Source: a virus. Taken from it: a DNA stretch of 64,000 nt. The stretch covers positions 31,623 through 95,622 of IMG/VR virus record IMGVR_UViG_3300037339_000405. One strand, given 5' to 3'. Positions 1 through 64,000 of this stretch are shown here, one piece after another (position 1 is the stretch's first letter; each line of letters begins with the position of its first letter). Below the pieces are notes generated by a model that worked only from the letters and a program-made list of their open reading frames with translations, was not told the DNA's origin and did no database searches. The translations under genes were made by a program, and so were the position numbers.

Positions 1-289
1 CTGTAATGGTTGTTGGCCCTACTGCAATCTCGTATAGCTCCCCGTCTTGACCGTAGGAATACACGATGCGCTTGGTCATCTTGCGCCCGCGCTGGGGCTT
101 GATGAACGCGGGCTCGGAGGTAAGAGGACCAAGATCAGTAGGAGTACCCGCCTGCGTGCCGTCCGTCATCCACACTGTACCGTCAGCGAAGACGAAGAAC
201 ATGCCGTCCGAATTCCTCACCACCCCATAGACCGTGGTCGGAGCCGGGCTGATGTTATGGAATAGCGATGAAATCCTAGCGAGTGCCAT
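1..289 (-). CDS. putative tail protein, truncated by window edge
   Basis: ATG at 289 abuts the stop of the preceding gene; translates as MALARISSLFHNISPAPTTVYGVVRNSDG...; lies downstream of the tape measure gene. Confidence 0.55.
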   Translation of the reverse strand, partial: MALARISSLFHNISPAPTTVYGVVRNSDGMFFVFADGTVWMTDGTQAGTPTDLGPLTSEPAFIKPQRGRKMTKRIVYSYGQDGELYEIAVGPTTIT

Positions 290-895
290 CTATGCCTCCT
301 CAGCGTGCAGACTCCAGCCGTAGGCTGAGCCTCGCACATCAACGTTCTCTCTCAACGGATCGCAGATCACCGTAAGCTGTGGCCAATACTTGACCCGGTA
401 ACCCAACGCCCCGGCAACCACTGTCAGCGTGGCCAACTGTCCTACCATGCCCACCCCTGTCTCCTGCATCAGCCCGGTAGGCAAGACGACAAAGCCCTGC
501 AGCGGCACATCCGAGCGGTATACAGGCACTAGAATCACGTTGCCTTCTGCACTCGCCACGCGCGGGGCCACGCACTTCATGGTCCATGTCTGAGTGATAT
601 CAATGTCGGCCAACGCTGGCGGGACGGTACCGTTGCCGCTCACGTCAGTGGCAATCTTTTGCCATGAGCGCTGCCGGCGCCCGCTTCCCCCCAGCATCCT
701 ATGGCTCGCGTAGCCCCCCAGAGCCTCATAGGTCTGCGACAGGTCTGCGGCCGTGTAGAGGGGTACCACCAAGTCCTCGGACCCGCTGGTGAGCACTAGA
801 GGAGGTACAAGAGCCATCGAAAGATCCTTTCTAACTACGCCCGGAGTACGCCCAGTTACGGCTAGAGCGCCGGCTGCTGGAAATACGTCCGGCAT
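290..895 (-). CDS. putative distal tail / tail-tip protein
   Basis: Directly follows the tape measure gene with a TAATG stop/start overlap; function from synteny only. Confidence 0.55.
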   Translation of the reverse strand: MPDVFPAAGALAVTGRTPGVVRKDLSMALVPPLVLTSGSEDLVVPLYTAADLSQTYEALGGYASHRMLGGSGRRQRSWQKIATDVSGNGTVPPALADIDITQTWTMKCVAPRVASAEGNVILVPVYRSDVPLQGFVVLPTGLMQETGVGMVGQLATLTVVAGALGYRVKYWPQLTVICDPLRENVDVRGSAYGWSLHAEEA

Positions 896-3800
896 TACCG
901 CCCCCGGCGCTTCAGGCTCTCGCGCATCACAGCGGCCTTCAAGGACGCAACCACATCAGTCGCTGCCGACATACCAAACGTACCGAAGGGCAGAACCAGA
1001 TTCACGGGAGCCAGTGCGAGATTGCTGCCCGCCTCGGCATTACCCACGCGCAGCGACGAAGACCGGCCCACCACGCCACCCGTGGCGAAGCGCGGCATCC
1101 TGCGGCGCGGCAATCTCAGTTCATTGACGGCGTGCATGAATGTCTCGCCGTATTTAGCCACGGCCCTCGGGTTCATGACGAACTCGCCGCCAGTCAGCCA
1201 CCCCAGCACAGCATCCAAAGGCGAACGCGGCCCACGCACCGGGCCACCCTCGGCAAACTTCTTGTCCGACAAACCAGACAGCGTAGCCGTTACGTTCTTG
1301 TTGGGACCCATCAATTCTTCCGGCACGAAGCGCACCGGGATGTTGATCACCATGCCTTGCAACTCGGTCGTCTTGTCCACGATGGCCTTATCGTCAGGCA
1401 TGTAAGCCACCCGCGTAGTGACGATCTTGGCGGACTGCTGTTTCTCGAATTCCTTCAAGGCAGCAGTGGACTCAATCAAGTTCTCTTTGTCGATCAACTG
1501 CAGCTTCTGGCCCTGAAGGCTGACTATCGTCTTCTGTATGTCTGCCAGCTTGGTGTCAAGAGACTGTATGTTGGCGAGCGTGCTTGCTTGCTCTTCCTTG
1601 GTAACCGCTCTTTCTTTTGCTAACAAGGCAATTCGATTGGCCCTGATGATGTTACCTGCTTCAAACGCGTTGGCAGCCGCTTGAGCCGCCGTCTGAATGG
1701 TTACCTCCCCATCCACCACTTCCTGTGAAAACTGCGGGACCAGCGCCGTCTGCCGCTCTATCAAAGCTTTCGCTGTCTCAAAATCCTTCTTCTGAATAGC
1801 AGCCCGTATCTCGGAGGTACGCCGGTCAAACTCCAGTCTGGCATCCCCGATCTTTTGCGAGGAGCCCAGCTGCTGGCGCTCAAAATCGACCACACTGAAT
1901 TGCCCCTCGCGCTTCAGGTCGGCGATCTGCTTATCAATTCCCTTGATCTTCTCGCCATACGCCTTGTAGTCCGCCGCCATCTTCTGGCGCTCGGCGAACA
2001 CCGCCTGACTGAGACTCTGGTTGGCCTTGATCTGCGAGGTGATCAGATCCTGCGTGATCTTCTGCATCTCTAGGGCATGTGCCCGCGAAAAGGTCCCGTC
2101 GTCTTTCCGTAGCGTTCCATATACGGCTAACAAGCGCTTTGCCTCGTTCTCGGCAACGCGCACCATCTCAAGGCTCTGCGCTTCGGCAATGCGCACCCGT
2201 TCCTGCGCGAAACGGTTCTGCGCCTCTCGCACCTCTCCGGTCTTGTTTCGCAGCGTCAACACGTCGAGAGTGTCAGTTTCCAGCTTAGCCAGCTGCTGAC
2301 GCTGCGCATCGAAGTTGATCGTGGAAATCTCGCGCAACGCCGCAGCATGCGCGCGTATCTGCTCAGCAGTTTCCTTCTCTACGACTATCTGTGCTTTGGA
2401 GGATTCAGTGCTGCTCTTCACCAGATCAGAACGCAGCTTCTGCTGCCACCTTACATCCTCTTCCGCCCGACCTAGCTCTACCAAACGTACCCGTAAAAGT
2501 ATCGCTGCCTGCCCATATTTGTCCTGACTCTCGGCCAGCACCAGCTTGGCTTCAGCATCTTTACGACTCAGTCTGATATCCTCCTCATACTTTTTTAACT
2601 GAGCGTCCGTCAAAGCGGATACTTCCGCCAATCCCTTAGTCTCCACTCCAGTTGCAGCAACCCCTGCTACCGCTAGAGCTTCCTGAGCCTCCTTAACAGC
2701 CTTCACCTTTACAGCATGCTGTTCCAGCCTGCTGTTAATGTCCTTGTAGGCCGCTACCAACGCCACAGCGCCAGCCACAGCAACTGCCAGCACCCTACCT
2801 ACCGGGGTGAAAGCGAGCAGTCCTAGGCCCTTCTTGACCAGTTCCAGAGAACTGGCCAGCAAAGTCACTTCCCCCGCAGCAACGACTGCCGCTTTGCCTG
2901 TCGCAGCTGTTGCAGCGGTTGCAGCCGTAAGCAGCGCCGGCAGGGGCCTAAGCACCTTGATCAAGGCGGCGCCAGCTTTCACTAGACTAAAGATAGCAAG
3001 GCCAAACCCCAGCAATGCCGTGATGGTCGGGTGAATTTCGGCAAGATGCTTGATCGTAGTAAACAGGGAATCAAGTACTCGTATGGCAGGCAAAATAAAC
3101 TCAAGCATCGCCGTGCCAATCTGCTCAAAGGCCAGCCGCACCGTGTTAGCCAACAGAACAAATTGCTGGCCCGCCGAGCTTTGCACCCTTCCAGCTTGGG
3201 AATCCATCCGCCCCAAGGCTTCATTAAGCCCCTCCATGGAACTCGTGAGACCCTCGACTCCTTCCTTTGCCAGCGTCTGAACAGATGCGAAAATCCGGGC
3301 GTTACCCGTCAAGCCCGTGAGAGCGGTTTCTCCATTCTTGGCAGCATCCGTTACGATCTTCAGGGCGCCCGCAAGCCCCCGCGACTTGATCGCGGCTTCC
3401 GCACTCTTGAACCCTGCCTGTTCAAACACCTCCACCAACTCTTTGGAGGGCCTGCTAATCGCTACAATCACACTTTGAAGAGTGGAAAGAGAGCGCTGCG
3501 GAGACAGCCCTGAATTGGCCAGAGAGATCAGGCTTCCCTGCAACTCCTCGAAAGAAATACCAAGCTCCTGTGCGGTCGGTATCAGGTTACCCAGCCCTCT
3601 CGACAGCTGTTGAAAGGACAACCCGCTCCGCTGGGAAGTGAGCAACAGCTGATCCGCCACTTTGGAAGCCTGAGTACCTGCCAACCCATAGCCTTGCAGG
3701 ACCGTGGTGACGGCTTGCATCGTGGAGGCGTAACCCTCGCCATTTATGATCCCCAGCTTCAATGCCGTGTTAACCACCTCCTGAGCCTCTGTGGCACTCT

Positions 3801-4470
3801 TGGCGCCCGCACTGAACGCAGTACCGTAGAGCTTGGCCACCTCATCAGCAGCCACGCCGTAGGCTTTTGAAGAGGCTTCTACCGCAGTGGATACTTCCTT
3901 GGTGGTTACTCCGAAATCCTCCGCGCGGAGTTGCGCACGCAAAACCTCGGTTTCCAACTCGGCAGCGCCCTTGATGGCAACATTGAAAAACGCCCCGATG
4001 GATACCGCCCCGCCCGTCAACGTGGCAACCGCTGACAGGAATTCACGCATGGTGTCATTCAGCTTCTTGACAGCCAACTGAGAGTGCTTAGCCCCGTCCT
4101 CAATGGGCTTGAACATGCCCGTGCTCTTTTGCTTTACCTCCTGAACCGTGGAGTCAAGCTCCTTCAACTGCTTGTCGGCTTCTGAGGCTCCGGCAGAAAC
4201 GGTTTGGACAGTCTCTCCCTTCAACCGTGCTACCGCAGCCCCAAACTGCTCAACCTTGTTTTTCGTCTCGTCAGTAGTCCTGCCAACAAGCTTCATGCCG
4301 TCCATCAGCGACAGCGCGAATTCTTGCTTAACGTCACGCTTATCTCCCAACTGCTGAAGCTCGGTGATCTTGGCTACCAAGCCATCAACATCTTCAGTCG
4401 TCTGCTTGATGATGCCTTCAGCTAGGTTTTGTACTGCAAGCGTTACCTCAATGCGAGTCTGATCAGCCAT
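895..4470 (-). CDS. tail tape measure protein
   Basis: 1191 aa, Ala/Leu/Glu/Lys-rich helical protein with a TP901-type TMP core (ASKVADQLLLTSQRSG..FQQL..GL), hydrophobic mid segment and C-terminal FAEGG/FATGG motifs; follows the tail chaperones. Confidence 0.93.
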   Translation of the reverse strand: MADQTRIEVTLAVQNLAEGIIKQTTEDVDGLVAKITELQQLGDKRDVKQEFALSLMDGMKLVGRTTDETKNKVEQFGAAVARLKGETVQTVSAGASEADKQLKELDSTVQEVKQKSTGMFKPIEDGAKHSQLAVKKLNDTMREFLSAVATLTGGAVSIGAFFNVAIKGAAELETEVLRAQLRAEDFGVTTKEVSTAVEASSKAYGVAADEVAKLYGTAFSAGAKSATEAQEVVNTALKLGIINGEGYASTMQAVTTVLQGYGLAGTQASKVADQLLLTSQRSGLSFQQLSRGLGNLIPTAQELGISFEELQGSLISLANSGLSPQRSLSTLQSVIVAISRPSKELVEVFEQAGFKSAEAAIKSRGLAGALKIVTDAAKNGETALTGLTGNARIFASVQTLAKEGVEGLTSSMEGLNEALGRMDSQAGRVQSSAGQQFVLLANTVRLAFEQIGTAMLEFILPAIRVLDSLFTTIKHLAEIHPTITALLGFGLAIFSLVKAGAALIKVLRPLPALLTAATAATAATGKAAVVAAGEVTLLASSLELVKKGLGLLAFTPVGRVLAVAVAGAVALVAAYKDINSRLEQHAVKVKAVKEAQEALAVAGVAATGVETKGLAEVSALTDAQLKKYEEDIRLSRKDAEAKLVLAESQDKYGQAAILLRVRLVELGRAEEDVRWQQKLRSDLVKSSTESSKAQIVVEKETAEQIRAHAAALREISTINFDAQRQQLAKLETDTLDVLTLRNKTGEVREAQNRFAQERVRIAEAQSLEMVRVAENEAKRLLAVYGTLRKDDGTFSRAHALEMQKITQDLITSQIKANQSLSQAVFAERQKMAADYKAYGEKIKGIDKQIADLKREGQFSVVDFERQQLGSSQKIGDARLEFDRRTSEIRAAIQKKDFETAKALIERQTALVPQFSQEVVDGEVTIQTAAQAAANAFEAGNIIRANRIALLAKERAVTKEEQASTLANIQSLDTKLADIQKTIVSLQGQKLQLIDKENLIESTAALKEFEKQQSAKIVTTRVAYMPDDKAIVDKTTELQGMVINIPVRFVPEELMGPNKNVTATLSGLSDKKFAEGGPVRGPRSPLDAVLGWLTGGEFVMNPRAVAKYGETFMHAVNELRLPRRRMPRFATGGVVGRSSSLRVGNAEAGSNLALAPVNLVLPFGTFGMSAATDVVASLKAAVMRESLKRRGR

Positions 4471-4660
4471 CGTAGTGGTCCTTGATGAATTTCAAGAAGC
4501 TTTTCTTGTCCGCTTGGGTAGCGACGCGCATCATCAACAGCTGATCGTAAGCCTCGTTACTGTGTCGCGCCCGCGCGAGCGTGTGAAACATCCACAGCTG
4601 ACGCAGGGTATACCCCATGATCTGTGGCAACAAATGGCCGTTTGCGCACAGGTATTCCAC
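4463..4660 (-). CDS. tail assembly chaperone C-terminal part (gpT-like)
   Basis: Short ORF between chaperone and TMP with an IMGYTLRQL motif; in the -1 frame relative to 4669..5121. Confidence 0.6.
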   Translation of the reverse strand: MEYLCANGHLLPQIMGYTLRQLWMFHTLARARHSNEAYDQLLMMRVATQADKKSFLKFIKDHYDG

Positions 4661-4668
4661 CGCAGTCC

Positions 4669-5121
4669 CTAGTGCCCTTTGCCAATCTTGATCACCTTCT
4701 TGGCCGGTCTCATGACTTCGTTCACGGCGCCTGCGGCGATCTCGTCCAGCTTCATTCGGGCTGCCATCCTTCCCGCGCCTGCCGCGAGACTGCGGAGCAT
4801 CTTTACAAACTCATCCTCATCAAGAACCGTCAACTCCCACACATCCTGCAGTGCCTTCAGCTGCACTTGCAGAGGCAGCTTACTGACCATGCCAGCCTCG
4901 CCCGGCTCGTCGGCCGCGTAGGCGATGATTGACGCACAGAACTCCGGGGAGTTAACCAGAATCTGCTCTATCGTGGTGGCGCCGCTGAACAGGGCATTGG
5001 TAGTCTCCGGATTCAGCTTCAACAGCATCACAATGTCGTTAAGTGTCAACCCCCGCACCTCAAACTTGCCAGAGGGGGCAACAATCTCGCGCTTCTCTAT
5101 CTTCAGATCCTTCAAACCCAT
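4669..5121 (-). CDS. tail assembly chaperone (gpG-like)
   Basis: Lies between tail tube and TMP; FEVRGLTLNDI motif. Confidence 0.7.
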   Translation of the reverse strand: MGLKDLKIEKREIVAPSGKFEVRGLTLNDIVMLLKLNPETTNALFSGATTIEQILVNSPEFCASIIAYAADEPGEAGMVSKLPLQVQLKALQDVWELTVLDEDEFVKMLRSLAAGAGRMAARMKLDEIAAGAVNEVMRPAKKVIKIGKGH

Positions 5122-5188
5122 GGCTCACTCCCTTGGCCTAGTGTTAACTGCAACCGCCTGCAACTAACTGCACGCCCTCCATGGCATG

Positions 5189-5216
5189 AAAAGAAGGGGG
5201 CCGAAGCCCCCTTTTC
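5189..5216 (-). terminator. intrinsic terminator after tail tube gene
   Basis: Minus strand GGGGGC-TTCG-GCCCCC hairpin followed by TTCTTTT. Confidence 0.75.
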
Positions 5217-5248
5217 AAAACTACCCCACCCTCAACAACACCCCATTC

Positions 5249-6274
5249 TTACCTGATGGTACGCACGTTGAAGAACTTGCTCCCGCTGGTGCGCAAAGAA
5301 TCCGCGAGCGCATTGCCCTCGATCTGGAACTGCGCAAGATCCTCGGTGATGAGCGCCAGTTCCTGCAGCGGGCTCGCCTGCAGCCTGAACACATCCACAA
5401 CCACCGGGCTATTGCCGTCCGCAGTGTTGAGACCCTCGAAACGCACGTACTTCTCAAGCGTGCCTTGCGTCAGGGCATCCATCCTCTGCTGCGCCGCATA
5501 GCTGTAATCAACGTCCAGCGTGAAACCATCCGTCTCAAGCTCACCCCCAGACGTGTAGGCAAGGGCCACCGTGGAAGTGTTGATCGTGACAGACGTGTTG
5601 GCAACGAACGACACAACCAGATGCCGCCTGTCATTAAGCACGGTGCTCATTGTGCCCGTGACAGCAGTAATGCCGACATAGCCCCCCACCACTACACCTG
5701 CGGTGTTCGCAATAGAAACCACTGCGTTGGTAGCCACTGACACAGCAGTAATTGCCACGCCGTCATCAGCCAGCTTGTCAAACAACTGCGCCCCCAACCC
5801 ATCGTTGAAGTACAGCGAGCCCGCGTCGGTATTGGTCTTGTAATCCCACGGCGTATTGTCATCCACATACGGGGTGAGCGTTACAGCGTTGATCCCAACA
5901 ACTACCGTAGAAACCCGGAGGTTCTCCAGCGGAGTCACCTTGCCGAAGTAGCCAAGAGGAGACTCGTTTGTGACACTGCCAGCGTTCTTGATCGTCACGT
6001 TGCCGCGAAGCGCCACCGCAAGGTTCTCCGCGATCACGTTCTCGACTGTGAAAGCCACCGTCACGTTAGTCTCCTGATTCAGCCGGAGATCAATCGCGCG
6101 TTGGCCTGACTGAGACTCCTTGTGCTCAAGGTTGGTCTCATCCACGCTTATGGTAAGTTCCGGCACGTTGCCAACAGGCACAAGACCCGCCGGAGCCCCA
6201 AGGGCATCCCGGTCCCCTATCATCAGCACGCCTTGGCCGGAGTAGTAGTAGCTCTGGCGGTCCCAAGTGCTCAT
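5249..6274 (-). CDS. major tail (tube) protein
   Basis: YYSGQG...PVGNVPELTISV..T.LEHKESQSG N-terminus typical of siphovirus tail tubes; beta-rich insertion; synteny. Confidence 0.85.
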   Translation of the reverse strand: MSTWDRQSYYYSGQGVLMIGDRDALGAPAGLVPVGNVPELTISVDETNLEHKESQSGQRAIDLRLNQETNVTVAFTVENVIAENLAVALRGNVTIKNAGSVTNESPLGYFGKVTPLENLRVSTVVVGINAVTLTPYVDDNTPWDYKTNTDAGSLYFNDGLGAQLFDKLADDGVAITAVSVATNAVVSIANTAGVVVGGYVGITAVTGTMSTVLNDRRHLVVSFVANTSVTINTSTVALAYTSGGELETDGFTLDVDYSYAAQQRMDALTQGTLEKYVRFEGLNTADGNSPVVVDVFRLQASPLQELALITEDLAQFQIEGNALADSLRTSGSKFFNVRTIR

Positions 6275-6311
6275 TTCATGTCTCCTTGATTATGCGTCTG
6301 GCCTAAGATGG

Positions 6312-6956
6312 TTAGCGCTTGTTGAACCAGACCAGAAGCAACTGATCCGTGCTGATGTCGGTCCCGGACTTCACACCGCCAGTCGCGTTTCCACCGCTAA
6401 GGACGGCCCCGGATACGGCAGTGGTGGTGGCAGATTCCGCAAGGGTAAACGCATTGCCACCGGTACCCTCGGCAACAGCCGTGATGGTAACAACCCCTGC
6501 AACCGCAGCCGCTCGTACCTGCTGGCTTCCGTCCCACGCCTCGACTTCGTTGACCACCGCAACAACATTGGCAGCAGTAGTATCTTCATCAGTGCCAAGG
6601 TTGATCTGCCGGGAACCCGGCGTGCGCACGGCAACAGCGGCGATGAACGTGTAGATTTTGGCATTGACCGTAATGGTCTCGGCAGCAATCGGGACCCCGG
6701 TAAACGTAATCGTGCCAGAGGCTCTCAGATCCACAATGGTCACGTCGGTAAGCAGAGCAAGAGTACCCGCCGTGTTATGGACTGCAGCGATAACGGTATC
6801 TTCATCCCGAATCGCGGCCAAATCCATCTTGGTGGAAGCGGTGGCGCCCGCGAGAAGAGAGATCGTCAACCCCTGTTGTTCCACAAGGATCGCGCGCAAG
6901 AGCTTATCCAGCCCAGAGCCACCCTTGCCAAAATTGGAAGAAATCGTGGTCAGCAT
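6312..6956 (-). CDS. virion structural protein (unknown role)
   Basis: Ala/Thr/Gly/Val-rich 214 aa protein within the morphogenesis cluster. Confidence 0.5.
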   Translation of the reverse strand: MLTTISSNFGKGGSGLDKLLRAILVEQQGLTISLLAGATASTKMDLAAIRDEDTVIAAVHNTAGTLALLTDVTIVDLRASGTITFTGVPIAAETITVNAKIYTFIAAVAVRTPGSRQINLGTDEDTTAANVVAVVNEVEAWDGSQQVRAAAVAGVVTITAVAEGTGGNAFTLAESATTTAVSGAVLSGGNATGGVKSGTDISTDQLLLVWFNKR

Positions 6957-6986
6957 TTCAATGTCTCCATGTAAGTAGTCGCGGCT

Positions 6987-7325
6987 TTACTTGTCGGCGC
7001 GCGATTTGCCGAAGCGACTCAGAGTGTGTCTACGCTCGGAAGCGCCTTTCTCATTTAGATCCTTCTCTACTGCCACTTCAGCATCGTAAGAAGATTTGAA
7101 ACTCACCTCTTTGCTCGGTTCCGGAGCAGTCTCTTTCACGGGGGTACCTTCAGGCACTGCAATCGAAGCGCGAATGGCCTTGAGGATCTCTCCCTTGGGT
7201 AAGGCAACCCCCCGCTCCACAAGCCACTTCGCCTTGTGCGCCGGAAGAACTAGAACCGATCCAGCGGAGCACAGCAGCCCCTTGTGGATGTGATCCCGTA
7301 TGAGAGTGACTTCTACCTGCTGCAT
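6987..7325 (-). CDS. hypothetical protein, morphogenesis cluster
   Basis: Start reassigned to MQQVEV (7325), which has a GGAGGTG RBS. Confidence 0.5.
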   Translation of the reverse strand: MQQVEVTLIRDHIHKGLLCSAGSVLVLPAHKAKWLVERGVALPKGEILKAIRASIAVPEGTPVKETAPEPSKEVSFKSSYDAEVAVEKDLNEKGASERRHTLSRFGKSRADK

Positions 7326-7368
7326 ATCACCTCCGATTCTAGGGCTCACAGCGCCTCCTAACAAGCTG

Positions 7369-7866
7369 CTATGAGTGATAGCCGAAATAGGCCGAGTTGT
7401 CCTGACGCTTCACGGTGAGCATCATGGGTGTCAGCCAGCGCACCACGTGCACATGGTTGTTGCCCATATTGGGGGCGGGCACTTCACTGACGAAGCGCCA
7501 TGGGTGCCCCGTGGGGGCTCTCTGTTCAAGCATCGCCAGCCGCAGCTGGTCCAGAATGTTGATAACCATGTTCTTGCGCTCGGCGCCAGCTATGGAATTG
7601 GTGTCGCTGATGACCGCTATGGCGACCTGTAGGCGGGCGCTGATGCCCTCGGGGCCACCCTGCCCACCTTGGATGAGACCCTCGTAGAAGACGCCACAGC
7701 ACGGTTTCTGGACCTGCACAGCGGCATCCAACAAATCCTTCTCGCTGTAGACATAAAACGTGCGGGTTTTGAACTGTGCAATTGACTGCATGCGCTCAAT
7801 CACATGATCGAGACAAGACTGCACCACCGTCCCGGGCTCGACATTGAGAGGCACACTAGAGGGCAT
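7369..7866 (-). CDS. putative tail terminator / tail completion protein
   Basis: Size and position between neck genes and tail tube. Confidence 0.55.
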   Translation of the reverse strand: MPSSVPLNVEPGTVVQSCLDHVIERMQSIAQFKTRTFYVYSEKDLLDAAVQVQKPCCGVFYEGLIQGGQGGPEGISARLQVAIAVISDTNSIAGAERKNMVINILDQLRLAMLEQRAPTGHPWRFVSEVPAPNMGNNHVHVVRWLTPMMLTVKRQDNSAYFGYHS

Positions 7867-8302
7867 TCACAGCCTCCTTTATCCGCTTGTTGATCAGCTT
7901 TTCCACCAGCTGGCTATCAGCGTCGCTAACCCCCATGAATCGTCGCACTGGAAGAATGCTCGTGCCCTGCTGATGAAAGATCCCATAGGGCGTATCACTG
8001 AAGATTTGCATCTCGGCGTACTCACTGTCTCCCACCACTTCTGTCAGCTGGATAGAGCGGAACAGATCGCCAGTATCAAACAGCGTCCCAGTACCCCCCT
8101 GCTTTCTACGTTTTATAGCCGCTTCACTCGGGGGCCACGGCTCCTCATCCGGGTCCACCTCACGCAGAAACCGCGCTCTGATTCTGTCCAACAGCAGCGC
8201 CCCGGCTTCCTCCAATACCTTGCGGGGGTCAAACGCTTCAGACAAGCTCCCCAAGAGCTTGGTGACGGTGTTGTTGACCGTTACCTTGACAGCTACAGTC
8301 AT
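7856..8302 (-). CDS. phage virion morphogenesis protein (Mu gpG / P2 gpS-like)
   Basis: RF.REVDPD..PW.P, L.DTG.L..SI, YGIFHQ.G...P.RRFMG.S motifs. Confidence 0.85.
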   Translation of the reverse strand: MTVAVKVTVNNTVTKLLGSLSEAFDPRKVLEEAGALLLDRIRARFLREVDPDEEPWPPSEAAIKRRKQGGTGTLFDTGDLFRSIQLTEVVGDSEYAEMQIFSDTPYGIFHQQGTSILPVRRFMGVSDADSQLVEKLINKRIKEAVNAL

Positions 8303-8931
8303 CAGAGGCGCGGAAGAAATGCGAAGGGAATGTTGTTGCGCAGGTACGGGCGCACCACTTCAAACCCGTGTGCTTTGGATTCATCCGTGAGAGGCTTGGC
8401 ATCCGGCGCCCGGTTAGTGGTCTGCTGCGTGTTCAGCACCCCCGGCACATAGCTGAGCACCGCTTCCAGCAGCCAATCTGGAGGCACCTCGTCAACAAAC
8501 TCCCCATCACCATCGCGCTCGAAACCGTAGTCATACGATACCTTGATCCACGCCTCATCATAGGTATCGGTAGGCAGCGTGATGATCCCTCGCACCGGGT
8601 CCACCTCGGCGTCTGCCAAGATATCCGTTACCACCCCCGCGCGCATGTCAACATAGTTTTCAGCCATCACGATGCTGAGTACCGGGTCTCCTCGCATGAA
8701 ACCCATCTTCAAACGCAACCGGGCCAGCCCGCTGGGAAGCGTGTCCCAGAACTGGCTGACCCGGATATTGAAGACATCAACTGAACTACCTTTGGTGAAC
8801 TGGGTATTCAGAACCCCTTCGTAGTACAGCTGAGAGCCCTTCATACCGCTCTCCATGCTGGCCTGCAAGTCAGGATTGGGAGGCATCCCCAACCGCTGGA
8901 AAATCTCGGGTCCCGTAAGCAGTTCAACCAT
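8302..8931 (-). CDS. head-tail adaptor / head completion protein
   Basis: V.Y.YGF...VPPDWL.EAVL motif; synteny downstream of capsid. Confidence 0.65.
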   Translation of the reverse strand: MVELLTGPEIFQRLGMPPNPDLQASMESGMKGSQLYYEGVLNTQFTKGSSVDVFNIRVSQFWDTLPSGLARLRLKMGFMRGDPVLSIVMAENYVDMRAGVVTDILADAEVDPVRGIITLPTDTYDEAWIKVSYDYGFERDGDGEFVDEVPPDWLLEAVLSYVPGVLNTQQTTNRAPDAKPLTDESKAHGFEVVRPYLRNNIPFAFLPRL

Positions 8932-8944
8932 GGCCGCTGTCTCG

Positions 8945-9415
8945 TTACACCCCTACCGCGCGTCTGCGGGAGCTTACAGCCATCTTGCGCCCTGCACCAC
9001 TCTCCGGAAGGCTTACAACCCCTTCGGGCTCCACATGCTCACGACGTTCAGCAGCCGATGAAACCTTGCGGCGTGGATCGGCAACAGCCGTGTCGATTTC
9101 ATCTTCACGAGCCTGCTGAGCATGTGTTTTCCCCTCAGCATCTTGGGCGCGGGGACCTTCACCCTCCGAGTTTCGCAAGGGGCGCTTCGCACGCTTGACA
9201 TACACGCGGAAGATAGGCAGATCACGGTCATCCACCCGAGAAAGCAACGCTTCTGCTTCATCACGTGGACACTTGTAAATCATGTCAGAGCGGTAAATCT
9301 TCGCGCTGGGGCCGATCCCCAGCATGTAGGTCTTCGCCTGAACAAGCTCAATCTGCATCTCATCCGCAACAGGTGTCGCAGCCTTGGCTACGCGCTTCAC
9401 TACCATGGGGGTCAC
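8945..9415 (-). CDS. hypothetical protein
   Basis: ORF with AGGAG RBS, downstream of the capsid terminator. Confidence 0.55.
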   Translation of the reverse strand: MTPMVVKRVAKAATPVADEMQIELVQAKTYMLGIGPSAKIYRSDMIYKCPRDEAEALLSRVDDRDLPIFRVYVKRAKRPLRNSEGEGPRAQDAEGKTHAQQAREDEIDTAVADPRRKVSSAAERREHVEPEGVVSLPESGAGRKMAVSSRRRAVGV

Positions 9416-9432
9416 TCCTTTGGGTCCAAAGT

Positions 9433-9461
9433 AAAAGGGCCACCGGGATCTCCGGTAGCCC
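9433..9461 (-). terminator. intrinsic terminator after major capsid gene
   Basis: Minus strand GGGCTACCGG-AGATC-CCGGTGGCCC followed by TTTT. Confidence 0.65.
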
Positions 9462-9502
9462 TACTACTCTAGCACAGCGTCTCCGCTGCGGGATGGCCCC
9501 GA

Positions 9503-10441
9503 TTACCCAGTAATGTTGATGTACTTCACAACCGCATCCTCTTCCTCGATCTGGAAGGCCACGCGCGCCGTCAGAACAATGACAAACACCCGGGCACGGA
9601 TATCCTTGTCGTACTCCAGTGTGATGCGGCGTTGGATACCCATGATCAGGTTGAGCGGGTTGGTGAAGAGCCCGGTAGTGCTCGGCATGAGCGGAACTCC
9701 GGACACCTGCGAGCCATACGCATACATCGGGGACGTGCCCTGCAGCATCGAGTCGCCCAGCGCCGTCTGGCGGTTCGCATAGGTGTCACGGTACTCGGTC
9801 TCGTTGTCCACCGACACATAATGACTCAGGGCTGCCCGGTTACGCAGGTACTTGTCGGGCATCGCCTTCACGCCGGCCTTCAGCACATCCTTGCTGATCG
9901 TAGCAGCCGAAGCATCCACCACATGTGAAGTGGCCCGCTTCAGGAAGCCGTCCTGCAGAGCGATGTAGTCATCGCCAGACAGGGTATCGCCTTTCAGGCC
10001 AAGCTCTTCCAGATCCAGCGAAGCGCGTTCAGCAAGCAGCGTGATGATGGTGTCCATCATGCCGCCGGCACTGGAACCCATCGAGGCATTGATGTTGCCA
10101 CCCTCAACGTTGTCTTCCAGCACATCGTATGGAATCCACACCTCGGCGATCACCTCGGACGTGTTCAGCACGACTTGGCCAAGATCCGGCTTGACACGAT
10201 CCCCGGGGTCAAGCGCAACAGCCGACACACCCGCACGCAGTACGCGCGAGCCAAAACCGATCTTGTTGATCTTGCGTTCGGGGGCGTTCATGGTCACCAC
10301 CCGAATGCTGTTCAGCAGCGTTGGCGTATCAATGAGGGTCCTAACGAACCGGTCGGTTTGCTCCGGGTTCAGCAGGCCACCATCTGCTACGAGATCAGCA
10401 AGCGCGATATCCGCTTTTCGGACGATCTCTTGATTGGTCAT
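9503..10441 (-). CDS. major capsid protein (HK97 fold)
   Basis: GGLLNPEQ.DRF, I..DVLEDN.EG and AMPDKY motifs; follows the scaffold gene. Confidence 0.9.
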   Translation of the reverse strand: MTNQEIVRKADIALADLVADGGLLNPEQTDRFVRTLIDTPTLLNSIRVVTMNAPERKINKIGFGSRVLRAGVSAVALDPGDRVKPDLGQVVLNTSEVIAEVWIPYDVLEDNVEGGNINASMGSSAGGMMDTIITLLAERASLDLEELGLKGDTLSGDDYIALQDGFLKRATSHVVDASAATISKDVLKAGVKAMPDKYLRNRAALSHYVSVDNETEYRDTYANRQTALGDSMLQGTSPMYAYGSQVSGVPLMPSTTGLFTNPLNLIMGIQRRITLEYDKDIRARVFVIVLTARVAFQIEEEDAVVKYINITG

Positions 10442-10474
10442 CTCAGGTCTCCTTAGTATCTCGGGTTAGTACGT

Positions 10475-11725
10475 TCAGCTGGCGAAGCCTTGCCGGCGCC
10501 GGAATGCCTCGCTCTGCTTAGTAGCAAAACGAGAGTTCTTGCGCACGTCATGGAGTGCGGTGTCAATTGCCCCACTGGAGAAATTGTCACCCTTTTCCAC
10601 GCGCTGCTGCTGGCGGTCGTCAGCTGGAGCACCGCCGATCAGCTTGCCTTTCGCGGCGGCTTCAGCCTTGAGAGCCGTGTCCGTCGCTTCTTGCACCTTA
10701 GTAGCCAGTTCACCTTGAGACTTGACCACGCCATCCACCTTCTCCACAAGCCCGGTGATCTGGCCCGTCACCTGAGTGACAAACCCCTGCAGCGCCTCGT
10801 TCATGACACCACGTGCCTGCTCAAGGATCTGTTTCATTGGGTCGGCCTCACTCTCTGAGGCTTTCTTCTTGGCAGCCGCCTCTTCCTCGGCCTTCTTGGC
10901 CGCTTCGGCTGCCGCCGCATCGTCTGCCACTTTCTTGGCAGCGGCTTCGTCAGCGGCCTTCTTCTTGTCGTCCTTCATCACGACACACTTGCCGTCCATG
11001 AGTTCGTAACCCGGCTTGCAATTGCCGTCTTCGCCCATGTTCTTGTCCATCTCATCGGCCTTCATGATGGCACGGATGTCCCGATCCACCTTGAACGCCT
11101 TGGCGGGGATACCCTTCGCCATGCCCACCACGTAGTTGTGAAACTCGGTGAGTACCCCGTCAATCTTGGACACCGCGTCCTGCTGCGTCAGCGGATCGAT
11201 GGTGTAGAGCACCGAAGAGATCGCATCGGCGAGCGCTTGCGAAGCCATGCTCAGCCCGGGGATGAAGCTCTGGGCTTTCACCAACTCGGTGAATGACCCG
11301 CCCTCCGGCCCCACTTGGTAAGGGCTAAACCCCTTGACCACCGCCAGCAGGCTGTCCGACATGCGAACCACGATGGCGTCCTTCACCTTCGAGAGATCCT
11401 CGTCAATCTGGCTGAAGACCACCGTGCCGTCTTCCATCTCCTGCGCCTTGTCCACCACGAAGCCACCGGCCACAATCTTGGCCTTGATTTCTTCCAGCTT
11501 GGCGGACTTCTCGACCACAAAAGCAAGAATCGAGGACGTAACAGCCTCGTCTGCCGCTTTCTTGGCGGCACGCATATTCAATCCGATTTTTCCGAGATCC
11601 AGCATGCCGTTCTCCGTGGATTGTTTGATGATACGAAAAGGGATGCGATTGGCACCCCGGTCCACCAGCGAAATGTGGGTCACATCGCAGTTGTCCAGCT
11701 TGTTTGCAACCAGTTGCAGTTTCAT
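10475..11725 (-). CDS. capsid scaffolding protein
   Basis: N-terminal ISLVDRGAN..F.IIK motif, K/A/E-rich coiled coil, many [VIL]xK[ASG] motifs; immediately upstream of the capsid gene. Confidence 0.75.
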   Translation of the reverse strand: MKLQLVANKLDNCDVTHISLVDRGANRIPFRIIKQSTENGMLDLGKIGLNMRAAKKAADEAVTSSILAFVVEKSAKLEEIKAKIVAGGFVVDKAQEMEDGTVVFSQIDEDLSKVKDAIVVRMSDSLLAVVKGFSPYQVGPEGGSFTELVKAQSFIPGLSMASQALADAISSVLYTIDPLTQQDAVSKIDGVLTEFHNYVVGMAKGIPAKAFKVDRDIRAIMKADEMDKNMGEDGNCKPGYELMDGKCVVMKDDKKKAADEAAAKKVADDAAAAEAAKKAEEEAAAKKKASESEADPMKQILEQARGVMNEALQGFVTQVTGQITGLVEKVDGVVKSQGELATKVQEATDTALKAEAAAKGKLIGGAPADDRQQQRVEKGDNFSSGAIDTALHDVRKNSRFATKQSEAFRRRQGFAS

Positions 11726-11776
11726 AGGAGGGGAGTGTAGAGCCTCCCCAGCCTCCTAACAAGACGTGCAAAACCC

Positions 11777-12172
11777 TTATCGCAAGAAACGAACATCTTC
11801 ACCGGTCAACGCAAGCAGATGGCCACCAATACCCCGGACGAATAGACCTGATCCTTCATCAAATCCCACCTTCAAAGTCTTGGTCTTGCCCTTCAAAAAA
11901 GCCGTGATCTCTTTGCCTGACACCTCTACCGTGTTTCCCCCTTTGTCTTTAACCTGATACACAGTTGCATTGGTCTTCATAGAAAAACGGGGAGTACCCA
12001 CCACATAGTAGCCGCGCTTTCCAAGTTCTTTGGCGGCCTCCATAACAGTCAGCTTCTTGTGCGGCGGTACCGGTGGAATGGACTCACTTCCACCACCCCC
12101 CTCATCAGTGTGCTGATTGCCCCGAAAAGGATGCCCGGGGGGCTCACCGCGCAAAATTTTCACGTAACTCAT
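11777..12172 (-). CDS. small putative head-associated protein with N-terminal ILR-GEPPGHPFRGNQ tag
   Basis: Inserted between protease and scaffold; start overlaps the protease stop (ATGA). Confidence 0.6.
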   Translation of the reverse strand: MSYVKILRGEPPGHPFRGNQHTDEGGGGSESIPPVPPHKKLTVMEAAKELGKRGYYVVGTPRFSMKTNATVYQVKDKGGNTVEVSGKEITAFLKGKTKTLKVGFDEGSGLFVRGIGGHLLALTGEDVRFLR

Positions 12173-12777
12173 GTGGACTCCTCCATCTCAACCGCTTTAA
12201 TACCCTCTATGTAGCTGAACCTGTGGGCGTGCTTGTCTTCGCCGGCTTCCTCGGTGGTGGTGCCGCGCTTGATCAGATGGGCATGACCTTCCACCACATC
12301 CGTGCGCCCACCCAAGAACTTGCCGGCCTCGTCGTAAGCGACGAAGAAGCGGTGTTCATGGTTGTCGGACTTGCTCGTAGTGCCCTCAAGAATCGGAGGC
12401 AGTTCCATCTCGATGATCGTGGGAGCCCGAGTCACCAGCGCTTCCAGACTGAAGCCGTTGATCACGCCCTTCTTGATCTTGCCCCATACATCGTCATTGT
12501 TGACGTGCATGCCCACGACCCACGCACCTTCGATGAAATCCGGATCACCCTTGCGGGCAATGAAGGACTCCACGATAGAGGCACCTTCGACCAGCTTGTT
12601 GTCGTGCTGCATGTCGATTGAATCGACCCGCTTGTTGCGCAGGAACCCGTAGGCCATCTTGCGGATCGTCGCGGCGTTCATGAAATCCCCCTCGGTGTCG
12701 GGGATATCGGGTGCGTATACCTCAGCCCACACCATGCGCTGCTCGTCGTCCGCAGCCAGTTTTCTTTCGCGCGTCAT
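12169..12777 (-). CDS. prohead serine protease (XkdF-like)
   Basis: V.AEVYAPD.PD.EGD, ID.QH, VESFIA, G.WV.G.HV, W..IKKG..NGFS motifs; His-rich C-terminus; start reassigned to MTRERK. Confidence 0.85.
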   Translation of the reverse strand: MTRERKLAADDEQRMVWAEVYAPDIPDTEGDFMNAATIRKMAYGFLRNKRVDSIDMQHDNKLVEGASIVESFIARKGDPDFIEGAWVVGMHVNNDDVWGKIKKGVINGFSLEALVTRAPTIIEMELPPILEGTTSKSDNHEHRFFVAYDEAGKFLGGRTDVVEGHAHLIKRGTTTEEAGEDKHAHRFSYIEGIKAVEMEEST

Positions 12778-12820
12778 GGGTTCCTGCAGTTGATTGCAAA
12801 CGCCCAAATGGTATCGCTTC

Positions 12821-13003
12821 CTAACGAGGTGGGTCAATGCTCCTGATAGGAAGCTTTTGCATCTGTAACCATCCCTTGGCCTGAGAAATGGCGGCATCCC
12901 TCTCCGGAGTATGCGTCTGCTGCTTCAGCTTGGCTATGTAACGCCGTATCTGCTCAGCAGGGGAATACACGGACACTTCCGGGTCAATCAAGCTGGCGAT
13001 CAT
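12821..13003 (-). CDS. small hypothetical protein directly after MuF (possible partner of its C-terminal domain)
   Basis: ATGA overlap with the MuF stop. Confidence 0.45.
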   Translation of the reverse strand: MIASLIDPEVSVYSPAEQIRRYIAKLKQQTHTPERDAAISQAKGWLQMQKLPIRSIDPPR

Positions 13004-16000
13004 GCGATAGCCTCCAAGGGCTCGTGAATCAAGAAGGACGGGTTTATGGGAGGCATCTGCAGGCTCTTCAACACATCAATTCGTGCCTGCACTGCCTTCA
13101 CATCGATCAACCCTTCCACCATAGCCACATCATGCAGGAAACCGGGTCCTGCCTTCTCCACCACATAATCAAGCAACCCGTACCGATGCATCACCTGATT
13201 CACGAAATGCGTATGAGCAACAGCTGCCACATTCTCATGCACCCTTCCAGCTTGCACAAACGGGCGTATCGCAGAATAAAATTCTGCCGCAGCTTTCTGG
13301 TACACATCCCGATAGAGAAGGTTAAATTCACGCATCGCATCGATATTACCCATGAATTCTTTCACCCTCCCGGCATACGTCGTGCCTTCAGAAGTCAGCG
13401 CGAGCATCTTGTCAATGCCCCAATTGGAGGCCAGCAGCATGTCCATGTCACTCAAGCTCCTCCCCATCGGGTGATTGTGGTACACCGTGGTACCTGACAG
13501 GCGCGCGGCCTCCTCCATCGTGAAATCCACGTAAGATTTGGTGCCCCCCTTAGTCAGCACCTCTTCGCCAGACCGATTGAACGCATAGAGGTATTCGCGT
13601 TCCGCGCTATCGGGCTGGTTGAGCACGTACTTGGAAGCTGTCTCATGAGCTTGCTGTACCGCGCTACGCCCGGTAAGAGGAGGCGCGGAAGTAATCTGCT
13701 CTATGCCTAGATCCGTGTGCACCGGCTGCTTGATGCGATCTGGAAATGCGGCTTGAAAACTGGGAGTGTCTTCAATGTTTGGAACCTGCCCGAGCGGTAC
13801 CAGCTGCCCCCTGCAAAACGGATGAAATGGGGGGATATGCCAATTGCGGGCCACCACTTCTTCTTCGGTCATGTTGCGCAGCTTCTCTACGTCACTGGCT
13901 CGCTGACTAGGCCACGACTGCAACGTGCGAAGCTCCTGCGGATCGTCCACCGAGAGCACTACGTCCAACGTGTTGCGCGCTGAGACCACCGTGAAGGTGC
14001 GTCCATGCATCGCACGGCACACCGGACAAATCTTGTTATCCAGCTGCTCGTTTATTGCGTAGCGTTCCACCCCGAGAATCTCTGCCTCGGACGTGAACCC
14101 ATACGCGGCCACGCGCGTAGTGTGCAGGGCGCTCACCATCTGCATGTAACCGCGCCCACCATCACGGAAGCTTACGAAAGGTTGGATCAAGCTCTTGGTA
14201 AGCTCTTTGCTTACACGCCGGAGATGCAGGGGGTAGCGCGGCTGCCCTTCTTCTTGCCATTCCGCGCGCCAAATCACCGTCTTTCTATCCAGTGTGCGCA
14301 CGGTCTCTACCACATCCCCAGTCCACGCACGCCATTCCCCAAGAGAAGATACCTTGTACCCACGCGTGCCTTTCTTGGGAGACACTTGCAAAACCTTTAT
14401 CTCTTGGCGCCCTATATTCTTGAGAGCTTCAGCATCCGTCATGAAGAACAACGGATCTAAAGCGCCCCCCGCATTCTCGCGCCCTGCGAGGAACCGTTGA
14501 ACAAAACGCATGCGCGTTTCCGTCTGCTCTACTTCGGTAGCAGGCCGTGAATAGAAACCTTCCCCCTCGCTCTGCCAGCTACCACCCAGTTTCCCCGCAA
14601 CAATCTTGGGATCAGTAGAGAACGGGGTGTCTTTGGGCCAGCGCTTGTCAAGTGGGCCGATAAACATCACTGTACGATTACGTGTCGATGCATCTAATTC
14701 CAATGGGATGCCGCGTTTTGAAACAGCGCCTCCCCAGATCCTAGTGATGAAATCCATGTAAGGCTGTTTGGCCTCTTCGCCCAAAGTGGCTTTGCCGATC
14801 AAGTCTTCTAGGCTCACTTTCTCGTTGAGAACATCGTGCATCAACAGCATCGCATTCTCGATTGCAACAGCCGTGCCCTTGTCTTCAGTGAAGCTGATAG
14901 TGTCCGAAGTCCCCCCACCTAGCCCGCGTCCAAGACCCTGACCTAGCTCCTCGCGCGTCTTTAGCCCGTGCTCCATGACAGCAGAGACTGCCGTAGTAAC
15001 GTGGTACAACTCATCGGGCAGGTTTTCTAGCTTCTCAGCCCCCGACAGGTTTGCCTGCAGAAAAAACCCCTGCTTCGCTGCGCTCTCCGGAGTTATGGTA
15101 CCCATGGCAAGCGCTCTCATCATCTGCGCATCCCACGCACGCTCCTTCACGCGCTTCTTGTCAAAGAGTTCATGCACAGCCTCTGCGCTACCTAACCTTT
15201 CCACTATCTGATCGTAGTTCAAGCCCGCGACACCAGCATCTTCCATCATACTAGCGTCAAACCGCTCTCGTTTACCTTCCGGCGGCTCATTGCTGCGCGC
15301 CCACTGACCCCCCTCCGAAGTACCTGCAGGACTACGCGGCTGGTCGGGATCGTATTTTGTAGTGGCTCTACCCCTTGAAAACACCACATCGGAAGCCCGC
15401 CATACAAAGCGCTGCCCGATCCTTTTACTCGGTGCGGCTGATTTCAATGCACGCTGCTCCTGAGAAACTATCTCAAGCATCACCATTTTGCGCTTGATGA
15501 TCTCGTCCTCAGTAACCCGCATGCTCACGGGTACATCCTCCTGCACGGACAACACCCTGAACTTTGTCCCACGTGCAAGGATGAACTCATTCTCTGTGCC
15601 AGCGCCCGTGCCCAACCCTTTGTAACCTGCGGGCACAATAATACGGGCAACCACTTCTCCCGGAGTAAATGCGAAGTCCGCTGCCTTGCTAGAAGAAAGA
15701 CTAGTGGAGGTGAAGCCGTTGTCTACAAACTCATCTCCCGCAGCAACTGCCTTCGCAAGCGGACCCCCCATGCCACGGTACACGGCAAGAGACTCTTTAA
15801 GAGGGGGTGCGCCTTCTATCGCCTTGTCTAAGGCCGCAACGTGCTCTTTGGTATAGCTCAAAGTTTCCTCTGACCCTAATCCACTTCTCAAATACTCGTT
15901 AATCACTCTGTAACCAATGCCAGTGTAGTTGCCCAGAGCAATACCTTGTGCTGCTGGCAAGTTGGCTGTGTAGTCTCCATAGTTGTCGGAAAGAAACTCT

Positions 16001-17148
16001 CGGGCTTTCTCCCTCTGGTCCCCGGGATCAGGCCCCACCTGCTCCAGAACATCCATTACACCTGTGTCAGTCCAGCGCCCTGCTTCATCACGCGGTTGGT
16101 CGGGGTCGTATTTTGTGATGCTAGGATTTTTTGGGTCAAACGCTCCGGTGTTACCTAGTGCAGACTTGATCTGCTCGGGCTTGAATACTCCCCAAGTCCA
16201 AGATTTACCCTCTTTCACCTTGATCCCATCGTAACCAGCCTTCTGTGCCGCTTCAACAAATCCCGGAGAGGCGATGATTTGATAAGCCTTGAACTTCTGC
16301 GGCACCCCGTCCACTTCCTCATCTCCGTACTTGCCGACAGTGAACTCCAACCCAGTCGCCTTTCTGGCTTCCGCATACGTCATCTTGTCGTTCATGTTGA
16401 ACTTCAAGGTGATCGGCTTCTTCACGGAGAGCCACACCGGATAGACCGTCGGGTACTGTCCTTCATTCCACGACTTTGCCCCCGAATACTGGTCAGCGAG
16501 AACGGAAGTCACTCCGAACCACGCCACTGGATCTGTTCTGAACTCCTCTATCCCCGTCTCTCCAGTACCGTGTAAAACCACCAACGGGGCTCCTTTGGGA
16601 TCACGAACCTTGCTTTCCCCAAACCACTCGCGGAACTCGGGAGTGCCGGTGACAGTCCAGCGCCCCTGCTCGTCTCTCGGCTGATCTGGATTGAATTTGG
16701 TGATCCGCAACTGAAATGGATCAACCTCGGTGGGACCGAAATTGGTGGTGTCGTCACTGGCTTCCACGTCTGCAATCAATTGCAGCATATCGTCCCGCAG
16801 CAGTTCCTCAGCATCCTGAAGGATCTGCCTGACGAGCAGCAGGCCCGCCTTGTTGACGACATCGTTGAGCTTGCCTGACCCGGCCGCTGTGCTGCTCGCG
16901 CGCTCGGTCACGCGCGTGGCACCCACAAGCAGGGCCGCGCGTGTGTAGTACTCGATGGACTTGAGATTCTCGTCTACAACTGTCTGCAGGCTGATTGAAT
17001 TGGCGATCTGCGTTGCCAGCGCGTAGTCGCCCTTCTGCAGGGCAGACTTGACCTTACGTCCGATCTCGTTGGAAACCGTGAACCAGCTGCGGGTCAGCTT
17101 GTTGGCAAGCCCCTGCTCAACCGACAGGTAGGCTTCAATTGACGCCAT
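13000..17148 (-). CDS. MuF (SPP1 gp7-like) head morphogenesis protein carrying three inserted ART-like domains and a C-terminal JAB-like domain
   Basis: MuF motifs D.KICPVC..MHG and PPFHPFCRG; HGT..YPVWL..GYDGI..F.PEQIKS (ART-PolyVal-like); VYRG/FTSTS/ENE (VIP2-like ART); LYHVT..V..HGL (ART-like); HNHP...SLS..D (JAB-like); follows portal. Confidence 0.88.
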   Translation of the reverse strand: MASIEAYLSVEQGLANKLTRSWFTVSNEIGRKVKSALQKGDYALATQIANSISLQTVVDENLKSIEYYTRAALLVGATRVTERASSTAAGSGKLNDVVNKAGLLLVRQILQDAEELLRDDMLQLIADVEASDDTTNFGPTEVDPFQLRITKFNPDQPRDEQGRWTVTGTPEFREWFGESKVRDPKGAPLVVLHGTGETGIEEFRTDPVAWFGVTSVLADQYSGAKSWNEGQYPTVYPVWLSVKKPITLKFNMNDKMTYAEARKATGLEFTVGKYGDEEVDGVPQKFKAYQIIASPGFVEAAQKAGYDGIKVKEGKSWTWGVFKPEQIKSALGNTGAFDPKNPSITKYDPDQPRDEAGRWTDTGVMDVLEQVGPDPGDQREKAREFLSDNYGDYTANLPAAQGIALGNYTGIGYRVINEYLRSGLGSEETLSYTKEHVAALDKAIEGAPPLKESLAVYRGMGGPLAKAVAAGDEFVDNGFTSTSLSSSKAADFAFTPGEVVARIIVPAGYKGLGTGAGTENEFILARGTKFRVLSVQEDVPVSMRVTEDEIIKRKMVMLEIVSQEQRALKSAAPSKRIGQRFVWRASDVVFSRGRATTKYDPDQPRSPAGTSEGGQWARSNEPPEGKRERFDASMMEDAGVAGLNYDQIVERLGSAEAVHELFDKKRVKERAWDAQMMRALAMGTITPESAAKQGFFLQANLSGAEKLENLPDELYHVTTAVSAVMEHGLKTREELGQGLGRGLGGGTSDTISFTEDKGTAVAIENAMLLMHDVLNEKVSLEDLIGKATLGEEAKQPYMDFITRIWGGAVSKRGIPLELDASTRNRTVMFIGPLDKRWPKDTPFSTDPKIVAGKLGGSWQSEGEGFYSRPATEVEQTETRMRFVQRFLAGRENAGGALDPLFFMTDAEALKNIGRQEIKVLQVSPKKGTRGYKVSSLGEWRAWTGDVVETVRTLDRKTVIWRAEWQEEGQPRYPLHLRRVSKELTKSLIQPFVSFRDGGRGYMQMVSALHTTRVAAYGFTSEAEILGVERYAINEQLDNKICPVCRAMHGRTFTVVSARNTLDVVLSVDDPQELRTLQSWPSQRASDVEKLRNMTEEEVVARNWHIPPFHPFCRGQLVPLGQVPNIEDTPSFQAAFPDRIKQPVHTDLGIEQITSAPPLTGRSAVQQAHETASKYVLNQPDSAEREYLYAFNRSGEEVLTKGGTKSYVDFTMEEAARLSGTTVYHNHPMGRSLSDMDMLLASNWGIDKMLALTSEGTTYAGRVKEFMGNIDAMREFNLLYRDVYQKAAAEFYSAIRPFVQAGRVHENVAAVAHTHFVNQVMHRYGLLDYVVEKAGPGFLHDVAMVEGLIDVKAVQARIDVLKSLQMPPINPSFLIHEPLEAIA

Positions 17149-17152
17149 GGAG

Positions 17153-19300
17153 CTATTGCATCATCGTGTCGCCGCAACATGCCGCGATCTCGGCCAGTCC
17201 AGCGGGATCTCTACCAATAGCCGGGAACGTCTTCGCCGCCAGCAGCTGATTCAATAGCTCGCGCTCGTGTGGCGCGCACAGATCCACCTTGTGAAGAATG
17301 GAGGCTTTCTCGATGGAGGAGTACTCGCGCGAAGGCTCATCCAGTTCCATCACCTCGGCCCACTGATTGGCGAGCACCAACAGATCCGTAGCAGTGTAGC
17401 CGGCCCGCTTCACCCCCGCTACCGGAGAGCCCACACCCGGCTGCACCGCAACTCCAACCCCGGCGGGCTTGGGTGGGGCAATCTTGCCATCAACAGCCGC
17501 TTGCGCAAATGGCACCAACTGCGGCGGAGCGTTCAAAGCCGCAGCCTGCGGATCGTACTCAAGGGTCAGGTTGGCAACCTGATTAAGGTCCTTCATAAAG
17601 CTCTCAGCGCTGGCCTTGTCCTTGCCCATCTCAAGCCCTTTCAGTTGGGCATCGATGTTGCGCAGAGTGAGAGGCTTGCTGACCATCTTGAATTTGAAAG
17701 CCCCTAGCGCCCGGGAAATCGTGCGGTTAATGATCTCGTCAAACTCCTCCCGCTCAGGCTGAAACACCTGAGCCTCAGTCACCATGTAGCTCGTCATCGC
17801 CGTGGCAAACGAGTAGTCCTGCGCCTCTCCTAGAAACAAGGGGTGCAGTCTGAAGCCACGCCTGACACGGTTCTCGGCATTCTTGTCGTACTCCTGAAAC
17901 ATCGCATCGTTCTGGCGTGAATCCCCAAAGCGCTCCACCTTCACATCCACCTTGCCAGCCGCATCAAGAGAGCCACTACTACTCTGAGCCTCTACTACCG
18001 CCGCGCGCTGCTTACTCTTGGCGCCACCTGACAAGTAGTGCAACAGCTGCTCGCGCATGGTCTCCACCACTGACCCGCCTTGAATGAAAATAATCGCTGG
18101 CGGGATGCCCCCCGCGTCAAAAAAATCTAGGTTGAACAATTCACTCTTGCGGGAACCAACCACACTGGGCATCTGATTGATCCATCGCGGCATGCCGTAG
18201 TGAGTGCGGTAATCCAGATCCACTACAAAATGAATGACCTCGCTCGCCATGTTATCCACGGGTACCGTTTCACCCGTTACAGCCCAGTCACCCTCTTTAC
18301 GCTTTAGCACGCGCGAAGCACCAAACTCCTTGTAGAAAATCTGTTGGCTGCCGATGATCTGCACATAGCGGCGCTCCCGCTTGAGCATGCTGACCGTGCT
18401 CTCTTTACCAGAGCGTTCAATTTTCACCTCCACTTCCACAGGCTGATCAAGCTTGACCAGCCGCAGTGAAGGTGATTCCAGACTGCGGCACAGCACCACG
18501 TCATTGGCCGAGTTACGAATCACTTCCAGATAGCCGTTGCCGGTCATCTCCAGATCAAAGCGCAATGCGCGCCTGATAGTAGTCATGCTCATCCCGGGGT
18601 ATGGCTCACCGTAGAAGTCCTTGAGCATCTGCTCTTCAGGATCGACAAACGGCGGGCGCACGTCTGGGGGAGGCTCTGCGCCGGGGGCGCCCGGCAAGCT
18701 TTCCGTTGTGGCCCCTATACCTTCTGGCCCGGGGTTCTGCCCCGCAGGGTCCTGCCCCGCAGGGTCCTGTGGAGGTTTCTGACCGTTCCCAGCGGGCGGG
18801 AAGGCTTTGGTGGCGGGCAGCCCCGGGATCTGATCCTGACCGTCTACAGGCGGCTGCTTGAGGCTCTCAGGAGTCTTGGAGCCCGGCGGCAACTTGATCG
18901 GTTTGCCTTCCGAGTCCTGCGGGCCATTAGCCAATCTATCCTGTACTTCCTGCCACTTTCGCAGCTTCTTTTCCCTGTCTGCCTTCTCTTGGTCAACCGG
19001 CTCGACTGTGAAGCCCGTGCCATCAATGTTCACCTCCATGGCCTGCACACACTGGAGCAGTGTGTTGTTCGCGTAGCACAGCGCAATCAACGTCTCCGGA
19101 TTGAACGGAGGCTGTATCGCCATCTTGTTAGACTGCGCGCTGGTATACAAGGATGAAAACTGATCCTCGTATGTCAGAGGTTGATTGGCAATCAACTCGT
19201 TCTCGGCGGAACGTTTGAATGCCTTGGAAAAGTGAACCGCAATATCGGCCGAACTACTACCGGATTTGCGGACGGGTATTGCTTTGTGTGCTTTAGCCAT
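17153..19300 (-). CDS. portal protein (PBSX-like) with Pro/Gln-rich insertion
   Basis: DLEMTGNGYLEV.R, EVIHF....YG.P.W, N..FF..GG.P and F..HP.FLG motifs. Confidence 0.9.
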   Translation of the reverse strand: MAKAHKAIPVRKSGSSSADIAVHFSKAFKRSAENELIANQPLTYEDQFSSLYTSAQSNKMAIQPPFNPETLIALCYANNTLLQCVQAMEVNIDGTGFTVEPVDQEKADREKKLRKWQEVQDRLANGPQDSEGKPIKLPPGSKTPESLKQPPVDGQDQIPGLPATKAFPPAGNGQKPPQDPAGQDPAGQNPGPEGIGATTESLPGAPGAEPPPDVRPPFVDPEEQMLKDFYGEPYPGMSMTTIRRALRFDLEMTGNGYLEVIRNSANDVVLCRSLESPSLRLVKLDQPVEVEVKIERSGKESTVSMLKRERRYVQIIGSQQIFYKEFGASRVLKRKEGDWAVTGETVPVDNMASEVIHFVVDLDYRTHYGMPRWINQMPSVVGSRKSELFNLDFFDAGGIPPAIIFIQGGSVVETMREQLLHYLSGGAKSKQRAAVVEAQSSSGSLDAAGKVDVKVERFGDSRQNDAMFQEYDKNAENRVRRGFRLHPLFLGEAQDYSFATAMTSYMVTEAQVFQPEREEFDEIINRTISRALGAFKFKMVSKPLTLRNIDAQLKGLEMGKDKASAESFMKDLNQVANLTLEYDPQAAALNAPPQLVPFAQAAVDGKIAPPKPAGVGVAVQPGVGSPVAGVKRAGYTATDLLVLANQWAEVMELDEPSREYSSIEKASILHKVDLCAPHERELLNQLLAAKTFPAIGRDPAGLAEIAACCGDTMMQ

Positions 19301-19353
19301 AGTGGCCCCCTGAATAGCCAGCACAGCCTACCGGATTTTGGCCCTGCTAACAA

Positions 19354-21702
19354 TCAATCCAGTGTGAGCTTCTTCAGTTCCGCAAGATTCGACCCCACTT
19401 GGCAATCCACCTTGAAGGTCAGCTGAGGATGCCAGCCCACTTCATGGAACGGCAGATTCTCCATGATCTCCTTGGACAAGCGCGCGTAGTACTCAAAATT
19501 GTTCTCGGGGAAATAGAACAACAGCTGATCGTGCACCATGCCCCACACCGGCATCACGGGAAACAGTCTGCGCTGATCCACGATTGCCGTGGCCCACAAT
19601 GCCATGTCACTAAGGGTTCCCTGCACCGGGCTATTGATCGCCTGCCGCCCCGCCTTGCTGTTCATGTACCTGTCAGCGGAATGAATCAGCGGCAAATGCC
19701 GCACGCGCCCCAACGGGCTATAAACCTTGCTGTGCATGCGAGCGAAAGCCTTCTGCTCCTCATGCCACGGCCCCAGCCTACTATATAGGCTGAAGAAAGC
19801 ATCTCGGGCTACAGTAGCCTCCTCCAACGTCATCGCCACGCCATACACGTACCACGCGTAATCCTTGAAACCCTCGGCGCTCATTCCATACAGAAGCCCA
19901 AAATTACCCGCCTTAGCCTTCTGCCGGACCAACTCGAACAGCGCGGGATTGGTGCGCGCCAGTTCCAGAAACTGCTCAAAATTCTTGTACCCTGCAAGCT
20001 TGGCGCCGGTCATCGCATGCAAATCGATGCCCTTGCGATACGCAGACAGCATGGTGGGCTCCTCGGCCAGACACGCCGCGATGCGCAGTTCCCCTTGACT
20101 GTAATCATTGGACCCGATCAGCCAGCCTTTCGGCGCCACCAAGCAACGCCGGATCTTCCCGGCCCACTTGGTGTGCTTGGGCACCGTCTGCCCGGGTGGG
20201 TCCTTGACACTGATGCGCCCGGTATTGGTCCCTCCCGCCGATTCATGATCATCCCCAGCGAACAGGAAATGCGTCGGATGAAACCGGCCATCGGAACGCA
20301 GATGTTCCAAGAAGCCAGTGACATAGGTGTTCAGTGTCTTGGTGGCCTCACCGTACTCATCCAGCAGCTTGATAAACGGCCCTGCCTCCTCGTGCTCGCT
20401 GAACATCTCCAGATGTTTCATCGCCGTGGAGGGCTTGTTGGTCTGCGCTGTCTTCATCTTGGGGCGCAGGTTGAACCCCGTGGGACTGAACATCACATCG
20501 TGCAGGAAGCTTGGCTTGGTGAGATTGATCTCCCCGTCTTTATCGGTGTGCCGCAGAATCAAGCGCGGGCTCACCATCGACTTCACCTCTTCAGTCTTCT
20601 TGGCGATAAACGCGCGCACGTCGGCCTCAAGCTCACGATAGGCTTCGCGGTCCACACACCAGCCTACCCGTTCAACCTTCTCGTAAGCGCGTGCAGCCGG
20701 ATGCAGAATCGTGGTGTAGAAACGAGCCAGCCTAGGCTCCTGCAGCAACTCCTGCCTGAGTGGCTCTATGACGCGGTAACAAGCATCTGTGTCGCCGCCG
20801 GCATACATCAGAAACCGGTCAGGATCTGCAGCTAGCGCAAGATCCATGCGTGACTTGTCCACCATACGGTTGAAGCCATCATCGTAGCCGCCAAGATCCG
20901 TGTATATCTTAGCGTGCACGTTGAGACTGTTGCTGCGATTCTCATCCACCAGTGAACCTACGAGCATGGTATCCATGCGAAACGTGGTGCACTCGGTGAT
21001 CAGCCACAGCTTGGCAATCCAGTTCAAATCAAACTTGAGATTGGCGCCATACAACGCCACGCGCGGGTCAGTGAGTATGAAATTGAAGTCGGCGCGCAGC
21101 CCCCACCCGATGCGCCGGCACGCCTTGCGATTAGCGAACTTGACCGCATCAGCCGTGCCTGCCTTGACAGTAACCTGCGCACTGACGATGTACCCAAGTG
21201 GATTGTAGGGGTCAACTCCCCGTGTTTCCAGATCCAGAGTGGTACGCACCGGTTTGCCCGTGCGTGCAAACTCGGCCTTGATGAAATCAATTGCATCGGT
21301 GAAATCTTCCACCCAGCGGTACTGACCCATAGGTGGTATGACAGTGCCCGTGTGCACCAGCCTGATCGCCGTGCGCACGTCCATCATGGTGTCCACCGCC
21401 AACGCGTGGTCCACATCGATGATCTGTGCCGCATAGGTCAACAGGCATTGCGCCCCACACGGCAGCGCAATCGGCTGCGTGCGCAGGCTGCCTATCGTGC
21501 GGTTACGCGGCTTGATTACCCCTGCGTCAGAGATCAACTGACGCGCGTTAGCGCCCATGGCAAGCACCACGTCTCCCGTACCAAACTCAGGGAGGTGATC
21601 GCCTACGGACTCGAATCTATGTGGAGTGCTGGTCCCACTCAACGCTGGGGCCACCACCTTCTTCAGGTGGTGCGGCGTATCCGGGGTCCACACTATGAGC
21701 AT
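19354..21702 (-). CDS. polA: DNA polymerase, family A, with 3'-5' exonuclease
   Basis: Exo motifs DLETRG, NLKFD, YAGGD; polymerase motifs DYSQGELR, RQKAKAGNFGLLYG, VHDQ; start reassigned to MLIVW. Confidence 0.95.
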   Translation of the reverse strand: MLIVWTPDTPHHLKKVVAPALSGTSTPHRFESVGDHLPEFGTGDVVLAMGANARQLISDAGVIKPRNRTIGSLRTQPIALPCGAQCLLTYAAQIIDVDHALAVDTMMDVRTAIRLVHTGTVIPPMGQYRWVEDFTDAIDFIKAEFARTGKPVRTTLDLETRGVDPYNPLGYIVSAQVTVKAGTADAVKFANRKACRRIGWGLRADFNFILTDPRVALYGANLKFDLNWIAKLWLITECTTFRMDTMLVGSLVDENRSNSLNVHAKIYTDLGGYDDGFNRMVDKSRMDLALAADPDRFLMYAGGDTDACYRVIEPLRQELLQEPRLARFYTTILHPAARAYEKVERVGWCVDREAYRELEADVRAFIAKKTEEVKSMVSPRLILRHTDKDGEINLTKPSFLHDVMFSPTGFNLRPKMKTAQTNKPSTAMKHLEMFSEHEEAGPFIKLLDEYGEATKTLNTYVTGFLEHLRSDGRFHPTHFLFAGDDHESAGGTNTGRISVKDPPGQTVPKHTKWAGKIRRCLVAPKGWLIGSNDYSQGELRIAACLAEEPTMLSAYRKGIDLHAMTGAKLAGYKNFEQFLELARTNPALFELVRQKAKAGNFGLLYGMSAEGFKDYAWYVYGVAMTLEEATVARDAFFSLYSRLGPWHEEQKAFARMHSKVYSPLGRVRHLPLIHSADRYMNSKAGRQAINSPVQGTLSDMALWATAIVDQRRLFPVMPVWGMVHDQLLFYFPENNFEYYARLSKEIMENLPFHEVGWHPQLTFKVDCQVGSNLAELKKLTLD

Positions 21703-22177
21703 CGTCAATCCTCTTCCACTTCTTCTTGATGTACTCGTAATGTGCCAGCAGACACTGCGGCACTTTCCAGATGATGTTGCGGTATATGTCGGCAAGCGAG
21801 CGATTCGTTATGTCCCGATGCCCAGACAGGAACATGCCCCCTTCAGGAAACACGGCGTCACTGTCCCGGATTTTAGCGCCGTCCAACACCAACACGGACT
21901 GACGATCAGTAGCCTTACTGTGCACGACCAACAGAAACAAATCCACGCCCACATGCACCAGCATCCATAGTTGGGACCCAAGAATACTGGAAGCCTTTAC
22001 CATCAACGTAAACTCCAAGTCTACCTCTCCCGGAAGGCTCTCCATCTGCACAGTAAGCGCCCCTGAGATCGGCAAGCTCACAGCACCTACATTCAGCTGA
22101 TTGCGATCCACCGTCAACGGCATCTGCAAAACGTCAGACATCTTCTTAATGTGCTCTAGGATCACAGGAGTGCTCAT
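21617..22177 (-). CDS. hypothetical protein
   Basis: Tiles with neighbouring genes; no recognised motif. Confidence 0.5.
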   Translation of the reverse strand: MSTPVILEHIKKMSDVLQMPLTVDRNQLNVGAVSLPISGALTVQMESLPGEVDLEFTLMVKASSILGSQLWMLVHVGVDLFLLVVHSKATDRQSVLVLDGAKIRDSDAVFPEGGMFLSGHRDITNRSLADIYRNIIWKVPQCLLAHYEYIKKKWKRIDDAHSVDPGYAAPPEEGGGPSVEWDQHST

Positions 22178-22358
22178 GCCTTCACCACACGCGTGTGCTT
22201 GCCGATCTTCACGCCCATGTAGATCACGTCATAGTGCAACAGCTTGCCACCCGGCACCGCCACACTCTCTTCCTCCAAACACGGCACCAGAATCACCGGC
22301 TCAGGGCTCAGCCCGAGAAACAACGGACCCAAAACAATAGTGTCTTCTTTTCGCACGG

Positions 22359-23195
22359 CTACCCGTGGCATAGCTGGCGCAACTTCTTCATGGACGGCAT
22401 CGGGGTATCAAATTCAACCCCGCTGCCCACCAATACGGCACCGAGAATCTTGTCCACCGGAGCCTTCTCGGTAGCATCAAAATGCCCACTCAAGTATTTA
22501 CCACCGCCGCTCCCATGGCCGACCGCTACCTTCTTCCAATCTTGCGCATCGAAGTCCCCTTCAACACGCACACTCAGCCGGGCACCTCCCAACTTAGCAG
22601 CAACAGCTACTAAAGGCGCCGTTGCCATGGCCACAACGTAGTAGTAACTTTCCGGAGACGTGCCCAGCACTTTCTGATACAGGTGCTGCGCTTGCGCAAG
22701 CTTGACCGGCTGATAGTTCTCAGTGGAAACGTAAGCCTTCTCTACTGCAGACGCCGCAGCTGTTAGGCCAACACTGATACCGCTTCCATCCTCTTTTTTG
22801 ATAGCCTGTACTACGGACTCATCATCAGAAAGAATGTTTTTGATTGAAGACAGCACAGCCTTCTCAACCCCCGTTGGGTTAAAAACAGCCTGCACCGGGA
22901 GGGTCGCCTGTTTATGCACTAGGTTTACGAGAAGCTTGGAGATCACCGGCACCAGAGAAAGAACCACAGTCTTACTGGCCTGCCCGGCAAGGTAATCCAT
23001 AATGCTAAATCCGAGAGAGATCCCCGCCGGCACACTGGAGCCTTGCAGTGCCTTGAATTCAAGCCCATCCGGTAGCACTAGTTCAACAGAAATGCCGTGA
23101 TCCTTGGCAGACTGGATCAACTCCCCGTCAACCCCAAATTTATGCAGTAGCTCCCACGGGTTACTCAGACTCTTAACTTTCAGTTTGATCGCCAT
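22359..23195 (-). CDS. hypothetical protein
   Basis: Start MAIKLK with GGAG RBS, behind a TTGACA-N16-TACCAT promoter. Confidence 0.6.
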   Translation of the reverse strand: MAIKLKVKSLSNPWELLHKFGVDGELIQSAKDHGISVELVLPDGLEFKALQGSSVPAGISLGFSIMDYLAGQASKTVVLSLVPVISKLLVNLVHKQATLPVQAVFNPTGVEKAVLSSIKNILSDDESVVQAIKKEDGSGISVGLTAAASAVEKAYVSTENYQPVKLAQAQHLYQKVLGTSPESYYYVVAMATAPLVAVAAKLGGARLSVRVEGDFDAQDWKKVAVGHGSGGGKYLSGHFDATEKAPVDKILGAVLVGSGVEFDTPMPSMKKLRQLCHG

Positions 23196-23248
23196 TGTCC
23201 CGCACTCCGTTGCTCCATATGAGTATGGTACTACATCTGGCTCAAATG

Positions 23249-23905
23249 TCAACCCCAGATGGATAGCTTACTAGTCTCCTCCGGAGTGCACTTGTCTAGC
23301 GCCAGCCGCCGAGCGGCAGCACTAGGCTGATTGAGGGTGAAATCTTTCAAATAGGAATACGGCCCCATGCGCACCGAATCCAACTCACGGTTGATCTCCT
23401 TAACACTGGCGCGGCTTCCCAGTACGTCTTTGGCCCCATAGTTCTTGACTAGGAAATCAACCTGAGCCCGAGACTCCACAGCGCGTGAACAATAGTTCTC
23501 CCGCACCCAGCCAATCGGGTCCACCTCCTTGTTCATGATGAACACCAGCGCCGCCAACACCATGCCTGTGCGGCCATGCCCGCCTAAACATCCCACGTGC
23601 ACCCGCTTGCCCTGACGCAATAGCTCGGCCAGCCATTCAATCATCTTGCGGAACTCTGTCAGGTTCTTTGGCGCCTGCATGTCAGAGATTCCAAAGAACA
23701 CAAAGACCGGCCCACTCTGCGCATGATTCCACGGATACATGCTCGGATGGCTCGCGGTACCCCAGTCCAGCGACACATACACGTCCAACTCGTCTTTCGG
23801 GTCTGCCGCGATACCACCATGGAACTCACCCGCCCCCAGCTTGACTACCGGATGCGAATGCGCACACCTGCTCTTGTCCTTTCCGAATCCCAATCCGAAC
23901 TTCAT
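23249..23905 (-). CDS. Cys-based protein tyrosine / dual-specificity phosphatase
   Basis: CX5R loop HVGCLGGHGRTG, upstream ISDM (general acid), downstream AVES..Q. Confidence 0.88.
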   Translation of the reverse strand: MKFGLGFGKDKSRCAHSHPVVKLGAGEFHGGIAADPKDELDVYVSLDWGTASHPSMYPWNHAQSGPVFVFFGISDMQAPKNLTEFRKMIEWLAELLRQGKRVHVGCLGGHGRTGMVLAALVFIMNKEVDPIGWVRENYCSRAVESRAQVDFLVKNYGAKDVLGSRASVKEINRELDSVRMGPYSYLKDFTLNQPSAAARRLALDKCTPEETSKLSIWG

Positions 23906-24981
23906 GCCACCGGCCTCTCTGTCACGTAAGCGTAATCTGTGCCATTCACGAAAAACTTCTTGTTCTCCAGCAAAGCCTCCTGCAACAGCTTGGCTGCCTG
24001 CGCCTGTTCGTGCTTTGCGGCAAAACTACTAATCCCATGCTTAGCCACCTGCTTAGTCTTCTCCGCTGCATAATGACCGACTGCCCCAAGAGCTTCCACA
24101 GCAAACCAGTCCACATACCCGTTGAATCCTTCCACTCCTGCAGCCTGAGCACAATTAAATGCTGTTAACACCCTCGGGCTCATCCAGTAGGAATACGCAG
24201 GTACGTTTGCATTTTTCGAGTCATTGACCAACTCTGGAACCTGACCAGAGCGCTGCACGTCCAGAATCTTGCGCAGAACAAGGTTGTTCTGCGCCACCAC
24301 GAACATGCCCTTGTTGAAGATAGGTCCACCGTTGTGGACAAGGGTAAACACGGTATCCAGCAGGATCTCCGCGCTGATCTCCCCGAACACGTACTTACGC
24401 AGCGTCTCAGCAACGCTGCCCCACTTGTGCCCACCAAAGGACCCCGAAAAATTGGCATTGAAAAATAGATCGGTAACCCCCGCCACATACGGACCTAGGC
24501 ACATGTCCGGTGGCGTCTGCAAAAAATACTCCGCCGTGTTTTCACTCCCCAATCCTCGGATATTACAATTGAACGCTTCAAAAGTATTTCCGTACTTCAT
24601 ACATACGTCATGGCGCGTGGTGTTGTGGTACGCATGACGAGACTCGCGCGTAATGATCAACAGCAAATAGTTGATCATGTACCGTGCAATAAGATTGGCC
24701 TGTATCACGTAGTCTTCACAAATGGCGCACTCTGCTGCCGTGAGAGGCATATGCTGATCACGCTTGGCAGCTATCTTGGCGAAGGCGTGGTTCAACATGT
24801 AGAAACACACCGCAGCTTCATCTGGATTGATCCACTGGCCTGCCGCGCCATAGCTACTCCTGAAGTGCCGCACGGCCCCTGCGACCGCCGGCACACGAGA
24901 ATCCTCTACGCTGCGTTTCATGAACAGGGGCCGGGATCTGAACCCTGCTATCGTGTCCTGTCGCTGGTGATACATCCGCAC
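23902..24981 (-). CDS. hypothetical protein (359 aa) between the two phosphatases
   Basis: Long ORF; ESRH, FGG.KW and HN.G..FNKG segments look like conserved motifs; function unknown. Confidence 0.6.
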   Translation of the reverse strand: MRMYHQRQDTIAGFRSRPLFMKRSVEDSRVPAVAGAVRHFRSSYGAAGQWINPDEAAVCFYMLNHAFAKIAAKRDQHMPLTAAECAICEDYVIQANLIARYMINYLLLIITRESRHAYHNTTRHDVCMKYGNTFEAFNCNIRGLGSENTAEYFLQTPPDMCLGPYVAGVTDLFFNANFSGSFGGHKWGSVAETLRKYVFGEISAEILLDTVFTLVHNGGPIFNKGMFVVAQNNLVLRKILDVQRSGQVPELVNDSKNANVPAYSYWMSPRVLTAFNCAQAAGVEGFNGYVDWFAVEALGAVGHYAAEKTKQVAKHGISSFAAKHEQAQAAKLLQEALLENKKFFVNGTDYAYVTERPVA

Positions 24982-25012
24982 TCCGTTGCAGTTGATTGCA
25001 TCAGACTACATA

Positions 25013-25549
25013 CTACACCAGATCAGCTAGGATTGTCAATCCACGATCACGCAGCCATAGCTTGAGACGCAGCTTGCGAAGGCCCCACTTCATAAGCTCC
25101 ATCGGAAAATCCCTCACGTAGATTTCCTGCTCAGGGGTCTCCACCGCCGCCGGCCGAAACGACTGCCTAACGTATTCAACCGGAGTGGGCTCACCACAAG
25201 CCCGCGCCAGAAGCGCTAGGAAGGTCCCAGTGCGCCCCAGACCCCCAAGGCACCCCACGAACACCTGCTGCCCATCAATCGCCCTGCGCAGGGCCTGAAG
25301 GATCGTACAAGCCATGTGGTCAGGATCGGACGGAATCCCCATATCCCTGATAGGCACTTCAGCATCTGACGCCTTGGGCTCCTCCGGAGCAAGCTTGATC
25401 ATCCAAACCCCACTCAACGGGGTAGGACCACTCTTGTAAGGCCCTCCCCAAAGCCGCAGCTTGGCGCTGCCAAACATTACATCCATCGGGAAGGCTACAC
25501 CCCCCGCTAGGACCCTAGCCCTATTGGGAGGGGATTGCACCTTTGCCAT
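25013..25549 (-). CDS. Cys-based protein tyrosine / dual-specificity phosphatase (second copy)
   Basis: VGCLGGLGRTG loop, PIRDMG.P, AVETPEQ. Confidence 0.88.
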   Translation of the reverse strand: MAKVQSPPNRARVLAGGVAFPMDVMFGSAKLRLWGGPYKSGPTPLSGVWMIKLAPEEPKASDAEVPIRDMGIPSDPDHMACTILQALRRAIDGQQVFVGCLGGLGRTGTFLALLARACGEPTPVEYVRQSFRPAAVETPEQEIYVRDFPMELMKWGLRKLRLKLWLRDRGLTILADLV

Positions 25550-25955
25550 TGCCGGACTCCTTTCCTAACTGGCACATTGGACAGTATATCATCCGACTGA
25601 CCAACCCTTCGTCACAAAAGTCGCAGCCGTCACCATTACAGTTCTCACAGCCGTCAAACACGGCCAGCTTCCCTAGATCCCGACAGGTTTTACACGTGTA
25701 CCCGGGAGCCCAGCCATCAACCACCTTCAGATCCATCACACGATTCCCCTCCACTCTGAAGAGAAATTCGTGCCATCGGCGGTTGCCCTCCGGATGTGTA
25801 ACCCGGGCTGAAGCAACTACCGCAGATTGCAACTGGCCTGCGTCCAACCCAAATTCTTTAGCCCGGCGCAGCAGATGCAAAGGTATCGTAAAGCCCCGCT
25901 TTGCGTAGAGCATACAGCGATTCTCGCAGAATCTTGATCTCCCGTGGGGCTTCAA
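25521..25955 (-). CDS. hypothetical protein with C-terminal CxxCxGxG zinc-finger repeats
   Basis: CKTC, CENCNGDGCDFC, CPMC; true start uncertain. Confidence 0.55.
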   Translation of the reverse strand: MKPHGRSRFCENRCMLYAKRGFTIPLHLLRRAKEFGLDAGQLQSAVVASARVTHPEGNRRWHEFLFRVEGNRVMDLKVVDGWAPGYTCKTCRDLGKLAVFDGCENCNGDGCDFCDEGLVSRMIYCPMCQLGKESGNGKGAIPSQ

Positions 25956-26205
25956 TCAGCAGTCTGGCCAAGACAGACTCGTTGGGCCTTGGATCACCAC
26001 TTGACTTGTAAACCCGCTCCCTCGGCCTGCCCATGCTGATGAATACGCCGGGGTACACCTCCACCGACTCTTTATCAGTGATCGTGTAGAACGCGGGACC
26101 ACACTTCAGAATCGCGTGCTCATGCCCTTTCAACAGCACCACGTGCACTTCTTCATCATCAAGATAGAGTTTGTCTCCCTCATGAATTCCTAGAGCGAGT
26201 GCCAC
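25858..26205 (-). CDS. CsrA/RsmA-like protein with internal insertion
   Basis: N-terminal ALALGIHEGDKLYLDD and C-terminal RLLIEAPREIKILRESLY resemble the CsrA termini. Confidence 0.55.
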   Translation of the reverse strand: MALALGIHEGDKLYLDDEEVHVVLLKGHEHAILKCGPAFYTITDKESVEVYPGVFISMGRPRERVYKSSGDPRPNESVLARLLIEAPREIKILRESLYALRKAGLYDTFASAAPG

Positions 26206-26650
26206 GGCGGGCTCCTTTGGAAAAGATCAAACGATGCGCAGCTTGGGTCAGAGACCATGTGCTACCACCCGACACTCCTTTACGGGCTTGCACAACCATA
26301 ACCAACCCTCGAATGCGCAGCACAGTCAACTGGGACGCCACTTCACTTGGCGTATGCTTGTCGCGCCGCCGCAAGTTTAGCATTTCGGTGATCTCGCCGG
26401 TAGTCGCCGCCTCCAACGCTGCCAGCTGCATGATGCACCGATGCAGATTGCTGCCAGCTTCCGGCAGCCGCACCTGCATGCTGGTGTCAAAATGCTCGAT
26501 GATCATCTCTTTCAGTCTAGTCTGGACCACGCGACGATACCCACAGAGACATCGCAGCCACACGTCCTGATGGTCTCGCTGAAACCACGCAGACAAACTT
26601 AAGCACTTCGGGCACTCTACTTTTTCCCGCATGCCATCCGCAGTCCCCAT
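26180..26650 (-). CDS. Zn-ribbon + winged-HTH putative transcription regulator
   Basis: CPKC..CLCG ribbon; TTGEI...SEVASQL..L..RGLV...GGSTW wHTH. Confidence 0.65.
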   Translation of the reverse strand: MGTADGMREKVECPKCLSLSAWFQRDHQDVWLRCLCGYRRVVQTRLKEMIIEHFDTSMQVRLPEAGSNLHRCIMQLAALEAATTGEITEMLNLRRRDKHTPSEVASQLTVLRIRGLVMVVQARKGVSGGSTWSLTQAAHRLIFSKGARRGTRSRNS

Positions 26651-26683
26651 GGGACCCGGATTGTAACCCGCTCCTTTTTGCAG

Positions 26684-28873
26684 TCAACTGCACGAGAGCA
26701 CCGATGTGGCCAATTGCCTACGCGACACGCCCACCGTAACCACCGACGCATACTTTCCTTTGGGCAACCCTCTCGCGGGGGAAAACAACGTCAGCTGCTC
26801 GGCAGCACTCTGCTTCAGTTCCAGTACTTTAGTAAGGGCGCGCGGATCAAATTTCACACCGCCCTCTTGGTAGTCAAGCCACACCAATCCAGTCTGACTC
26901 ACAAGAGATCCAATATCCTCCACCACGTCCATCACGCGATACCCCATGGCACTCAGTTTCGCAACCAGCGGAGGCGTGAGCAGATCGTGCGGCAGAATCC
27001 AGAAATTCTTCACCGGGTGACTTTTGGCGAACTCAATCAGAAACTCAATCTTCTTTATGAACACGTGCACTGAATTCGGCAGAATCTTAGGCTCCAGTGT
27101 CTGCAACAGATCGTAGTCACCACCACCGTTAACTTGCAAGCACAACAGAGTCATATCAATCACCATGGTGCGATTGCCAGCAGCCTTCAGCACCTCCAGA
27201 AAATTCGTGCCCCGGAACCCGTCGATCTCCATAGCATATGAAGCAAAAAGCACCTTGTCACCTGCTGCAGCCACTTCAGCTGCATTGGTGCACGTCTCGA
27301 ATACGCCATACCGGGTGAACAGCATCGAATAAAACTTGTCCACCTCACTACTCATGCCTGCCAACACCGGAACCTCAATATCCACCCACACGCGCCCAGT
27401 GTCACCGCACAGTGTCACCTTGCTACCCTTAGTGATCGCGCTTATGTCACCGCATCCCACCACGCACGGCAGATTCATATCACGCGCAACCACAGCAGCG
27501 TGCGCTGTTGAACCCCCAGTGCGGGTGACGATCCCGCGCGCTGCGCGCATACCCTTGATATCGTCGGGGTTGGTTTCGTCAGTGACCAGAATCACGCCTT
27601 CAGCACTCCTCTGCTCAGCTTCTTTGGAAGAGAAAACCGCGAACCCCGTTGCTACGCCACCGGAAGCAGCAATACCCTTCAAGGTCTCCTTGCCAGTGAA
27701 CGATGCCGGGATAACAGGCTTGGCAGCCTCAAACAACTGTGCAAGTGTCACGTGTTTGACTGCCATATCCAGATCGATCAGATTGGACGCCGCCATCTCA
27801 GTAGCGATACGCAGCGCAGCCCTCGCAGTACGCTTGGCAGCACGGGTCTGCAACACATAGGTGAGCCCTTTCTCTACAGTAAGCTCCACATCCTGTGCAT
27901 CACCGTTGAAAGCCTCCAATTTCTTGACCGTGGTGAACACTTCTTCCGCCACGTACTGATCCCACACGGCTAGCTGATCGATTGGCATGGGAGTCTTGAT
28001 GCCCGCCACCACATCCTCTCCCTGTGCCATCGGAAGAAACTCCCCCACCACTTTGTTTTCGCCGGTAGAAGGATCACGCGAGAATGCGACCACGGTACAG
28101 CTGTTCACGTCCAAATTGCCGAAAACCATCTGCTGGATCACCACCGCCGTGCCAAGATCATGCGGGATGCCATTCATATCACGGTAGACTTTTGCGCGCT
28201 CGTTACCCCAACTGGCGAACACCGCGCATATGGACTGAATCAACTGGCCCTTAGCCTTCGGAAATTTCTGGCCGGTCTCCTTCTCGAAAAGCTTGAAGCG
28301 CTCGCGCAACCCAAGGTTCTGAAACTTGTGGCGCTCGATGCCGAATACCACACTGCCGAACATCTCAACCAGCTTGCCACGCACTTCGTCAGCGCAACTC
28401 TGCCCCAAACTGGCTCTCCAATGACTAGCGTTGGTTTCATCGATGCCCACGTTGAGAATTGTGTCCATCATGCCGGGCATAGAAAACTTGGCGCCGCTAC
28501 GCACGCTCACCAGCGGCATCACGTCACCCACCCCCTGCATGGTATTGATTATTTGCGGCAGCAGTTCGTTGAGAAGTGAGACTACCGCATCAGGGTCCTG
28601 CATATAGAGCTTGCAGGCCGTCACCGGAATGATTATGGCAGGAGGAACTCGAAACCCAGCCCGGTGCATACGCACCAGACCGTAACCCTTACCCCCAAGT
28701 AAATCCAGATCCTCGGGAGCGTTATCCAACGTGTAGAACGGGAGCCCTTGCATCTCGCACTCCTTTGCCAGACCCATGCCTGCAATGATACCAGATTGGT
28801 ACTGCTTGTCAAGCTCCTCCGCGTAAGCCTGCTGCCATGATTTAAGTGACGCCGGCAGCTTCTTCTTGACCAC
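26684..28873 (-). CDS. PPDK-like dikinase: ATP-grasp + phospho-His swivel domain + unrecognised C-terminal domain
   Basis: LLGGKG, LVSVRSGAKFSMPGMMDT.LN, AQGEDVVAG, QDVE.T, LQTR, GGSTAHAAVVAR; no pyruvate-binding TIM-barrel motifs seen. Confidence 0.88.
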   Translation of the reverse strand: MVKKKLPASLKSWQQAYAEELDKQYQSGIIAGMGLAKECEMQGLPFYTLDNAPEDLDLLGGKGYGLVRMHRAGFRVPPAIIIPVTACKLYMQDPDAVVSLLNELLPQIINTMQGVGDVMPLVSVRSGAKFSMPGMMDTILNVGIDETNASHWRASLGQSCADEVRGKLVEMFGSVVFGIERHKFQNLGLRERFKLFEKETGQKFPKAKGQLIQSICAVFASWGNERAKVYRDMNGIPHDLGTAVVIQQMVFGNLDVNSCTVVAFSRDPSTGENKVVGEFLPMAQGEDVVAGIKTPMPIDQLAVWDQYVAEEVFTTVKKLEAFNGDAQDVELTVEKGLTYVLQTRAAKRTARAALRIATEMAASNLIDLDMAVKHVTLAQLFEAAKPVIPASFTGKETLKGIAASGGVATGFAVFSSKEAEQRSAEGVILVTDETNPDDIKGMRAARGIVTRTGGSTAHAAVVARDMNLPCVVGCGDISAITKGSKVTLCGDTGRVWVDIEVPVLAGMSSEVDKFYSMLFTRYGVFETCTNAAEVAAAGDKVLFASYAMEIDGFRGTNFLEVLKAAGNRTMVIDMTLLCLQVNGGGDYDLLQTLEPKILPNSVHVFIKKIEFLIEFAKSHPVKNFWILPHDLLTPPLVAKLSAMGYRVMDVVEDIGSLVSQTGLVWLDYQEGGVKFDPRALTKVLELKQSAAEQLTLFSPARGLPKGKYASVVTVGVSRRQLATSVLSCS

Positions 28874-30742
28874 GCCCCCACCCCCTCATGGCTACGCGCA
28901 GGTTGGGATTAGGATGCAACCGCCTCCATTCGTCAAGCACGCTAGGTGGGCGCTTCATCATGGGAGATCCCGATTCTGCGCGCCCCGCGCGTGGGTAGAG
29001 CACATACCTGTCACCCAGAAAAGACACGGCCTGCTGGCGACGCTTTTCCATCCTCTCGCGCGCTTCGTGCACCCGCTGCTCTTCCTCGTCAGGATCAGGC
29101 ACCGCCACCGCCGCGTTCACTGGGACATACTCTTCCCGCTGAGCAAACGCGCTACCGGCTTCCCCTTTCATTACAGCCGCAATCCAGCTGAGCATACCTG
29201 CCTCCGTGCAATCAATTGCAATCAATACAGATGGTACAGATGCACCAGACGATTCAACAGTGCCTCATCAGACGACAGTAAGTCGTAAGAGGCGTCAGCA
29301 GCTGTGCGCACAATGCGCTCATCTCGCGCCGTCATCTGCCCAACGAACTGTAGCAAATGCGTGGCCATCTCCCGCAACTGATCATCACTGAAAGCCAAAC
29401 TAGGTCTCATTTTGGCTACTGTTCTGTCAGGCATATGTATTGCTGACACTCGCTCGGGGTCACCGTATTGAAGTAGTACGCGTATTCTTCTCGCGCATCC
29501 CCCCGCTCGATCACCACTTCTTCACGCACCAGCGGATGCCTGCCTTTGCACTGACAAACACAGCCCGCATACTCGATGCCCGTGCGTAGCCCCAACACGT
29601 ACAGCTGCACGCACCCGTGCTCAGGGTACACGTCCAGAACCTTGCCGTACTCGATCACTTCGGTAATCACGATTAGATTCTAGCCCGGGTATCCCCTCCT
29701 GAGCAGGGAGTCATGCCTCATAAGAAGCGACGCGGGCAATGCGAGCCCCATTCTGCAGAATGCACGCGGTAACAACTCTGGACCCAGACCCCAGATGGCT
29801 ATTGGCACCACCCGGTTCCAGCGACTTGTTGAAGTGGTCCACCCACTTCTTGAGGTTGTTGTTGGTGGGTTTGCCGTAGCCGGGGATCTGGTAGCGCTGA
29901 CCCACCCGCCATTCCATAGGGGAGATGTATCCCGCGACTGGTTTCACTTGAATCACGTACTTCGGAGCGTAAGAGCGTCCCATGATCCCTCCACTAGTTA
30001 ATCATCATAGATCGAGTTAAGTCCAGCACGATTAAACGCCACACCCACAGCCTTCGCAGCACGCTTAATACTCACACTACTACGGTAGTCTATGCGCGCA
30101 AAGTCTGGGAACCACTTCACCGAACCCGTCGCAAGTATTCTTACGTACTCCACAGCCCTACGCATCTTCGGCGCCACCTCTGCAGCGTAACCCTCGGCCG
30201 TCTCACCGTCTCGCATTTTTGGAAATGCATCTGGTGGGGCACGCTTCGCGCAAACAGCCTTCGCAAGTTCACGCTCATAGACACTCCAAAACACGGCCAC
30301 CCGTTCCTTAACCTCCGCTACGCCCTTATCGCTCATCTCAGCCCCCTTAATCCATCCGGCTCATTGAATAGGCATTGAGCCCGGCAGCATTCAGCACCAT
30401 CGCAAAAGCACCGGCATACGCTTCTTTGCGAGCGAGAGACTGATTGAACTCACTCACCCAGAGCATGTACCCGCCCTCATAGGAATCGGCCTTGCCCATC
30501 CCGCGAGACTTCAGGTAACTGACAAACGGGCCACGCGCGGGGCGAATCTTGATCCACGCAAACCCGCACACGCCATCCATAATGGGAGCGTATTTGCGCA
30601 TGATCGGGCTTGCATCATCCAGCGGGTTGGCCCGCTCCACCACGATCATCGGAATCGGCACCACCTCTGCCGCCGCTTCCAAACCCGCCGCTCGCGCACG
30701 CGCGAACAACTCGCCCATCTCCTTGCGTTCCGCAGCTTTCAT
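28842..30742 (-). other. cluster of six small hypothetical genes (28842-29225, 29222-29449, 29416-29670, 29711-29983, 29998-30336, 30347-30742)
   Basis: Tiled small ORFs downstream of the promoter at 30776-30803. Confidence 0.55.
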
Positions 30743-30745
30743 TTT

Positions 30746-30805
30746 TCGCCCTCCTTGGCTAAACACTACAGTCTTATGATACCACGTACAGCAGGATTGT
30801 CAAGC
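30746..30805 (-). repeat. 60-bp promoter+RBS cassette, copy 1 (identical to 33374-33433; partial copy 40332-40374)
   Basis: Exact direct repeat containing TTGACA-N16-TATCAT and AAGGAGG. Confidence 0.9.
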
Positions 30806-30808
30806 ATT

Positions 30809-30834
30809 AAAAAAGCGGGCCTAGCCCGCCTTTA
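30809..30834 (-). terminator. intrinsic terminator ending the zeta-like kinase unit
   Basis: Minus strand GCGGGC-TAG-GCCCGC followed by TTTTTT. Confidence 0.8.
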
Positions 30835-30851
30835 CAGATACCCGGAGACCC

Positions 30852-31055
30852 CTATTTGGAGGGGGCCAACGGGTTTGCCTTCAGCCAGTCTTCATAGGCT
30901 TTGCGCTCATCAAGATCACGCAGAGCCTCCAAAGGAACCCCTTGGCGAGCAAGCGAGCCATAGAACTCATCTGGGCTAAACTTGCGTACTTCACCCGGGT
31001 CATTCTCATACACGTCCTGCCTGTGCGGCGGGATAAACACCTTGTCGGCTGCCAT
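30852..31055 (-). CDS. small protein downstream of zeta-like kinase
   Basis: GGAG RBS; lies before the terminator. Confidence 0.6.
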   Translation of the reverse strand: MAADKVFIPPHRQDVYENDPGEVRKFSPDEFYGSLARQGVPLEALRDLDERKAYEDWLKANPLAPSK

Positions 31056-31063
31056 GCTGTCTC

Positions 31064-32191
31064 CTAACCCAATGGGGCCTTTCTCACTGAAATCCTCGGC
31101 AAGCGGGTCGTCACCGGCTTGGCTCTGACCCCTTTACCAGTAGCGCTGTCGTACTCAGCAACTTTAATCGCCGGCTTGTCTCTTGCCACTTCGTTGTTGA
31201 ACACAGACCATTTCTCAAAGTGAGTAGACAGCTGCTCAAAATTCTTCTCATTGTTGAAGCCACTTAGAATTGCTGAAGGAGGAACCAGCCTCCCACGCTG
31301 ACCCGGTCCCTTGCCTCTCCACCTTTCCACCGCACGCTGCGCCGCTAGCTGCGGGGGCAAATGGACGAAAGCCCCCTGTACACTGTAACCAGCCTTGGAA
31401 AAACTGGTTATCCTATCTAAAGCTGGGTCATAGCTCTTCATCGTAGCGTCAAGAACCACGTTATACCCGGCAGCTTTTGCTCTTCGTGCCGCCATATCAA
31501 AAAGATGCCCGCTTTCCTCATGGTAAATGGCAGCCTTGGATTCCCAACCCTTGACTTTGTCACGCTCGGCCAGCCTCTCCTTGAAGTGATCGGCATCAAT
31601 CACAAGAGTCTTAGCCGGATCATACAAATGCAGAGACACTGGCCGAGAATCACTGCGTGCACCGCTTTTTCCACTGCCTCCACGCCCCCCCAATACCAAA
31701 GCCGTTGGTGCAACACCCACCGGCGGTATAGCGTTAGCGGCACCCTTGAAGAACTCAACAAGGATCTCATCATGCACCTTCGTGCGTTCCGCACTAAAAG
31801 AATCTTTCGTGGCCCCGGCATGAACCATGTGAGTACTTTTGCCGGCAGCTATATCTGCGTCCACTGCGGCCATTTCACGCAGAAACTCCGCATGATCCGC
31901 CTTGCTTAACGTAGCAAAGAGGATCTCGTCTTCTATTTCAGCCCTCCCAGACTGGGTTTCTACTCGCGGGTCGGCGGACTCATTGAATAGAGAAGACGCG
32001 GAACCTCCGGGGGTGACCCTCTCTCCCGGCCGCGCATTGATGGCTTCTCGTACCTTTACCGGGCGCTTGCGCACCATCGCGCCACCAACACTGGCGCCTA
32101 ACGATTTAATCCACTTACCATATTCATCCCTAGGCTGGCTGGGGTCGAATTCCTTACGGACGTTCTGGAAAATGGAAGGGATGTTCAACAT
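31064..32191 (-). CDS. zeta-toxin-like P-loop kinase with N-terminal FDPSQPRDEYGKW tag
   Basis: LGGRGGSGKS, IDAD.FK, YHEES, VVLDAT and R..R..GR.VP motifs. Confidence 0.85.
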   Translation of the reverse strand: MLNIPSIFQNVRKEFDPSQPRDEYGKWIKSLGASVGGAMVRKRPVKVREAINARPGERVTPGGSASSLFNESADPRVETQSGRAEIEDEILFATLSKADHAEFLREMAAVDADIAAGKSTHMVHAGATKDSFSAERTKVHDEILVEFFKGAANAIPPVGVAPTALVLGGRGGSGKSGARSDSRPVSLHLYDPAKTLVIDADHFKERLAERDKVKGWESKAAIYHEESGHLFDMAARRAKAAGYNVVLDATMKSYDPALDRITSFSKAGYSVQGAFVHLPPQLAAQRAVERWRGKGPGQRGRLVPPSAILSGFNNEKNFEQLSTHFEKWSVFNNEVARDKPAIKVAEYDSATGKGVRAKPVTTRLPRISVRKAPLG

Positions 32192-32295
32192 CAGGCAATC
32201 TCCATAGGACTGCCCGCCATTATACGCAGCCAGCGGCTCCTAACCAGCGCTGCTAGAAGGCTCCCCTGCCAACATTTGCACTTGCTTGCACGCTA

Positions 32296-32700
32296 GGGGC
32301 TTGAGTGCTGTGCGCTGCACAAGTGCATCGTCCTGTTTAGCCTTTCGGCATCAAGTCCAGCAGCCGCTTTCGCCGCAACGCACAGCCTCAAACCCCCTCA
32401 ATCAGCACAACAGATCCCACACCTTTCTCCAATCAGTGGACAGCAAGCATCCTGCGACGAGAGCCTCGGTACCTTTCCGGGGCGGGAGAAAGGCGCCTGC
32501 GCAACGAATAGCGCACCATGCGCTGATTACGGGGGCGCTTCCACTCCTCAGCGGCACGCTTGGGAAGGTCGGTTCGTAGCCTACGCCTGCGTCTCTTCGA
32601 CGACTCACGCTGTAAAAAAGTGTGCGCAACAGGGCTACCGTATGACAATAGCCGAAACCTGCGGCGTACTTGAATCACCCTCCGCCACGAACCAAAAATA
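32296..32700 (-). ncRNA. candidate large structured RNA
   Basis: Gap without a convincing ORF; several nested helices and GAAA tetraloops on the minus strand. Confidence 0.45.
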
Positions 32701-33006
32701 CGGTGCATCTAGGTCTCCTCAAGACGTTGCTCAGCCCCCTGCATTGCTTCATCGAACCACTTGTACTCCAGATCAAACGCGAGATAGTGCGGCGGCTGAT
32801 TCGTTTTCACAGTGATGCACCGGACAGAAACCACCCGCCACGCTTCAGGCAGGTAAATCTCCATACCACGCGTGTAGAGCCCCCCCGGCAGCCTAGACAC
32901 CGTCCACCATCGACTCCCCAGATCCTGCGTAGCACAGCGCTCAGCGTCCCTGAGAGCCGTCTTGAACGGCACTTTGAAAGTCGGTTCCAGTTCCATCACC
33001 ACCTCC

Positions 33007-33372
33007 CTAGCGCAGGTAAACGGCCCCGTAAGCACTCACGGCACTCACCCCTGCATCCTCGGCAAAGATGTTGCCCCGGGCATGCTTGGCGGGCGTCCGC
33101 CACGTAGCGGCCTTCAACACGTCCCCAGTGCCCATGTCCACGAAACAGTACGCGGAACGACTCACCGAGCCCCCAAGATAAAGGGACCACACCCGGATGT
33201 ACTTGCGGCCAACCTCAATCTCCAGTGCCTTCTTGCACGCGTCTATTTCGTACTGGGCATTGTTCAAAGCCAGCTTGTGCCGCGCCCCCTCAAGGAATCG
33301 CTTCATTTTTTCCGCGAACCCCGGTGCAAGCTTGGCGATTTCAGCCGCTTCGTTGTAATCCTTGGATTTCAT
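33007..33372 (-). CDS. hypothetical protein
   Basis: GRKYIRV..S..CFVD..TGD.LKAATW..PAK..RGNI; first gene behind promoter cassette copy 2. Confidence 0.7.
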   Translation of the reverse strand: MKSKDYNEAAEIAKLAPGFAEKMKRFLEGARHKLALNNAQYEIDACKKALEIEVGRKYIRVWSLYLGGSVSRSAYCFVDMGTGDVLKAATWRTPAKHARGNIFAEDAGVSAVSAYGAVYLR

Positions 33373-33373
33373 C

Positions 33374-33433
33374 TCGCCCTCCTTGGCTAAACACTACAGT
33401 CTTATGATACCACGTACAGCAGGATTGTCAAGC
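33374..33433 (-). promoter_or_regulatory. 60-bp promoter+RBS cassette, copy 2
   Basis: Identical to 30746-30805. Confidence 0.9.
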
Positions 33434-33708
33434 TGCGCAGGGTTAGTGATTCAGCACCTTTGTGAAATCAGGTGCGGTCATTTCATCGTACAGGGCAATT
33501 CTGAAACTATGCCACCCATCTTGTGAGGCACGATCTTTAATCGCTTGAATATCGGCTGGCGTATGGCAATGCGATGACAAAATGTCTTCGCGCCACTCCT
33601 CCGTGACCCCTTCAGGCAATCCGTAAACAAGAAATGTCGGCATGGTAGGCTCCTTCTACGCTGCTTTACCACTCCATTGTACCAGGTTACTACCGTTTGT
33701 CAACTACC

Positions 33709-34557
33709 TCACGATACTATGGACTGCCCCTTGGCCAGCACTGCAGCCCCCAAAAGCGCTATCAGCGCCTGCTCTTCCTCGCTAGTGATAAGCTTAGACT
33801 CCTGCTCGAAAGCCAGCGTAGGCTGCGGAGACCCGTCCACAGCGACTTTGGAAGCCTTCGCAACAGCGTTGACCTGCTTAGTCACCGACTTCTTGATCGC
33901 CCCACCTGCGGCCTGCCACTGATCCGAAAGCCCATAGTTGGCTGCGCAAACCGGACCAAAACCAACCGCCACACTGTTCTCCTTCTCCAACGACTTGCCA
34001 CAAAAGCAGCAGGCTCCACTCATCTTGCCGAGCTTGATCACTACCTCAATCGGATTAGCCGCGAACTCGATCAACAGCTTGGCTGCGTTGGCGAACGCTT
34101 CCGGCGACACCTTGTATCCCTTGGAGAACGCCCCTTGCTTGCTGATGACCCCGTAGAACACGTTGTCAGGGTATTTGTGCCCATCAGTCACCATCAACTG
34201 CCCGGCATACTTGCTGCCCGCACCAGCAATGGACAGTTCCAGCTTCCCACCCTCCACTGGCAAGGTGATTGACGGGTACTTGAGCTTTTTGTTGGCAGTG
34301 GCGAACATCTCGTACAGTAGGGTTGCGCCACCCAACTCCACCTTAATCAGTGGGGGTGCCGCCTCTTTCTTGTTGCCCAGTGCAGCCTCCATCATGCGAT
34401 CAAACCACGGCTTCTGCTTCTCAGTCAGCCCCCCAAACTTCAAAACCCCGTTCGCAAGGCTCATAGCGAATTGCTGGTCCTTCACAGACAAACTACCCAT
34501 TGCATCCAGCAGCATCTTGGCTTGCTCTTTCAGTGGAAGGCTCTTGTACTCAATCAT
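33709..34557 (-). CDS. DUF6011-like Zn-finger protein
   Basis: C-terminal CCFCGKSL...SVAVGFGPVCA; own TTGACA-N16-TACAAT promoter at 34590-34617. Confidence 0.7.
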   Translation of the reverse strand: MIEYKSLPLKEQAKMLLDAMGSLSVKDQQFAMSLANGVLKFGGLTEKQKPWFDRMMEAALGNKKEAAPPLIKVELGGATLLYEMFATANKKLKYPSITLPVEGGKLELSIAGAGSKYAGQLMVTDGHKYPDNVFYGVISKQGAFSKGYKVSPEAFANAAKLLIEFAANPIEVVIKLGKMSGACCFCGKSLEKENSVAVGFGPVCAANYGLSDQWQAAGGAIKKSVTKQVNAVAKASKVAVDGSPQPTLAFEQESKLITSEEEQALIALLGAAVLAKGQSIVS

Positions 34558-34617
34558 CTCCGCACTCCTTTGCAGATCACAATACATTCATTGTATCACG
34601 TTTGCTTCGTTTGTCAA

Positions 34618-35466
34618 CTACTGCGACAGATCGACCCCCACCACTACCGGCTCGCCCTTGGCACGGTACACCTTGCGCACCGTGAACTTGCTCCCAACTG
34701 GCAAGATCAATTCCGTCTCATTGCCAGCCTTAGACATACCACCTACATAGAGACCCTTCTGGCCCTTCTTGACATTGATTGCAAGCAGAAACACCTTCTC
34801 TTGTAGCGTCTTATGCTCCAATCCAGAAAACTCGATTGCCTTCGAGCGTTTGATAGCCGTGGACGACATGGCCTTACTCTCAATTGTCTTGCCCACGAAT
34901 TCTTCCACGTTCTGTGGAGTCATGCCTAACGCCTGCCCACGCCCAGCAGTTACCGCGCGATAGGTAGTCAAGTCCGTCTCGATCTCCTTCGCAGCCACTG
35001 CTGCATTCAACACTTGAGCCCTCTTCAACCAAAAGGCTTTGATCTCATCTCCTCTTGGATTTGAAGGATCAACAATAGCTCTGTTCATGTGCCGGAACCC
35101 TGCCCGGGTGTAATCATCCAAGGCATCTTTTTCATCTACCAAAAATTCCTGAATGTATTGACGATGTGACTCAGATATCGCATTCACCACCTCGGTCTCT
35201 TTCAGCCGCTCAGCTGTACGGAGTTTGTTGTAGATTATCCCTGCCCGCGCTGCCTCTTTAAGCTCTTCCATCCTCTCGGCAGAGATCCACATGTTTGGCA
35301 GGCCAAGCATCTTCTTCATGCCAGCCACTTCAGCAGCTACTTGCGCACCCACCTCCTCGTCGGTAGCGGTAACTGCCCCGGAAGAAATGAACTGACCCCC
35401 TTCAGTCGTGCCCACCGGGGCGCGCGGTTGATCCGGGCTATAGCGAAGAACATGTGCGTACATCAT
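34618..35466 (-). CDS. VIP2-like (R-S-ExE) ADP-ribosyltransferase with N-terminal YSPDQPR..EGGQF tag
   Basis: DYT..GF..MN, TYRA, SSTA and ETELILP.G motifs. Confidence 0.85.
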   Translation of the reverse strand: MMYAHVLRYSPDQPRAPVGTTEGGQFISSGAVTATDEEVGAQVAAEVAGMKKMLGLPNMWISAERMEELKEAARAGIIYNKLRTAERLKETEVVNAISESHRQYIQEFLVDEKDALDDYTRAGFRHMNRAIVDPSNPRGDEIKAFWLKRAQVLNAAVAAKEIETDLTTYRAVTAGRGQALGMTPQNVEEFVGKTIESKAMSSTAIKRSKAIEFSGLEHKTLQEKVFLLAINVKKGQKGLYVGGMSKAGNETELILPVGSKFTVRKVYRAKGEPVVVGVDLSQ

Positions 35467-36809
35467 TGAACCAAATCCACATGCATCACAACCCGGGGTA
35501 CCTTTCTATCCCCCACCGCCACTGACTCTTTCGTAGCTTTACGCACCACGTAGGATGCATTGCGTGGCAGCACCACTTCGTCTTCCGCACTCACGAGAGA
35601 CACGGTTTTGACAAACAGTCCTTTGGCCTCTTTCGGGGCATTGATCACCAGAAGCACTTCCCCAAAGCCTTTGGCTGAATCAGCATTCACAGACGTGCTC
35701 TGAAACGCAGGGTCCTTGATCACCTTACCCACTGAACCAAGGGCATCCTCCATAGAAGAGAAAAGCCTATTAGACCCTATTTTGGCACCACGAAACAGTT
35801 GCACATCCTTACCCAGACTCGTCTTTTCCAAAGCCTCATCCAGTGCCTCTATCTTTTGGCGCACTACCTTCTCGTAGTGAGAGTTCCCATCTGGGTAGTC
35901 CTGTTCCCACCAATCCTTCCTACCTGCTAGAAGCTTGTTCATCGCGCCATACGAACTATCAGTGTAGTCAATTACGGCTTCTCGCAAGTTGGTGGGCAAA
36001 GCCTTTAGCTGCGCACGGTGTTGTGTATCAAATTCGCTGTAGGCTTCTGTACGATTAACCGGAGACGTAGCTATCCCTTGCCACTCATTGATGATGCGCT
36101 CTTCATCGTAGCCATACAGATTCACTGCACCACCTGCACCACCTGTAGCCGCGAACTGCCCCCCTTCCGAATTACCCGCTGGGACACGTGGCTGCTCTGG
36201 GTCGTATCGCAGAATCTCTAATAGAGTGGACGCCGGCTCTTTCACACAAACCCCCCACGCAGTGTCAGCATCTTCTTTGGTAGTGAGATCCACCACCCGC
36301 GCGTTGATCTTCTTCAACCCTTTCTGCACCGCCGCCACCACCCTATGATGGCCGTTCATGATCCACGTCTCGCCTTTGTAACGGACGGCCTGCACCGGCT
36401 TGTCCAGCTGAGCCTGATCACCACTAATGAAGGACTTCACGCGCTCTTTGTTCACCACACTCTGCGTGACCACCAACTTGTCTAGGGGCACCTTGGAAAC
36501 ACGTAGCGTCTTGAAAAAAGAGGCACGCGCCTTGAGGTACTTGCCAATGTCTCCCTTGGCAGGGTCAACACCTATCTTGGCATTCAAGGCATCGAAAAAC
36601 GGCGCTTTCGAGTAGGGAACAAAGCGGGCGTTGTCCAGCGTCGTGTCGATCCGCTCTACCTGCTTCGGGTCATCCAACGTGCGGTCCGGCTTGTAGTCCA
36701 CGATCTTGCGATCAAGCTCACCGTACCCATCAAGGGTTAAGGCTCCGCCAGTGAACCGCCCACGCTCATCATGGTTGGGATTGAACTTCAAAATGACTGC
36801 GAAAGTCAC
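35463..36809 (-). CDS. two-cassette protein: ParB/Srx-like domain + VIP2-like ADP-ribosyltransferase
   Basis: TQ...P..V...IMNGHHR (ParB-like); YT..SY..MN, LFRG, FQSTS, EDEV.LPR (ART); a tag precedes each domain. Confidence 0.85.
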   Translation of the reverse strand: MTFAVILKFNPNHDERGRFTGGALTLDGYGELDRKIVDYKPDRTLDDPKQVERIDTTLDNARFVPYSKAPFFDALNAKIGVDPAKGDIGKYLKARASFFKTLRVSKVPLDKLVVTQSVVNKERVKSFISGDQAQLDKPVQAVRYKGETWIMNGHHRVVAAVQKGLKKINARVVDLTTKEDADTAWGVCVKEPASTLLEILRYDPEQPRVPAGNSEGGQFAATGGAGGAVNLYGYDEERIINEWQGIATSPVNRTEAYSEFDTQHRAQLKALPTNLREAVIDYTDSSYGAMNKLLAGRKDWWEQDYPDGNSHYEKVVRQKIEALDEALEKTSLGKDVQLFRGAKIGSNRLFSSMEDALGSVGKVIKDPAFQSTSVNADSAKGFGEVLLVINAPKEAKGLFVKTVSLVSAEDEVVLPRNASYVVRKATKESVAVGDRKVPRVVMHVDLVQ

Positions 36810-36820
36810 TCGCCATCCCC

Positions 36821-37084
36821 TTACTTCTGCTCAAACTGGATATCGTGATCGCCCTTGAAAGGTTTCTTGTGATTAGCATCTCCGGTGAGGATCTCTACAG
36901 GAATCCCCTTCGGGTACGCCTTACACTTGGTGGGGTCCTTGGCGGACTGGTGCTTACACTCGAAACATATCGGGGTATACAACGATACCCCATCGCTCAG
37001 AGTGAACTTTTCAGTTAAGCGCGCCGCCTTGGCTTCAGCCGCCTGCTTAAACGGCGCTATTTTCTTGTACTGGAAATCTAACAT
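36821..37084 (-). CDS. small Cys/His protein (CxxCxH..C.AYP.GIP..I..G...H..P..GD..I.F)
   Basis: Motif seen in sequence; directly upstream of the two ART genes. Confidence 0.65.
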   Translation of the reverse strand: MLDFQYKKIAPFKQAAEAKAARLTEKFTLSDGVSLYTPICFECKHQSAKDPTKCKAYPKGIPVEILTGDANHKKPFKGDHDIQFEQK

Positions 37085-38042
37085 CTTGCACCGCCTTGGT
37101 TAACCGGCTCAAAACGGATTCAATAATATCACGCTCACTCACCCTCCTAACAAGGCGCTCGGGCACCTCCTTCCCAAAGGAAGTGCGGCTTCCCCAATAA
37201 AGCCCCCATAGTGCGCCGGCAACAGCCCCTACAGAATCAGAATCCCCACCGTGAGCAATAGACAGTACCAGCAGTTGCGAGAACGAACCATCTGCTACAT
37301 GCAGCGCCCAGCACGCCATCTTGAGGCACTCCAACCCCGTCCACCCCTGCCCCAGCTGCTCGATCTTAGTCGCCAATTCAACCAGCTGCCGGGAAGCCCG
37401 CCCCAATCGGTATCGCGGTCCATCAGGCTCCAGTGACTCAGTGCTAGTAACCAATTCCAGCGCTGCCGCTACCCACAGTTGGGACGCTGCGAAAGCTTCG
37501 GTACCGCCATGCGTGATACGGGTATCCATGTAAGCAAGCTGCTTCTGCTCCCACACTCCAACACCACGCCACAGTAAAGGGGCGGCGGCAATCGTAAGCA
37601 GACGCATCACCCCGCCACACCCGTTTCGATCATTCGCTTTACGGGCACCCCTTGCAGCTTGCTGCCGCAGGCTGCTCATGACCGTGTCGCCCGGATGTCG
37701 CATCTTTTTCATGGCGGGATACATGAACAGGCGTGACTCATAGGGCAGCCGCTCCACCACCCTTTCACCCGTTTGAGCGCGGAACCACCATGAGTACCCC
37801 GCGCGCAAGTAGGACGCTACCAGTTCAGTGCTGTACCGAGAATATACCGCGCGGCACTCTATCAGGGCCTCCAGTCCAAACAACGTCATCTGAGTGTCGT
37901 CAGTGATACTGATCTCGGTGTCTGCGTCAACGTACTTCTGCACTTCACAGAACGAAGGTTCACCAAACTCAAACGGATCTCCGATAGCATCGCAGACGGC
38001 CTGCGCACGCAAAGCCGTTGCAATTGATTGCATAGTCAGCAT
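37047..38042 (-). CDS. ADP-ribosylglycohydrolase (DraG/ARH family)
   Basis: DAIG.P.E, TDDTQMT, NG.G..MR, THG and GGDSDS.GA.AGAL motifs. Confidence 0.92.
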   Translation of the reverse strand: MLTMQSIATALRAQAVCDAIGDPFEFGEPSFCEVQKYVDADTEISITDDTQMTLFGLEALIECRAVYSRYSTELVASYLRAGYSWWFRAQTGERVVERLPYESRLFMYPAMKKMRHPGDTVMSSLRQQAARGARKANDRNGCGGVMRLLTIAAAPLLWRGVGVWEQKQLAYMDTRITHGGTEAFAASQLWVAAALELVTSTESLEPDGPRYRLGRASRQLVELATKIEQLGQGWTGLECLKMACWALHVADGSFSQLLVLSIAHGGDSDSVGAVAGALWGLYWGSRTSFGKEVPERLVRRVSERDIIESVLSRLTKAVQDVRFPVQENSAV

Positions 38043-38061
38043 AAAGATTGCACTCCTGTGA

Positions 38062-38236
38062 GGGCTGCCCCGGGAATCGAACCCGGGCGGGTTGGTAAAG
38101 ATTAGACTGCGCTTCCTCCACGCCTTGGGGCCTTGTGCTGAAACTGCGAGCCACAGAGTCGTAGACTCGCCCGCCGAATCAGCAGCACCGCGCCTTACTG
38201 CATTTCAGAATCCCAACCTTTGCACCAGCAACAGCC
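38062..38236 (-). ncRNA. tRNA-like RNA (acceptor stem + T arm, no D stem, ~120-nt structured insert)
   Basis: GGCTGTT/GGCAGCC acceptor stem, CCGGG-TTCGATT-CCCGG T arm; fills the intergenic gap. Confidence 0.6.
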
Positions 38237-38705
38237 AGTTAAATGCCAATTTTCCCCAGTAGCTTCTTCACGCCGCTGATAACGCCCGGTACTCCACTCC
38301 GTTGGGGCATTTTCTTTGCCGGTGCCCTGTTCAGCTTCACCACCGGCTCAGGCCACTTGGCCTTGGCCAGTGAAACCACCACTCTCACCGTCATCATAGA
38401 AGGAGGGCTCACCCAGTTGACCGCGCCCCCGTAGGACTGCATCACCCGAGCCTCCAGAGGAGTCATCGTGTACTCACGGTCTCCCTGCCAGAACGTCATC
38501 ACCTGATCGTAAGGAACCCTGATAGGCTCACGCTGCCCCTCTGCCTCCATGGTCTTCCCCTTTCTATCTTGCCACCAGCGCCGGCTTCCCTTCCATCCAA
38601 GCTCGAATATCAGGTACTGCCCACTCCAGTACTGCGAAAGTGCCGATCATGTAGAACAACACAACCATGATCCACTTCAAACCCTTTGAGGGGCGAGGCT
38701 GCACA

Positions 38706-39224
38706 TCATCTCCCCAAGGTGATCGACTGCACAGTGCCGCCGCACGTTGTGACTGTGCGACCGGCATTACCGCCAGTAGGCGCCCAGTACATCTGCCCAC
38801 ACCCACCATGAGTCACCTGTGCATCCGGCCTGCCCAGCGTGCGCAGCACCTGAAGGTCGCTATCGCCACCTCTGACCGGCCCTAGCATCCCTACCAGCCC
38901 CTGCGGGTACATCGATTGTGGGCTCGCATAGGACGTTGTCCAGCCCCCTACGTAGCCTTGCCCGATAATGCCCACGTAAGGCCCGGCCATGCTAGATGCC
39001 AACCGCCCGGCGGCAACCCACTCACCCGGCGTGAGCAGCTGTGCATCTGTATTGCTCAGACGCTGCGGCGTTGGGCGCTGAGGGCTGCCATTGCAACGCA
39101 GATCCGTGTAGGTGGTCTGGCCCCTTTCATTCACGCACCGATAGGTCGGCTGTGCCAACGCAGCCGCAGCAACCATGATCGTCAGAAGAAACGCGACAAT
39201 GAGGTACATAGTCGTGTGTTTCAT
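38706..39224 (-). CDS. signal-peptide protein with DUF4124-like domain
   Basis: Hydrophobic N-terminus ending ALA, then YRCV..RG.TTYTD..C. Confidence 0.6.
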   Translation of the reverse strand: MKHTTMYLIVAFLLTIMVAAAALAQPTYRCVNERGQTTYTDLRCNGSPQRPTPQRLSNTDAQLLTPGEWVAAGRLASSMAGPYVGIIGQGYVGGWTTSYASPQSMYPQGLVGMLGPVRGGDSDLQVLRTLGRPDAQVTHGGCGQMYWAPTGGNAGRTVTTCGGTVQSITLGR

Positions 39225-39492
39225 TGCAACCTCCTTAAAGTCTTGCAGGCATCTCGACAAACTTGACCGATACGATATTCTTCACGGTTGCGATGCCCGG
39301 AGTGCCGTATCGCCCGCCAAGGTTGAGCACTAGATGCTCATGCCCGTTAGGACGCGCCATTACCACCCGCCCAGTGAGCTTGCTCCCGTGGGGCGTCATG
39401 ATCGTCACGCGGTCCCCCGGACGGGCTTTTTCGATCAACCACTCCGGGGTCGAATATTCTTGCAAGGATCTCATGGTCTTCTCCTTGGGTCT

Positions 39493-40289
39493 TTGCGCGT
39501 TTTAAGGTCATCCCCGCGCATGTCTGGCCGAGGTTCATTATTCAATCCCTAATTTAGCGAGCATCTTGATAACGGCTAAAGCCGACACCCTTAAACCAGA
39601 AGGAGACCTATCTGGTCCCCATTGGGATGAGTAGTATTTTGCGTCAGACAGAAGTCCGCGCGCAGCTTCCATCGAGCACTCCGAATCAGTCTCCGGCTTG
39701 AAGATTCCACGGTCCATACTATCTCGCACGAAGTAGAACCGCGCCCAGTTCGTGATGTCGAGCGTGGCGTAGCCCATTACTCGGCCTCGACGTATTCCAT
39801 TACGAGCCGCAGCAGCGCCTCATAGCCGCCGGACTTCATCGCCTTGGCGGTAAACTCATCCGCTAGCTCGCGCTGATTGGCGTGTTTCAACGCCTTAGCC
39901 ACGCGCGCGATGATGCTGAATGCATTGCCATCCTCGCCGATCAGTTGAACCCTTACGCCAGATTTGCTCATTCGTGCCTCCGTGTTAGTTGCGCGTTTTA
40001 AGGTCATTCCCGCGCCCCGACCCTGCGTTTGTCGCTCACTAGAATTTGCTCCGAATCAAATCAAGGCGGAAACGATCGCCATTGATTCCGTCTTGTTGAC
40101 CGTTCAGGAACACATCTGCCAATTCGCGTGAGAGACTAGGGTGAGATTCCATAACCTCGCGCGGCGATTGGAAGCGTTTGTACTTACGGCCGTCGAAGAA
40201 TCCGGCAATGAAAGACTGGCTAGTTGTTTCCATCGTTTCCTCCGTGTTAGGTTGCGCGTTTTAAGGTCATTCCCGCGCCCCGACCCTGC
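39493..40289 (-). repeat. three copies of a 5'-leader element (39493-39519, 39978-40026, 40240-40289)
   Basis: Core GCGCGGG[AG]ATGACCTTAAAACGCGCAA upstream of the RBS of three small genes. Confidence 0.85.
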
Positions 40290-40385
40290 TCTACTTTCCT
40301 TCACCCGTTTTGGCAGCCGTCACGGGTTGCTTACAGCCTTATGATACCACGTACAACAGGATTGTCAAGCATTATTATCGGTTTG

Positions 40386-43300
40386 TCAATTCTCACGGGC
40401 CAGCGGCCTGTGAGTAGAGGGGGTGCCTTTGCTGTAGCGACCACCCCATTTCCCAACGCGCAGCCCTGCAACAAACAGAGAGCGCGCCTCAGTCATCACT
40501 TCAGCAGGAATCAGTACCTCCGTCTCACGAATACCCTGCAAATCGTATCCCAGAATCCTGCTATACATCTTCTCCCGGTACCACTTCTGGGTCTTGGGCA
40601 CGCGCACCTCCACTACGTAGCTATCGAGCACCAGCATGTGCTCCTGCGGCATGTAAACGAAACGCCAGCGCTCCCGCCGCCCCTTCATCTTTGCATCGTC
40701 CTTCGTCACCCACACTGCATCCATGTTTGCTCCTAATCCCCTAGCTAGATACGCACCCACAACTAGCACTCACACTTTGCACTGTGCAGCCTTCAGATTC
40801 ATCTCTGCACCTCCACTAACAAGATCACGCTGCCCGGCCCGATCCTAACCAGCGCGCCTTCCATAGACATGTTCACGAAGTAGCTCACGTTGCGGGCACG
40901 CAAACACAGCCAGAAGACGCTAACAGCTACACCTAGCCGATGGATCACTTCTTTGAATCCTTTCAGCTTGTCAATCAAGCCCTGATCTGGCACAGCTGAT
41001 AGTTTTCAGTACCTATCGGCTTGACTTTGATGGCCTCTGCAATTGCTTGCACAATACTCGCAGTACTATCATAGGGCTTGCCGGGTGACTTACCGCTCCA
41101 CGCTTTACCATTCCAGTACCAGCAATAGGAACCCTTCGGTTCCCTCAAAACCAGCTGATGCGCTGTCGTAAACCCCGGCGGGGCGTATATCACTTGGTTG
41201 CGCTTACCCATGGCTCAATCCCCCGAATCGTAGCTCAAGCCGGCACCGCACTTCGTGCACCGTGCGTTATGGAAGCAGTTACCGCTCGTGTAAGGCCAAC
41301 CATTGGCCTTCGCCTCGTCTCGCCCGTATTCCTTGGGGGTGTGCTCACACCCGAATGCAAAGTAACGGGGCTGATACTCATAACCCCCATACTGACCTTT
41401 CTTGGGAGTCGTGTCGAAACTAAGCGCGAGTCCCGTGTTATCTTGGTAGAAAATCGCAAGATTATCTGGAAGATCGTTGCCCTCAGCATCGTGCCTCAGA
41501 AGATACCCTAGATACAGAACACCGATGGGCCTATGGTGCCGGAACGTGCTGGCATATTCCTGCACATCAATCTCACGCCAACCTATCGGTGCAGAGCCGG
41601 GAAACTCCTCGATGTTGGGAAACAGTGCCTTTACACCCTCTGGTACAGGACTCACACCAGTCAATTTCAACTCCCCCGCTTTGAGGTAACTAGTAAATCC
41701 CATGACCACCCTCCACTAAAAGTCGTTATAGTCGAAATGGCTTTCCTTCTCAGCTTCGCGCCCTCGCGCAGCACACCCCTCGCGGTACTCGCTGTCGGGA
41801 ACCGGTCTCACACACATTTCCAGCGCACAATCCGTTCGGATCTCGGCAACTTCACGAGACATCCCCGGTACCGCCGCCATCAGCGCTCTGACCACTCGAT
41901 CTCTGCCCGCCACACTCACGCCCATCTCACACCTCCAATCAGGCATACCAGCTTGCTCTCGCCTTGCTGCCGATCCACGCATAGTGCCCCATGCCATCAG
42001 CATTCACTACCGTACTACCGTCACGCACTCTGCACACCTTCTCTTCACCAACGTACTTACCCGATTCAGCAGTACAATTCCCACTTGCGTAGCCCGTGGC
42101 TTCGATCTCGGCAGACACCTTTCTAATCCCCACGCTCGACTTGCCTACGAGCCTGACCACCTCGAAAAAGTCCACGTTGGTCTGGTCGTACCCCCAACTG
42201 GTATGAACGATATCCCCCACCTTGAGACTCACAGGCTTGCTGATCCGATCCGCTTTCATCTTCGCCTTGTACTCGGCGCAGCGCTTGAGACCGTCTGCCC
42301 AGTCCGCCACAGCCTTGTCTCGTGCCTCAGCGCTCTTGAACGAATAGTTGGCGTCAGGCTTGTTGCGCTTGCCGGAGTAAGCGACCATGTAATACCGCGC
42401 CCCGAACCCCTCACGAGAAACCTCATGCACATACGCCACCGCGTTGACTTCGGGGAACTCAATCGCCCGAGACCCCTCTGGGATGTACCGTCCCATCATC
42501 TTGTTGAACTCTCTGAGGCTGTATCCCATGATCTGCACTCCTTTGCTTATCACCTTAATTCAATTGTACCACCTTGTAGCGGTTTGTCAACTAGCAGCCC
42601 TTAGTAGCCATTCCCGACGGTAGTGACCACGAAGGTACCTAAGTCCGACTCCCCAATAGCTCTCTGAACTCCTCCAACCCCTCCACAGCAACGACCACAT
42701 ATACGGGCTCGCGCCCACACCGTATTTCGTGCTCATTGCACCAGCGCGCTCCCTGCGCCGCCTTGGCTTCGCTGGTGTGCCCTTCCACAGGCTCGCCCGT
42801 GCTCCTGTTGAGCACGACGTATGTATCAAACTTTCCAAATGCACCCATTTATCGCTCCTTCATCCAAAAGGCCAATTCCTTAGTCGCAGAGCCCATAGGA
42901 CACTGCAACCCGCACCATGCTCTTCTCACGATCAATCGACTCGACCCGGCCCCCCATGCACCAGCGAAGCGCCCCGTAAGAGGAACTCTTCGGATACTTG
43001 TCGGATACCCACGCCCCAAGAGCCTCATCGCTGGCCTCGGGGTCAAACGGGAAGTCGCTCACAACCTCATCAGACCACGCGTGCATCGCGTGAGACACCG
43101 GGATGACCTTGGCCTCATCCACACCCGCCGATGCAACCATGGCCTTCCTGACGGCCTTCTTGGCGGCTTCCTCAGAAGCCTTGATCGCTTCCATGATCCC
43201 GTACTCTTCGGGCACGACCACCTCAAGGTTAGCGGCATTCACGAAGACTTTCTCGCCGCTTTCGAGCTTGACCCCGGCGCGCATGCCATAGCGGGAGAAC

Positions 43301-43638
43301 TTGTCGGCGCCATACCAGAAGCACTCACCCTCGGCCCCGATAGGCACTTTCTTGCCGCGCACAAACTTGACTTTCTTGCCTACGCCTATCTTGATCGCAA
43401 TGGCAGCGCGGCTTACCGCCGCGAGCTTGGCCTCATAGGCAGCGCGAAGTTCCGGAGAGGCATCGATCTCGGCGTAACCACCCCCGGGATAGGCAGTGGC
43501 AGCGTATTCCATTTCCTTGCTCTCGCCATCCTCATCTACATAGACCGCGTAGAAGTAGGAATCGTGATAGCCGTTATGCTCGCGGAGGGCCACAACGCGG
43601 CCCGCCATCAAAACCTTGTCTCCGAAAACAATCGCCAT
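40386..43638 (-). other. cluster of small hypothetical genes (including 41215-41709, 41939-42553, 42880-43638)
   Basis: Tiled ORFs with sigma70-like promoters at 42563-42590 and 43672-43700. Confidence 0.55.
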
Positions 43639-43735
43639 GGCTCACACTCCTTTGTTAACCATCACGAGACCATAGTACCATCTTTTGCAATTAAGTGCAA
43701 CCTGTATTTAAGCCCCCGTAGCTGAGAAGTGATCC

Positions 43736-44290
43736 TTAAACCGGTAAGGCATGACGCCCTCGATCCGGATAGGCAGCCAGCACCTCAGCCAGTTTGGCGT
43801 GTAGTCTGCCGTCCCCCTTGTAAAGGTTTTCGGCCAGCCACAGCACCTCGGGCACAAACACCTTGGCAAACTTGGGGTCATGCCAGATGATTGACCCGGC
43901 ATTGCTGATCAAGTCAGCCAGCTTGATCGTGTGAACACTGGCAGTCTCGCCCCTGAGCCTCGTAGCTTCCGCCTTCTTCCTCCACGCCCTGTTGAACATC
44001 GGGTAAGCTTCCTTGGTGAAGAGGTTGGTGAGCCCGTACACCATCCTCTCTACCGTGACCCCAAACTCGGCTCCGATCTCCGGAAACTTCACCCCCACGT
44101 CTTCCACAGTGTCATGGAGATAGGCAGCCGCCACCATCTCTCTCGACCCTCCAACAGAGGCTACTATAGCGGCCACCTCGGCAAGGTGAACGAAATAGGG
44201 AGCGCCCGTGTACTTCCTGACGTGCCCCTCATGGGCCTTCATCGCAAACGCTCGGGCTTTCCTGACCAGTTCAGACATCTCGCACTCCAT
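43736..44290 (-). CDS. stand-alone HD-domain hydrolase (SpoT/Mesh1-like)
   Basis: AH.G..RK..G.PY..H, AA.LHDTVED and IKLAD...N motifs. Confidence 0.88.
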   Translation of the reverse strand: MECEMSELVRKARAFAMKAHEGHVRKYTGAPYFVHLAEVAAIVASVGGSREMVAAAYLHDTVEDVGVKFPEIGAEFGVTVERMVYGLTNLFTKEAYPMFNRAWRKKAEATRLRGETASVHTIKLADLISNAGSIIWHDPKFAKVFVPEVLWLAENLYKGDGRLHAKLAEVLAAYPDRGRHALPV

Positions 44291-44333
44291 TGGCTACGCC
44301 TCAGTATAGCACTATTTGCACTTAACTGCAAAG

Positions 44334-45509
44334 CTACTTCCCCCGCACCTTTGCAGTCCAGTCCGACAAAATCACACTAGAGGCACCCGCTTTGTCGGCA
44401 TACCAGATACCGAACTCGTAGAGTACCTCATAAGCTTGAGAATCGATCTGCTTGCCATATTCCTTGATGGCATCCCGCAGTGCAGGGGCAGTCTGTTCAT
44501 CGGCCTTCTCCTTCATGGCGGCGCGATTTCTCCACGGCCTATCCGCCCACCAACCGCCTAGCCAGAACATGGGCAGTTTCTCCCCCCCAAGGCCGATGTG
44601 CTCGCCGGCCTTTTGCCAGCGTTTGATTTCCTCTATGTATTCCTCCATCGCCTCGGCACGCTCGGCGAGGGCGCGGAGCAGCGCAACGGCCTCCCGGATC
44701 AACGCAGGCTCCTCCATGTCGTGAGTGTTGAGCCAGATTTCGAGCAGGTGCGCGACTTCCTCGGCTCGGGTGTAGGGCCGCTCCTCGCTGACCGGCGCTT
44801 GTGGGGTGTGCAGGAGGGCACGACCAAAAGCGCTGATCGCCGCGTCAAGTTTGCGGAAGTCCTCGATCATCCCGTTACTGGTGAAGTATTGAGCGGCGCT
44901 TGTCAGAGCATCGAAATGCGGCTGTAACCTCTCCCGTTCCTCGCTGCTGGTCGGCTGTAGGGCGGCCTCAGCCCTCAACGTGCGTTGCTTCCACCCGTCA
45001 ATGTTTCGCTCGACGCATTCGGTAAACGACTCGTCCGACTCGATGTGGTACTTGTCCCACAACGCTCGCTGCTCTTTGCTTACCGGCTTCGCACACACCT
45101 TGCAGACCACGCGCCGCTTGTGGCCCATGAAGTCGATGCCACACTCGACGCAAGTACACATATAGCGCCCATTCTCGTGCGGGAAGTCTTCGGGCCAGTC
45201 CTGTGGGTGCTCCTTGCTTGCCGGCGAAGAAGGGCCAACCGAAGTGCCGTCGTCGTGTCGGTGCCCATCTCCAACACGCTCACTGGCAGCACTCCGGCCC
45301 GGATCGCTCCGGCTGACGCGGCTCTCGCCCGTCATTTCTAGCTTGTTTGCCTCGCTGACCGGCGAAGCGCCGGGGAGGGCGGCGGCGAGGGCTTTGAGCA
45401 GCGCATCGTAGACGCTCCCCGGATGAGTGTGGTGTAGCTCTGGCATCTCGGCCGAGAGGAACCCTGCGATCTGGCGCAACGCGTCTTCCCGTTTGATGTA
45501 GTCGGTCAT
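44334..45509 (-). CDS. mosaic accessory protein
   Basis: Start MTDYIKRED; shares linker repeats with neighbours; Zn-finger module C.C..C..F.GHKRR..C..C. Confidence 0.6.
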   Translation of the reverse strand: MTDYIKREDALRQIAGFLSAEMPELHHTHPGSVYDALLKALAAALPGASPVSEANKLEMTGESRVSRSDPGRSAASERVGDGHRHDDGTSVGPSSPASKEHPQDWPEDFPHENGRYMCTCVECGIDFMGHKRRVVCKVCAKPVSKEQRALWDKYHIESDESFTECVERNIDGWKQRTLRAEAALQPTSSEERERLQPHFDALTSAAQYFTSNGMIEDFRKLDAAISAFGRALLHTPQAPVSEERPYTRAEEVAHLLEIWLNTHDMEEPALIREAVALLRALAERAEAMEEYIEEIKRWQKAGEHIGLGGEKLPMFWLGGWWADRPWRNRAAMKEKADEQTAPALRDAIKEYGKQIDSQAYEVLYEFGIWYADKAGASSVILSDWTAKVRGK

Positions 45510-45949
45510 GGCTTCTGCTCCTTGTTGTCGAGGAAGTCTCGGGCGGCTTTGTACTCTGCCGTTTGCAGTTCCTTGAGTGGGGCTAGTTTCTCCTCTTGCG
45601 CCATCCAAGCGGTTACTCCGGCGTGGCCGAAACGGTCATATAGGTCCAGCAGCGACGGTAAATCCTCGGCATCGAAGTCTACCGAGTACGCTGTTGCGTA
45701 TCCAAACGTGTCGTTTGCGTTGAGGCTGGTAAACACGCTGCTGGACATCAAGAAGTTGCGCTGCCGCACCGCCTCGTCGTCGGGCTGTGGGGCGCGCAGG
45801 AGGCTGGCGGCGATCTCGGCTTGGGCGGCGGCGAGTTCGCGTTCTAGTTGTCCAGCCAGTGCTTCTAAATTGTCCGCGTGCGTAGCAATATCCTCGGGTA
45901 ACTTGACGTAAGTTTGCAAGTCATCAGTCCTCGGCGTATCGCTAGTCAT
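45506..45949 (-). CDS. mosaic accessory protein
   Basis: TPRTD..LERELAAAQAEIAA module. Confidence 0.6.
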   Translation of the reverse strand: MTSDTPRTDDLQTYVKLPEDIATHADNLEALAGQLERELAAAQAEIAASLLRAPQPDDEAVRQRNFLMSSSVFTSLNANDTFGYATAYSVDFDAEDLPSLLDLYDRFGHAGVTAWMAQEEKLAPLKELQTAEYKAARDFLDNKEQKP

Positions 45950-46572
45950 CCCTTGGGCTCCTTGCGGGAGAGGTAGGCGCGGACCGCCGGTAGCCAGCGG
46001 GCAAACAAATCCTCCCCTTCCAAACTCGATACTCCGATCAGCAGCCGCACCGCCTCGTCTCGGTCTATTTCCATAGCGATGCCTGCATTACGGAAACGCT
46101 CCATGTTTTGCAGCGTTGCCTCGTCGTCGGGTGGAGGGGCGACGTAGAGCAAGGTGCCAACAGGAGGGATGGGCTGGTGCTTTCGCCACGTTACGATGCA
46201 GATGTCGTTGAGCGATCCTTGCACGTCGGTGATTTCGGCCACCGGTTCTGCCTGCTGCTGCGGGGCGCGCAGGAGGCTGGCGGCGATCTCTAACGTAATC
46301 GGAGCAATCGGAACGCGCGGCGATCCATGGTCGCGTGCATCTTGAGCCCATTCGTTGAAATTACGCGCCATTGTCTCCCGCTCCAGTTTCACTATGCGTT
46401 CCTCCGCGAGGGCGAGTAATTCTTTGACGATCAGATCAGGGGGGCTGACAATCATTGGCTTCCTGCACTTCTCGCAGATAGGAATGTGGCTCCACGGCAT
46501 TACGGTTTTCTGTTTATGCCCGCAACGCCCGCAAAGAGTTTCGACGGCCCGTAAGGTTTTGCGGCGGTTCAT
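45946..46572 (-). CDS. mosaic accessory protein
   Basis: Zn-ribbon followed by LLRAPQQQAEPVA..LY.APP module. Confidence 0.6.
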   Translation of the reverse strand: MNRRKTLRAVETLCGRCGHKQKTVMPWSHIPICEKCRKPMIVSPPDLIVKELLALAEERIVKLERETMARNFNEWAQDARDHGSPRVPIAPITLEIAASLLRAPQQQAEPVAEITDVQGSLNDICIVTWRKHQPIPPVGTLLYVAPPPDDEATLQNMERFRNAGIAMEIDRDEAVRLLIGVSSLEGEDLFARWLPAVRAYLSRKEPKG

Positions 46573-47459
46573 CACTCTCCTTCCTTGTGGATGGCGCTGC
46601 CCCACTCTGCCAGTTCGCAGTAGCTCGTCGTGCCGCTCGTTCTGATATGGGGGCAGGGGCGGGCCTTTAGGGCAGCGATCTCTGCTTGGGCGGCGGCGAG
46701 TTCAGCCTCAACCGCCGTCAAGTTGGCAATCGTTACGTTGTGCATCCTGCGCTCGTTGGCATACTCTGCCTGCTGCTGTGGAGCGGCGACCCGCCTACAT
46801 TTAGGGTTGCATATGAGCGTCATAGGCAATCCGTTACTGTCTGAATCCTTACAGCACACCACTGGCTCTGCCTGCTGCTGCGGGGCGCGCAGGAGGTTAG
46901 TTACTTCTTCCATTACCGCGTCTGCCGCCCACGCAGATCCTTTGTACAGCCCCTTTCGCTCAGCTGCCACGCCTAGTGCTACTGCGGACATGATTATCTG
47001 CCGCATTTCGGCCTCCCGCTCCTCGCTGACCGGCTTTGTGGGATGCAGAATGGCGTCAAGCACCTCGCGCGGAGTCCGGCGGTAAGCGCAGCACTTCGAG
47101 CACCTTTGCTCCTGCCCGTCTGTTTCCGGCCAGATGCGCCAGTCGTGGCTGCACTGCTCCTCGCTGACCGGCGCTTGTGGGGTGTGCAGGAGGCAGGCGG
47201 CTTCTAATTCGAGCCGCCCAGTGTTTTGCAGATGAGAGATTGCTGGCAACTCTAAGTTCATTGCCGCATCGACTTCTAATTTGCGCGCACATTCCTCCCG
47301 CTCCTCGCTGACCGGCGCAGAGTGGAGGGACCGCACATTGTCCGCAACACACTCTAATGCGTTAAGTGCTCCGGCAACGTCGTCTCCTTTCCCTTTCCAC
47401 GCCGATGATTCCTCACGGATCAGTCGCAGCACATCCTCGCGCGTAACGTAGTCGGTCAT
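46572..47459 (-). CDS. mosaic accessory protein
   Basis: Three PVSEE and two APQQQAE linkers. Confidence 0.6.
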   Translation of the reverse strand: MTDYVTREDVLRLIREESSAWKGKGDDVAGALNALECVADNVRSLHSAPVSEEREECARKLEVDAAMNLELPAISHLQNTGRLELEAACLLHTPQAPVSEEQCSHDWRIWPETDGQEQRCSKCCAYRRTPREVLDAILHPTKPVSEEREAEMRQIIMSAVALGVAAERKGLYKGSAWAADAVMEEVTNLLRAPQQQAEPVVCCKDSDSNGLPMTLICNPKCRRVAAPQQQAEYANERRMHNVTIANLTAVEAELAAAQAEIAALKARPCPHIRTSGTTSYCELAEWGSAIHKEGE

Positions 47460-49502
47460 CCCTTGGACTCCTTGTACTCTTCAAGCGTGGTGCGGACTAT
47501 GCGGAAGTTGTTATCATAAAACACCCGCATTAGCCTCTTGGCGTGCGCCAGACTCTTGGCGTTCTCCCAAGGCTCTCCAGGCCACTGCACCCCACGGAGT
47601 TTCTTGTAGATCAACCACTGGAATTTCCTCTTATTCGTCCTTGGTGTCGTAGTGGTCATGGCTTCCTCCGTTTGTCCGCTCGAAGGATGAGCGCACAGCA
47701 CGCCAAGTAAATCGTGCGGAACTCCTTGTCGGTGATCTCGTCGCGCGTTGGCGTCACAGGACCGTCAGCTTCCATTGCACGGTTATCGACGTGTTCGAGC
47801 ACCCTCGCAATCCGTAATGCTTGCCTGCGAATGTATAGCGACTCAGAGCGCGTTAGTGGTCGGCTCACAGCAACGTCCCTCCTCCCTGCTCATGCCCGCG
47901 TGGCGGTGGATTGGGAGCGGTGGGCTTGGCCTTTAGTGCTGACAATTCTTTCTCAAGTCTTGTGACGTAGTTGCCGTAGCCACTGACTACTTTGCCGCAC
48001 TCGGGATTAGAGCAGATGTGATCTGCGGTTTCCCACAGCACCCCCATCAGTTGAACATCTTTTCTACGCAAGTTTTCCTTGGAAAACTGATGCATTAGTT
48101 CACTCGGAGCAGAGACCACGACTTGTACCTGCATCATCGTTTTACTACCGCAGCTTTCGCAAGTCATTCTGTCATCTCCTTCTTGGCTTCCTACCGGGAA
48201 CGACCTTCGCGGGCAGGGCAGCGATGGTTCCAGCCTCCAGCGCATCGACTAGGGCGCGAATAGTGCCGAAGTGCTTCTTCGGCATCGGCGCGGCACCCAG
48301 TGCATAATTCAATGCCTCAATCATCTCGGGAATATTCATGGCGTATGCTCCCTCGTCGATCATGATCGCACTCCTTTGGTACCCGCACTTCAATGCTACC
48401 ACATCCTCAACTATTGTCAAGGCCCATATTCTTGAGGGCCTTGCGTGCCCCCTGCCCGGTCCTGAATCTCCGGGTTCTGCCGTCTAATCCTTTTACCGTC
48501 TCCACTCCCGGCCACACGGAAACGGAGCGCCGTATGATCCAATGACTGAGCCCCGTGCACGAAACAGACCATGGCCCCGCAAAGACCGGTGTCTTCATGC
48601 TCAGTCCTCCACCTTCGTCAGGGTTGCAACCTCCTGAGCGAACATCTCCCCGCCTTGACGCACCGGAAGTTCTCGCCCGCCCTCTGGGTTGCTCGGGTGA
48701 TAGGCATAGGCACCCACCACTCTCACCACGGCAAGCGCGCCGTCCGCCAGAGTCTGCTCGATGATGCCCCGGTAGCGCGTGCGGAAACCTCGCTCGCGCT
48801 CACGCTCGAAGGTAACACGGCCACCCTGCTTCATGCTCCACCCCCTTTTCAGTAATCATGGCTCTCGCCGAGATCATCGCGGTCGTAACCGTCGATCCGG
48901 TCAGCACTGCGCTTGCTTGCAACCGGCGCACTCTCCTCAGCCACCTCACGAAGCTTCTCGCGGAACCCCGGAATGTCGTTGACATACACATCCCCCATGT
49001 CACAACCTCCGAAAGTCATCGGTGAAGACACGGTGCAAAAAGCTCGTGCATACGGGTCCTTGAGGCTCGCAGCAGGCGACTTATAGAGCTTGAGAACTCG
49101 CCACTCCCAACTGCCCTTGATGATGACAAAGTAAGGCTTGGACTCGGGACGGGACTTGCCGTATTCGTTTTTCATAATTACCTCCTCAGATTTCGACACA
49201 ATGCGGGAGTCTGCTGGCGCCCGCCGAAACGAAGACCACTGCCGGAACTACGTTGACCCGGTTCCCCCCACAATCCGCTATCATCGGTATGAAGGCCACT
49301 GCTGAAACCGGTTCAGCAACAACATACGCCGGGTGCGGAATCGGTGAACCCATCACCATGGCTGCTACCGACACCGCAAGAATCCAAGAGACGTTTTTCA
49401 TGACTCGCACTCCTTTGCTTGTCAATCACTACAGTTCCATTCTACTACATTGCACCCAAATGTCAAGCAGCATTTTCCCCCTTGCAATCAGTTGCAACCC
49501 AG

Positions 49503-58796: not shown

Positions 58797-59666
58797 TCAG
58801 ACTTCCAGCGTGAGCGAGAGCTTCGGGAAGGCTTTCTCGAAAACAGCCAACACCTCCTCGTAACCCATCGCCTTCATCTCCTTCTGCATGCGCTTCTTTA
58901 CCGCTTCGGGATCATCCTTGAAGCTTCCCGCAGTCTCTTCCACAGGCACCTGCACTGCGCCCCCGTTGTACCCCGTGCACAAGTTGAACAGGGCCACCGT
59001 GTCAACGTCCGTCTTGGTCTCCTTCTTGATCTTGTCCAGTGCCGCGCGGATGGAAATCTTCTGATCCTTGTGCACCTTGAACGTCATCGTGCTCACGTCT
59101 GGCGTGGCCACCGTGCCTTCCATGGCGTTGCTGCCCTTGCCCGCCCCCTTCGCCTTCTTGATAGCCTCGATCAGCTGAATGGTGGTCATGGCCTTCGCAC
59201 GCTTCGCCCACTGCTCCGCGTTCTTCGCGGTGAGCACCGCCGACAACTCCTTGAGCTTGGTCCACCCGAGATCCTTGACCACAGACCACGGGATTTCCTT
59301 CTCCACCAAATCCTTGTAAATCTGGATCAGGTACATCGCCTTGCGGTAGTGCAGCCCGAACTTGTCCTGCACCAGTTCCTTGAAGGACTCGAACCCAGTG
59401 AACCACTTTTTGTCTTGGATCACGCTCAACATGCCCCCCAAACGGAAGTAGTTGAACTCGATGTTCTCCACCAACTCCTGCACCATGCTGTGCGCCTGCA
59501 CCTCGGTGATCTTCTCGACCTCGGTTGCCGTGGCCTTCAGCAGATCGGCCTTGGGCGCTTTACCCGTGGCCGTCTTCGTTTTCGCCTTCTGGGCCAGCTT
59601 GGCGCTCGCCGACACATGTTCCTGCTCTTCATTGCCTTCCGTAGTCTTCTTGACTTTCGTTGCCAT
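58797..59666 (-). CDS. Lys-rich putative DNA-binding protein
   Basis: YF.LGG.L..I....W..GF.SF.E....KFG..YRKA.YL pattern; own promoter and terminator. Confidence 0.6.
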   Translation of the reverse strand: MATKVKKTTEGNEEQEHVSASAKLAQKAKTKTATGKAPKADLLKATATEVEKITEVQAHSMVQELVENIEFNYFRLGGMLSVIQDKKWFTGFESFKELVQDKFGLHYRKAMYLIQIYKDLVEKEIPWSVVKDLGWTKLKELSAVLTAKNAEQWAKRAKAMTTIQLIEAIKKAKGAGKGSNAMEGTVATPDVSTMTFKVHKDQKISIRAALDKIKKETKTDVDTVALFNLCTGYNGGAVQVPVEETAGSFKDDPEAVKKRMQKEMKAMGYEEVLAVFEKAFPKLSLTLEV

Positions 59667-59778
59667 ATCACGCTCCTTCGTCTAAAAAGTGGGGTTGTTA
59701 CCGGTTAGCCGGTATATGAGCAGTGTACTACATCGAATAAGATCGTCAAGCACTTTCTGCAATTGAGTGCAACGCCCG

Positions 59779-60291
59779 TCAACCCCCCCGGGCAGCCTGC
59801 CCCAAAACCTCCCGCTGCCCCAGCCGGAGCGCTTTCTCATGGCCGGTCATGGCCAGCCCCATCTTGGACAGCACATACGCATCAGCAATGTTATCCGTAA
59901 GAGAGGAGTAACCGTACTCCTTCTTCACTCGTTCCATCATCTGCTTCTTTTTCAACCCGCCATGGCCCATGAATTTCTTCACCGCCGTAGGGCGAAATTC
60001 CCACCACTCCATACCCAGCCCTGAGAGTACCAGCCGTACCGTGGTGCCTATCTCCACTAGCACGATGGTGGTGCGCCGGTTGACCCCTAGACCGTAACCC
60101 TCCACCACTACCATGTCTGGCTTCCACTCCACCAAAATCTGCCTGATGCGCTCCGCAATCTGCTTTGCGCGCTGCAGGTTGGGATCTTGCAGAATCGGTA
60201 CCACTTCCTCAGCAAACAATGGCTTGTTGTTAGTGGGAACTAGCACGACACAGCCGCTTCGGCTCGCCAGATCCAGCCCCATGCATTTCAT
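59779..60291 (-). CDS. RuvC-like Holliday junction resolvase
   Basis: MGLDL, PD.VVVE, P..VKK and DN.ADA motifs. Confidence 0.85.
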   Translation of the reverse strand: MKCMGLDLASRSGCVVLVPTNNKPLFAEEVVPILQDPNLQRAKQIAERIRQILVEWKPDMVVVEGYGLGVNRRTTIVLVEIGTTVRLVLSGLGMEWWEFRPTAVKKFMGHGGLKKKQMMERVKKEYGYSSLTDNIADAYVLSKMGLAMTGHEKALRLGQREVLGQAARGG

Positions 60292-61145
60292 GTGACCCCC
60301 CCAAAACACTGCTTGCACACTCGGCAAACCTTGGCCCTCTTGTCGGAGGGCAGTACACAGATCCTATCTGGCACCTTCAAATGATCCCGGTAGGCTTTCA
60401 CCAGCCGCGCCTTCTTGAGATAGGGCTCTGAGGTGGCATCATTACGCTCCACCACGAACTCCTTGAATGGGAGAACCGTCCCAGTATTCTCGTTCTTTTT
60501 TCCATACCCCTTGCTGACGTACAGGACACGCGCGTGAGACAAGTCTATGCGCGACACCTCCTCGCGCCCCGATCTTGCAATGATCGTCAGATAGCAACAC
60601 GTGCGGGCGCGATGTGCAGCCATCGGTGCCTTGAGCATGGCGAACTCATCTTTGTCCAGCGTCTTCACTTCCACCGCCACCAACTTCTGGTTGATCGGCA
60701 GAAACAGGTCTATGTGCCCTGCCGCCCCGGACTCCTCATCAATGAACTCCTCCTCGCCGTAGCGCCACAACTCAGCCCCGCACTTGCATGGCTTGGCGGG
60801 TCTTTGGGAAAACACGTGCTTACTTTGACACACCACACAGTGCCACACGCCAACTGCTACGTCCCCCAGCCACTTCTCTGCCAGCATGTCCTTCAACGCA
60901 TTCCCATGATCAAACGCCACCCGCCGCGCGCTGTTGACATAGTGATCACGGTACTTGATCTCATTGGCCTCATGCAACACCACCGCCCGAGCGCAGAACT
61001 CCAGTTCCCCTTCCACTATCGCAGAAATGTGCAACGGCTCGGTGGACCGCTCAGGTTCAAACCCGCGAAGTCTATCCTCCAACATGTTGAGGATAGCGGG
61101 CTTCTGTAGCGCCGCGTTGATGGCCCTACTAATTACGTTTAGCAC
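60288..61145 (-). CDS. Cas4-like PD-(D/E)xK exonuclease
   Basis: GHID...VEVKT with N- and C-terminal Cys residues. Confidence 0.75.
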   Translation of the reverse strand: MLNVISRAINAALQKPAILNMLEDRLRGFEPERSTEPLHISAIVEGELEFCARAVVLHEANEIKYRDHYVNSARRVAFDHGNALKDMLAEKWLGDVAVGVWHCVVCQSKHVFSQRPAKPCKCGAELWRYGEEEFIDEESGAAGHIDLFLPINQKLVAVEVKTLDKDEFAMLKAPMAAHRARTCCYLTIIARSGREEVSRIDLSHARVLYVSKGYGKKNENTGTVLPFKEFVVERNDATSEPYLKKARLVKAYRDHLKVPDRICVLPSDKRAKVCRVCKQCFGGVT

Positions 61146-61488
61146 GATGTCGTAATTCCTCGTAAGCCCACATGGGCAACACTACCCAGTCCCCAAACTC
61201 GCGCGCCTGCCCGGCACCGTCTGTAAATGATAGCGTTAGTACAGGATATCTATTGATGGTTACTGCCTGCTGAGTGATCTGGTGCAACAAGGCCAGCTTT
61301 ATGGAGTAGCTGCCCTTCACCGTGGCCTTGGCTTCTATGAACTCGGTCTTGCTGCGCCCATCCCCCTTCTGTGTAGGCAACGCCCCGGATGCAACCGTGC
61401 GCCGAGCGCCCAATCTGTTGATCACCCGGCTTTCACTGGCCTGCCCGTGGCGAACCTTGGTCAAGCGCCTAAGAACCGGGTTACTCAC
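61129..61488 (-). CDS. small PD-(D/E)xK nuclease (Hjc-like)
   Basis: E....ASGA...KGD....IEAK.T motif. Confidence 0.7.
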   Translation of the reverse strand: MSNPVLRRLTKVRHGQASESRVINRLGARRTVASGALPTQKGDGRSKTEFIEAKATVKGSYSIKLALLHQITQQAVTINRYPVLTLSFTDGAGQAREFGDWVVLPMWAYEELRHRAKRN

Positions 61489-62537
61489 TCCTCAGTCTCG
61501 ATCTTGTTCGCCAGCTGCACCACATGGGATTGCAATTTCTCGCGGTACTTCTCGTCTGCCCGGTACTGCTCCTCTATCTCGGCCAAGGTGGCGAACTGCG
61601 TACCCATGCAAATCCATCCTTTGCCGGAAGGCACCTTGTGAAGCTCCCCTGCCGCCTGCAGGCGAGTGCTTACAGTACCCCAACTTTCCACCTCACCTAC
61701 CTTCAGTTTCCTATAGGGCACCAGCGACACGTCGTACTCGAAATTGGTGCCGGTGATAGGCACCTTCCACTTGCGTATCACCCCGGCCACCTCAAGGCGA
61801 GCCGGCAATGTTTTATGTGCGGCATCATCCTTAACCTTCTTGCCGTAAAGTCGCACCGTCAGGCTGCTAGCAAAACGCTGGGAATTACCCCCCGGGTACG
61901 TTTCTGGGTCTCCGAACATCACCCCTATCTTGTACCGTATCTGATTGAGCAAAACCAGCACAGGGTAATGTCCACGCTTGGATTCCTGACCGAGGGCCGT
62001 AGTAACCTTTGCAATCAGTTGCGTAGTGATTACCGAACTACCCCCGGGGATCACCTGCCCACCATCGCGCTGAATAGCTTTGTCGGTATTCAGCTGAGCA
62101 ACAGAATCAACCACGACCACCCCAACGTCTTTCGCGTACATCATTGCCTCGATGATGTCCACTGCCTGCTCGGCATTGTCTGGAGTGGCGAGCAACAGAG
62201 ACGCGTTATCAACGCCCAGCTGCCCCGCCCATTTCACGTCATGCGTAGATTCAAGATCGATGTAACAAGCCGTCTCACCCCGCCGCTGGGCTGACGCGAT
62301 AGCCCGCAGGGCGAGATACGTCTTGCCTGACGATTCCGGTCCATAGATGATGCACACCCTGCCATACGGCAACCCGCCACCGCTGGCAAGATCGAATGGA
62401 AATACCCCAGTAGCCAAGCGCTGCACGTCTCGGAGTTTCGCGCCCCGGCGTACAACATGCTCACCGTGGCTCTTCTTGAACTCCTCAAGTACGGCCGAAG
62501 ACTCTCCGAGAGATTTAGTGACCTTCTTGATCGGCAC
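61485..62537 (-). CDS. recA: RecA-family recombinase
   Basis: GGLP.GR..IYGPESSGKT, VVVDSVA and NQIR.KIGVMFGDPET.PGG motifs. Confidence 0.95.
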   Translation of the reverse strand: MPIKKVTKSLGESSAVLEEFKKSHGEHVVRRGAKLRDVQRLATGVFPFDLASGGGLPYGRVCIIYGPESSGKTYLALRAIASAQRRGETACYIDLESTHDVKWAGQLGVDNASLLLATPDNAEQAVDIIEAMMYAKDVGVVVVDSVAQLNTDKAIQRDGGQVIPGGSSVITTQLIAKVTTALGQESKRGHYPVLVLLNQIRYKIGVMFGDPETYPGGNSQRFASSLTVRLYGKKVKDDAAHKTLPARLEVAGVIRKWKVPITGTNFEYDVSLVPYRKLKVGEVESWGTVSTRLQAAGELHKVPSGKGWICMGTQFATLAEIEEQYRADEKYREKLQSHVVQLANKIETEE

Positions 62538-62546
62538 AGGCCAGCA

Positions 62547-62915
62547 TCACTCGTCAGCGTTCAACCCCTGCTCAACTTCTTCCTGAATGGCATTGAGCTT
62601 GCCTTCCGCCCACCCCTTGGCAAATGTGAAAGCGTCTTCGATGTCCTCAACTGGCGACGGCACATTCAGGGAGCATTGGATCTTCAGGCTGTTGAAGTCT
62701 CCCAAGTTGAATGTGCGGCTGAAGGAAACTCCAACATTGCAAAGAGGTTCAGGCAACGGCGTCGCTTCCCGCACAACCTCCTCTTGTTCCTCAACACTAC
62801 CGTCTGCATGGGTTGTCTTAACATGGCCCACCGCAGCCGTGCCGGTCACCCCCGTGCCGGGCTTCACTTTTTCAGGCTTGTCTTTCTTTAGCTTCTTGGT
62901 AATCTTGATGGCCAT
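62547..62915 (-). CDS. hypothetical protein
   Basis: T.NLGDFNSLKI motif; tiles between neighbours. Confidence 0.6.
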   Translation of the reverse strand: MAIKITKKLKKDKPEKVKPGTGVTGTAAVGHVKTTHADGSVEEQEEVVREATPLPEPLCNVGVSFSRTFNLGDFNSLKIQCSLNVPSPVEDIEDAFTFAKGWAEGKLNAIQEEVEQGLNADE

Positions 62916-62943
62916 TCTAGGTTCTCCTTGCGAGGGGGGAATA

Positions 62944-63378
62944 CTACCAACTCAGACGCGCCTTGACTGAGGCTCTTGTCACAGCTTCGATGTAACGCGG
63001 ATTCTTGTAGTGGTATTTCTCCATGGCCGCGCGCACGCCTGCTATGAGTCTGACTTGCTTCACAGTGTATTTGCGCTTGGCCAGCCCCACCTTGGAATCA
63101 GGAATGAGACCCTTAGCCTCCATGGAGCGCAGAGTCTGCATATCACAGCCAACCTGCCTTGCCACCTCACCGATGGTCAAGTAGGTTCTCGGCGTTGCCT
63201 TGGGAGCTACCTTGCGCGCTTCTTTACGCCAGCTGCGCGTACTCTTCAGTTGACGAGCCCGGTACACCTCGTCTTTCCTGTAACGTGATCTCCTCTTGCG
63301 GTTGAACTCTACCCGATTGGCCTCGTACCAACTGGAAAACGTCTGTTTCTCGCGCTTCTTTGGGACTTTGGCCACCAT
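62944..63378 (-). CDS. MerR-type HTH protein
   Basis: LTIGEVA..VG...QTLR..E.KGLIP...R.Y motif. Confidence 0.75.
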   Translation of the reverse strand: MVAKVPKKREKQTFSSWYEANRVEFNRKRRSRYRKDEVYRARQLKSTRSWRKEARKVAPKATPRTYLTIGEVARQVGCDMQTLRSMEAKGLIPDSKVGLAKRKYTVKQVRLIAGVRAAMEKYHYKNPRYIEAVTRASVKARLSW

Positions 63379-63428
63379 GGTTGAAACTCCACTCCATTGA
63401 TAACTGCGCAGACTATACCATATGAAAC

Positions 63429-64000
63429 TCAAATGTCAATTTTGAGCACCTCTGCATTCACTTCCTTTGACGTGTATACCTTGAACCGCGCCTTGGCGTA
63501 GTTCTCCAGCACGTGGCTATCGGTGTCAACAATGTCGAAAACTATTGGCTGCTTCTTGCCGGGATGCGTGCGCAAAATCCTGCCAATTGACTGCATAACA
63601 TTTGCACGCGGCGTTGCCAGCACCAGCGTGTCCCAGTGAGGGACATCGGTGGATTCACTCGCCATGCCATAAGTGCCCAACACCACCAAAGCCTCCTTAC
63701 TCTTCGCACGAGTGATCTCTGCCTTTAGGCTCTCGCCCGTGTAGTAAGCCATATGGGACACCGGTATCCCGCTCTTCACCAGTAACGCCCGCAACAGATC
63801 AAGATACTTATCCACTCCGAAATCGCTCAACACCAGAATATGGCGCTGCTTGGCGTAAGCTCTGCGGACACATTCAACAATGATGGCATTGCGACTCGCG
63901 TCTCGCACAAGACTCTTAACGATGTGCCCAATCTTGCCGGGCTCGTGATGCATCTTCCGGTACACATGCGTCTGCTGCTGCGGGTCCCACACCCTAACCA
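63429..64000 (-). CDS. superfamily 2 helicase, C-terminal part (truncated by window edge)
   Basis: GTYGM.SE..DVP..DTL and QSIGRILR..PGK..P...DIVD motifs. Confidence 0.85.
   Translation of the reverse strand, partial: VRVWDPQQQTHVYRKMHHEPGKIGHIVKSLVRDASRNAIIVECVRRAYAKQRHILVLSDFGVDKYLDLLRALLVKSGIPVSHMAYYTGESLKAEITRAKSKEALVVLGTYGMASESTDVPHWDTLVLATPRANVMQSIGRILRTHPGKKQPIVFDIVDTDSHVLENYAKARFKVYTSKEVNAEVLKIDI

Follow-up and report, generated by a model that had tools for sequence, protein, structure and literature searches.

Polyvalent proteins of phages, described by Iyer, Burroughs, Anand, de Souza and Aravind in 2017 (PMC5512222; see also PMC9503650), combine a number of unrelated effector domains within a single polypeptide that is associated with the virion. 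They are encoded in the late/head gene block, use MuF as an anchor and ART-PolyVal as their signature domain, and are predicted to be delivered with the DNA (PMC5512222). Effectors lie C-terminal to MuF, and processing is by a zincin-like metallopeptidase (PMC5512222, PMC9503650); MuF-ART fusions are on record (PMC9503650). A second related group, the MuF polymorphic toxins of temperate phages, joins a MuF head protein to a single, variable C-terminal toxin-type domain, ARTs included, with fast domain swapping among relatives (PMC5576092). Finally, phages T4 and SPN3US use a short N-terminal peptide, common to unrelated head-internal proteins, that loads cargo and is then removed by the prohead protease; the T4 cargo includes an injected ADP-ribosyltransferase (PMC9026906, PMC10052503). 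The T4 capsid targeting sequence (CTS) serves in targeting and is cleaved by gp21, Alt being processed at both ends (PMC9026906), and SPN3US ejection proteins are likewise cut by the prohead protease (PMC10052503).

Here we analyse a 1,382-aa protein encoded as one uninterrupted reading frame in a window of 64,000 nt (the whole stretch of DNA analysed) from a phage represented by one metagenomic contig; the protein forms a singleton cluster. It is a phage polyvalent protein, of a known kind with a new layout: the effectors occupy an internal hot spot between an N-terminal segment and the MuF core, zincin is absent, and every cassette begins with a conserved peptide, hereafter the tag. We put at roughly 70% the probability that this MuF head protein with its three tag-opened ART cassettes is packaged, processed and injected with the DNA. 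The original prediction, drawn from the sequence alone, is supported overall and its central observation is confirmed; the MuF-fused polymorphic and polyvalent effectors that it names are indeed documented (PMC5512222, PMC9503650, PMC5576092).

Features of the MuF gene, its neighbours and the other tagged genes (window coordinates)
Feature	Residues	Position	Strand	Basis
MuF-family polyvalent head protein P0001, whole gene	1,382 aa	13000..17148	-	
N-terminal conserved helical segment of MuF subfamily	1-147	16708..17148	-	DLP5 gp002 alignment; PHROG 30193
Tag 1, RITK-FNPDQPRDEQGRW..	148-167	16648..16707	-	exact copy aa 150-158, nt 16675-16701
Cassette 1, ART-PolyVal domain	168-342	16123..16647	-	Pfam PF18760 E 5.1e-19
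Tag 2, SITK-YDPDQPRDEAGRW..	343-362	16063..16122	-	exact copy aa 345-353, nt 16090-16116
Cassette 2, VIP2/Alt-type R-S-ExE ADP-ribosyltransferase	363-594	15367..16062	-	Pfam PF03496 E 2.7e-18
Tag 3, ATTK-YDPDQPRSPAGTSEGGQW, GGQ[WF] variant	595-617	15298..15366	-	exact copy aa 597-605, nt 15334-15360
Cassette 3, predicted ART-fold domain without annotation	618-981	14206..15297	-	predicted structure; homologue alignment
Family junction and MuF core, conserved CPVC..HPxCR	982-1125	13774..14205	-	DLP5 gp002 homology; PHROG 30193
JAB/JAMM-like domain, C-terminal (predicted)	1163-1362	13063..13662	-	E1185, H1224, H1226, S1233, D1236
Portal protein, directly upstream of MuF gene		17153..19324	-	PHROG 12 E 1.7e-23
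XkdF-type (S78_2) prohead protease, directly downstream of MuF gene		12169..12897	-	Pfam PF14550 E 1.2e-26
Head-module ORF, GHPFRGNQH tag variant at aa 12-20	131 aa	11777..12172	-	
Stand-alone effector, N-terminal tag KEFDPSQPRDEYGKW (aa ~13-27), zeta-toxin-like kinase		31064..32191	-	
Stand-alone effector, N-terminal tag RYSPDQPRAPVGTTEGGQF, VIP2-type ART		34618..35466	-	
Two-cassette protein: tag variant KFNPNHDERGRF, ParB/VapB-like, tag RYDPEQPRVPAGNSEGGQF, VIP2-type ART		35463..36809	-	

The MuF scaffold and its insertion site

The genes run in the order DNA polymerase, portal, MuF gene, XkdF protease, putative scaffold and major capsid protein, and from portal to capsid this order is syntenic with that of Stenotrophomonas phage DLP5. 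DLP5 gp002 (YP_009619897, 446 aa, annotated 'ParB-like nuclease domain protein') has the same two MuF parts: its aa 3-127 match the N-terminal segment (aa 4-129 of the 1,382-aa protein, E 2e-8) and its aa 144-330 match the core (aa 985-1177, 39% identity, E 4e-41). In gp002 these blocks are only 16 aa apart. Thus, the ~855 aa between them in the window phage are an insertion, at a site that is empty in DLP5.

The predicted N-terminal segment of ~150 aa is a conserved piece of the MuF subfamily (PHROG 30193 positions 12-142; residues 1 to ~140 in relatives), but it is separate from the Pfam MuF domain, so the insertion falls in the linker that separates this segment from the conserved core. The core matches PHROG 30193 with an E of 9e-25 and finds 1,344 relatives. 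Since the Pfam MuF model, which detects 28 of 44 relatives, scores under its cut-off on the 1,382-aa protein (E 0.3), membership in the MuF family rests on PHROG 30193 and on the relatives. The core had been expected to resume after ELTK-S, and homology does restart at aa 985, with ELTK at aa 982-985. The refinement concerns ELTK-S itself, which we rejected as a fourth tag copy: it belongs to a family-wide junction (consensus h-x-K-A-E, then xRILQPFxSF) present in filled and empty members alike.

Insertion at one site was to be judged by comparing empty with filled orthologues, and the relatives vary widely in both occupancy and cassettes. Among 150 representatives, the N-terminal segment always occupies residues 1 to ~140; the site is empty in 68 (core start at residue ~140-165) and filled in 38 (core start past residue 240, as far as 2396). 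In IMG/VR, the five nearest relatives (46-59% core identity) are short proteins without a tag. Inserts of relatives hold ART-PolyVal, VIP2 ART, topoisomerase IB, Acb1 (anti-CBASS), cytidylyltransferase and GNAT domains, each positioned between tags, and cassettes are shuffled between family members. In many filled relatives the tag is a divergent variant or cannot be recognised; one variant, GHPFRGNQ[YH], stands as GHPFRGNQH at the MuF junction of P0037, P0042, P0136 and P0140.

Such swapping of ART domains on a MuF head protein also recalls the polymorphic toxins (Jamet et al. 2017), under which lysogens would use the ARTs as antibacterial toxins against competing bacteria, the phage would provide immunity, and the ARTs would have no role as DNA-injected effectors of takeover or counter-defence. 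MuF-toxin fusions with ART domains are already described (PMC5576092), Zeta-toxin and VIP2 domains count among the classical toxins, and a phage ADP-ribosylglycohydrolase (window 37047-38042, Pfam E 2.1e-35) is a possible antidote. However, the variable domains are three and internal here, instead of single and C-terminal; the next gene downstream encodes the prohead protease, not a small immunity protein; no tyrosine integrase was found in the complete 95.6-kb genome; and Acb1 and topoisomerase IB in the relatives' slot fit counter-defence or takeover better than interbacterial killing. We therefore regard this explanation as unlikely.

Three ART cassettes and a JAB-like domain

All three cassettes belong to ART families or are predicted to have ART folds, as had been proposed. 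For cassette 1, called ART-PolyVal-like from the sequence, the Pfam match spans aa 183-337 and scores 69.9 bits, the cut-off being 31.2. H193 is present, as is D307 in a GYDG motif; over 21 homologues, D307 is conserved in at least 90% and H193 in 60-90%. Homologous cassettes occur in P0108, P0020 and P0069. Cassette 2 bears out its assignment as a VIP2-like ART: ADPrib_exo_Tox covers aa 383-538, the R-S-ExE signature is intact (R458, S481 in STS, E519-N-E521), and a homologue in P0056 directly follows a tag.

Cassette 3 gave zero matches in Pfam and PHROG, and its 30 homologues are stand-alone proteins, all without Pfam domains. Their alignment shows H716, T719, R732, GLGGG (742-746), S752 and E938-W-R940 to be invariant. 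The AlphaFold model (27-sequence alignment, pLDDT 80) matches ART folds almost exclusively, in agreement with the predicted HxT-type ART-like domain. Its top match is Tpt1 (9ld3_A, Z 8.4, a value within the range graded middling by the tool; rmsd 2.6 over 88 aligned residues), followed by 7kw9 (Z 7.0) and then pertussis S1, scabin, diphtheria toxin, DarT and PARPs, so that protein-modifying toxins are almost level with Tpt1. Nucleic-acid targeting, which the original prediction considered possible among the three ARTs, may thus apply to cassette 3, but so may protein targeting. The model suggests that cassette 3 is a new ART-fold family.

The HNHP..S..D motif, on which a JAB-like domain had been predicted, lies at aa 1224-1236 and is conserved together with E1185 in 10 homologues. 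In the structural model, the domain matches JAMM/MPN proteins (Foldseek 6fnn_A, probability 1.0, E 1e-2; the top 12 VIA matches, all JAMM/MPN, at Z 5.9-4.6, which the tool grades middling), and thus appears to be a JAB/JAMM-like fold with the full E..HxH..S..D motif. DLP5 gp002 has instead a C-terminal ParB/VapB-like domain; in the window phage, this type of domain occurs in another gene, as a tagged cassette. The domain vocabulary known from polyvalent proteins recurs here with zeta-like kinase, DdrB/ParB-like and peptidase domains. In contrast, the 2017 paper reports Alt/VIP2 ARTs to be absent from genuine polyvalent proteins and RadC-type JAB domains to be confined to those of conjugative elements (PMC5512222), whereas the 1,382-aa protein unites ART-PolyVal with VIP2 ART and JAB-like domains.

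The tag and its distribution

Each cassette was predicted to open with TK[FY][ND]PDQPR, and the protein contains exactly three copies, where they had been placed. Chance cannot explain a 9-residue motif that occurs three times in a single protein. Among residues identical between copies, about half of the codons differ; hence, selection acts on the tag peptide, and the copies are not recent DNA repeats. The full tag is a linear motif of ~20 residues that starts h-x-K-[FY]-[DN]-P-x-Q-P-R and continues with D-x-x-G-[RK]-W or x-P-x-G-x-x-x-G-G-Q-[WF], then a Gly/Ser-rich stretch. The modelled part of tag 3 (from SPAGTSEGGQW) has a pLDDT of 35-48, and the stretch just past it is disordered in the model. 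We found no published description of this peptide, be it in PMC5512222 and PMC9503650 or elsewhere in the literature.

The window phage has eight tag instances in five ORFs, four of them besides the MuF gene. Every instance precedes a toxin/effector-type or ParB/VapB-like domain, except that of the 131-aa ORF, in which no domain was recognised. In IMG/VR, the strict DNA pattern occurs in 81 stretches, against a rough chance expectation of <1. The tagged ORFs encode Zeta_toxin (10), VIP2 ART (10), MuF (10) and portal (6) domains, as well as ART-PolyVal, Acb1, CDI nuclease, Tox-REase-5 and XkdF protease. The first tag lies at most 60 aa from the start in 37 of the 81, and in four portal fusions (L062, L080, L084, L059) tags come directly after the portal domain. 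Judged by these sequences, the tag is a portable module that heads stand-alone effectors and follows portal or MuF anchors in other phages.

Could the tags be linker remnants without a function of their own, moving with recombining domains in one uncleaved multi-enzyme polypeptide? Some polyvalent proteins, N4 vRNAP and TraC1, are delivered unprocessed (PMC5512222), and in some filled relatives a tag cannot be recognised. Yet the peptide is kept despite synonymous turnover, is conserved over cargo families and anchors that are unrelated to each other, shows a strong N-terminal bias in stand-alone proteins, and has more conserved positions than the search pattern fixes (a hydrophobic residue at -3, G at +10, [RK] at +11, W/F at +12). 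We consider this reading improbable.

Proposed capsid loading, cleavage and injection

The tag is probably a capsid-loading and/or cleavage signal, by analogy with the T4 CTS. The CTS is ~10 aa long, ends in L/I-x-E and has no sequence similarity to the tag; the protease is XkdF S78_2 here and gp21 in T4; and the tag, for which we infer a cargo role, is also an internal polyprotein separator and follows portal/MuF anchors. MuF-type proteins such as SPP1 gp7 and Mu gpF enter the procapsid. In the favoured scheme, a MuF-family head protein has acquired the three effector cassettes and the C-terminal JAB/JAMM-like domain, and its MuF parts would carry the polyvalent protein into the procapsid. 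The tag would act both as a capsid-cargo signal and as the processing site releasing each domain, the simplest candidate cutter being the XkdF-type prohead protease of the neighbouring gene, with cleavage close to the conserved Lys. On stand-alone effectors it may double as a loading peptide, as the CTS does. An effector fixed to a portal cannot exit the capsid uncut, which argues for cleavage at the tag; within a MuF fusion the tag is not needed for loading, and a single function may therefore not fit all positions.

Cleavage might also need no dedicated protease. Asp-Pro and Asn-Pro bonds can break spontaneously or with assistance, and the tag could be such a self-cleaving or labile [DN]-Pro bond, broken inside the capsid or after ejection, with no loading signal. 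In 146 tag instances, P at +2 is invariant and +1 is D, N or S, although the collecting regex demanded both; variants such as ANPYHDERGRF, detected through homology instead of the pattern, retain N-P. The tag also accompanies differing head modules (Mu-type and HK97-type portals, MuF, XkdF), which is awkward for one protease specificity. However, GHPFRGNQ[YH] occupies the same junction without [DN]-P, and the conserved Lys at -1 and the downstream G-[RK]-W suggest recognition by a partner. A labile bond thus seems a doubtful explanation to us.

The enzymatic domains would enter the host with the DNA and, like T4 Alt, modify host targets by ADP-ribosylation in the early phase of infection. As further effector proteins, in this phage and in many others, are headed by the tag as well, it may mark capsid cargo for release in the host.

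Head-module context and the insertion site

The window derives from a complete IMG/VR virus record of 95.6 kb with direct terminal repeats, and its MuF gene is a reading frame of 1,382 aa that runs uninterrupted across the minus-strand ORF. The order of genes on this strand is DNA polymerase A, portal, MuF gene, XkdF-type S78_2 protease, a 131-aa ORF, a putative scaffold and the major capsid protein, which is identical to the order in the head module of Stenotrophomonas phage DLP5. The MuF gene adjoins the portal within the head morphogenesis block, as is asked of members of the MuF / SPP1 gp7 family. A terminase gene was not identified in the window.

Features of the head module and tag-bearing genes in the window (tag, the cassette-opening peptide with the core TK[FY][ND]PDQPR; ART, ADP-ribosyltransferase-like domain)
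Feature	Position	Strand	Basis or remark
Putative scaffold, 416 aa	10475-11725	-	named from gene position
131-aa head-module ORF, GHPFRGNQH tag variant at N-terminus	11777-12172	-	motif scan
XkdF-type S78_2 protease, 242 aa	12169-12897	-	directly downstream of MuF gene
MuF protein, three tags	13000-17148	-	motif scan
Portal	17153-19324	-	directly upstream of MuF gene
Family A DNA polymerase with 3'-5' exonuclease domain	19354-21795	-	directly upstream of portal
186-aa ORF	21617-22177		without family match
Zeta-toxin-like kinase, one N-terminal tag	31064-32191	-	motif and domain assignment
VIP2 ART, one N-terminal tag	34618-35466	-	motif and domain assignment
Tag, ParB/VapB-like domain, tag, VIP2 ART	35463-36809	-	motif and domain assignment
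ADP-ribosylglycohydrolase (PF03747, E 2.1e-35)	37047-38042	-	just upstream of two stand-alone tagged VIP2-type ART genes

Among the neighbours, the putative scaffold begins with ~35 residues that align to the N-terminal end (profile positions 3-34) of the head-maturation-protease PHROG 3017. The match of the XkdF protease to the same PHROG starts only at profile position 46, and the C-terminal tail of this protease is His-rich and YmaF-like (HEHRF..GHAH..HAHRF).

Pfam recognizes the MuF domain (PF04233) in the 1,382-aa protein only below its cut-off (E 0.3, 12.3 bits versus 29.6), while 28 of 44 close relatives match it at E<=1e-3; PHROG 30193 matches the protein with an E of 9.4e-25, and so do the minor-head-protein PHROGs 9907, 115 and 4728. 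The alignment with the 446-aa gp002 of DLP5 falls into two blocks: aa 3-127 of gp002 pair with residues 4-129 of the MuF protein (E 2e-8), and aa 144-330 with residues 985-1177 (39% identity, E 4e-41). Hence, ~855 aa are inserted where DLP5 holds 16. The match to PHROG 30193 is divided in the same manner (profile positions 12-142 and 157-274).

When the core was used as a query against 1.84 billion representatives, 1,344 relatives were found, and the best 150 were inspected. Wherever the N-terminal segment was detected among these, its start falls in residues 1 to ~20 and its end no later than ~residue 140. The site is empty, with the core beginning at ~140-165, in 68 of the 150, the five nearest IMG/VR relatives included, and filled, with the core beginning beyond residue 240 and as far as 2396, in 38. 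Empty and filled members have in common a pre-core junction, h-x-K-A-E followed by xRILQPFxSF. The "ELTK-S" in which the original prediction saw the resumption of the core does mark that boundary; as a fourth copy of the tag it fails, since a junction shared by empty and filled members belongs to the family.

Among the inserts of the 44 close relatives, ART-PolyVal domains occur in 10, topoisomerase IB in six, VIP2 ARTs in six and the anti-CBASS protein Acb1 in four; cytidylyltransferase, GNAT and PARP-like domains are present as well. The layout is N-terminal segment, tag, domain, tag, domain, core (for example in the relatives P0021, P0033, P0056 and P0077), and identical cassette types reappear at different positions in different members. 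The third cassette of the window protein shares 53% identity with a cassette of the relative P0069, while the nearest relatives of the core are empty. Orthologues thus vary in their cassettes at one site, as had been predicted.

Acb1 (PF23474, E down to 3e-39) was also seen within MuF-family or polyvalent proteins of one alignment, namely P0031, with Acb1 upstream of its MuF core, P0002 and two more; in some phages it may be delivered pre-made along with the DNA.

The window protein itself is a singleton cluster. Its gene gave zero megablast matches in 50,697 phage records, tblastn of the protein returned domain-level matches only, all below 40% identity, and a word-indexed search limited to lengths of 760-2419 aa, meant for full-length relatives, found only partial ART-PolyVal matches. 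An assembly artefact or chimera was rejected, because the frame is open and independent relatives repeat the layout of N-terminal segment, tags with cassettes, and core.

Domains carried by the MuF protein

The first two cassettes are the ART-PolyVal-like domain and the VIP2-like R-S-ExE ART that had been read from the sequence, according to both Pfam and their catalytic motifs. Cassette 1 matches ART-PolyVal (PF18760) at aa 183-337 over the full profile, 1-140 (E 5.1e-19, 69.9 bits versus a cut-off of 31.2). Its D307 (GYDG) is kept in at least 90% of 21 homologues; H193 is present, in a column where His is kept in just 60-90% of them. Cassette 2 matches ADPrib_exo_Tox (PF03496) at aa 383-538 (E 2.7e-18, 66.5 bits versus 23.4) with intact R-S-ExE motifs (VYR458G, FTS481TS as the STS motif, and E519-N-E521), and R458, S481 and E521 are kept in at least 90% of eight homologues. 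The precedent for an ART packaged in the head is T4 Alt.

Cassette 3 (aa ~618-981) has no sequence match in Pfam, PHROG or the PDB. It has at least 30 stand-alone homologues or protein clusters of ~320-370 aa, none with a Pfam or PHROG annotation. In an alignment of 27 sequences the H of LYHVTT, an R, GLGGG, the S of TISFT and the E-W-R of GEWR are invariant, and the H, the S/T and the E, as candidate NAD-site residues, were placed by eye on strands 1, 2 and 5. The AlphaFold model has a pLDDT of 80, and ESM Atlas scores the domain 0.77, under the trust level of that tool. A Foldseek search of the model against the PDB gave nothing at E<=1e-3; it was the exhaustive VIA-align search alone that revealed an ART fold, 43 of its top 50 matches being ART-fold proteins (Z 8.4-4.8). 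The best matches are Tpt1 (9ld3_A; Z 8.4, rmsd 2.6 over 88 residues) and 7kw9 (Z 7.0), followed by pertussis S1, scabin, Arr, diphtheria toxin, tankyrase and DarT. Single Z values are middling, yet their consistency is persuasive, and the predicted model supports the earlier view of the third cassette as ART-like, here as the ART fold of an unannotated family.

For the C-terminal domain (aa ~1163-1362, model pLDDT 86), the HNHP..S..D motif from which a JAB-like domain had been proposed is conserved: E1185, H1224-N-H1226, S1233 and D1236 are kept in at least 90% of 10 homologues. The canonical JAMM metal motif has a spacer one residue longer, and Pfam gave no match to the domain. The best Foldseek match of the model is a Rpn11 homologue (6fnn_A), with a probability of 1.0 but an E of 9.6e-3. 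In VIA, the top 12 are all JAMM/MPN proteins, among them a bacterial Ubl-deubiquitinase, RadC and CBASS Cap3, but at Z 5.9-4.6, followed by deaminases of related fold. The model thus resembles JAMM/MPN at middling Z. The JAB-like domain may be a further effector, and its likeness to Ubl-deubiquitinases and Cap3 invites speculation about a counter-defence role. A role in cutting the tags was considered for this domain too. This is unlikely, because it does not co-vary with them: it is present in the empty, tag-free relatives P0023, P0093, P0125 and P0157 and absent from most tag-bearing ones.

A peptide tag shared by unrelated proteins

The string TK[FY][ND]PDQPR occurs in the MuF protein at aa 150-158, 345-353 and 597-605, and the three copies lie where the original prediction had placed them. 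In the 95.6-kb genome as a whole, the tag or a variant has eight instances in five ORFs, all within the window. The 131-aa ORF, flanked by the genes for the protease and the putative scaffold and without a Pfam or PHROG family, begins MSYVKILRGEPPGHPFRGNQHTDEGGGG; it may be a small tagged head-internal protein. In four relatives (P0037, P0042, P0136 and P0140), GHPFRGNQ[YH] stands in for the tag at the MuF junction. The ADP-ribosylglycohydrolase gene is possibly that of an eraser or self-protection enzyme for the four VIP2/PolyVal-type ARTs of the phage.

Nearly all filled members of the MuF family have the tag or a variant (K-A-NPYHDExGRF, GHPFRGNQY, EHPRxPAGSxxGGxF) directly after the N-terminal segment. 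When a strict back-translated pattern, K[FY][DN]P[DN]QPRD, was run on IMG/VR DNA, it was found in 81 stretches and 81 distinct ORFs, against a chance expectation of less than one, a rough figure from ~38 bits of pattern information and an approximate collection size. Positions outside the search pattern are conserved as well (a hydrophobic residue at -3, G at +10, R/K at +11 and W/F at +12, then a Gly/Ser-rich stretch). The tagged ORFs hold Zeta_toxin (10), VIP2 ART (10), MuF (10) and portal (six) domains, and also ART-PolyVal, Acb1, CDI and REase toxins, histidine phosphatase, 2H, a lethal-factor-like peptidase and one XkdF protease. In 37 of the 81, no more than 60 aa separate the first tag from the start. 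Tags follow directly after the portal domain in portal fusions, and one protein (L085) has the layout MuF, tag, topoisomerase IB.

A single 1,069-aa ORF (L062:1581-4787, plus strand, in IMGVR_UViG_3300009873_000232) fuses portal to MuF through tagged cassettes, in the order Mu-type portal (aa 50-414), tag (482), tag (715) and MuF (902-1059). The ParB/VapB-like domain is likewise found in several settings. It forms a tagged cassette in a window ORF. In DLP5, a domain recognized by the same Pfam models (VapB-like, ParBc_2) is joined to the C-terminal end of MuF. A relative phage with an empty MuF site encodes it in a stand-alone protein of 221 aa, tagged at aa ~43 (L086:5443-6105, minus strand), on the contig that the stretches L008 and L086 have in common.

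One alternative is that the tag is a functionless linker. The model of cassette 3 begins at residue 606, within the third tag, and its first ~15 residues (the GGQW part) are predicted to be disordered; about half of the codons for the residues shared between tags differ, and the peptide is therefore under selection.

Candidate function and relation to known systems

From the architecture and distribution described here, we infer that the tag would be a portable module, which either separates a capsid anchor from each of the cargo domains or heads a free cargo protein. We favour a processing site, because an effector fused to the portal could not leave the capsid uncut. The tag might instead cleave itself at its invariant [DN]-Pro bond. 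If it is a processing site for another enzyme, the XkdF protease next door would be the simplest candidate cutter, acting near the conserved Lys. Sites resembling h-x-K-[AS]-[ED] in the capsid protein (IVRK/AD at aa 6-11), the putative scaffold (IMK/AD at 220) and the portal are isolated matches to a motif too short to interpret.

In free tagged proteins the tag might have an added role in loading. This would parallel the capsid targeting sequence (CTS) of T4, a peptide that targets cargo and is itself cut (PMC9026906), as well as the propeptides found on ejection proteins of SPN3US (PMC10052503). The tag has no sequence similarity to the T4 CTS, but is like it in being common to unrelated cargo and near the N-terminus in 37/81 proteins. 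A bolder reading, to which we give roughly two chances in five, is that the motif h-x-K-[FY]-[DN]-P-x-Q-P-R-D-x-x-G-[RK]-W and its variants (..GGQ[WF], ANPYHDExGRF, GHPFRGNQ[YH]) form a portable capsid-cargo signal that is widespread in non-T4 tailed phages and would steer unrelated effectors into the procapsid and mark the cuts that release them from MuF, portal and each other.

MuF-effector fusions and polyvalent proteins are already known (PMC5512222, PMC5576092, PMC9503650). Phage-type polyvalent proteins are head-packaged, multi-enzyme and delivered with DNA (Iyer et al., PMC5512222), and the MuF protein likewise joins disparate domains, namely ART-PolyVal, VIP2 ART, a new ART fold, the MuF core and a JAB-like domain, in one head-module ORF. 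It fits this class, with delivery suggested by the context. According to the same 2017 paper, genuine polyvalent proteins lack Alt/VIP2 ARTs, and RadC-type JAB domains are confined to the versions from conjugative elements (PMC5512222). To the former the MuF protein is a counter-example; to the latter it would be one if the fold assignment holds.

The role of a polymorphic toxin is a further alternative, which we disfavour. MuF polymorphic toxins (Jamet 2017, PMC5576092) have an N-terminal MuF domain, one variable C-terminal toxin domain and a small immunity gene downstream, in a temperate phage. In the window protein, by contrast, the toxin-type domains are internal, preceded by the N-terminal segment and followed by the MuF core, and the C-terminus is JAB-like; the gene downstream encodes the XkdF protease rather than an immunity protein, and a recombinase search confined to tyrosine integrases found none in the complete 95.6-kb genome.

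Full-text searches for the tag peptide strings gave no relevant paper, a literature search for proteomics of minor head proteins, MuF and prohead proteases was likewise empty, and the passages of Iyer 2017 (PMC5512222) and Jamet 2017 (PMC5576092) on motif, linker, cleavage and processing hold no account of the tag. As far as the retrieved passages of PMC5512222, PMC5576092 and PMC9503650 and the full-text motif searches extend, the single internal hot spot with its empty and filled alleles in a large MuF subfamily, the conserved tag and the family of cassette 3 are undescribed.

Virion-delivered effectors are the earliest phage weapons to reach the host. To our knowledge, there is no sequence rule for recognizing them beyond T4 and a few giant phages. 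If the capsid-cargo reading is true, the tag would be a general functional counterpart of the T4 CTS, and sequence alone could define which effectors many uncultured phages inject. As a loading or processing signal, it would let injected cargo be read straight from phage genomes (here ARTs, zeta kinases, nucleases, topoisomerase IB and the anti-CBASS Acb1), would account for the gain and loss of MuF and portal cargo through cassette exchange at one site, and would provide a small peptide handle with which to bring foreign proteins into capsids of non-T4 phages. The set of phage-delivered domains would also gain an uncharacterized ART-fold family and a JAB-like domain.

What the first reader, a model, noticed from the sequence alone, without database searches (positions are those of the whole stretch)
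13000..36809. Candidate tag-addressed virion cargo system shared by MuF cassettes and stand-alone effectors
Seen: variants of one motif precede seven effector domains in four genes: ITK-FNPDQPRDEQGRW, ITK-YDPDQPRDEAGRW and TTK-YDPDQPRSPAGTSEGGQW (MuF); VRK-EFDPSQPRDEYGKW (zeta-like kinase); VLR-YSPDQPRAPVGTTEGGQF (ART); ILK-FNPNHDERGRF (ParB-like) and ILR-YDPEQPRVPAGNSEGGQF (ART). The DNA behind the tags differs at synonymous positions, pointing to selection on the peptide. In stand-alone genes the tag follows a leader of only 8-13 aa. Inference: the leader plus K/R site is cut by the prohead protease, exposing a common N-terminal signal for head loading or ejection. Any domain that gains the tag would become an injectable host-takeover or anti-defence effector. 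This is analogous to the T4 capsid-targeting sequence, but modular and usable inside polyproteins. I know of no experimental description of this tag.
Basis: partly seen in the sequence, partly recalled or inferred. Interest (0 to 1): 0.9.

Follow-up and report, generated by a model that had tools for sequence, protein, structure and literature searches.

The report
Shared tag on phage capsid cargo
A short conserved peptide marks the start of each enzyme module in several proteins of this phage and in thousands of other phage proteins tied to the head-assembly genes. It most likely labels proteins that are cut by the head protease, carried in the capsid and injected with the DNA, but none of this has been tested at the bench.

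Summary
Seven copies of one roughly 16-residue peptide ([YF]-x-P-x-Q-P-R ... G-[RKQ]-[WF]) stand in four genes of this complete 95.6-kb phage and nowhere else in it. Identical residues are mostly coded by different codons. An eighth module, a 131-aa gene between protease and scaffold, opens with a sibling tag (G-H-P-F-R-G-N-Q type).

The tag is widespread. A profile finds 4,129 protein clusters, with up to 13 copies per protein. The layout is tag, flexible spacer, domain. It sits behind portal domains (four Pfam families) or MuF, before very diverse enzymes, and also on head proteases. AlphaFold leaves it disordered.

The residue just before the tag is the most lineage-specific position and follows the head-protease family. 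It is Lys/Arg in 25 of 29 records with XkdF or S78 proteases and in 0 of 6 with DUF2213.

What reads the tag itself (loading, retention or ejection) stays open. I found no paper on the tag. Earlier agents of this scan noted the same tag on other phage DNA. This is a known kind of system (capsid-carried polyvalent effectors) with an apparently undescribed element.

The parts
13000..17148 (-). P0001, 1382 aa: a MuF-family head protein with three tagged cassettes inserted between its two halves, plus a C-terminal extension
16750..17148 (-). MuF N-terminal helical half (residues 1-133), collinear with the N-termini of stand-alone homologues
   Evidence: BLASTP to P0161, P0162 and the L316 MuF, E 6e-12 to 3e-07
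16654..16707 (-). tag 1 with its preceding R-I-T-K site (residues 148-165)
16138..16602 (-). ART-PolyVal domain (residues 183-337)
   Evidence: Pfam PF18760, E 5e-19
16069..16122 (-). tag 2 with its preceding S-I-T-K site (residues 343-360)
15535..16002 (-). ADP-ribosyltransferase exoenzyme-type domain (residues 383-538)
   Evidence: Pfam PF03496, E 3e-18
15301..15366 (-). tag 3 (long variant ending E-G-G-Q-W) with its preceding A-T-T-K site (residues 595-616)
14191..15291 (-). unassigned 365-aa domain behind tag 3 (residues 620-986)
   Evidence: no Pfam hit; Atlas gave nothing usable
13774..14190 (-). MuF core (residues 987-1125) with the C-x-x-C and P-P-x-H-P-x-C-R motifs
   Evidence: phrog_30193, phrog_9907 and phrog_115; BLASTP E 1e-56 to P0161; alignment A2
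13003..13773 (-). C-terminal extension (residues 1126-1382) with an H-x-H-x7-S-x-x-D (JAMM-like) motif; family not confirmed
   Evidence: regex hit; no Pfam hit
12169..12897 (-). prohead protease, XkdF type (Peptidase_S78_2), the candidate cutter
   Evidence: Pfam PF14550, E 1e-26; phrog_15223 and phrog_3017
11777..12172 (-). 131-aa protein whose first ~28 residues are an 8-aa leader ending I-L-R, a sibling tag (G-H-P-F-R-G-N-Q type) and a Gly run
10475..11725 (-). scaffold-like protein, 416 aa, no tag
   Evidence: phrog_27672
9503..10441 (-). major-capsid-like virion protein, 312 aa, no tag
   Evidence: phrog_1623, E 5e-104
17153..19324 (-). portal protein, 723 aa, no tag
   Evidence: phrog_12; PF04860 below its cut-off
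31064..32191 (-). P0004, zeta-toxin-type kinase with leader plus tag in residues 1-28 (32108-32191)
   Evidence: Pfam PF06414, E 3e-19
34618..35466 (-). P0003, stand-alone ADP-ribosyltransferase with an 8-aa leader plus long-variant tag (35389-35466)
   Evidence: Pfam PF03496; AlphaFold residues 1-34 below pLDDT 50
35463..36809 (-). P0002: 8-aa leader plus N-H-D variant tag (36750-36809), ParB-like domain (36249-36509), second tag (36153-36218), ADP-ribosyltransferase (35508-36008)
37047..38042 (-). ADP-ribosylglycohydrolase gene just upstream of the tagged transferases; a possible eraser or self-protection, not tagged
   Evidence: Pfam PF03747, E 2e-35

Best explanation
Each tagged unit is a capsid-cargo cassette with three parts. 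First comes a short, phage-specific protease site (hydrophobic-x-Lys/Arg in this phage). Then comes a conserved 14-18-residue tag and a flexible spacer, followed by an enzyme domain. The precursors are a MuF head protein with three cassettes inserted between its halves, the ParB-ART protein, the ART, the zeta kinase and the 131-aa protein. They are taken into the procapsid. There the XkdF-type prohead protease cuts immediately in front of each tag. This frees single domains that all begin with the tag and later leave with the DNA. Shown: the motif and its peptide-level selection; the tag-spacer-domain grammar; its link to portal, MuF and head-protease genes in thousands of proteins; its predicted disorder; and the covariation of the pre-tag residue with the protease family. 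Inferred: cleavage, packaging and ejection. The tag's own job is not settled. My preferred reading is a common handle, held by a conserved head component such as MuF or the portal, that keeps or positions cargo inside the head. I do not think it is the protease's recognition element, because unrelated protease families serve the same tag.
For: Seven tags plus one sibling tag lie in five genes, and only there. 62% of identical residues use different codons. The profile search found 4,129 clusters at E<=1e-3 and up to 13 tags per protein. Among 671 tags the median spacing is 248 aa, the first tag sits at a median position of 32, and a Gly-rich run follows. Tags follow portal domains of four Pfam families and MuF. 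They precede ART (three types), DRAT-like, Topo IB, zeta, ParB, InPase, Acb1, 2H/LigT, GNAT, HNH and other domains. MuF is present in 5 of 5 tag-bearing records that are at least 90% complete. Tags also sit on head proteases: before a DUF2213/phrog_530 protease in G009, and after XkdF domains in G007 and in G045/G065. AlphaFold gives pLDDT 31-45 and no secondary structure for residues 1-34 of P0003, beside a confident ART domain. The pre-tag residue has the highest within-protein agreement of all variable positions (0.66 against 0.23 between proteins, kappa 0.56). It is Lys/Arg in 25 of 29 records with XkdF or S78 and in 0 of 6 with DUF2213, where it is Asp, Asn, Glu, Gly or Ala. This holds for both tag types (Fisher about 1e-4 by my own count). 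From memory and not checked here, the HK97 S78 protease cuts its capsid protein after Lys103. The three stand-alone leaders are alike: M-x-[YF]-[AV]-x-[VI]-L-[KR].
Against: No cut, packaging or ejection has been observed for any tagged protein. The capsid, scaffold, portal and protease of this phage carry no tag, so the tag is not the general substrate signal. The protease covariation may partly reflect shared descent. Four XkdF/S78 records are exceptions, and the zeta kinase has Glu at -1. In actinophages DrLupo and P3.1 a tag-like motif starts 2-5 residues after Met, which leaves almost nothing to cut off. The zeta-kinase gene lies in an operon behind a near-consensus sigma-70-type promoter, among replication-type genes, not in the head block. 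A complete relative (G088, 92.4 kb) with homologous portal, MuF, XkdF, scaffold and capsid genes has no tag at all. Heads of this type therefore do not need the tag. No reader of the tag was identified.
Confidence: 0.55

Rival explanations
1. The tag is purely a loading address, like the T4 capsid-targeting sequence or an encapsulin cargo peptide. It binds an interior head component and brings any attached protein into the procapsid. Cleavage next to it is incidental or absent.
For: The tag stands at the N-terminus of stand-alone enzymes and in front of or on head proteases, which must get inside the procapsid. It is disordered and followed by a flexible spacer, as cargo peptides are. MuF is present in 5 of 5 complete tag-bearing genomes.
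Against: Single-tag portal-effector and MuF-effector fusions keep the full tag although they need no address. Polyproteins carry up to 13 tags where one would do. This reading does not explain why the pre-tag residue tracks the protease family. No partner was found.
Confidence: 0.15
2. The tag is only processing punctuation. It is a primed-side presentation element or hinge that lets the head protease separate the domains of polyproteins. N-terminal copies on stand-alone genes are left over from cassette shuffling.
For: The spacing is regular at one domain per tag. Tags sit at protease-scaffold and portal-effector junctions, where cuts are expected. The pre-tag residue covaries with the protease family.
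Against: The same tag is served by unrelated Pfam protease families (XkdF/S78 and DUF2213), so it is unlikely to be their shared recognition element. N-terminal tags are under purifying selection and are the rule: the median position of the first tag is 32. The capsid and scaffold substrates of this phage lack the tag.
Confidence: 0.15
3. The tag works after injection, in the host cell. It would bind a conserved host factor, or its new aromatic N-terminus would act as an N-degron that limits the lifetime of the injected toxin-like enzymes.
For: 86% of tags would begin with Tyr or Phe after the proposed cut. From general knowledge, these are destabilising N-terminal residues in bacteria. Many cargo domains are toxin-like, such as ART and zeta. 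True tags occur in prophages of several phyla.
Against: The sibling tag would begin with Gly. An acidic second residue is a poor fit for ClpS (from memory). Tags on head proteases and scaffold-like parts have no business in the host cell. No host partner is indicated by any result.
Confidence: 0.07
4. The tags are multivalent stickers separated by Gly-rich spacers. They make internal head proteins co-condense around the portal and MuF during assembly.
For: Tags occur in many copies per chain, are rich in aromatic and charged residues, and are separated by flexible spacers. They are present on portal fusions, MuF, proteases and cargo alike.
Against: Many genomes have a single tag. No self-interaction test was possible. 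This is pure inference.
Confidence: 0.05

Closest known systems
Phage-type polyvalent proteins and MuF- or portal-fused effectors (Iyer, Burroughs, Anand, de Souza, Aravind 2017, PMC5512222)
   Same: Large phage proteins in the head-gene block string unrelated enzymes (ART-PolyVal, ART, ParB, zeta kinase, InPase, 2H, Topo IB) onto MuF or portal domains. They are predicted to be packaged and injected. Both P0001 and the relatives found here fit this description.
   Different: The paper proposes zincin-like metallopeptidase domains as the processing agents. Its text has no mention of a linker, a spacer or this motif. This phage has no MPTase-PolyVal domain. The recurrent tag, its sibling, its presence on stand-alone enzymes and head proteases, and the protease-linked pre-tag residue are not described there.
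T4 capsid-targeting sequence (CTS) of IPI-III and Alt, removed by prohead protease gp21
   Same: It is a short N-terminal peptide shared by unrelated internal proteins, including an ADP-ribosyltransferase. It is coupled to a cut by the head protease, and the cargo is injected with the DNA (general knowledge; reviews PMC9026906, PMC9958956 listed).
   Different: In T4 the conserved part is the leader, which is removed, and the cut follows Glu. Here the conserved part lies behind the proposed cut. It is used inside polyproteins as well, is shared across phages with different portal and protease families, and has no sequence likeness to the CTS. No S77 protease was found in 37 tag-bearing records.
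MuF polymorphic toxins of temperate phages (Jamet et al. 2017, PMC5576092)
   Same: A MuF head protein carries toxin-like domains, so phage heads act as the delivery vehicle.
   Different: In those toxins the MuF domain is N-terminal, with one C-terminal toxin and an immunity gene. Here the cassettes are inserted between the two halves of MuF. The paper has no mention of a motif, linker or cleavage.
Encapsulin cargo-loading peptides and the N-terminal packaging signal of phage P1 DarB
   Same: These are short disordered peptides, joined by flexible linkers, that bring foreign proteins into an HK97-fold shell. This is an analogy of working principle only, from general knowledge.
   Different: There is no sequence relation. 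They are not used as repeated punctuation in polyproteins.

Membership tests
Phage-type polyvalent proteins (Iyer et al. 2017) | One polypeptide with two or more unrelated effector-type domains | tested here: met
   P0001 has ART-PolyVal, ADPrib_exo_Tox and MuF. P0002 has a ParB-like domain and an ART.
Phage-type polyvalent proteins (Iyer et al. 2017) | Encoded with the portal-terminase head genes or fused to MuF or portal | tested here: met
   P0001 lies between the portal and the XkdF protease and contains MuF. P0002, P0003 and P0004 lie 12-17 kb upstream, outside the head block.
Phage-type polyvalent proteins (Iyer et al. 2017) | Zincin-like metallopeptidase domain as the proposed processing agent (a common theme, not obligatory) | tested here: not met
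   PF18818 is absent from the whole genome.
T4-type CTS / gp21 system | Prohead protease of family S77 cutting after Glu in L/I-x-E | tested here: not met
   The protease here is XkdF (PF14550). PF03420 gave 0 hits in 37 tag-bearing records, but it rang in no control genome either, so that result carries little weight.
T4-type CTS / gp21 system | Short N-terminal leader shared by internal proteins and removed on maturation | tested here: inconclusive
   Three stand-alone genes share an 8-aa leader pattern ending in Lys/Arg. Removal is inferred from covariation only.
T4-type CTS / gp21 system | The peptide is sufficient to load a foreign protein into the head | not testable with these tools
   This needs a reporter fusion in a cultivable tag-bearing phage.
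MuF polymorphic toxins (Jamet et al. 2017) | N-terminal MuF domain followed by a variable C-terminal toxin | tested here: not met
   The MuF halves are at residues 1-133 and 987-1125, with the cassettes between them.
MuF polymorphic toxins (Jamet et al. 2017) | Cognate immunity gene next to the toxin, in a temperate phage | tested here: inconclusive
   An ADP-ribosylglycohydrolase lies upstream of the ParB-ART and ART genes, but none lies next to P0001. The phage's lifestyle was not determined.
Phage_Mu_F / SPP1 gp7 head protein family | Match to the family model or to its members | tested here: met
   Pfam PF04233 does not reach threshold on P0001. However, phrog_9907 and phrog_115 minor head protein models match residues 1022-1118, and the conserved C-x-x-C and H-P-x-C-R motifs align with PF04233-positive MuF proteins.

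The most novel reading that the evidence does not exclude
The tag, with its G-H-P-F-R-G-N-Q sibling, is a protease-independent, cross-lineage cargo code read by a conserved head component. MuF is the best candidate, being present in all complete tag-bearing genomes checked. Under this reading, any protein that acquires a local protease site plus the tag becomes an injected effector. The set of tagged proteins in metagenomes would then be a ready-made catalogue of phage-injected anti-defence and takeover enzymes.
Probability: 0.25. Interest if true: 0.85.

Novelty: new variant of a known kind. Interest (0 to 1): 0.72.

Why it matters
Phage proteins that travel in the capsid act before any phage gene is expressed, so they are prime anti-defence and takeover weapons. 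They are hard to recognise from sequence. A conserved label found in more than 4,000 protein clusters would give a sequence-only way to list such cargo; Acb1-type, 2H, ART, Topo IB and many unassigned domains turned up here. It would also give a testable rule for how polyvalent proteins are cut into working parts, namely a head-protease site right before the tag. And it would offer a possible handle for loading chosen proteins into phage heads in laboratory systems. It may also give MuF, a widespread head protein of unclear role, a candidate function.

Tried and rejected
1. Tag as part of the downstream domain: rejected. It precedes unrelated folds, no Pfam or PHROG envelope covers it, and AlphaFold does not dock it on the ART domain.

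2. DNA-level repeat or recombination site: rejected because of the synonymous differences.

3. Tag as the general recognition signal of the XkdF protease: rejected. XkdF is present in only 5 of 34 records with the first tag, and the capsid, scaffold and portal of this phage lack the tag.

4. JAB/JAMM peptidase as the universal cutter: rejected. A JAMM-like motif occurs in P0001, and JAB genes flank tagged proteins in two actinophages, but in only 1 of 57 other tagged loci and only by regex.

5. Zincin MPTase as the cutter: absent from this phage.

6. Cut after the conserved Glu or after the final Trp/Phe: considered. The Glu is not invariant, and positions after the tag show no lineage-specific signal, so I prefer the N-terminal edge.

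7. S77, ClpP and Mu-like protease families in tag-bearing records: no usable hits. The Mu-like and S77 models rang in no control either.

8. PDB profile search: only a marginal hit (9rku chain Af, phage 7-7-1 baseplate, E 0.044), and its paper says nothing useful about it.

9. tblastn of the tag against 50,697 cultured phage records: only weak hits, in cluster-H mycobacteriophages and a Nocardia phage. There were none in plasmids.

10. Bacterial genome scan: 120 loci were returned, but only 18 hold true in-frame tags. Of those whose record titles were shown, most are Alphaproteobacteria; five (L165-L190) had titles cut off. Host breadth from that scan must not be overstated.

11. Homologue search for P0003 returned only itself.

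12. Atlas look-ups of the two unassigned parts of P0001 gave nothing above noise.


Full report
**Setting.** The window is bases 31,623-95,622 of a 95,622-bp IMG/VR phage record with direct terminal repeats, rated complete. Nearly all genes run on the minus strand. The head block, in order of transcription, reads:
- family-A DNA polymerase (19354-21795);
- portal (17153-19324);
- the 1382-aa protein P0001 (13000-17148);
- an XkdF-type prohead protease (12169-12897; PF14550, E 1e-26);
- a 131-aa protein (11777-12172);
- a 416-aa scaffold-like protein;
- a 312-aa capsid-like virion protein (phrog_1623).

The three other tagged genes lie 12-17 kb upstream, among replication-type genes. They are the zeta-type kinase P0004 (31064-32191), the ADP-ribosyltransferase P0003 (34618-35466) and the ParB-like plus ADP-ribosyltransferase protein P0002 (35463-36809). 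An ADP-ribosylglycohydrolase gene lies just before them.

- Regex and profile scans of the whole genome find these seven and no others.
- Of 107 pairwise-identical residues among the tags, 66 are coded by different codons, so the peptide is what is conserved, not the DNA.
- In the three stand-alone genes the tag follows leaders of 8, 8 and 13-14 residues. In-frame stops upstream cap any longer leader at 15-21 residues.
- Two of these leaders and that of the 131-aa protein share one pattern: M-x-[YF]-[AV]-x-[VI]-L-[KR].

**More than chance, and widespread.**
- A degenerate DNA pattern for eight core residues hit 57 IMG/VR loci. In 64 of 66 hits an aromatic residue precedes the core, and in 65 of 66 G-x-[WF] follows it; neither was specified.
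- A 34-position profile of 55 tags (A1) was run against 1.84 billion cluster representatives. It found 4,129 proteins at E<=1e-3, 701 at 1e-10 and 53 at 1e-30, with up to 13 tags per protein.
- Over 671 tags in the best 150 proteins the consensus is hydrophobic-x-[K 43%, A 15%, E 8%]-[Y/F 86%]-[D/S/N]-P-[D/N/S]-Q-P-R(99%)-D(92%)-[E/D]-x-G(98%)-[R/K]-[W/F]-[T], followed by a Gly-rich run.
- The median distance between tags is 248 aa. The first tag sits at a median position of 32, and the last lies a median of 292 aa before the C-terminus.
- The grammar is therefore tag, spacer, one domain, repeated, with a tag in front of the first domain too.

**What carries the tag.** Pfam scans of tagged reading frames show three things.
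- Tags stand directly behind portal domains of four Pfam families (Phage_portal, Portal_Mu, Phage_portal_2, Phage_portal_3) and around MuF.
- They precede ART-PolyVal, exoenzyme-type ART, DRAT-like, topoisomerase IB, zeta kinase, ParB, InPase, Acb1, 2H/LigT, GNAT, HNH, cytidylyltransferase and a lethal-factor-like zincin, plus many unassigned domains.
- This is the world of phage-type polyvalent proteins (PMC5512222).

MuF (PF04233) is present in 9 of 13 larger tag-bearing records and in 5 of 5 that are at least 90% complete. Complete genomes carry from one to seven tags.

The tag also sits on head proteases. In G009 the only tag stands in front of a DUF2213/phrog_530 'head maturation protease'. 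In G007 it follows the XkdF domain of a 593-aa protein.

**A sibling tag.** The 131-aa protein between protease and scaffold begins with an 8-residue leader ending I-L-R. A G-H-P-F-R-G-N-Q type motif and a Gly run follow.
- Its consensus is hydrophobic-x-K(64%)-G-D-[FY]-x-G-H-P-F-R-G-N-Q-[WYH]-T, then a Gly-rich run. This is the same layout as the first tag.
- Two reading frames carry both types.
- In G045 and G065 it joins an XkdF domain to a C-terminal part.

This phage thus has eight tagged modules in five genes.

**Anatomy of P0001.** Stand-alone homologues (P0161, P0162) and the MuF protein of a related phage (L316) align with P0001 residues 1-133 and 987-1125 or beyond (E 1e-56 to 3e-07).
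- The roughly 850 residues between these two halves are an insertion of three cassettes: tag 1 with ART-PolyVal, tag 2 with ART, and tag 3 with an unassigned 365-aa domain.
- A 257-aa C-terminal extension carries an H-x-H-x7-S-x-x-D motif. It has no Pfam match.
- The related phage G088 (92.4 kb, rated complete) has homologous portal, MuF, XkdF, scaffold and capsid genes (E 7e-138 to 5e-19) but no tag at all. The same search recovers all seven tags in this genome.
- The cassettes are therefore an accessory plug-in on a head machine that works without them.

**The tag is a free linear motif.** AlphaFold2 was run on P0003 with a ten-sequence tag-plus-ART alignment. It gives pLDDT 31-45 and no secondary structure for residues 1-34, beside a confident ART domain. 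The alignment is shallow, so this is supportive only.

I tested this.
- Among tags of proteins with three or more copies, the position just before the aromatic residue has the highest within-protein agreement of all variable positions: 0.66 against 0.23 between proteins, kappa 0.56. Other positions score 0.17-0.45.
- I assigned head-protease families to records with whole-record Pfam searches (XkdF; S78; DUF2213) and read off the pre-tag residues.
- After merging obvious duplicates, Lys/Arg is the majority residue in 25 of 29 records with XkdF or S78. It is the majority in none of 6 records with DUF2213, where the residue is Asp, Asn, Glu, Gly or Ala.
- The pattern holds for both tag types. 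Fisher's exact test on my own count gives about 1e-4.
- Caveats: the records are not phylogenetically independent, several hits are weak, and four records are exceptions, two of which have Lys at -2.
- From memory and unchecked here, the S78 protease of HK97 cuts its capsid protein after Lys103, which fits.
- Positions after the tag show no such lineage signal.

In this phage the pre-tag residues are [I/T/V]-[T/L]-[K/R] in seven of the eight modules and V-R-K-E in the zeta kinase.

**What does the tag itself do?** This is not settled.
- Different protease families serve the same tag, and the capsid, scaffold and portal of this phage lack it. It is therefore unlikely to be the protease's recognition element.
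- Single-tag portal fusions keep it although they need no address.
- It sits on proteases, which are not ejected.
- The common denominator is 'protein that lives inside the head'.
- I therefore favour a handle for loading, retention or positioning, read by a conserved head component, with MuF or the portal as candidates.
- An ejection leader, a host-side role and a multivalent sticker role remain possible.

**Points against the cargo reading.**
- Nothing has been measured.
- The zeta-kinase gene lies behind one of four near-consensus sigma-70-type promoters (11 of 12 matches, with an extended -10), among early-looking genes.
- The actinophage examples carry the motif 2-5 residues after Met.

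**Literature.** The polyvalent-protein paper has no occurrence of linker, spacer, glycine or this motif and proposes zincin peptidases for processing. This phage has no such peptidase. The MuF-toxin paper mentions no motif or cleavage. A full-text search for the core letters and for related wording found nothing. The library is incomplete, so a description elsewhere cannot be excluded.

**Earlier notes of this scan.** Other agents described the same tag on other phage genomes and reached similar, untested readings. These are not independent evidence.

**Host range.** In bacterial genomes only 18 of 120 pattern hits are true in-frame tags. Of those whose record titles were shown, most are Alphaproteobacteria, with one each in Polyangiaceae and Pseudonocardiaceae; the titles of five further loci (L165-L190) were cut off. 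Cultured phage records gave only weak hits, and plasmids gave none.

**Verdict.** The system belongs to a known kind (capsid-carried polyvalent effectors with T4-like processing logic). The conserved tag family and the protease-matched site in front of it appear undescribed.

Noticed in passing
window 11777-12172 (-): A 131-aa gene between the XkdF protease and the scaffold opens with an 8-aa leader ending I-L-R, then a G-H-P-F-R-G-N-Q type motif and a Gly run. That motif is a second, very common tag family in IMG/VR: at least 119 loci, with up to 9 copies per locus.
   Followed up: partly
window 13000-17148 (-); L316:9974-11296: The MuF protein is split. Its N-terminal half (residues 1-133) and its core (987-1125) are collinear with 300-440-aa stand-alone MuF proteins, and about 850 residues of cassettes are inserted between them. 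A complete 92.4-kb relative with the same head genes has a plain MuF and no tag anywhere.
   Followed up: yes
window 13003-13773 (-); L060:5648-6094; L061:5716-6144: The C-terminal extension of P0001 has a JAMM-like H-x-H-x7-S-x-x-D motif but no Pfam match. In mycobacteriophage DrLupo and Nocardia phage P3.1, a JAB/M67 peptidase gene directly follows a very basic protein that starts with a tag-like motif and is annotated 'capsid maturation protease'.
   Followed up: partly
window 37047-38042 (-): An ADP-ribosylglycohydrolase gene lies just upstream of the two tagged ADP-ribosyltransferase genes. It may be an eraser or self-protection partner, and it carries no tag.
   Followed up: no
window 30776-30803, 33404-33431, 33676-33703, 34590-34617 (-): Four near-consensus sigma-70-type promoters (TTGACA, 16 nt, TATCAT or TACAAT, with an extended -10) sit inside longer repeated blocks of up to 60 nt. 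One of them heads the operon that ends with the zeta-kinase gene.
   Followed up: partly
L072:3232-5460 (G009); L070:458-2236 (G007); L201 (G045): Head proteases themselves carry the tags. In G009 a tag precedes a DUF2213/phrog_530 protease. In G007 and G045 an XkdF domain is followed by a tag and a 250-390-aa C-terminal part.
   Followed up: partly
L041:2017-4296; P0044: Anti-CBASS Acb1 domains (PF23474, E 6e-35 and 1.5e-29) sit as tagged modules inside giant phage polyproteins. This suggests that Acb1 can be delivered pre-made in the capsid.
   Followed up: no
window 26684-28873 (-): A 729-aa protein carries pyruvate-phosphate-dikinase ATP-binding and PEP-utilizer mobile domains (phrog_18609 'kinase'). 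This is an unusual enzyme for a phage replication block.
   Followed up: no
window 33709-34587 (-): A 292-aa protein with a DUF6011 motif lies directly downstream of the tagged ART gene and behind its own strong promoter.
   Followed up: no
PDB 9rku chain Af (phage 7-7-1 baseplate): This is a marginal profile hit (E 0.044) to a Q-P-R-D-x-x-G-R-F stretch followed by Gly/Ser, at residues 83-99 of a 454-aa 'putative tail biosynthetic protein'. It could be chance or a tag relic in a tail protein.
   Followed up: partly
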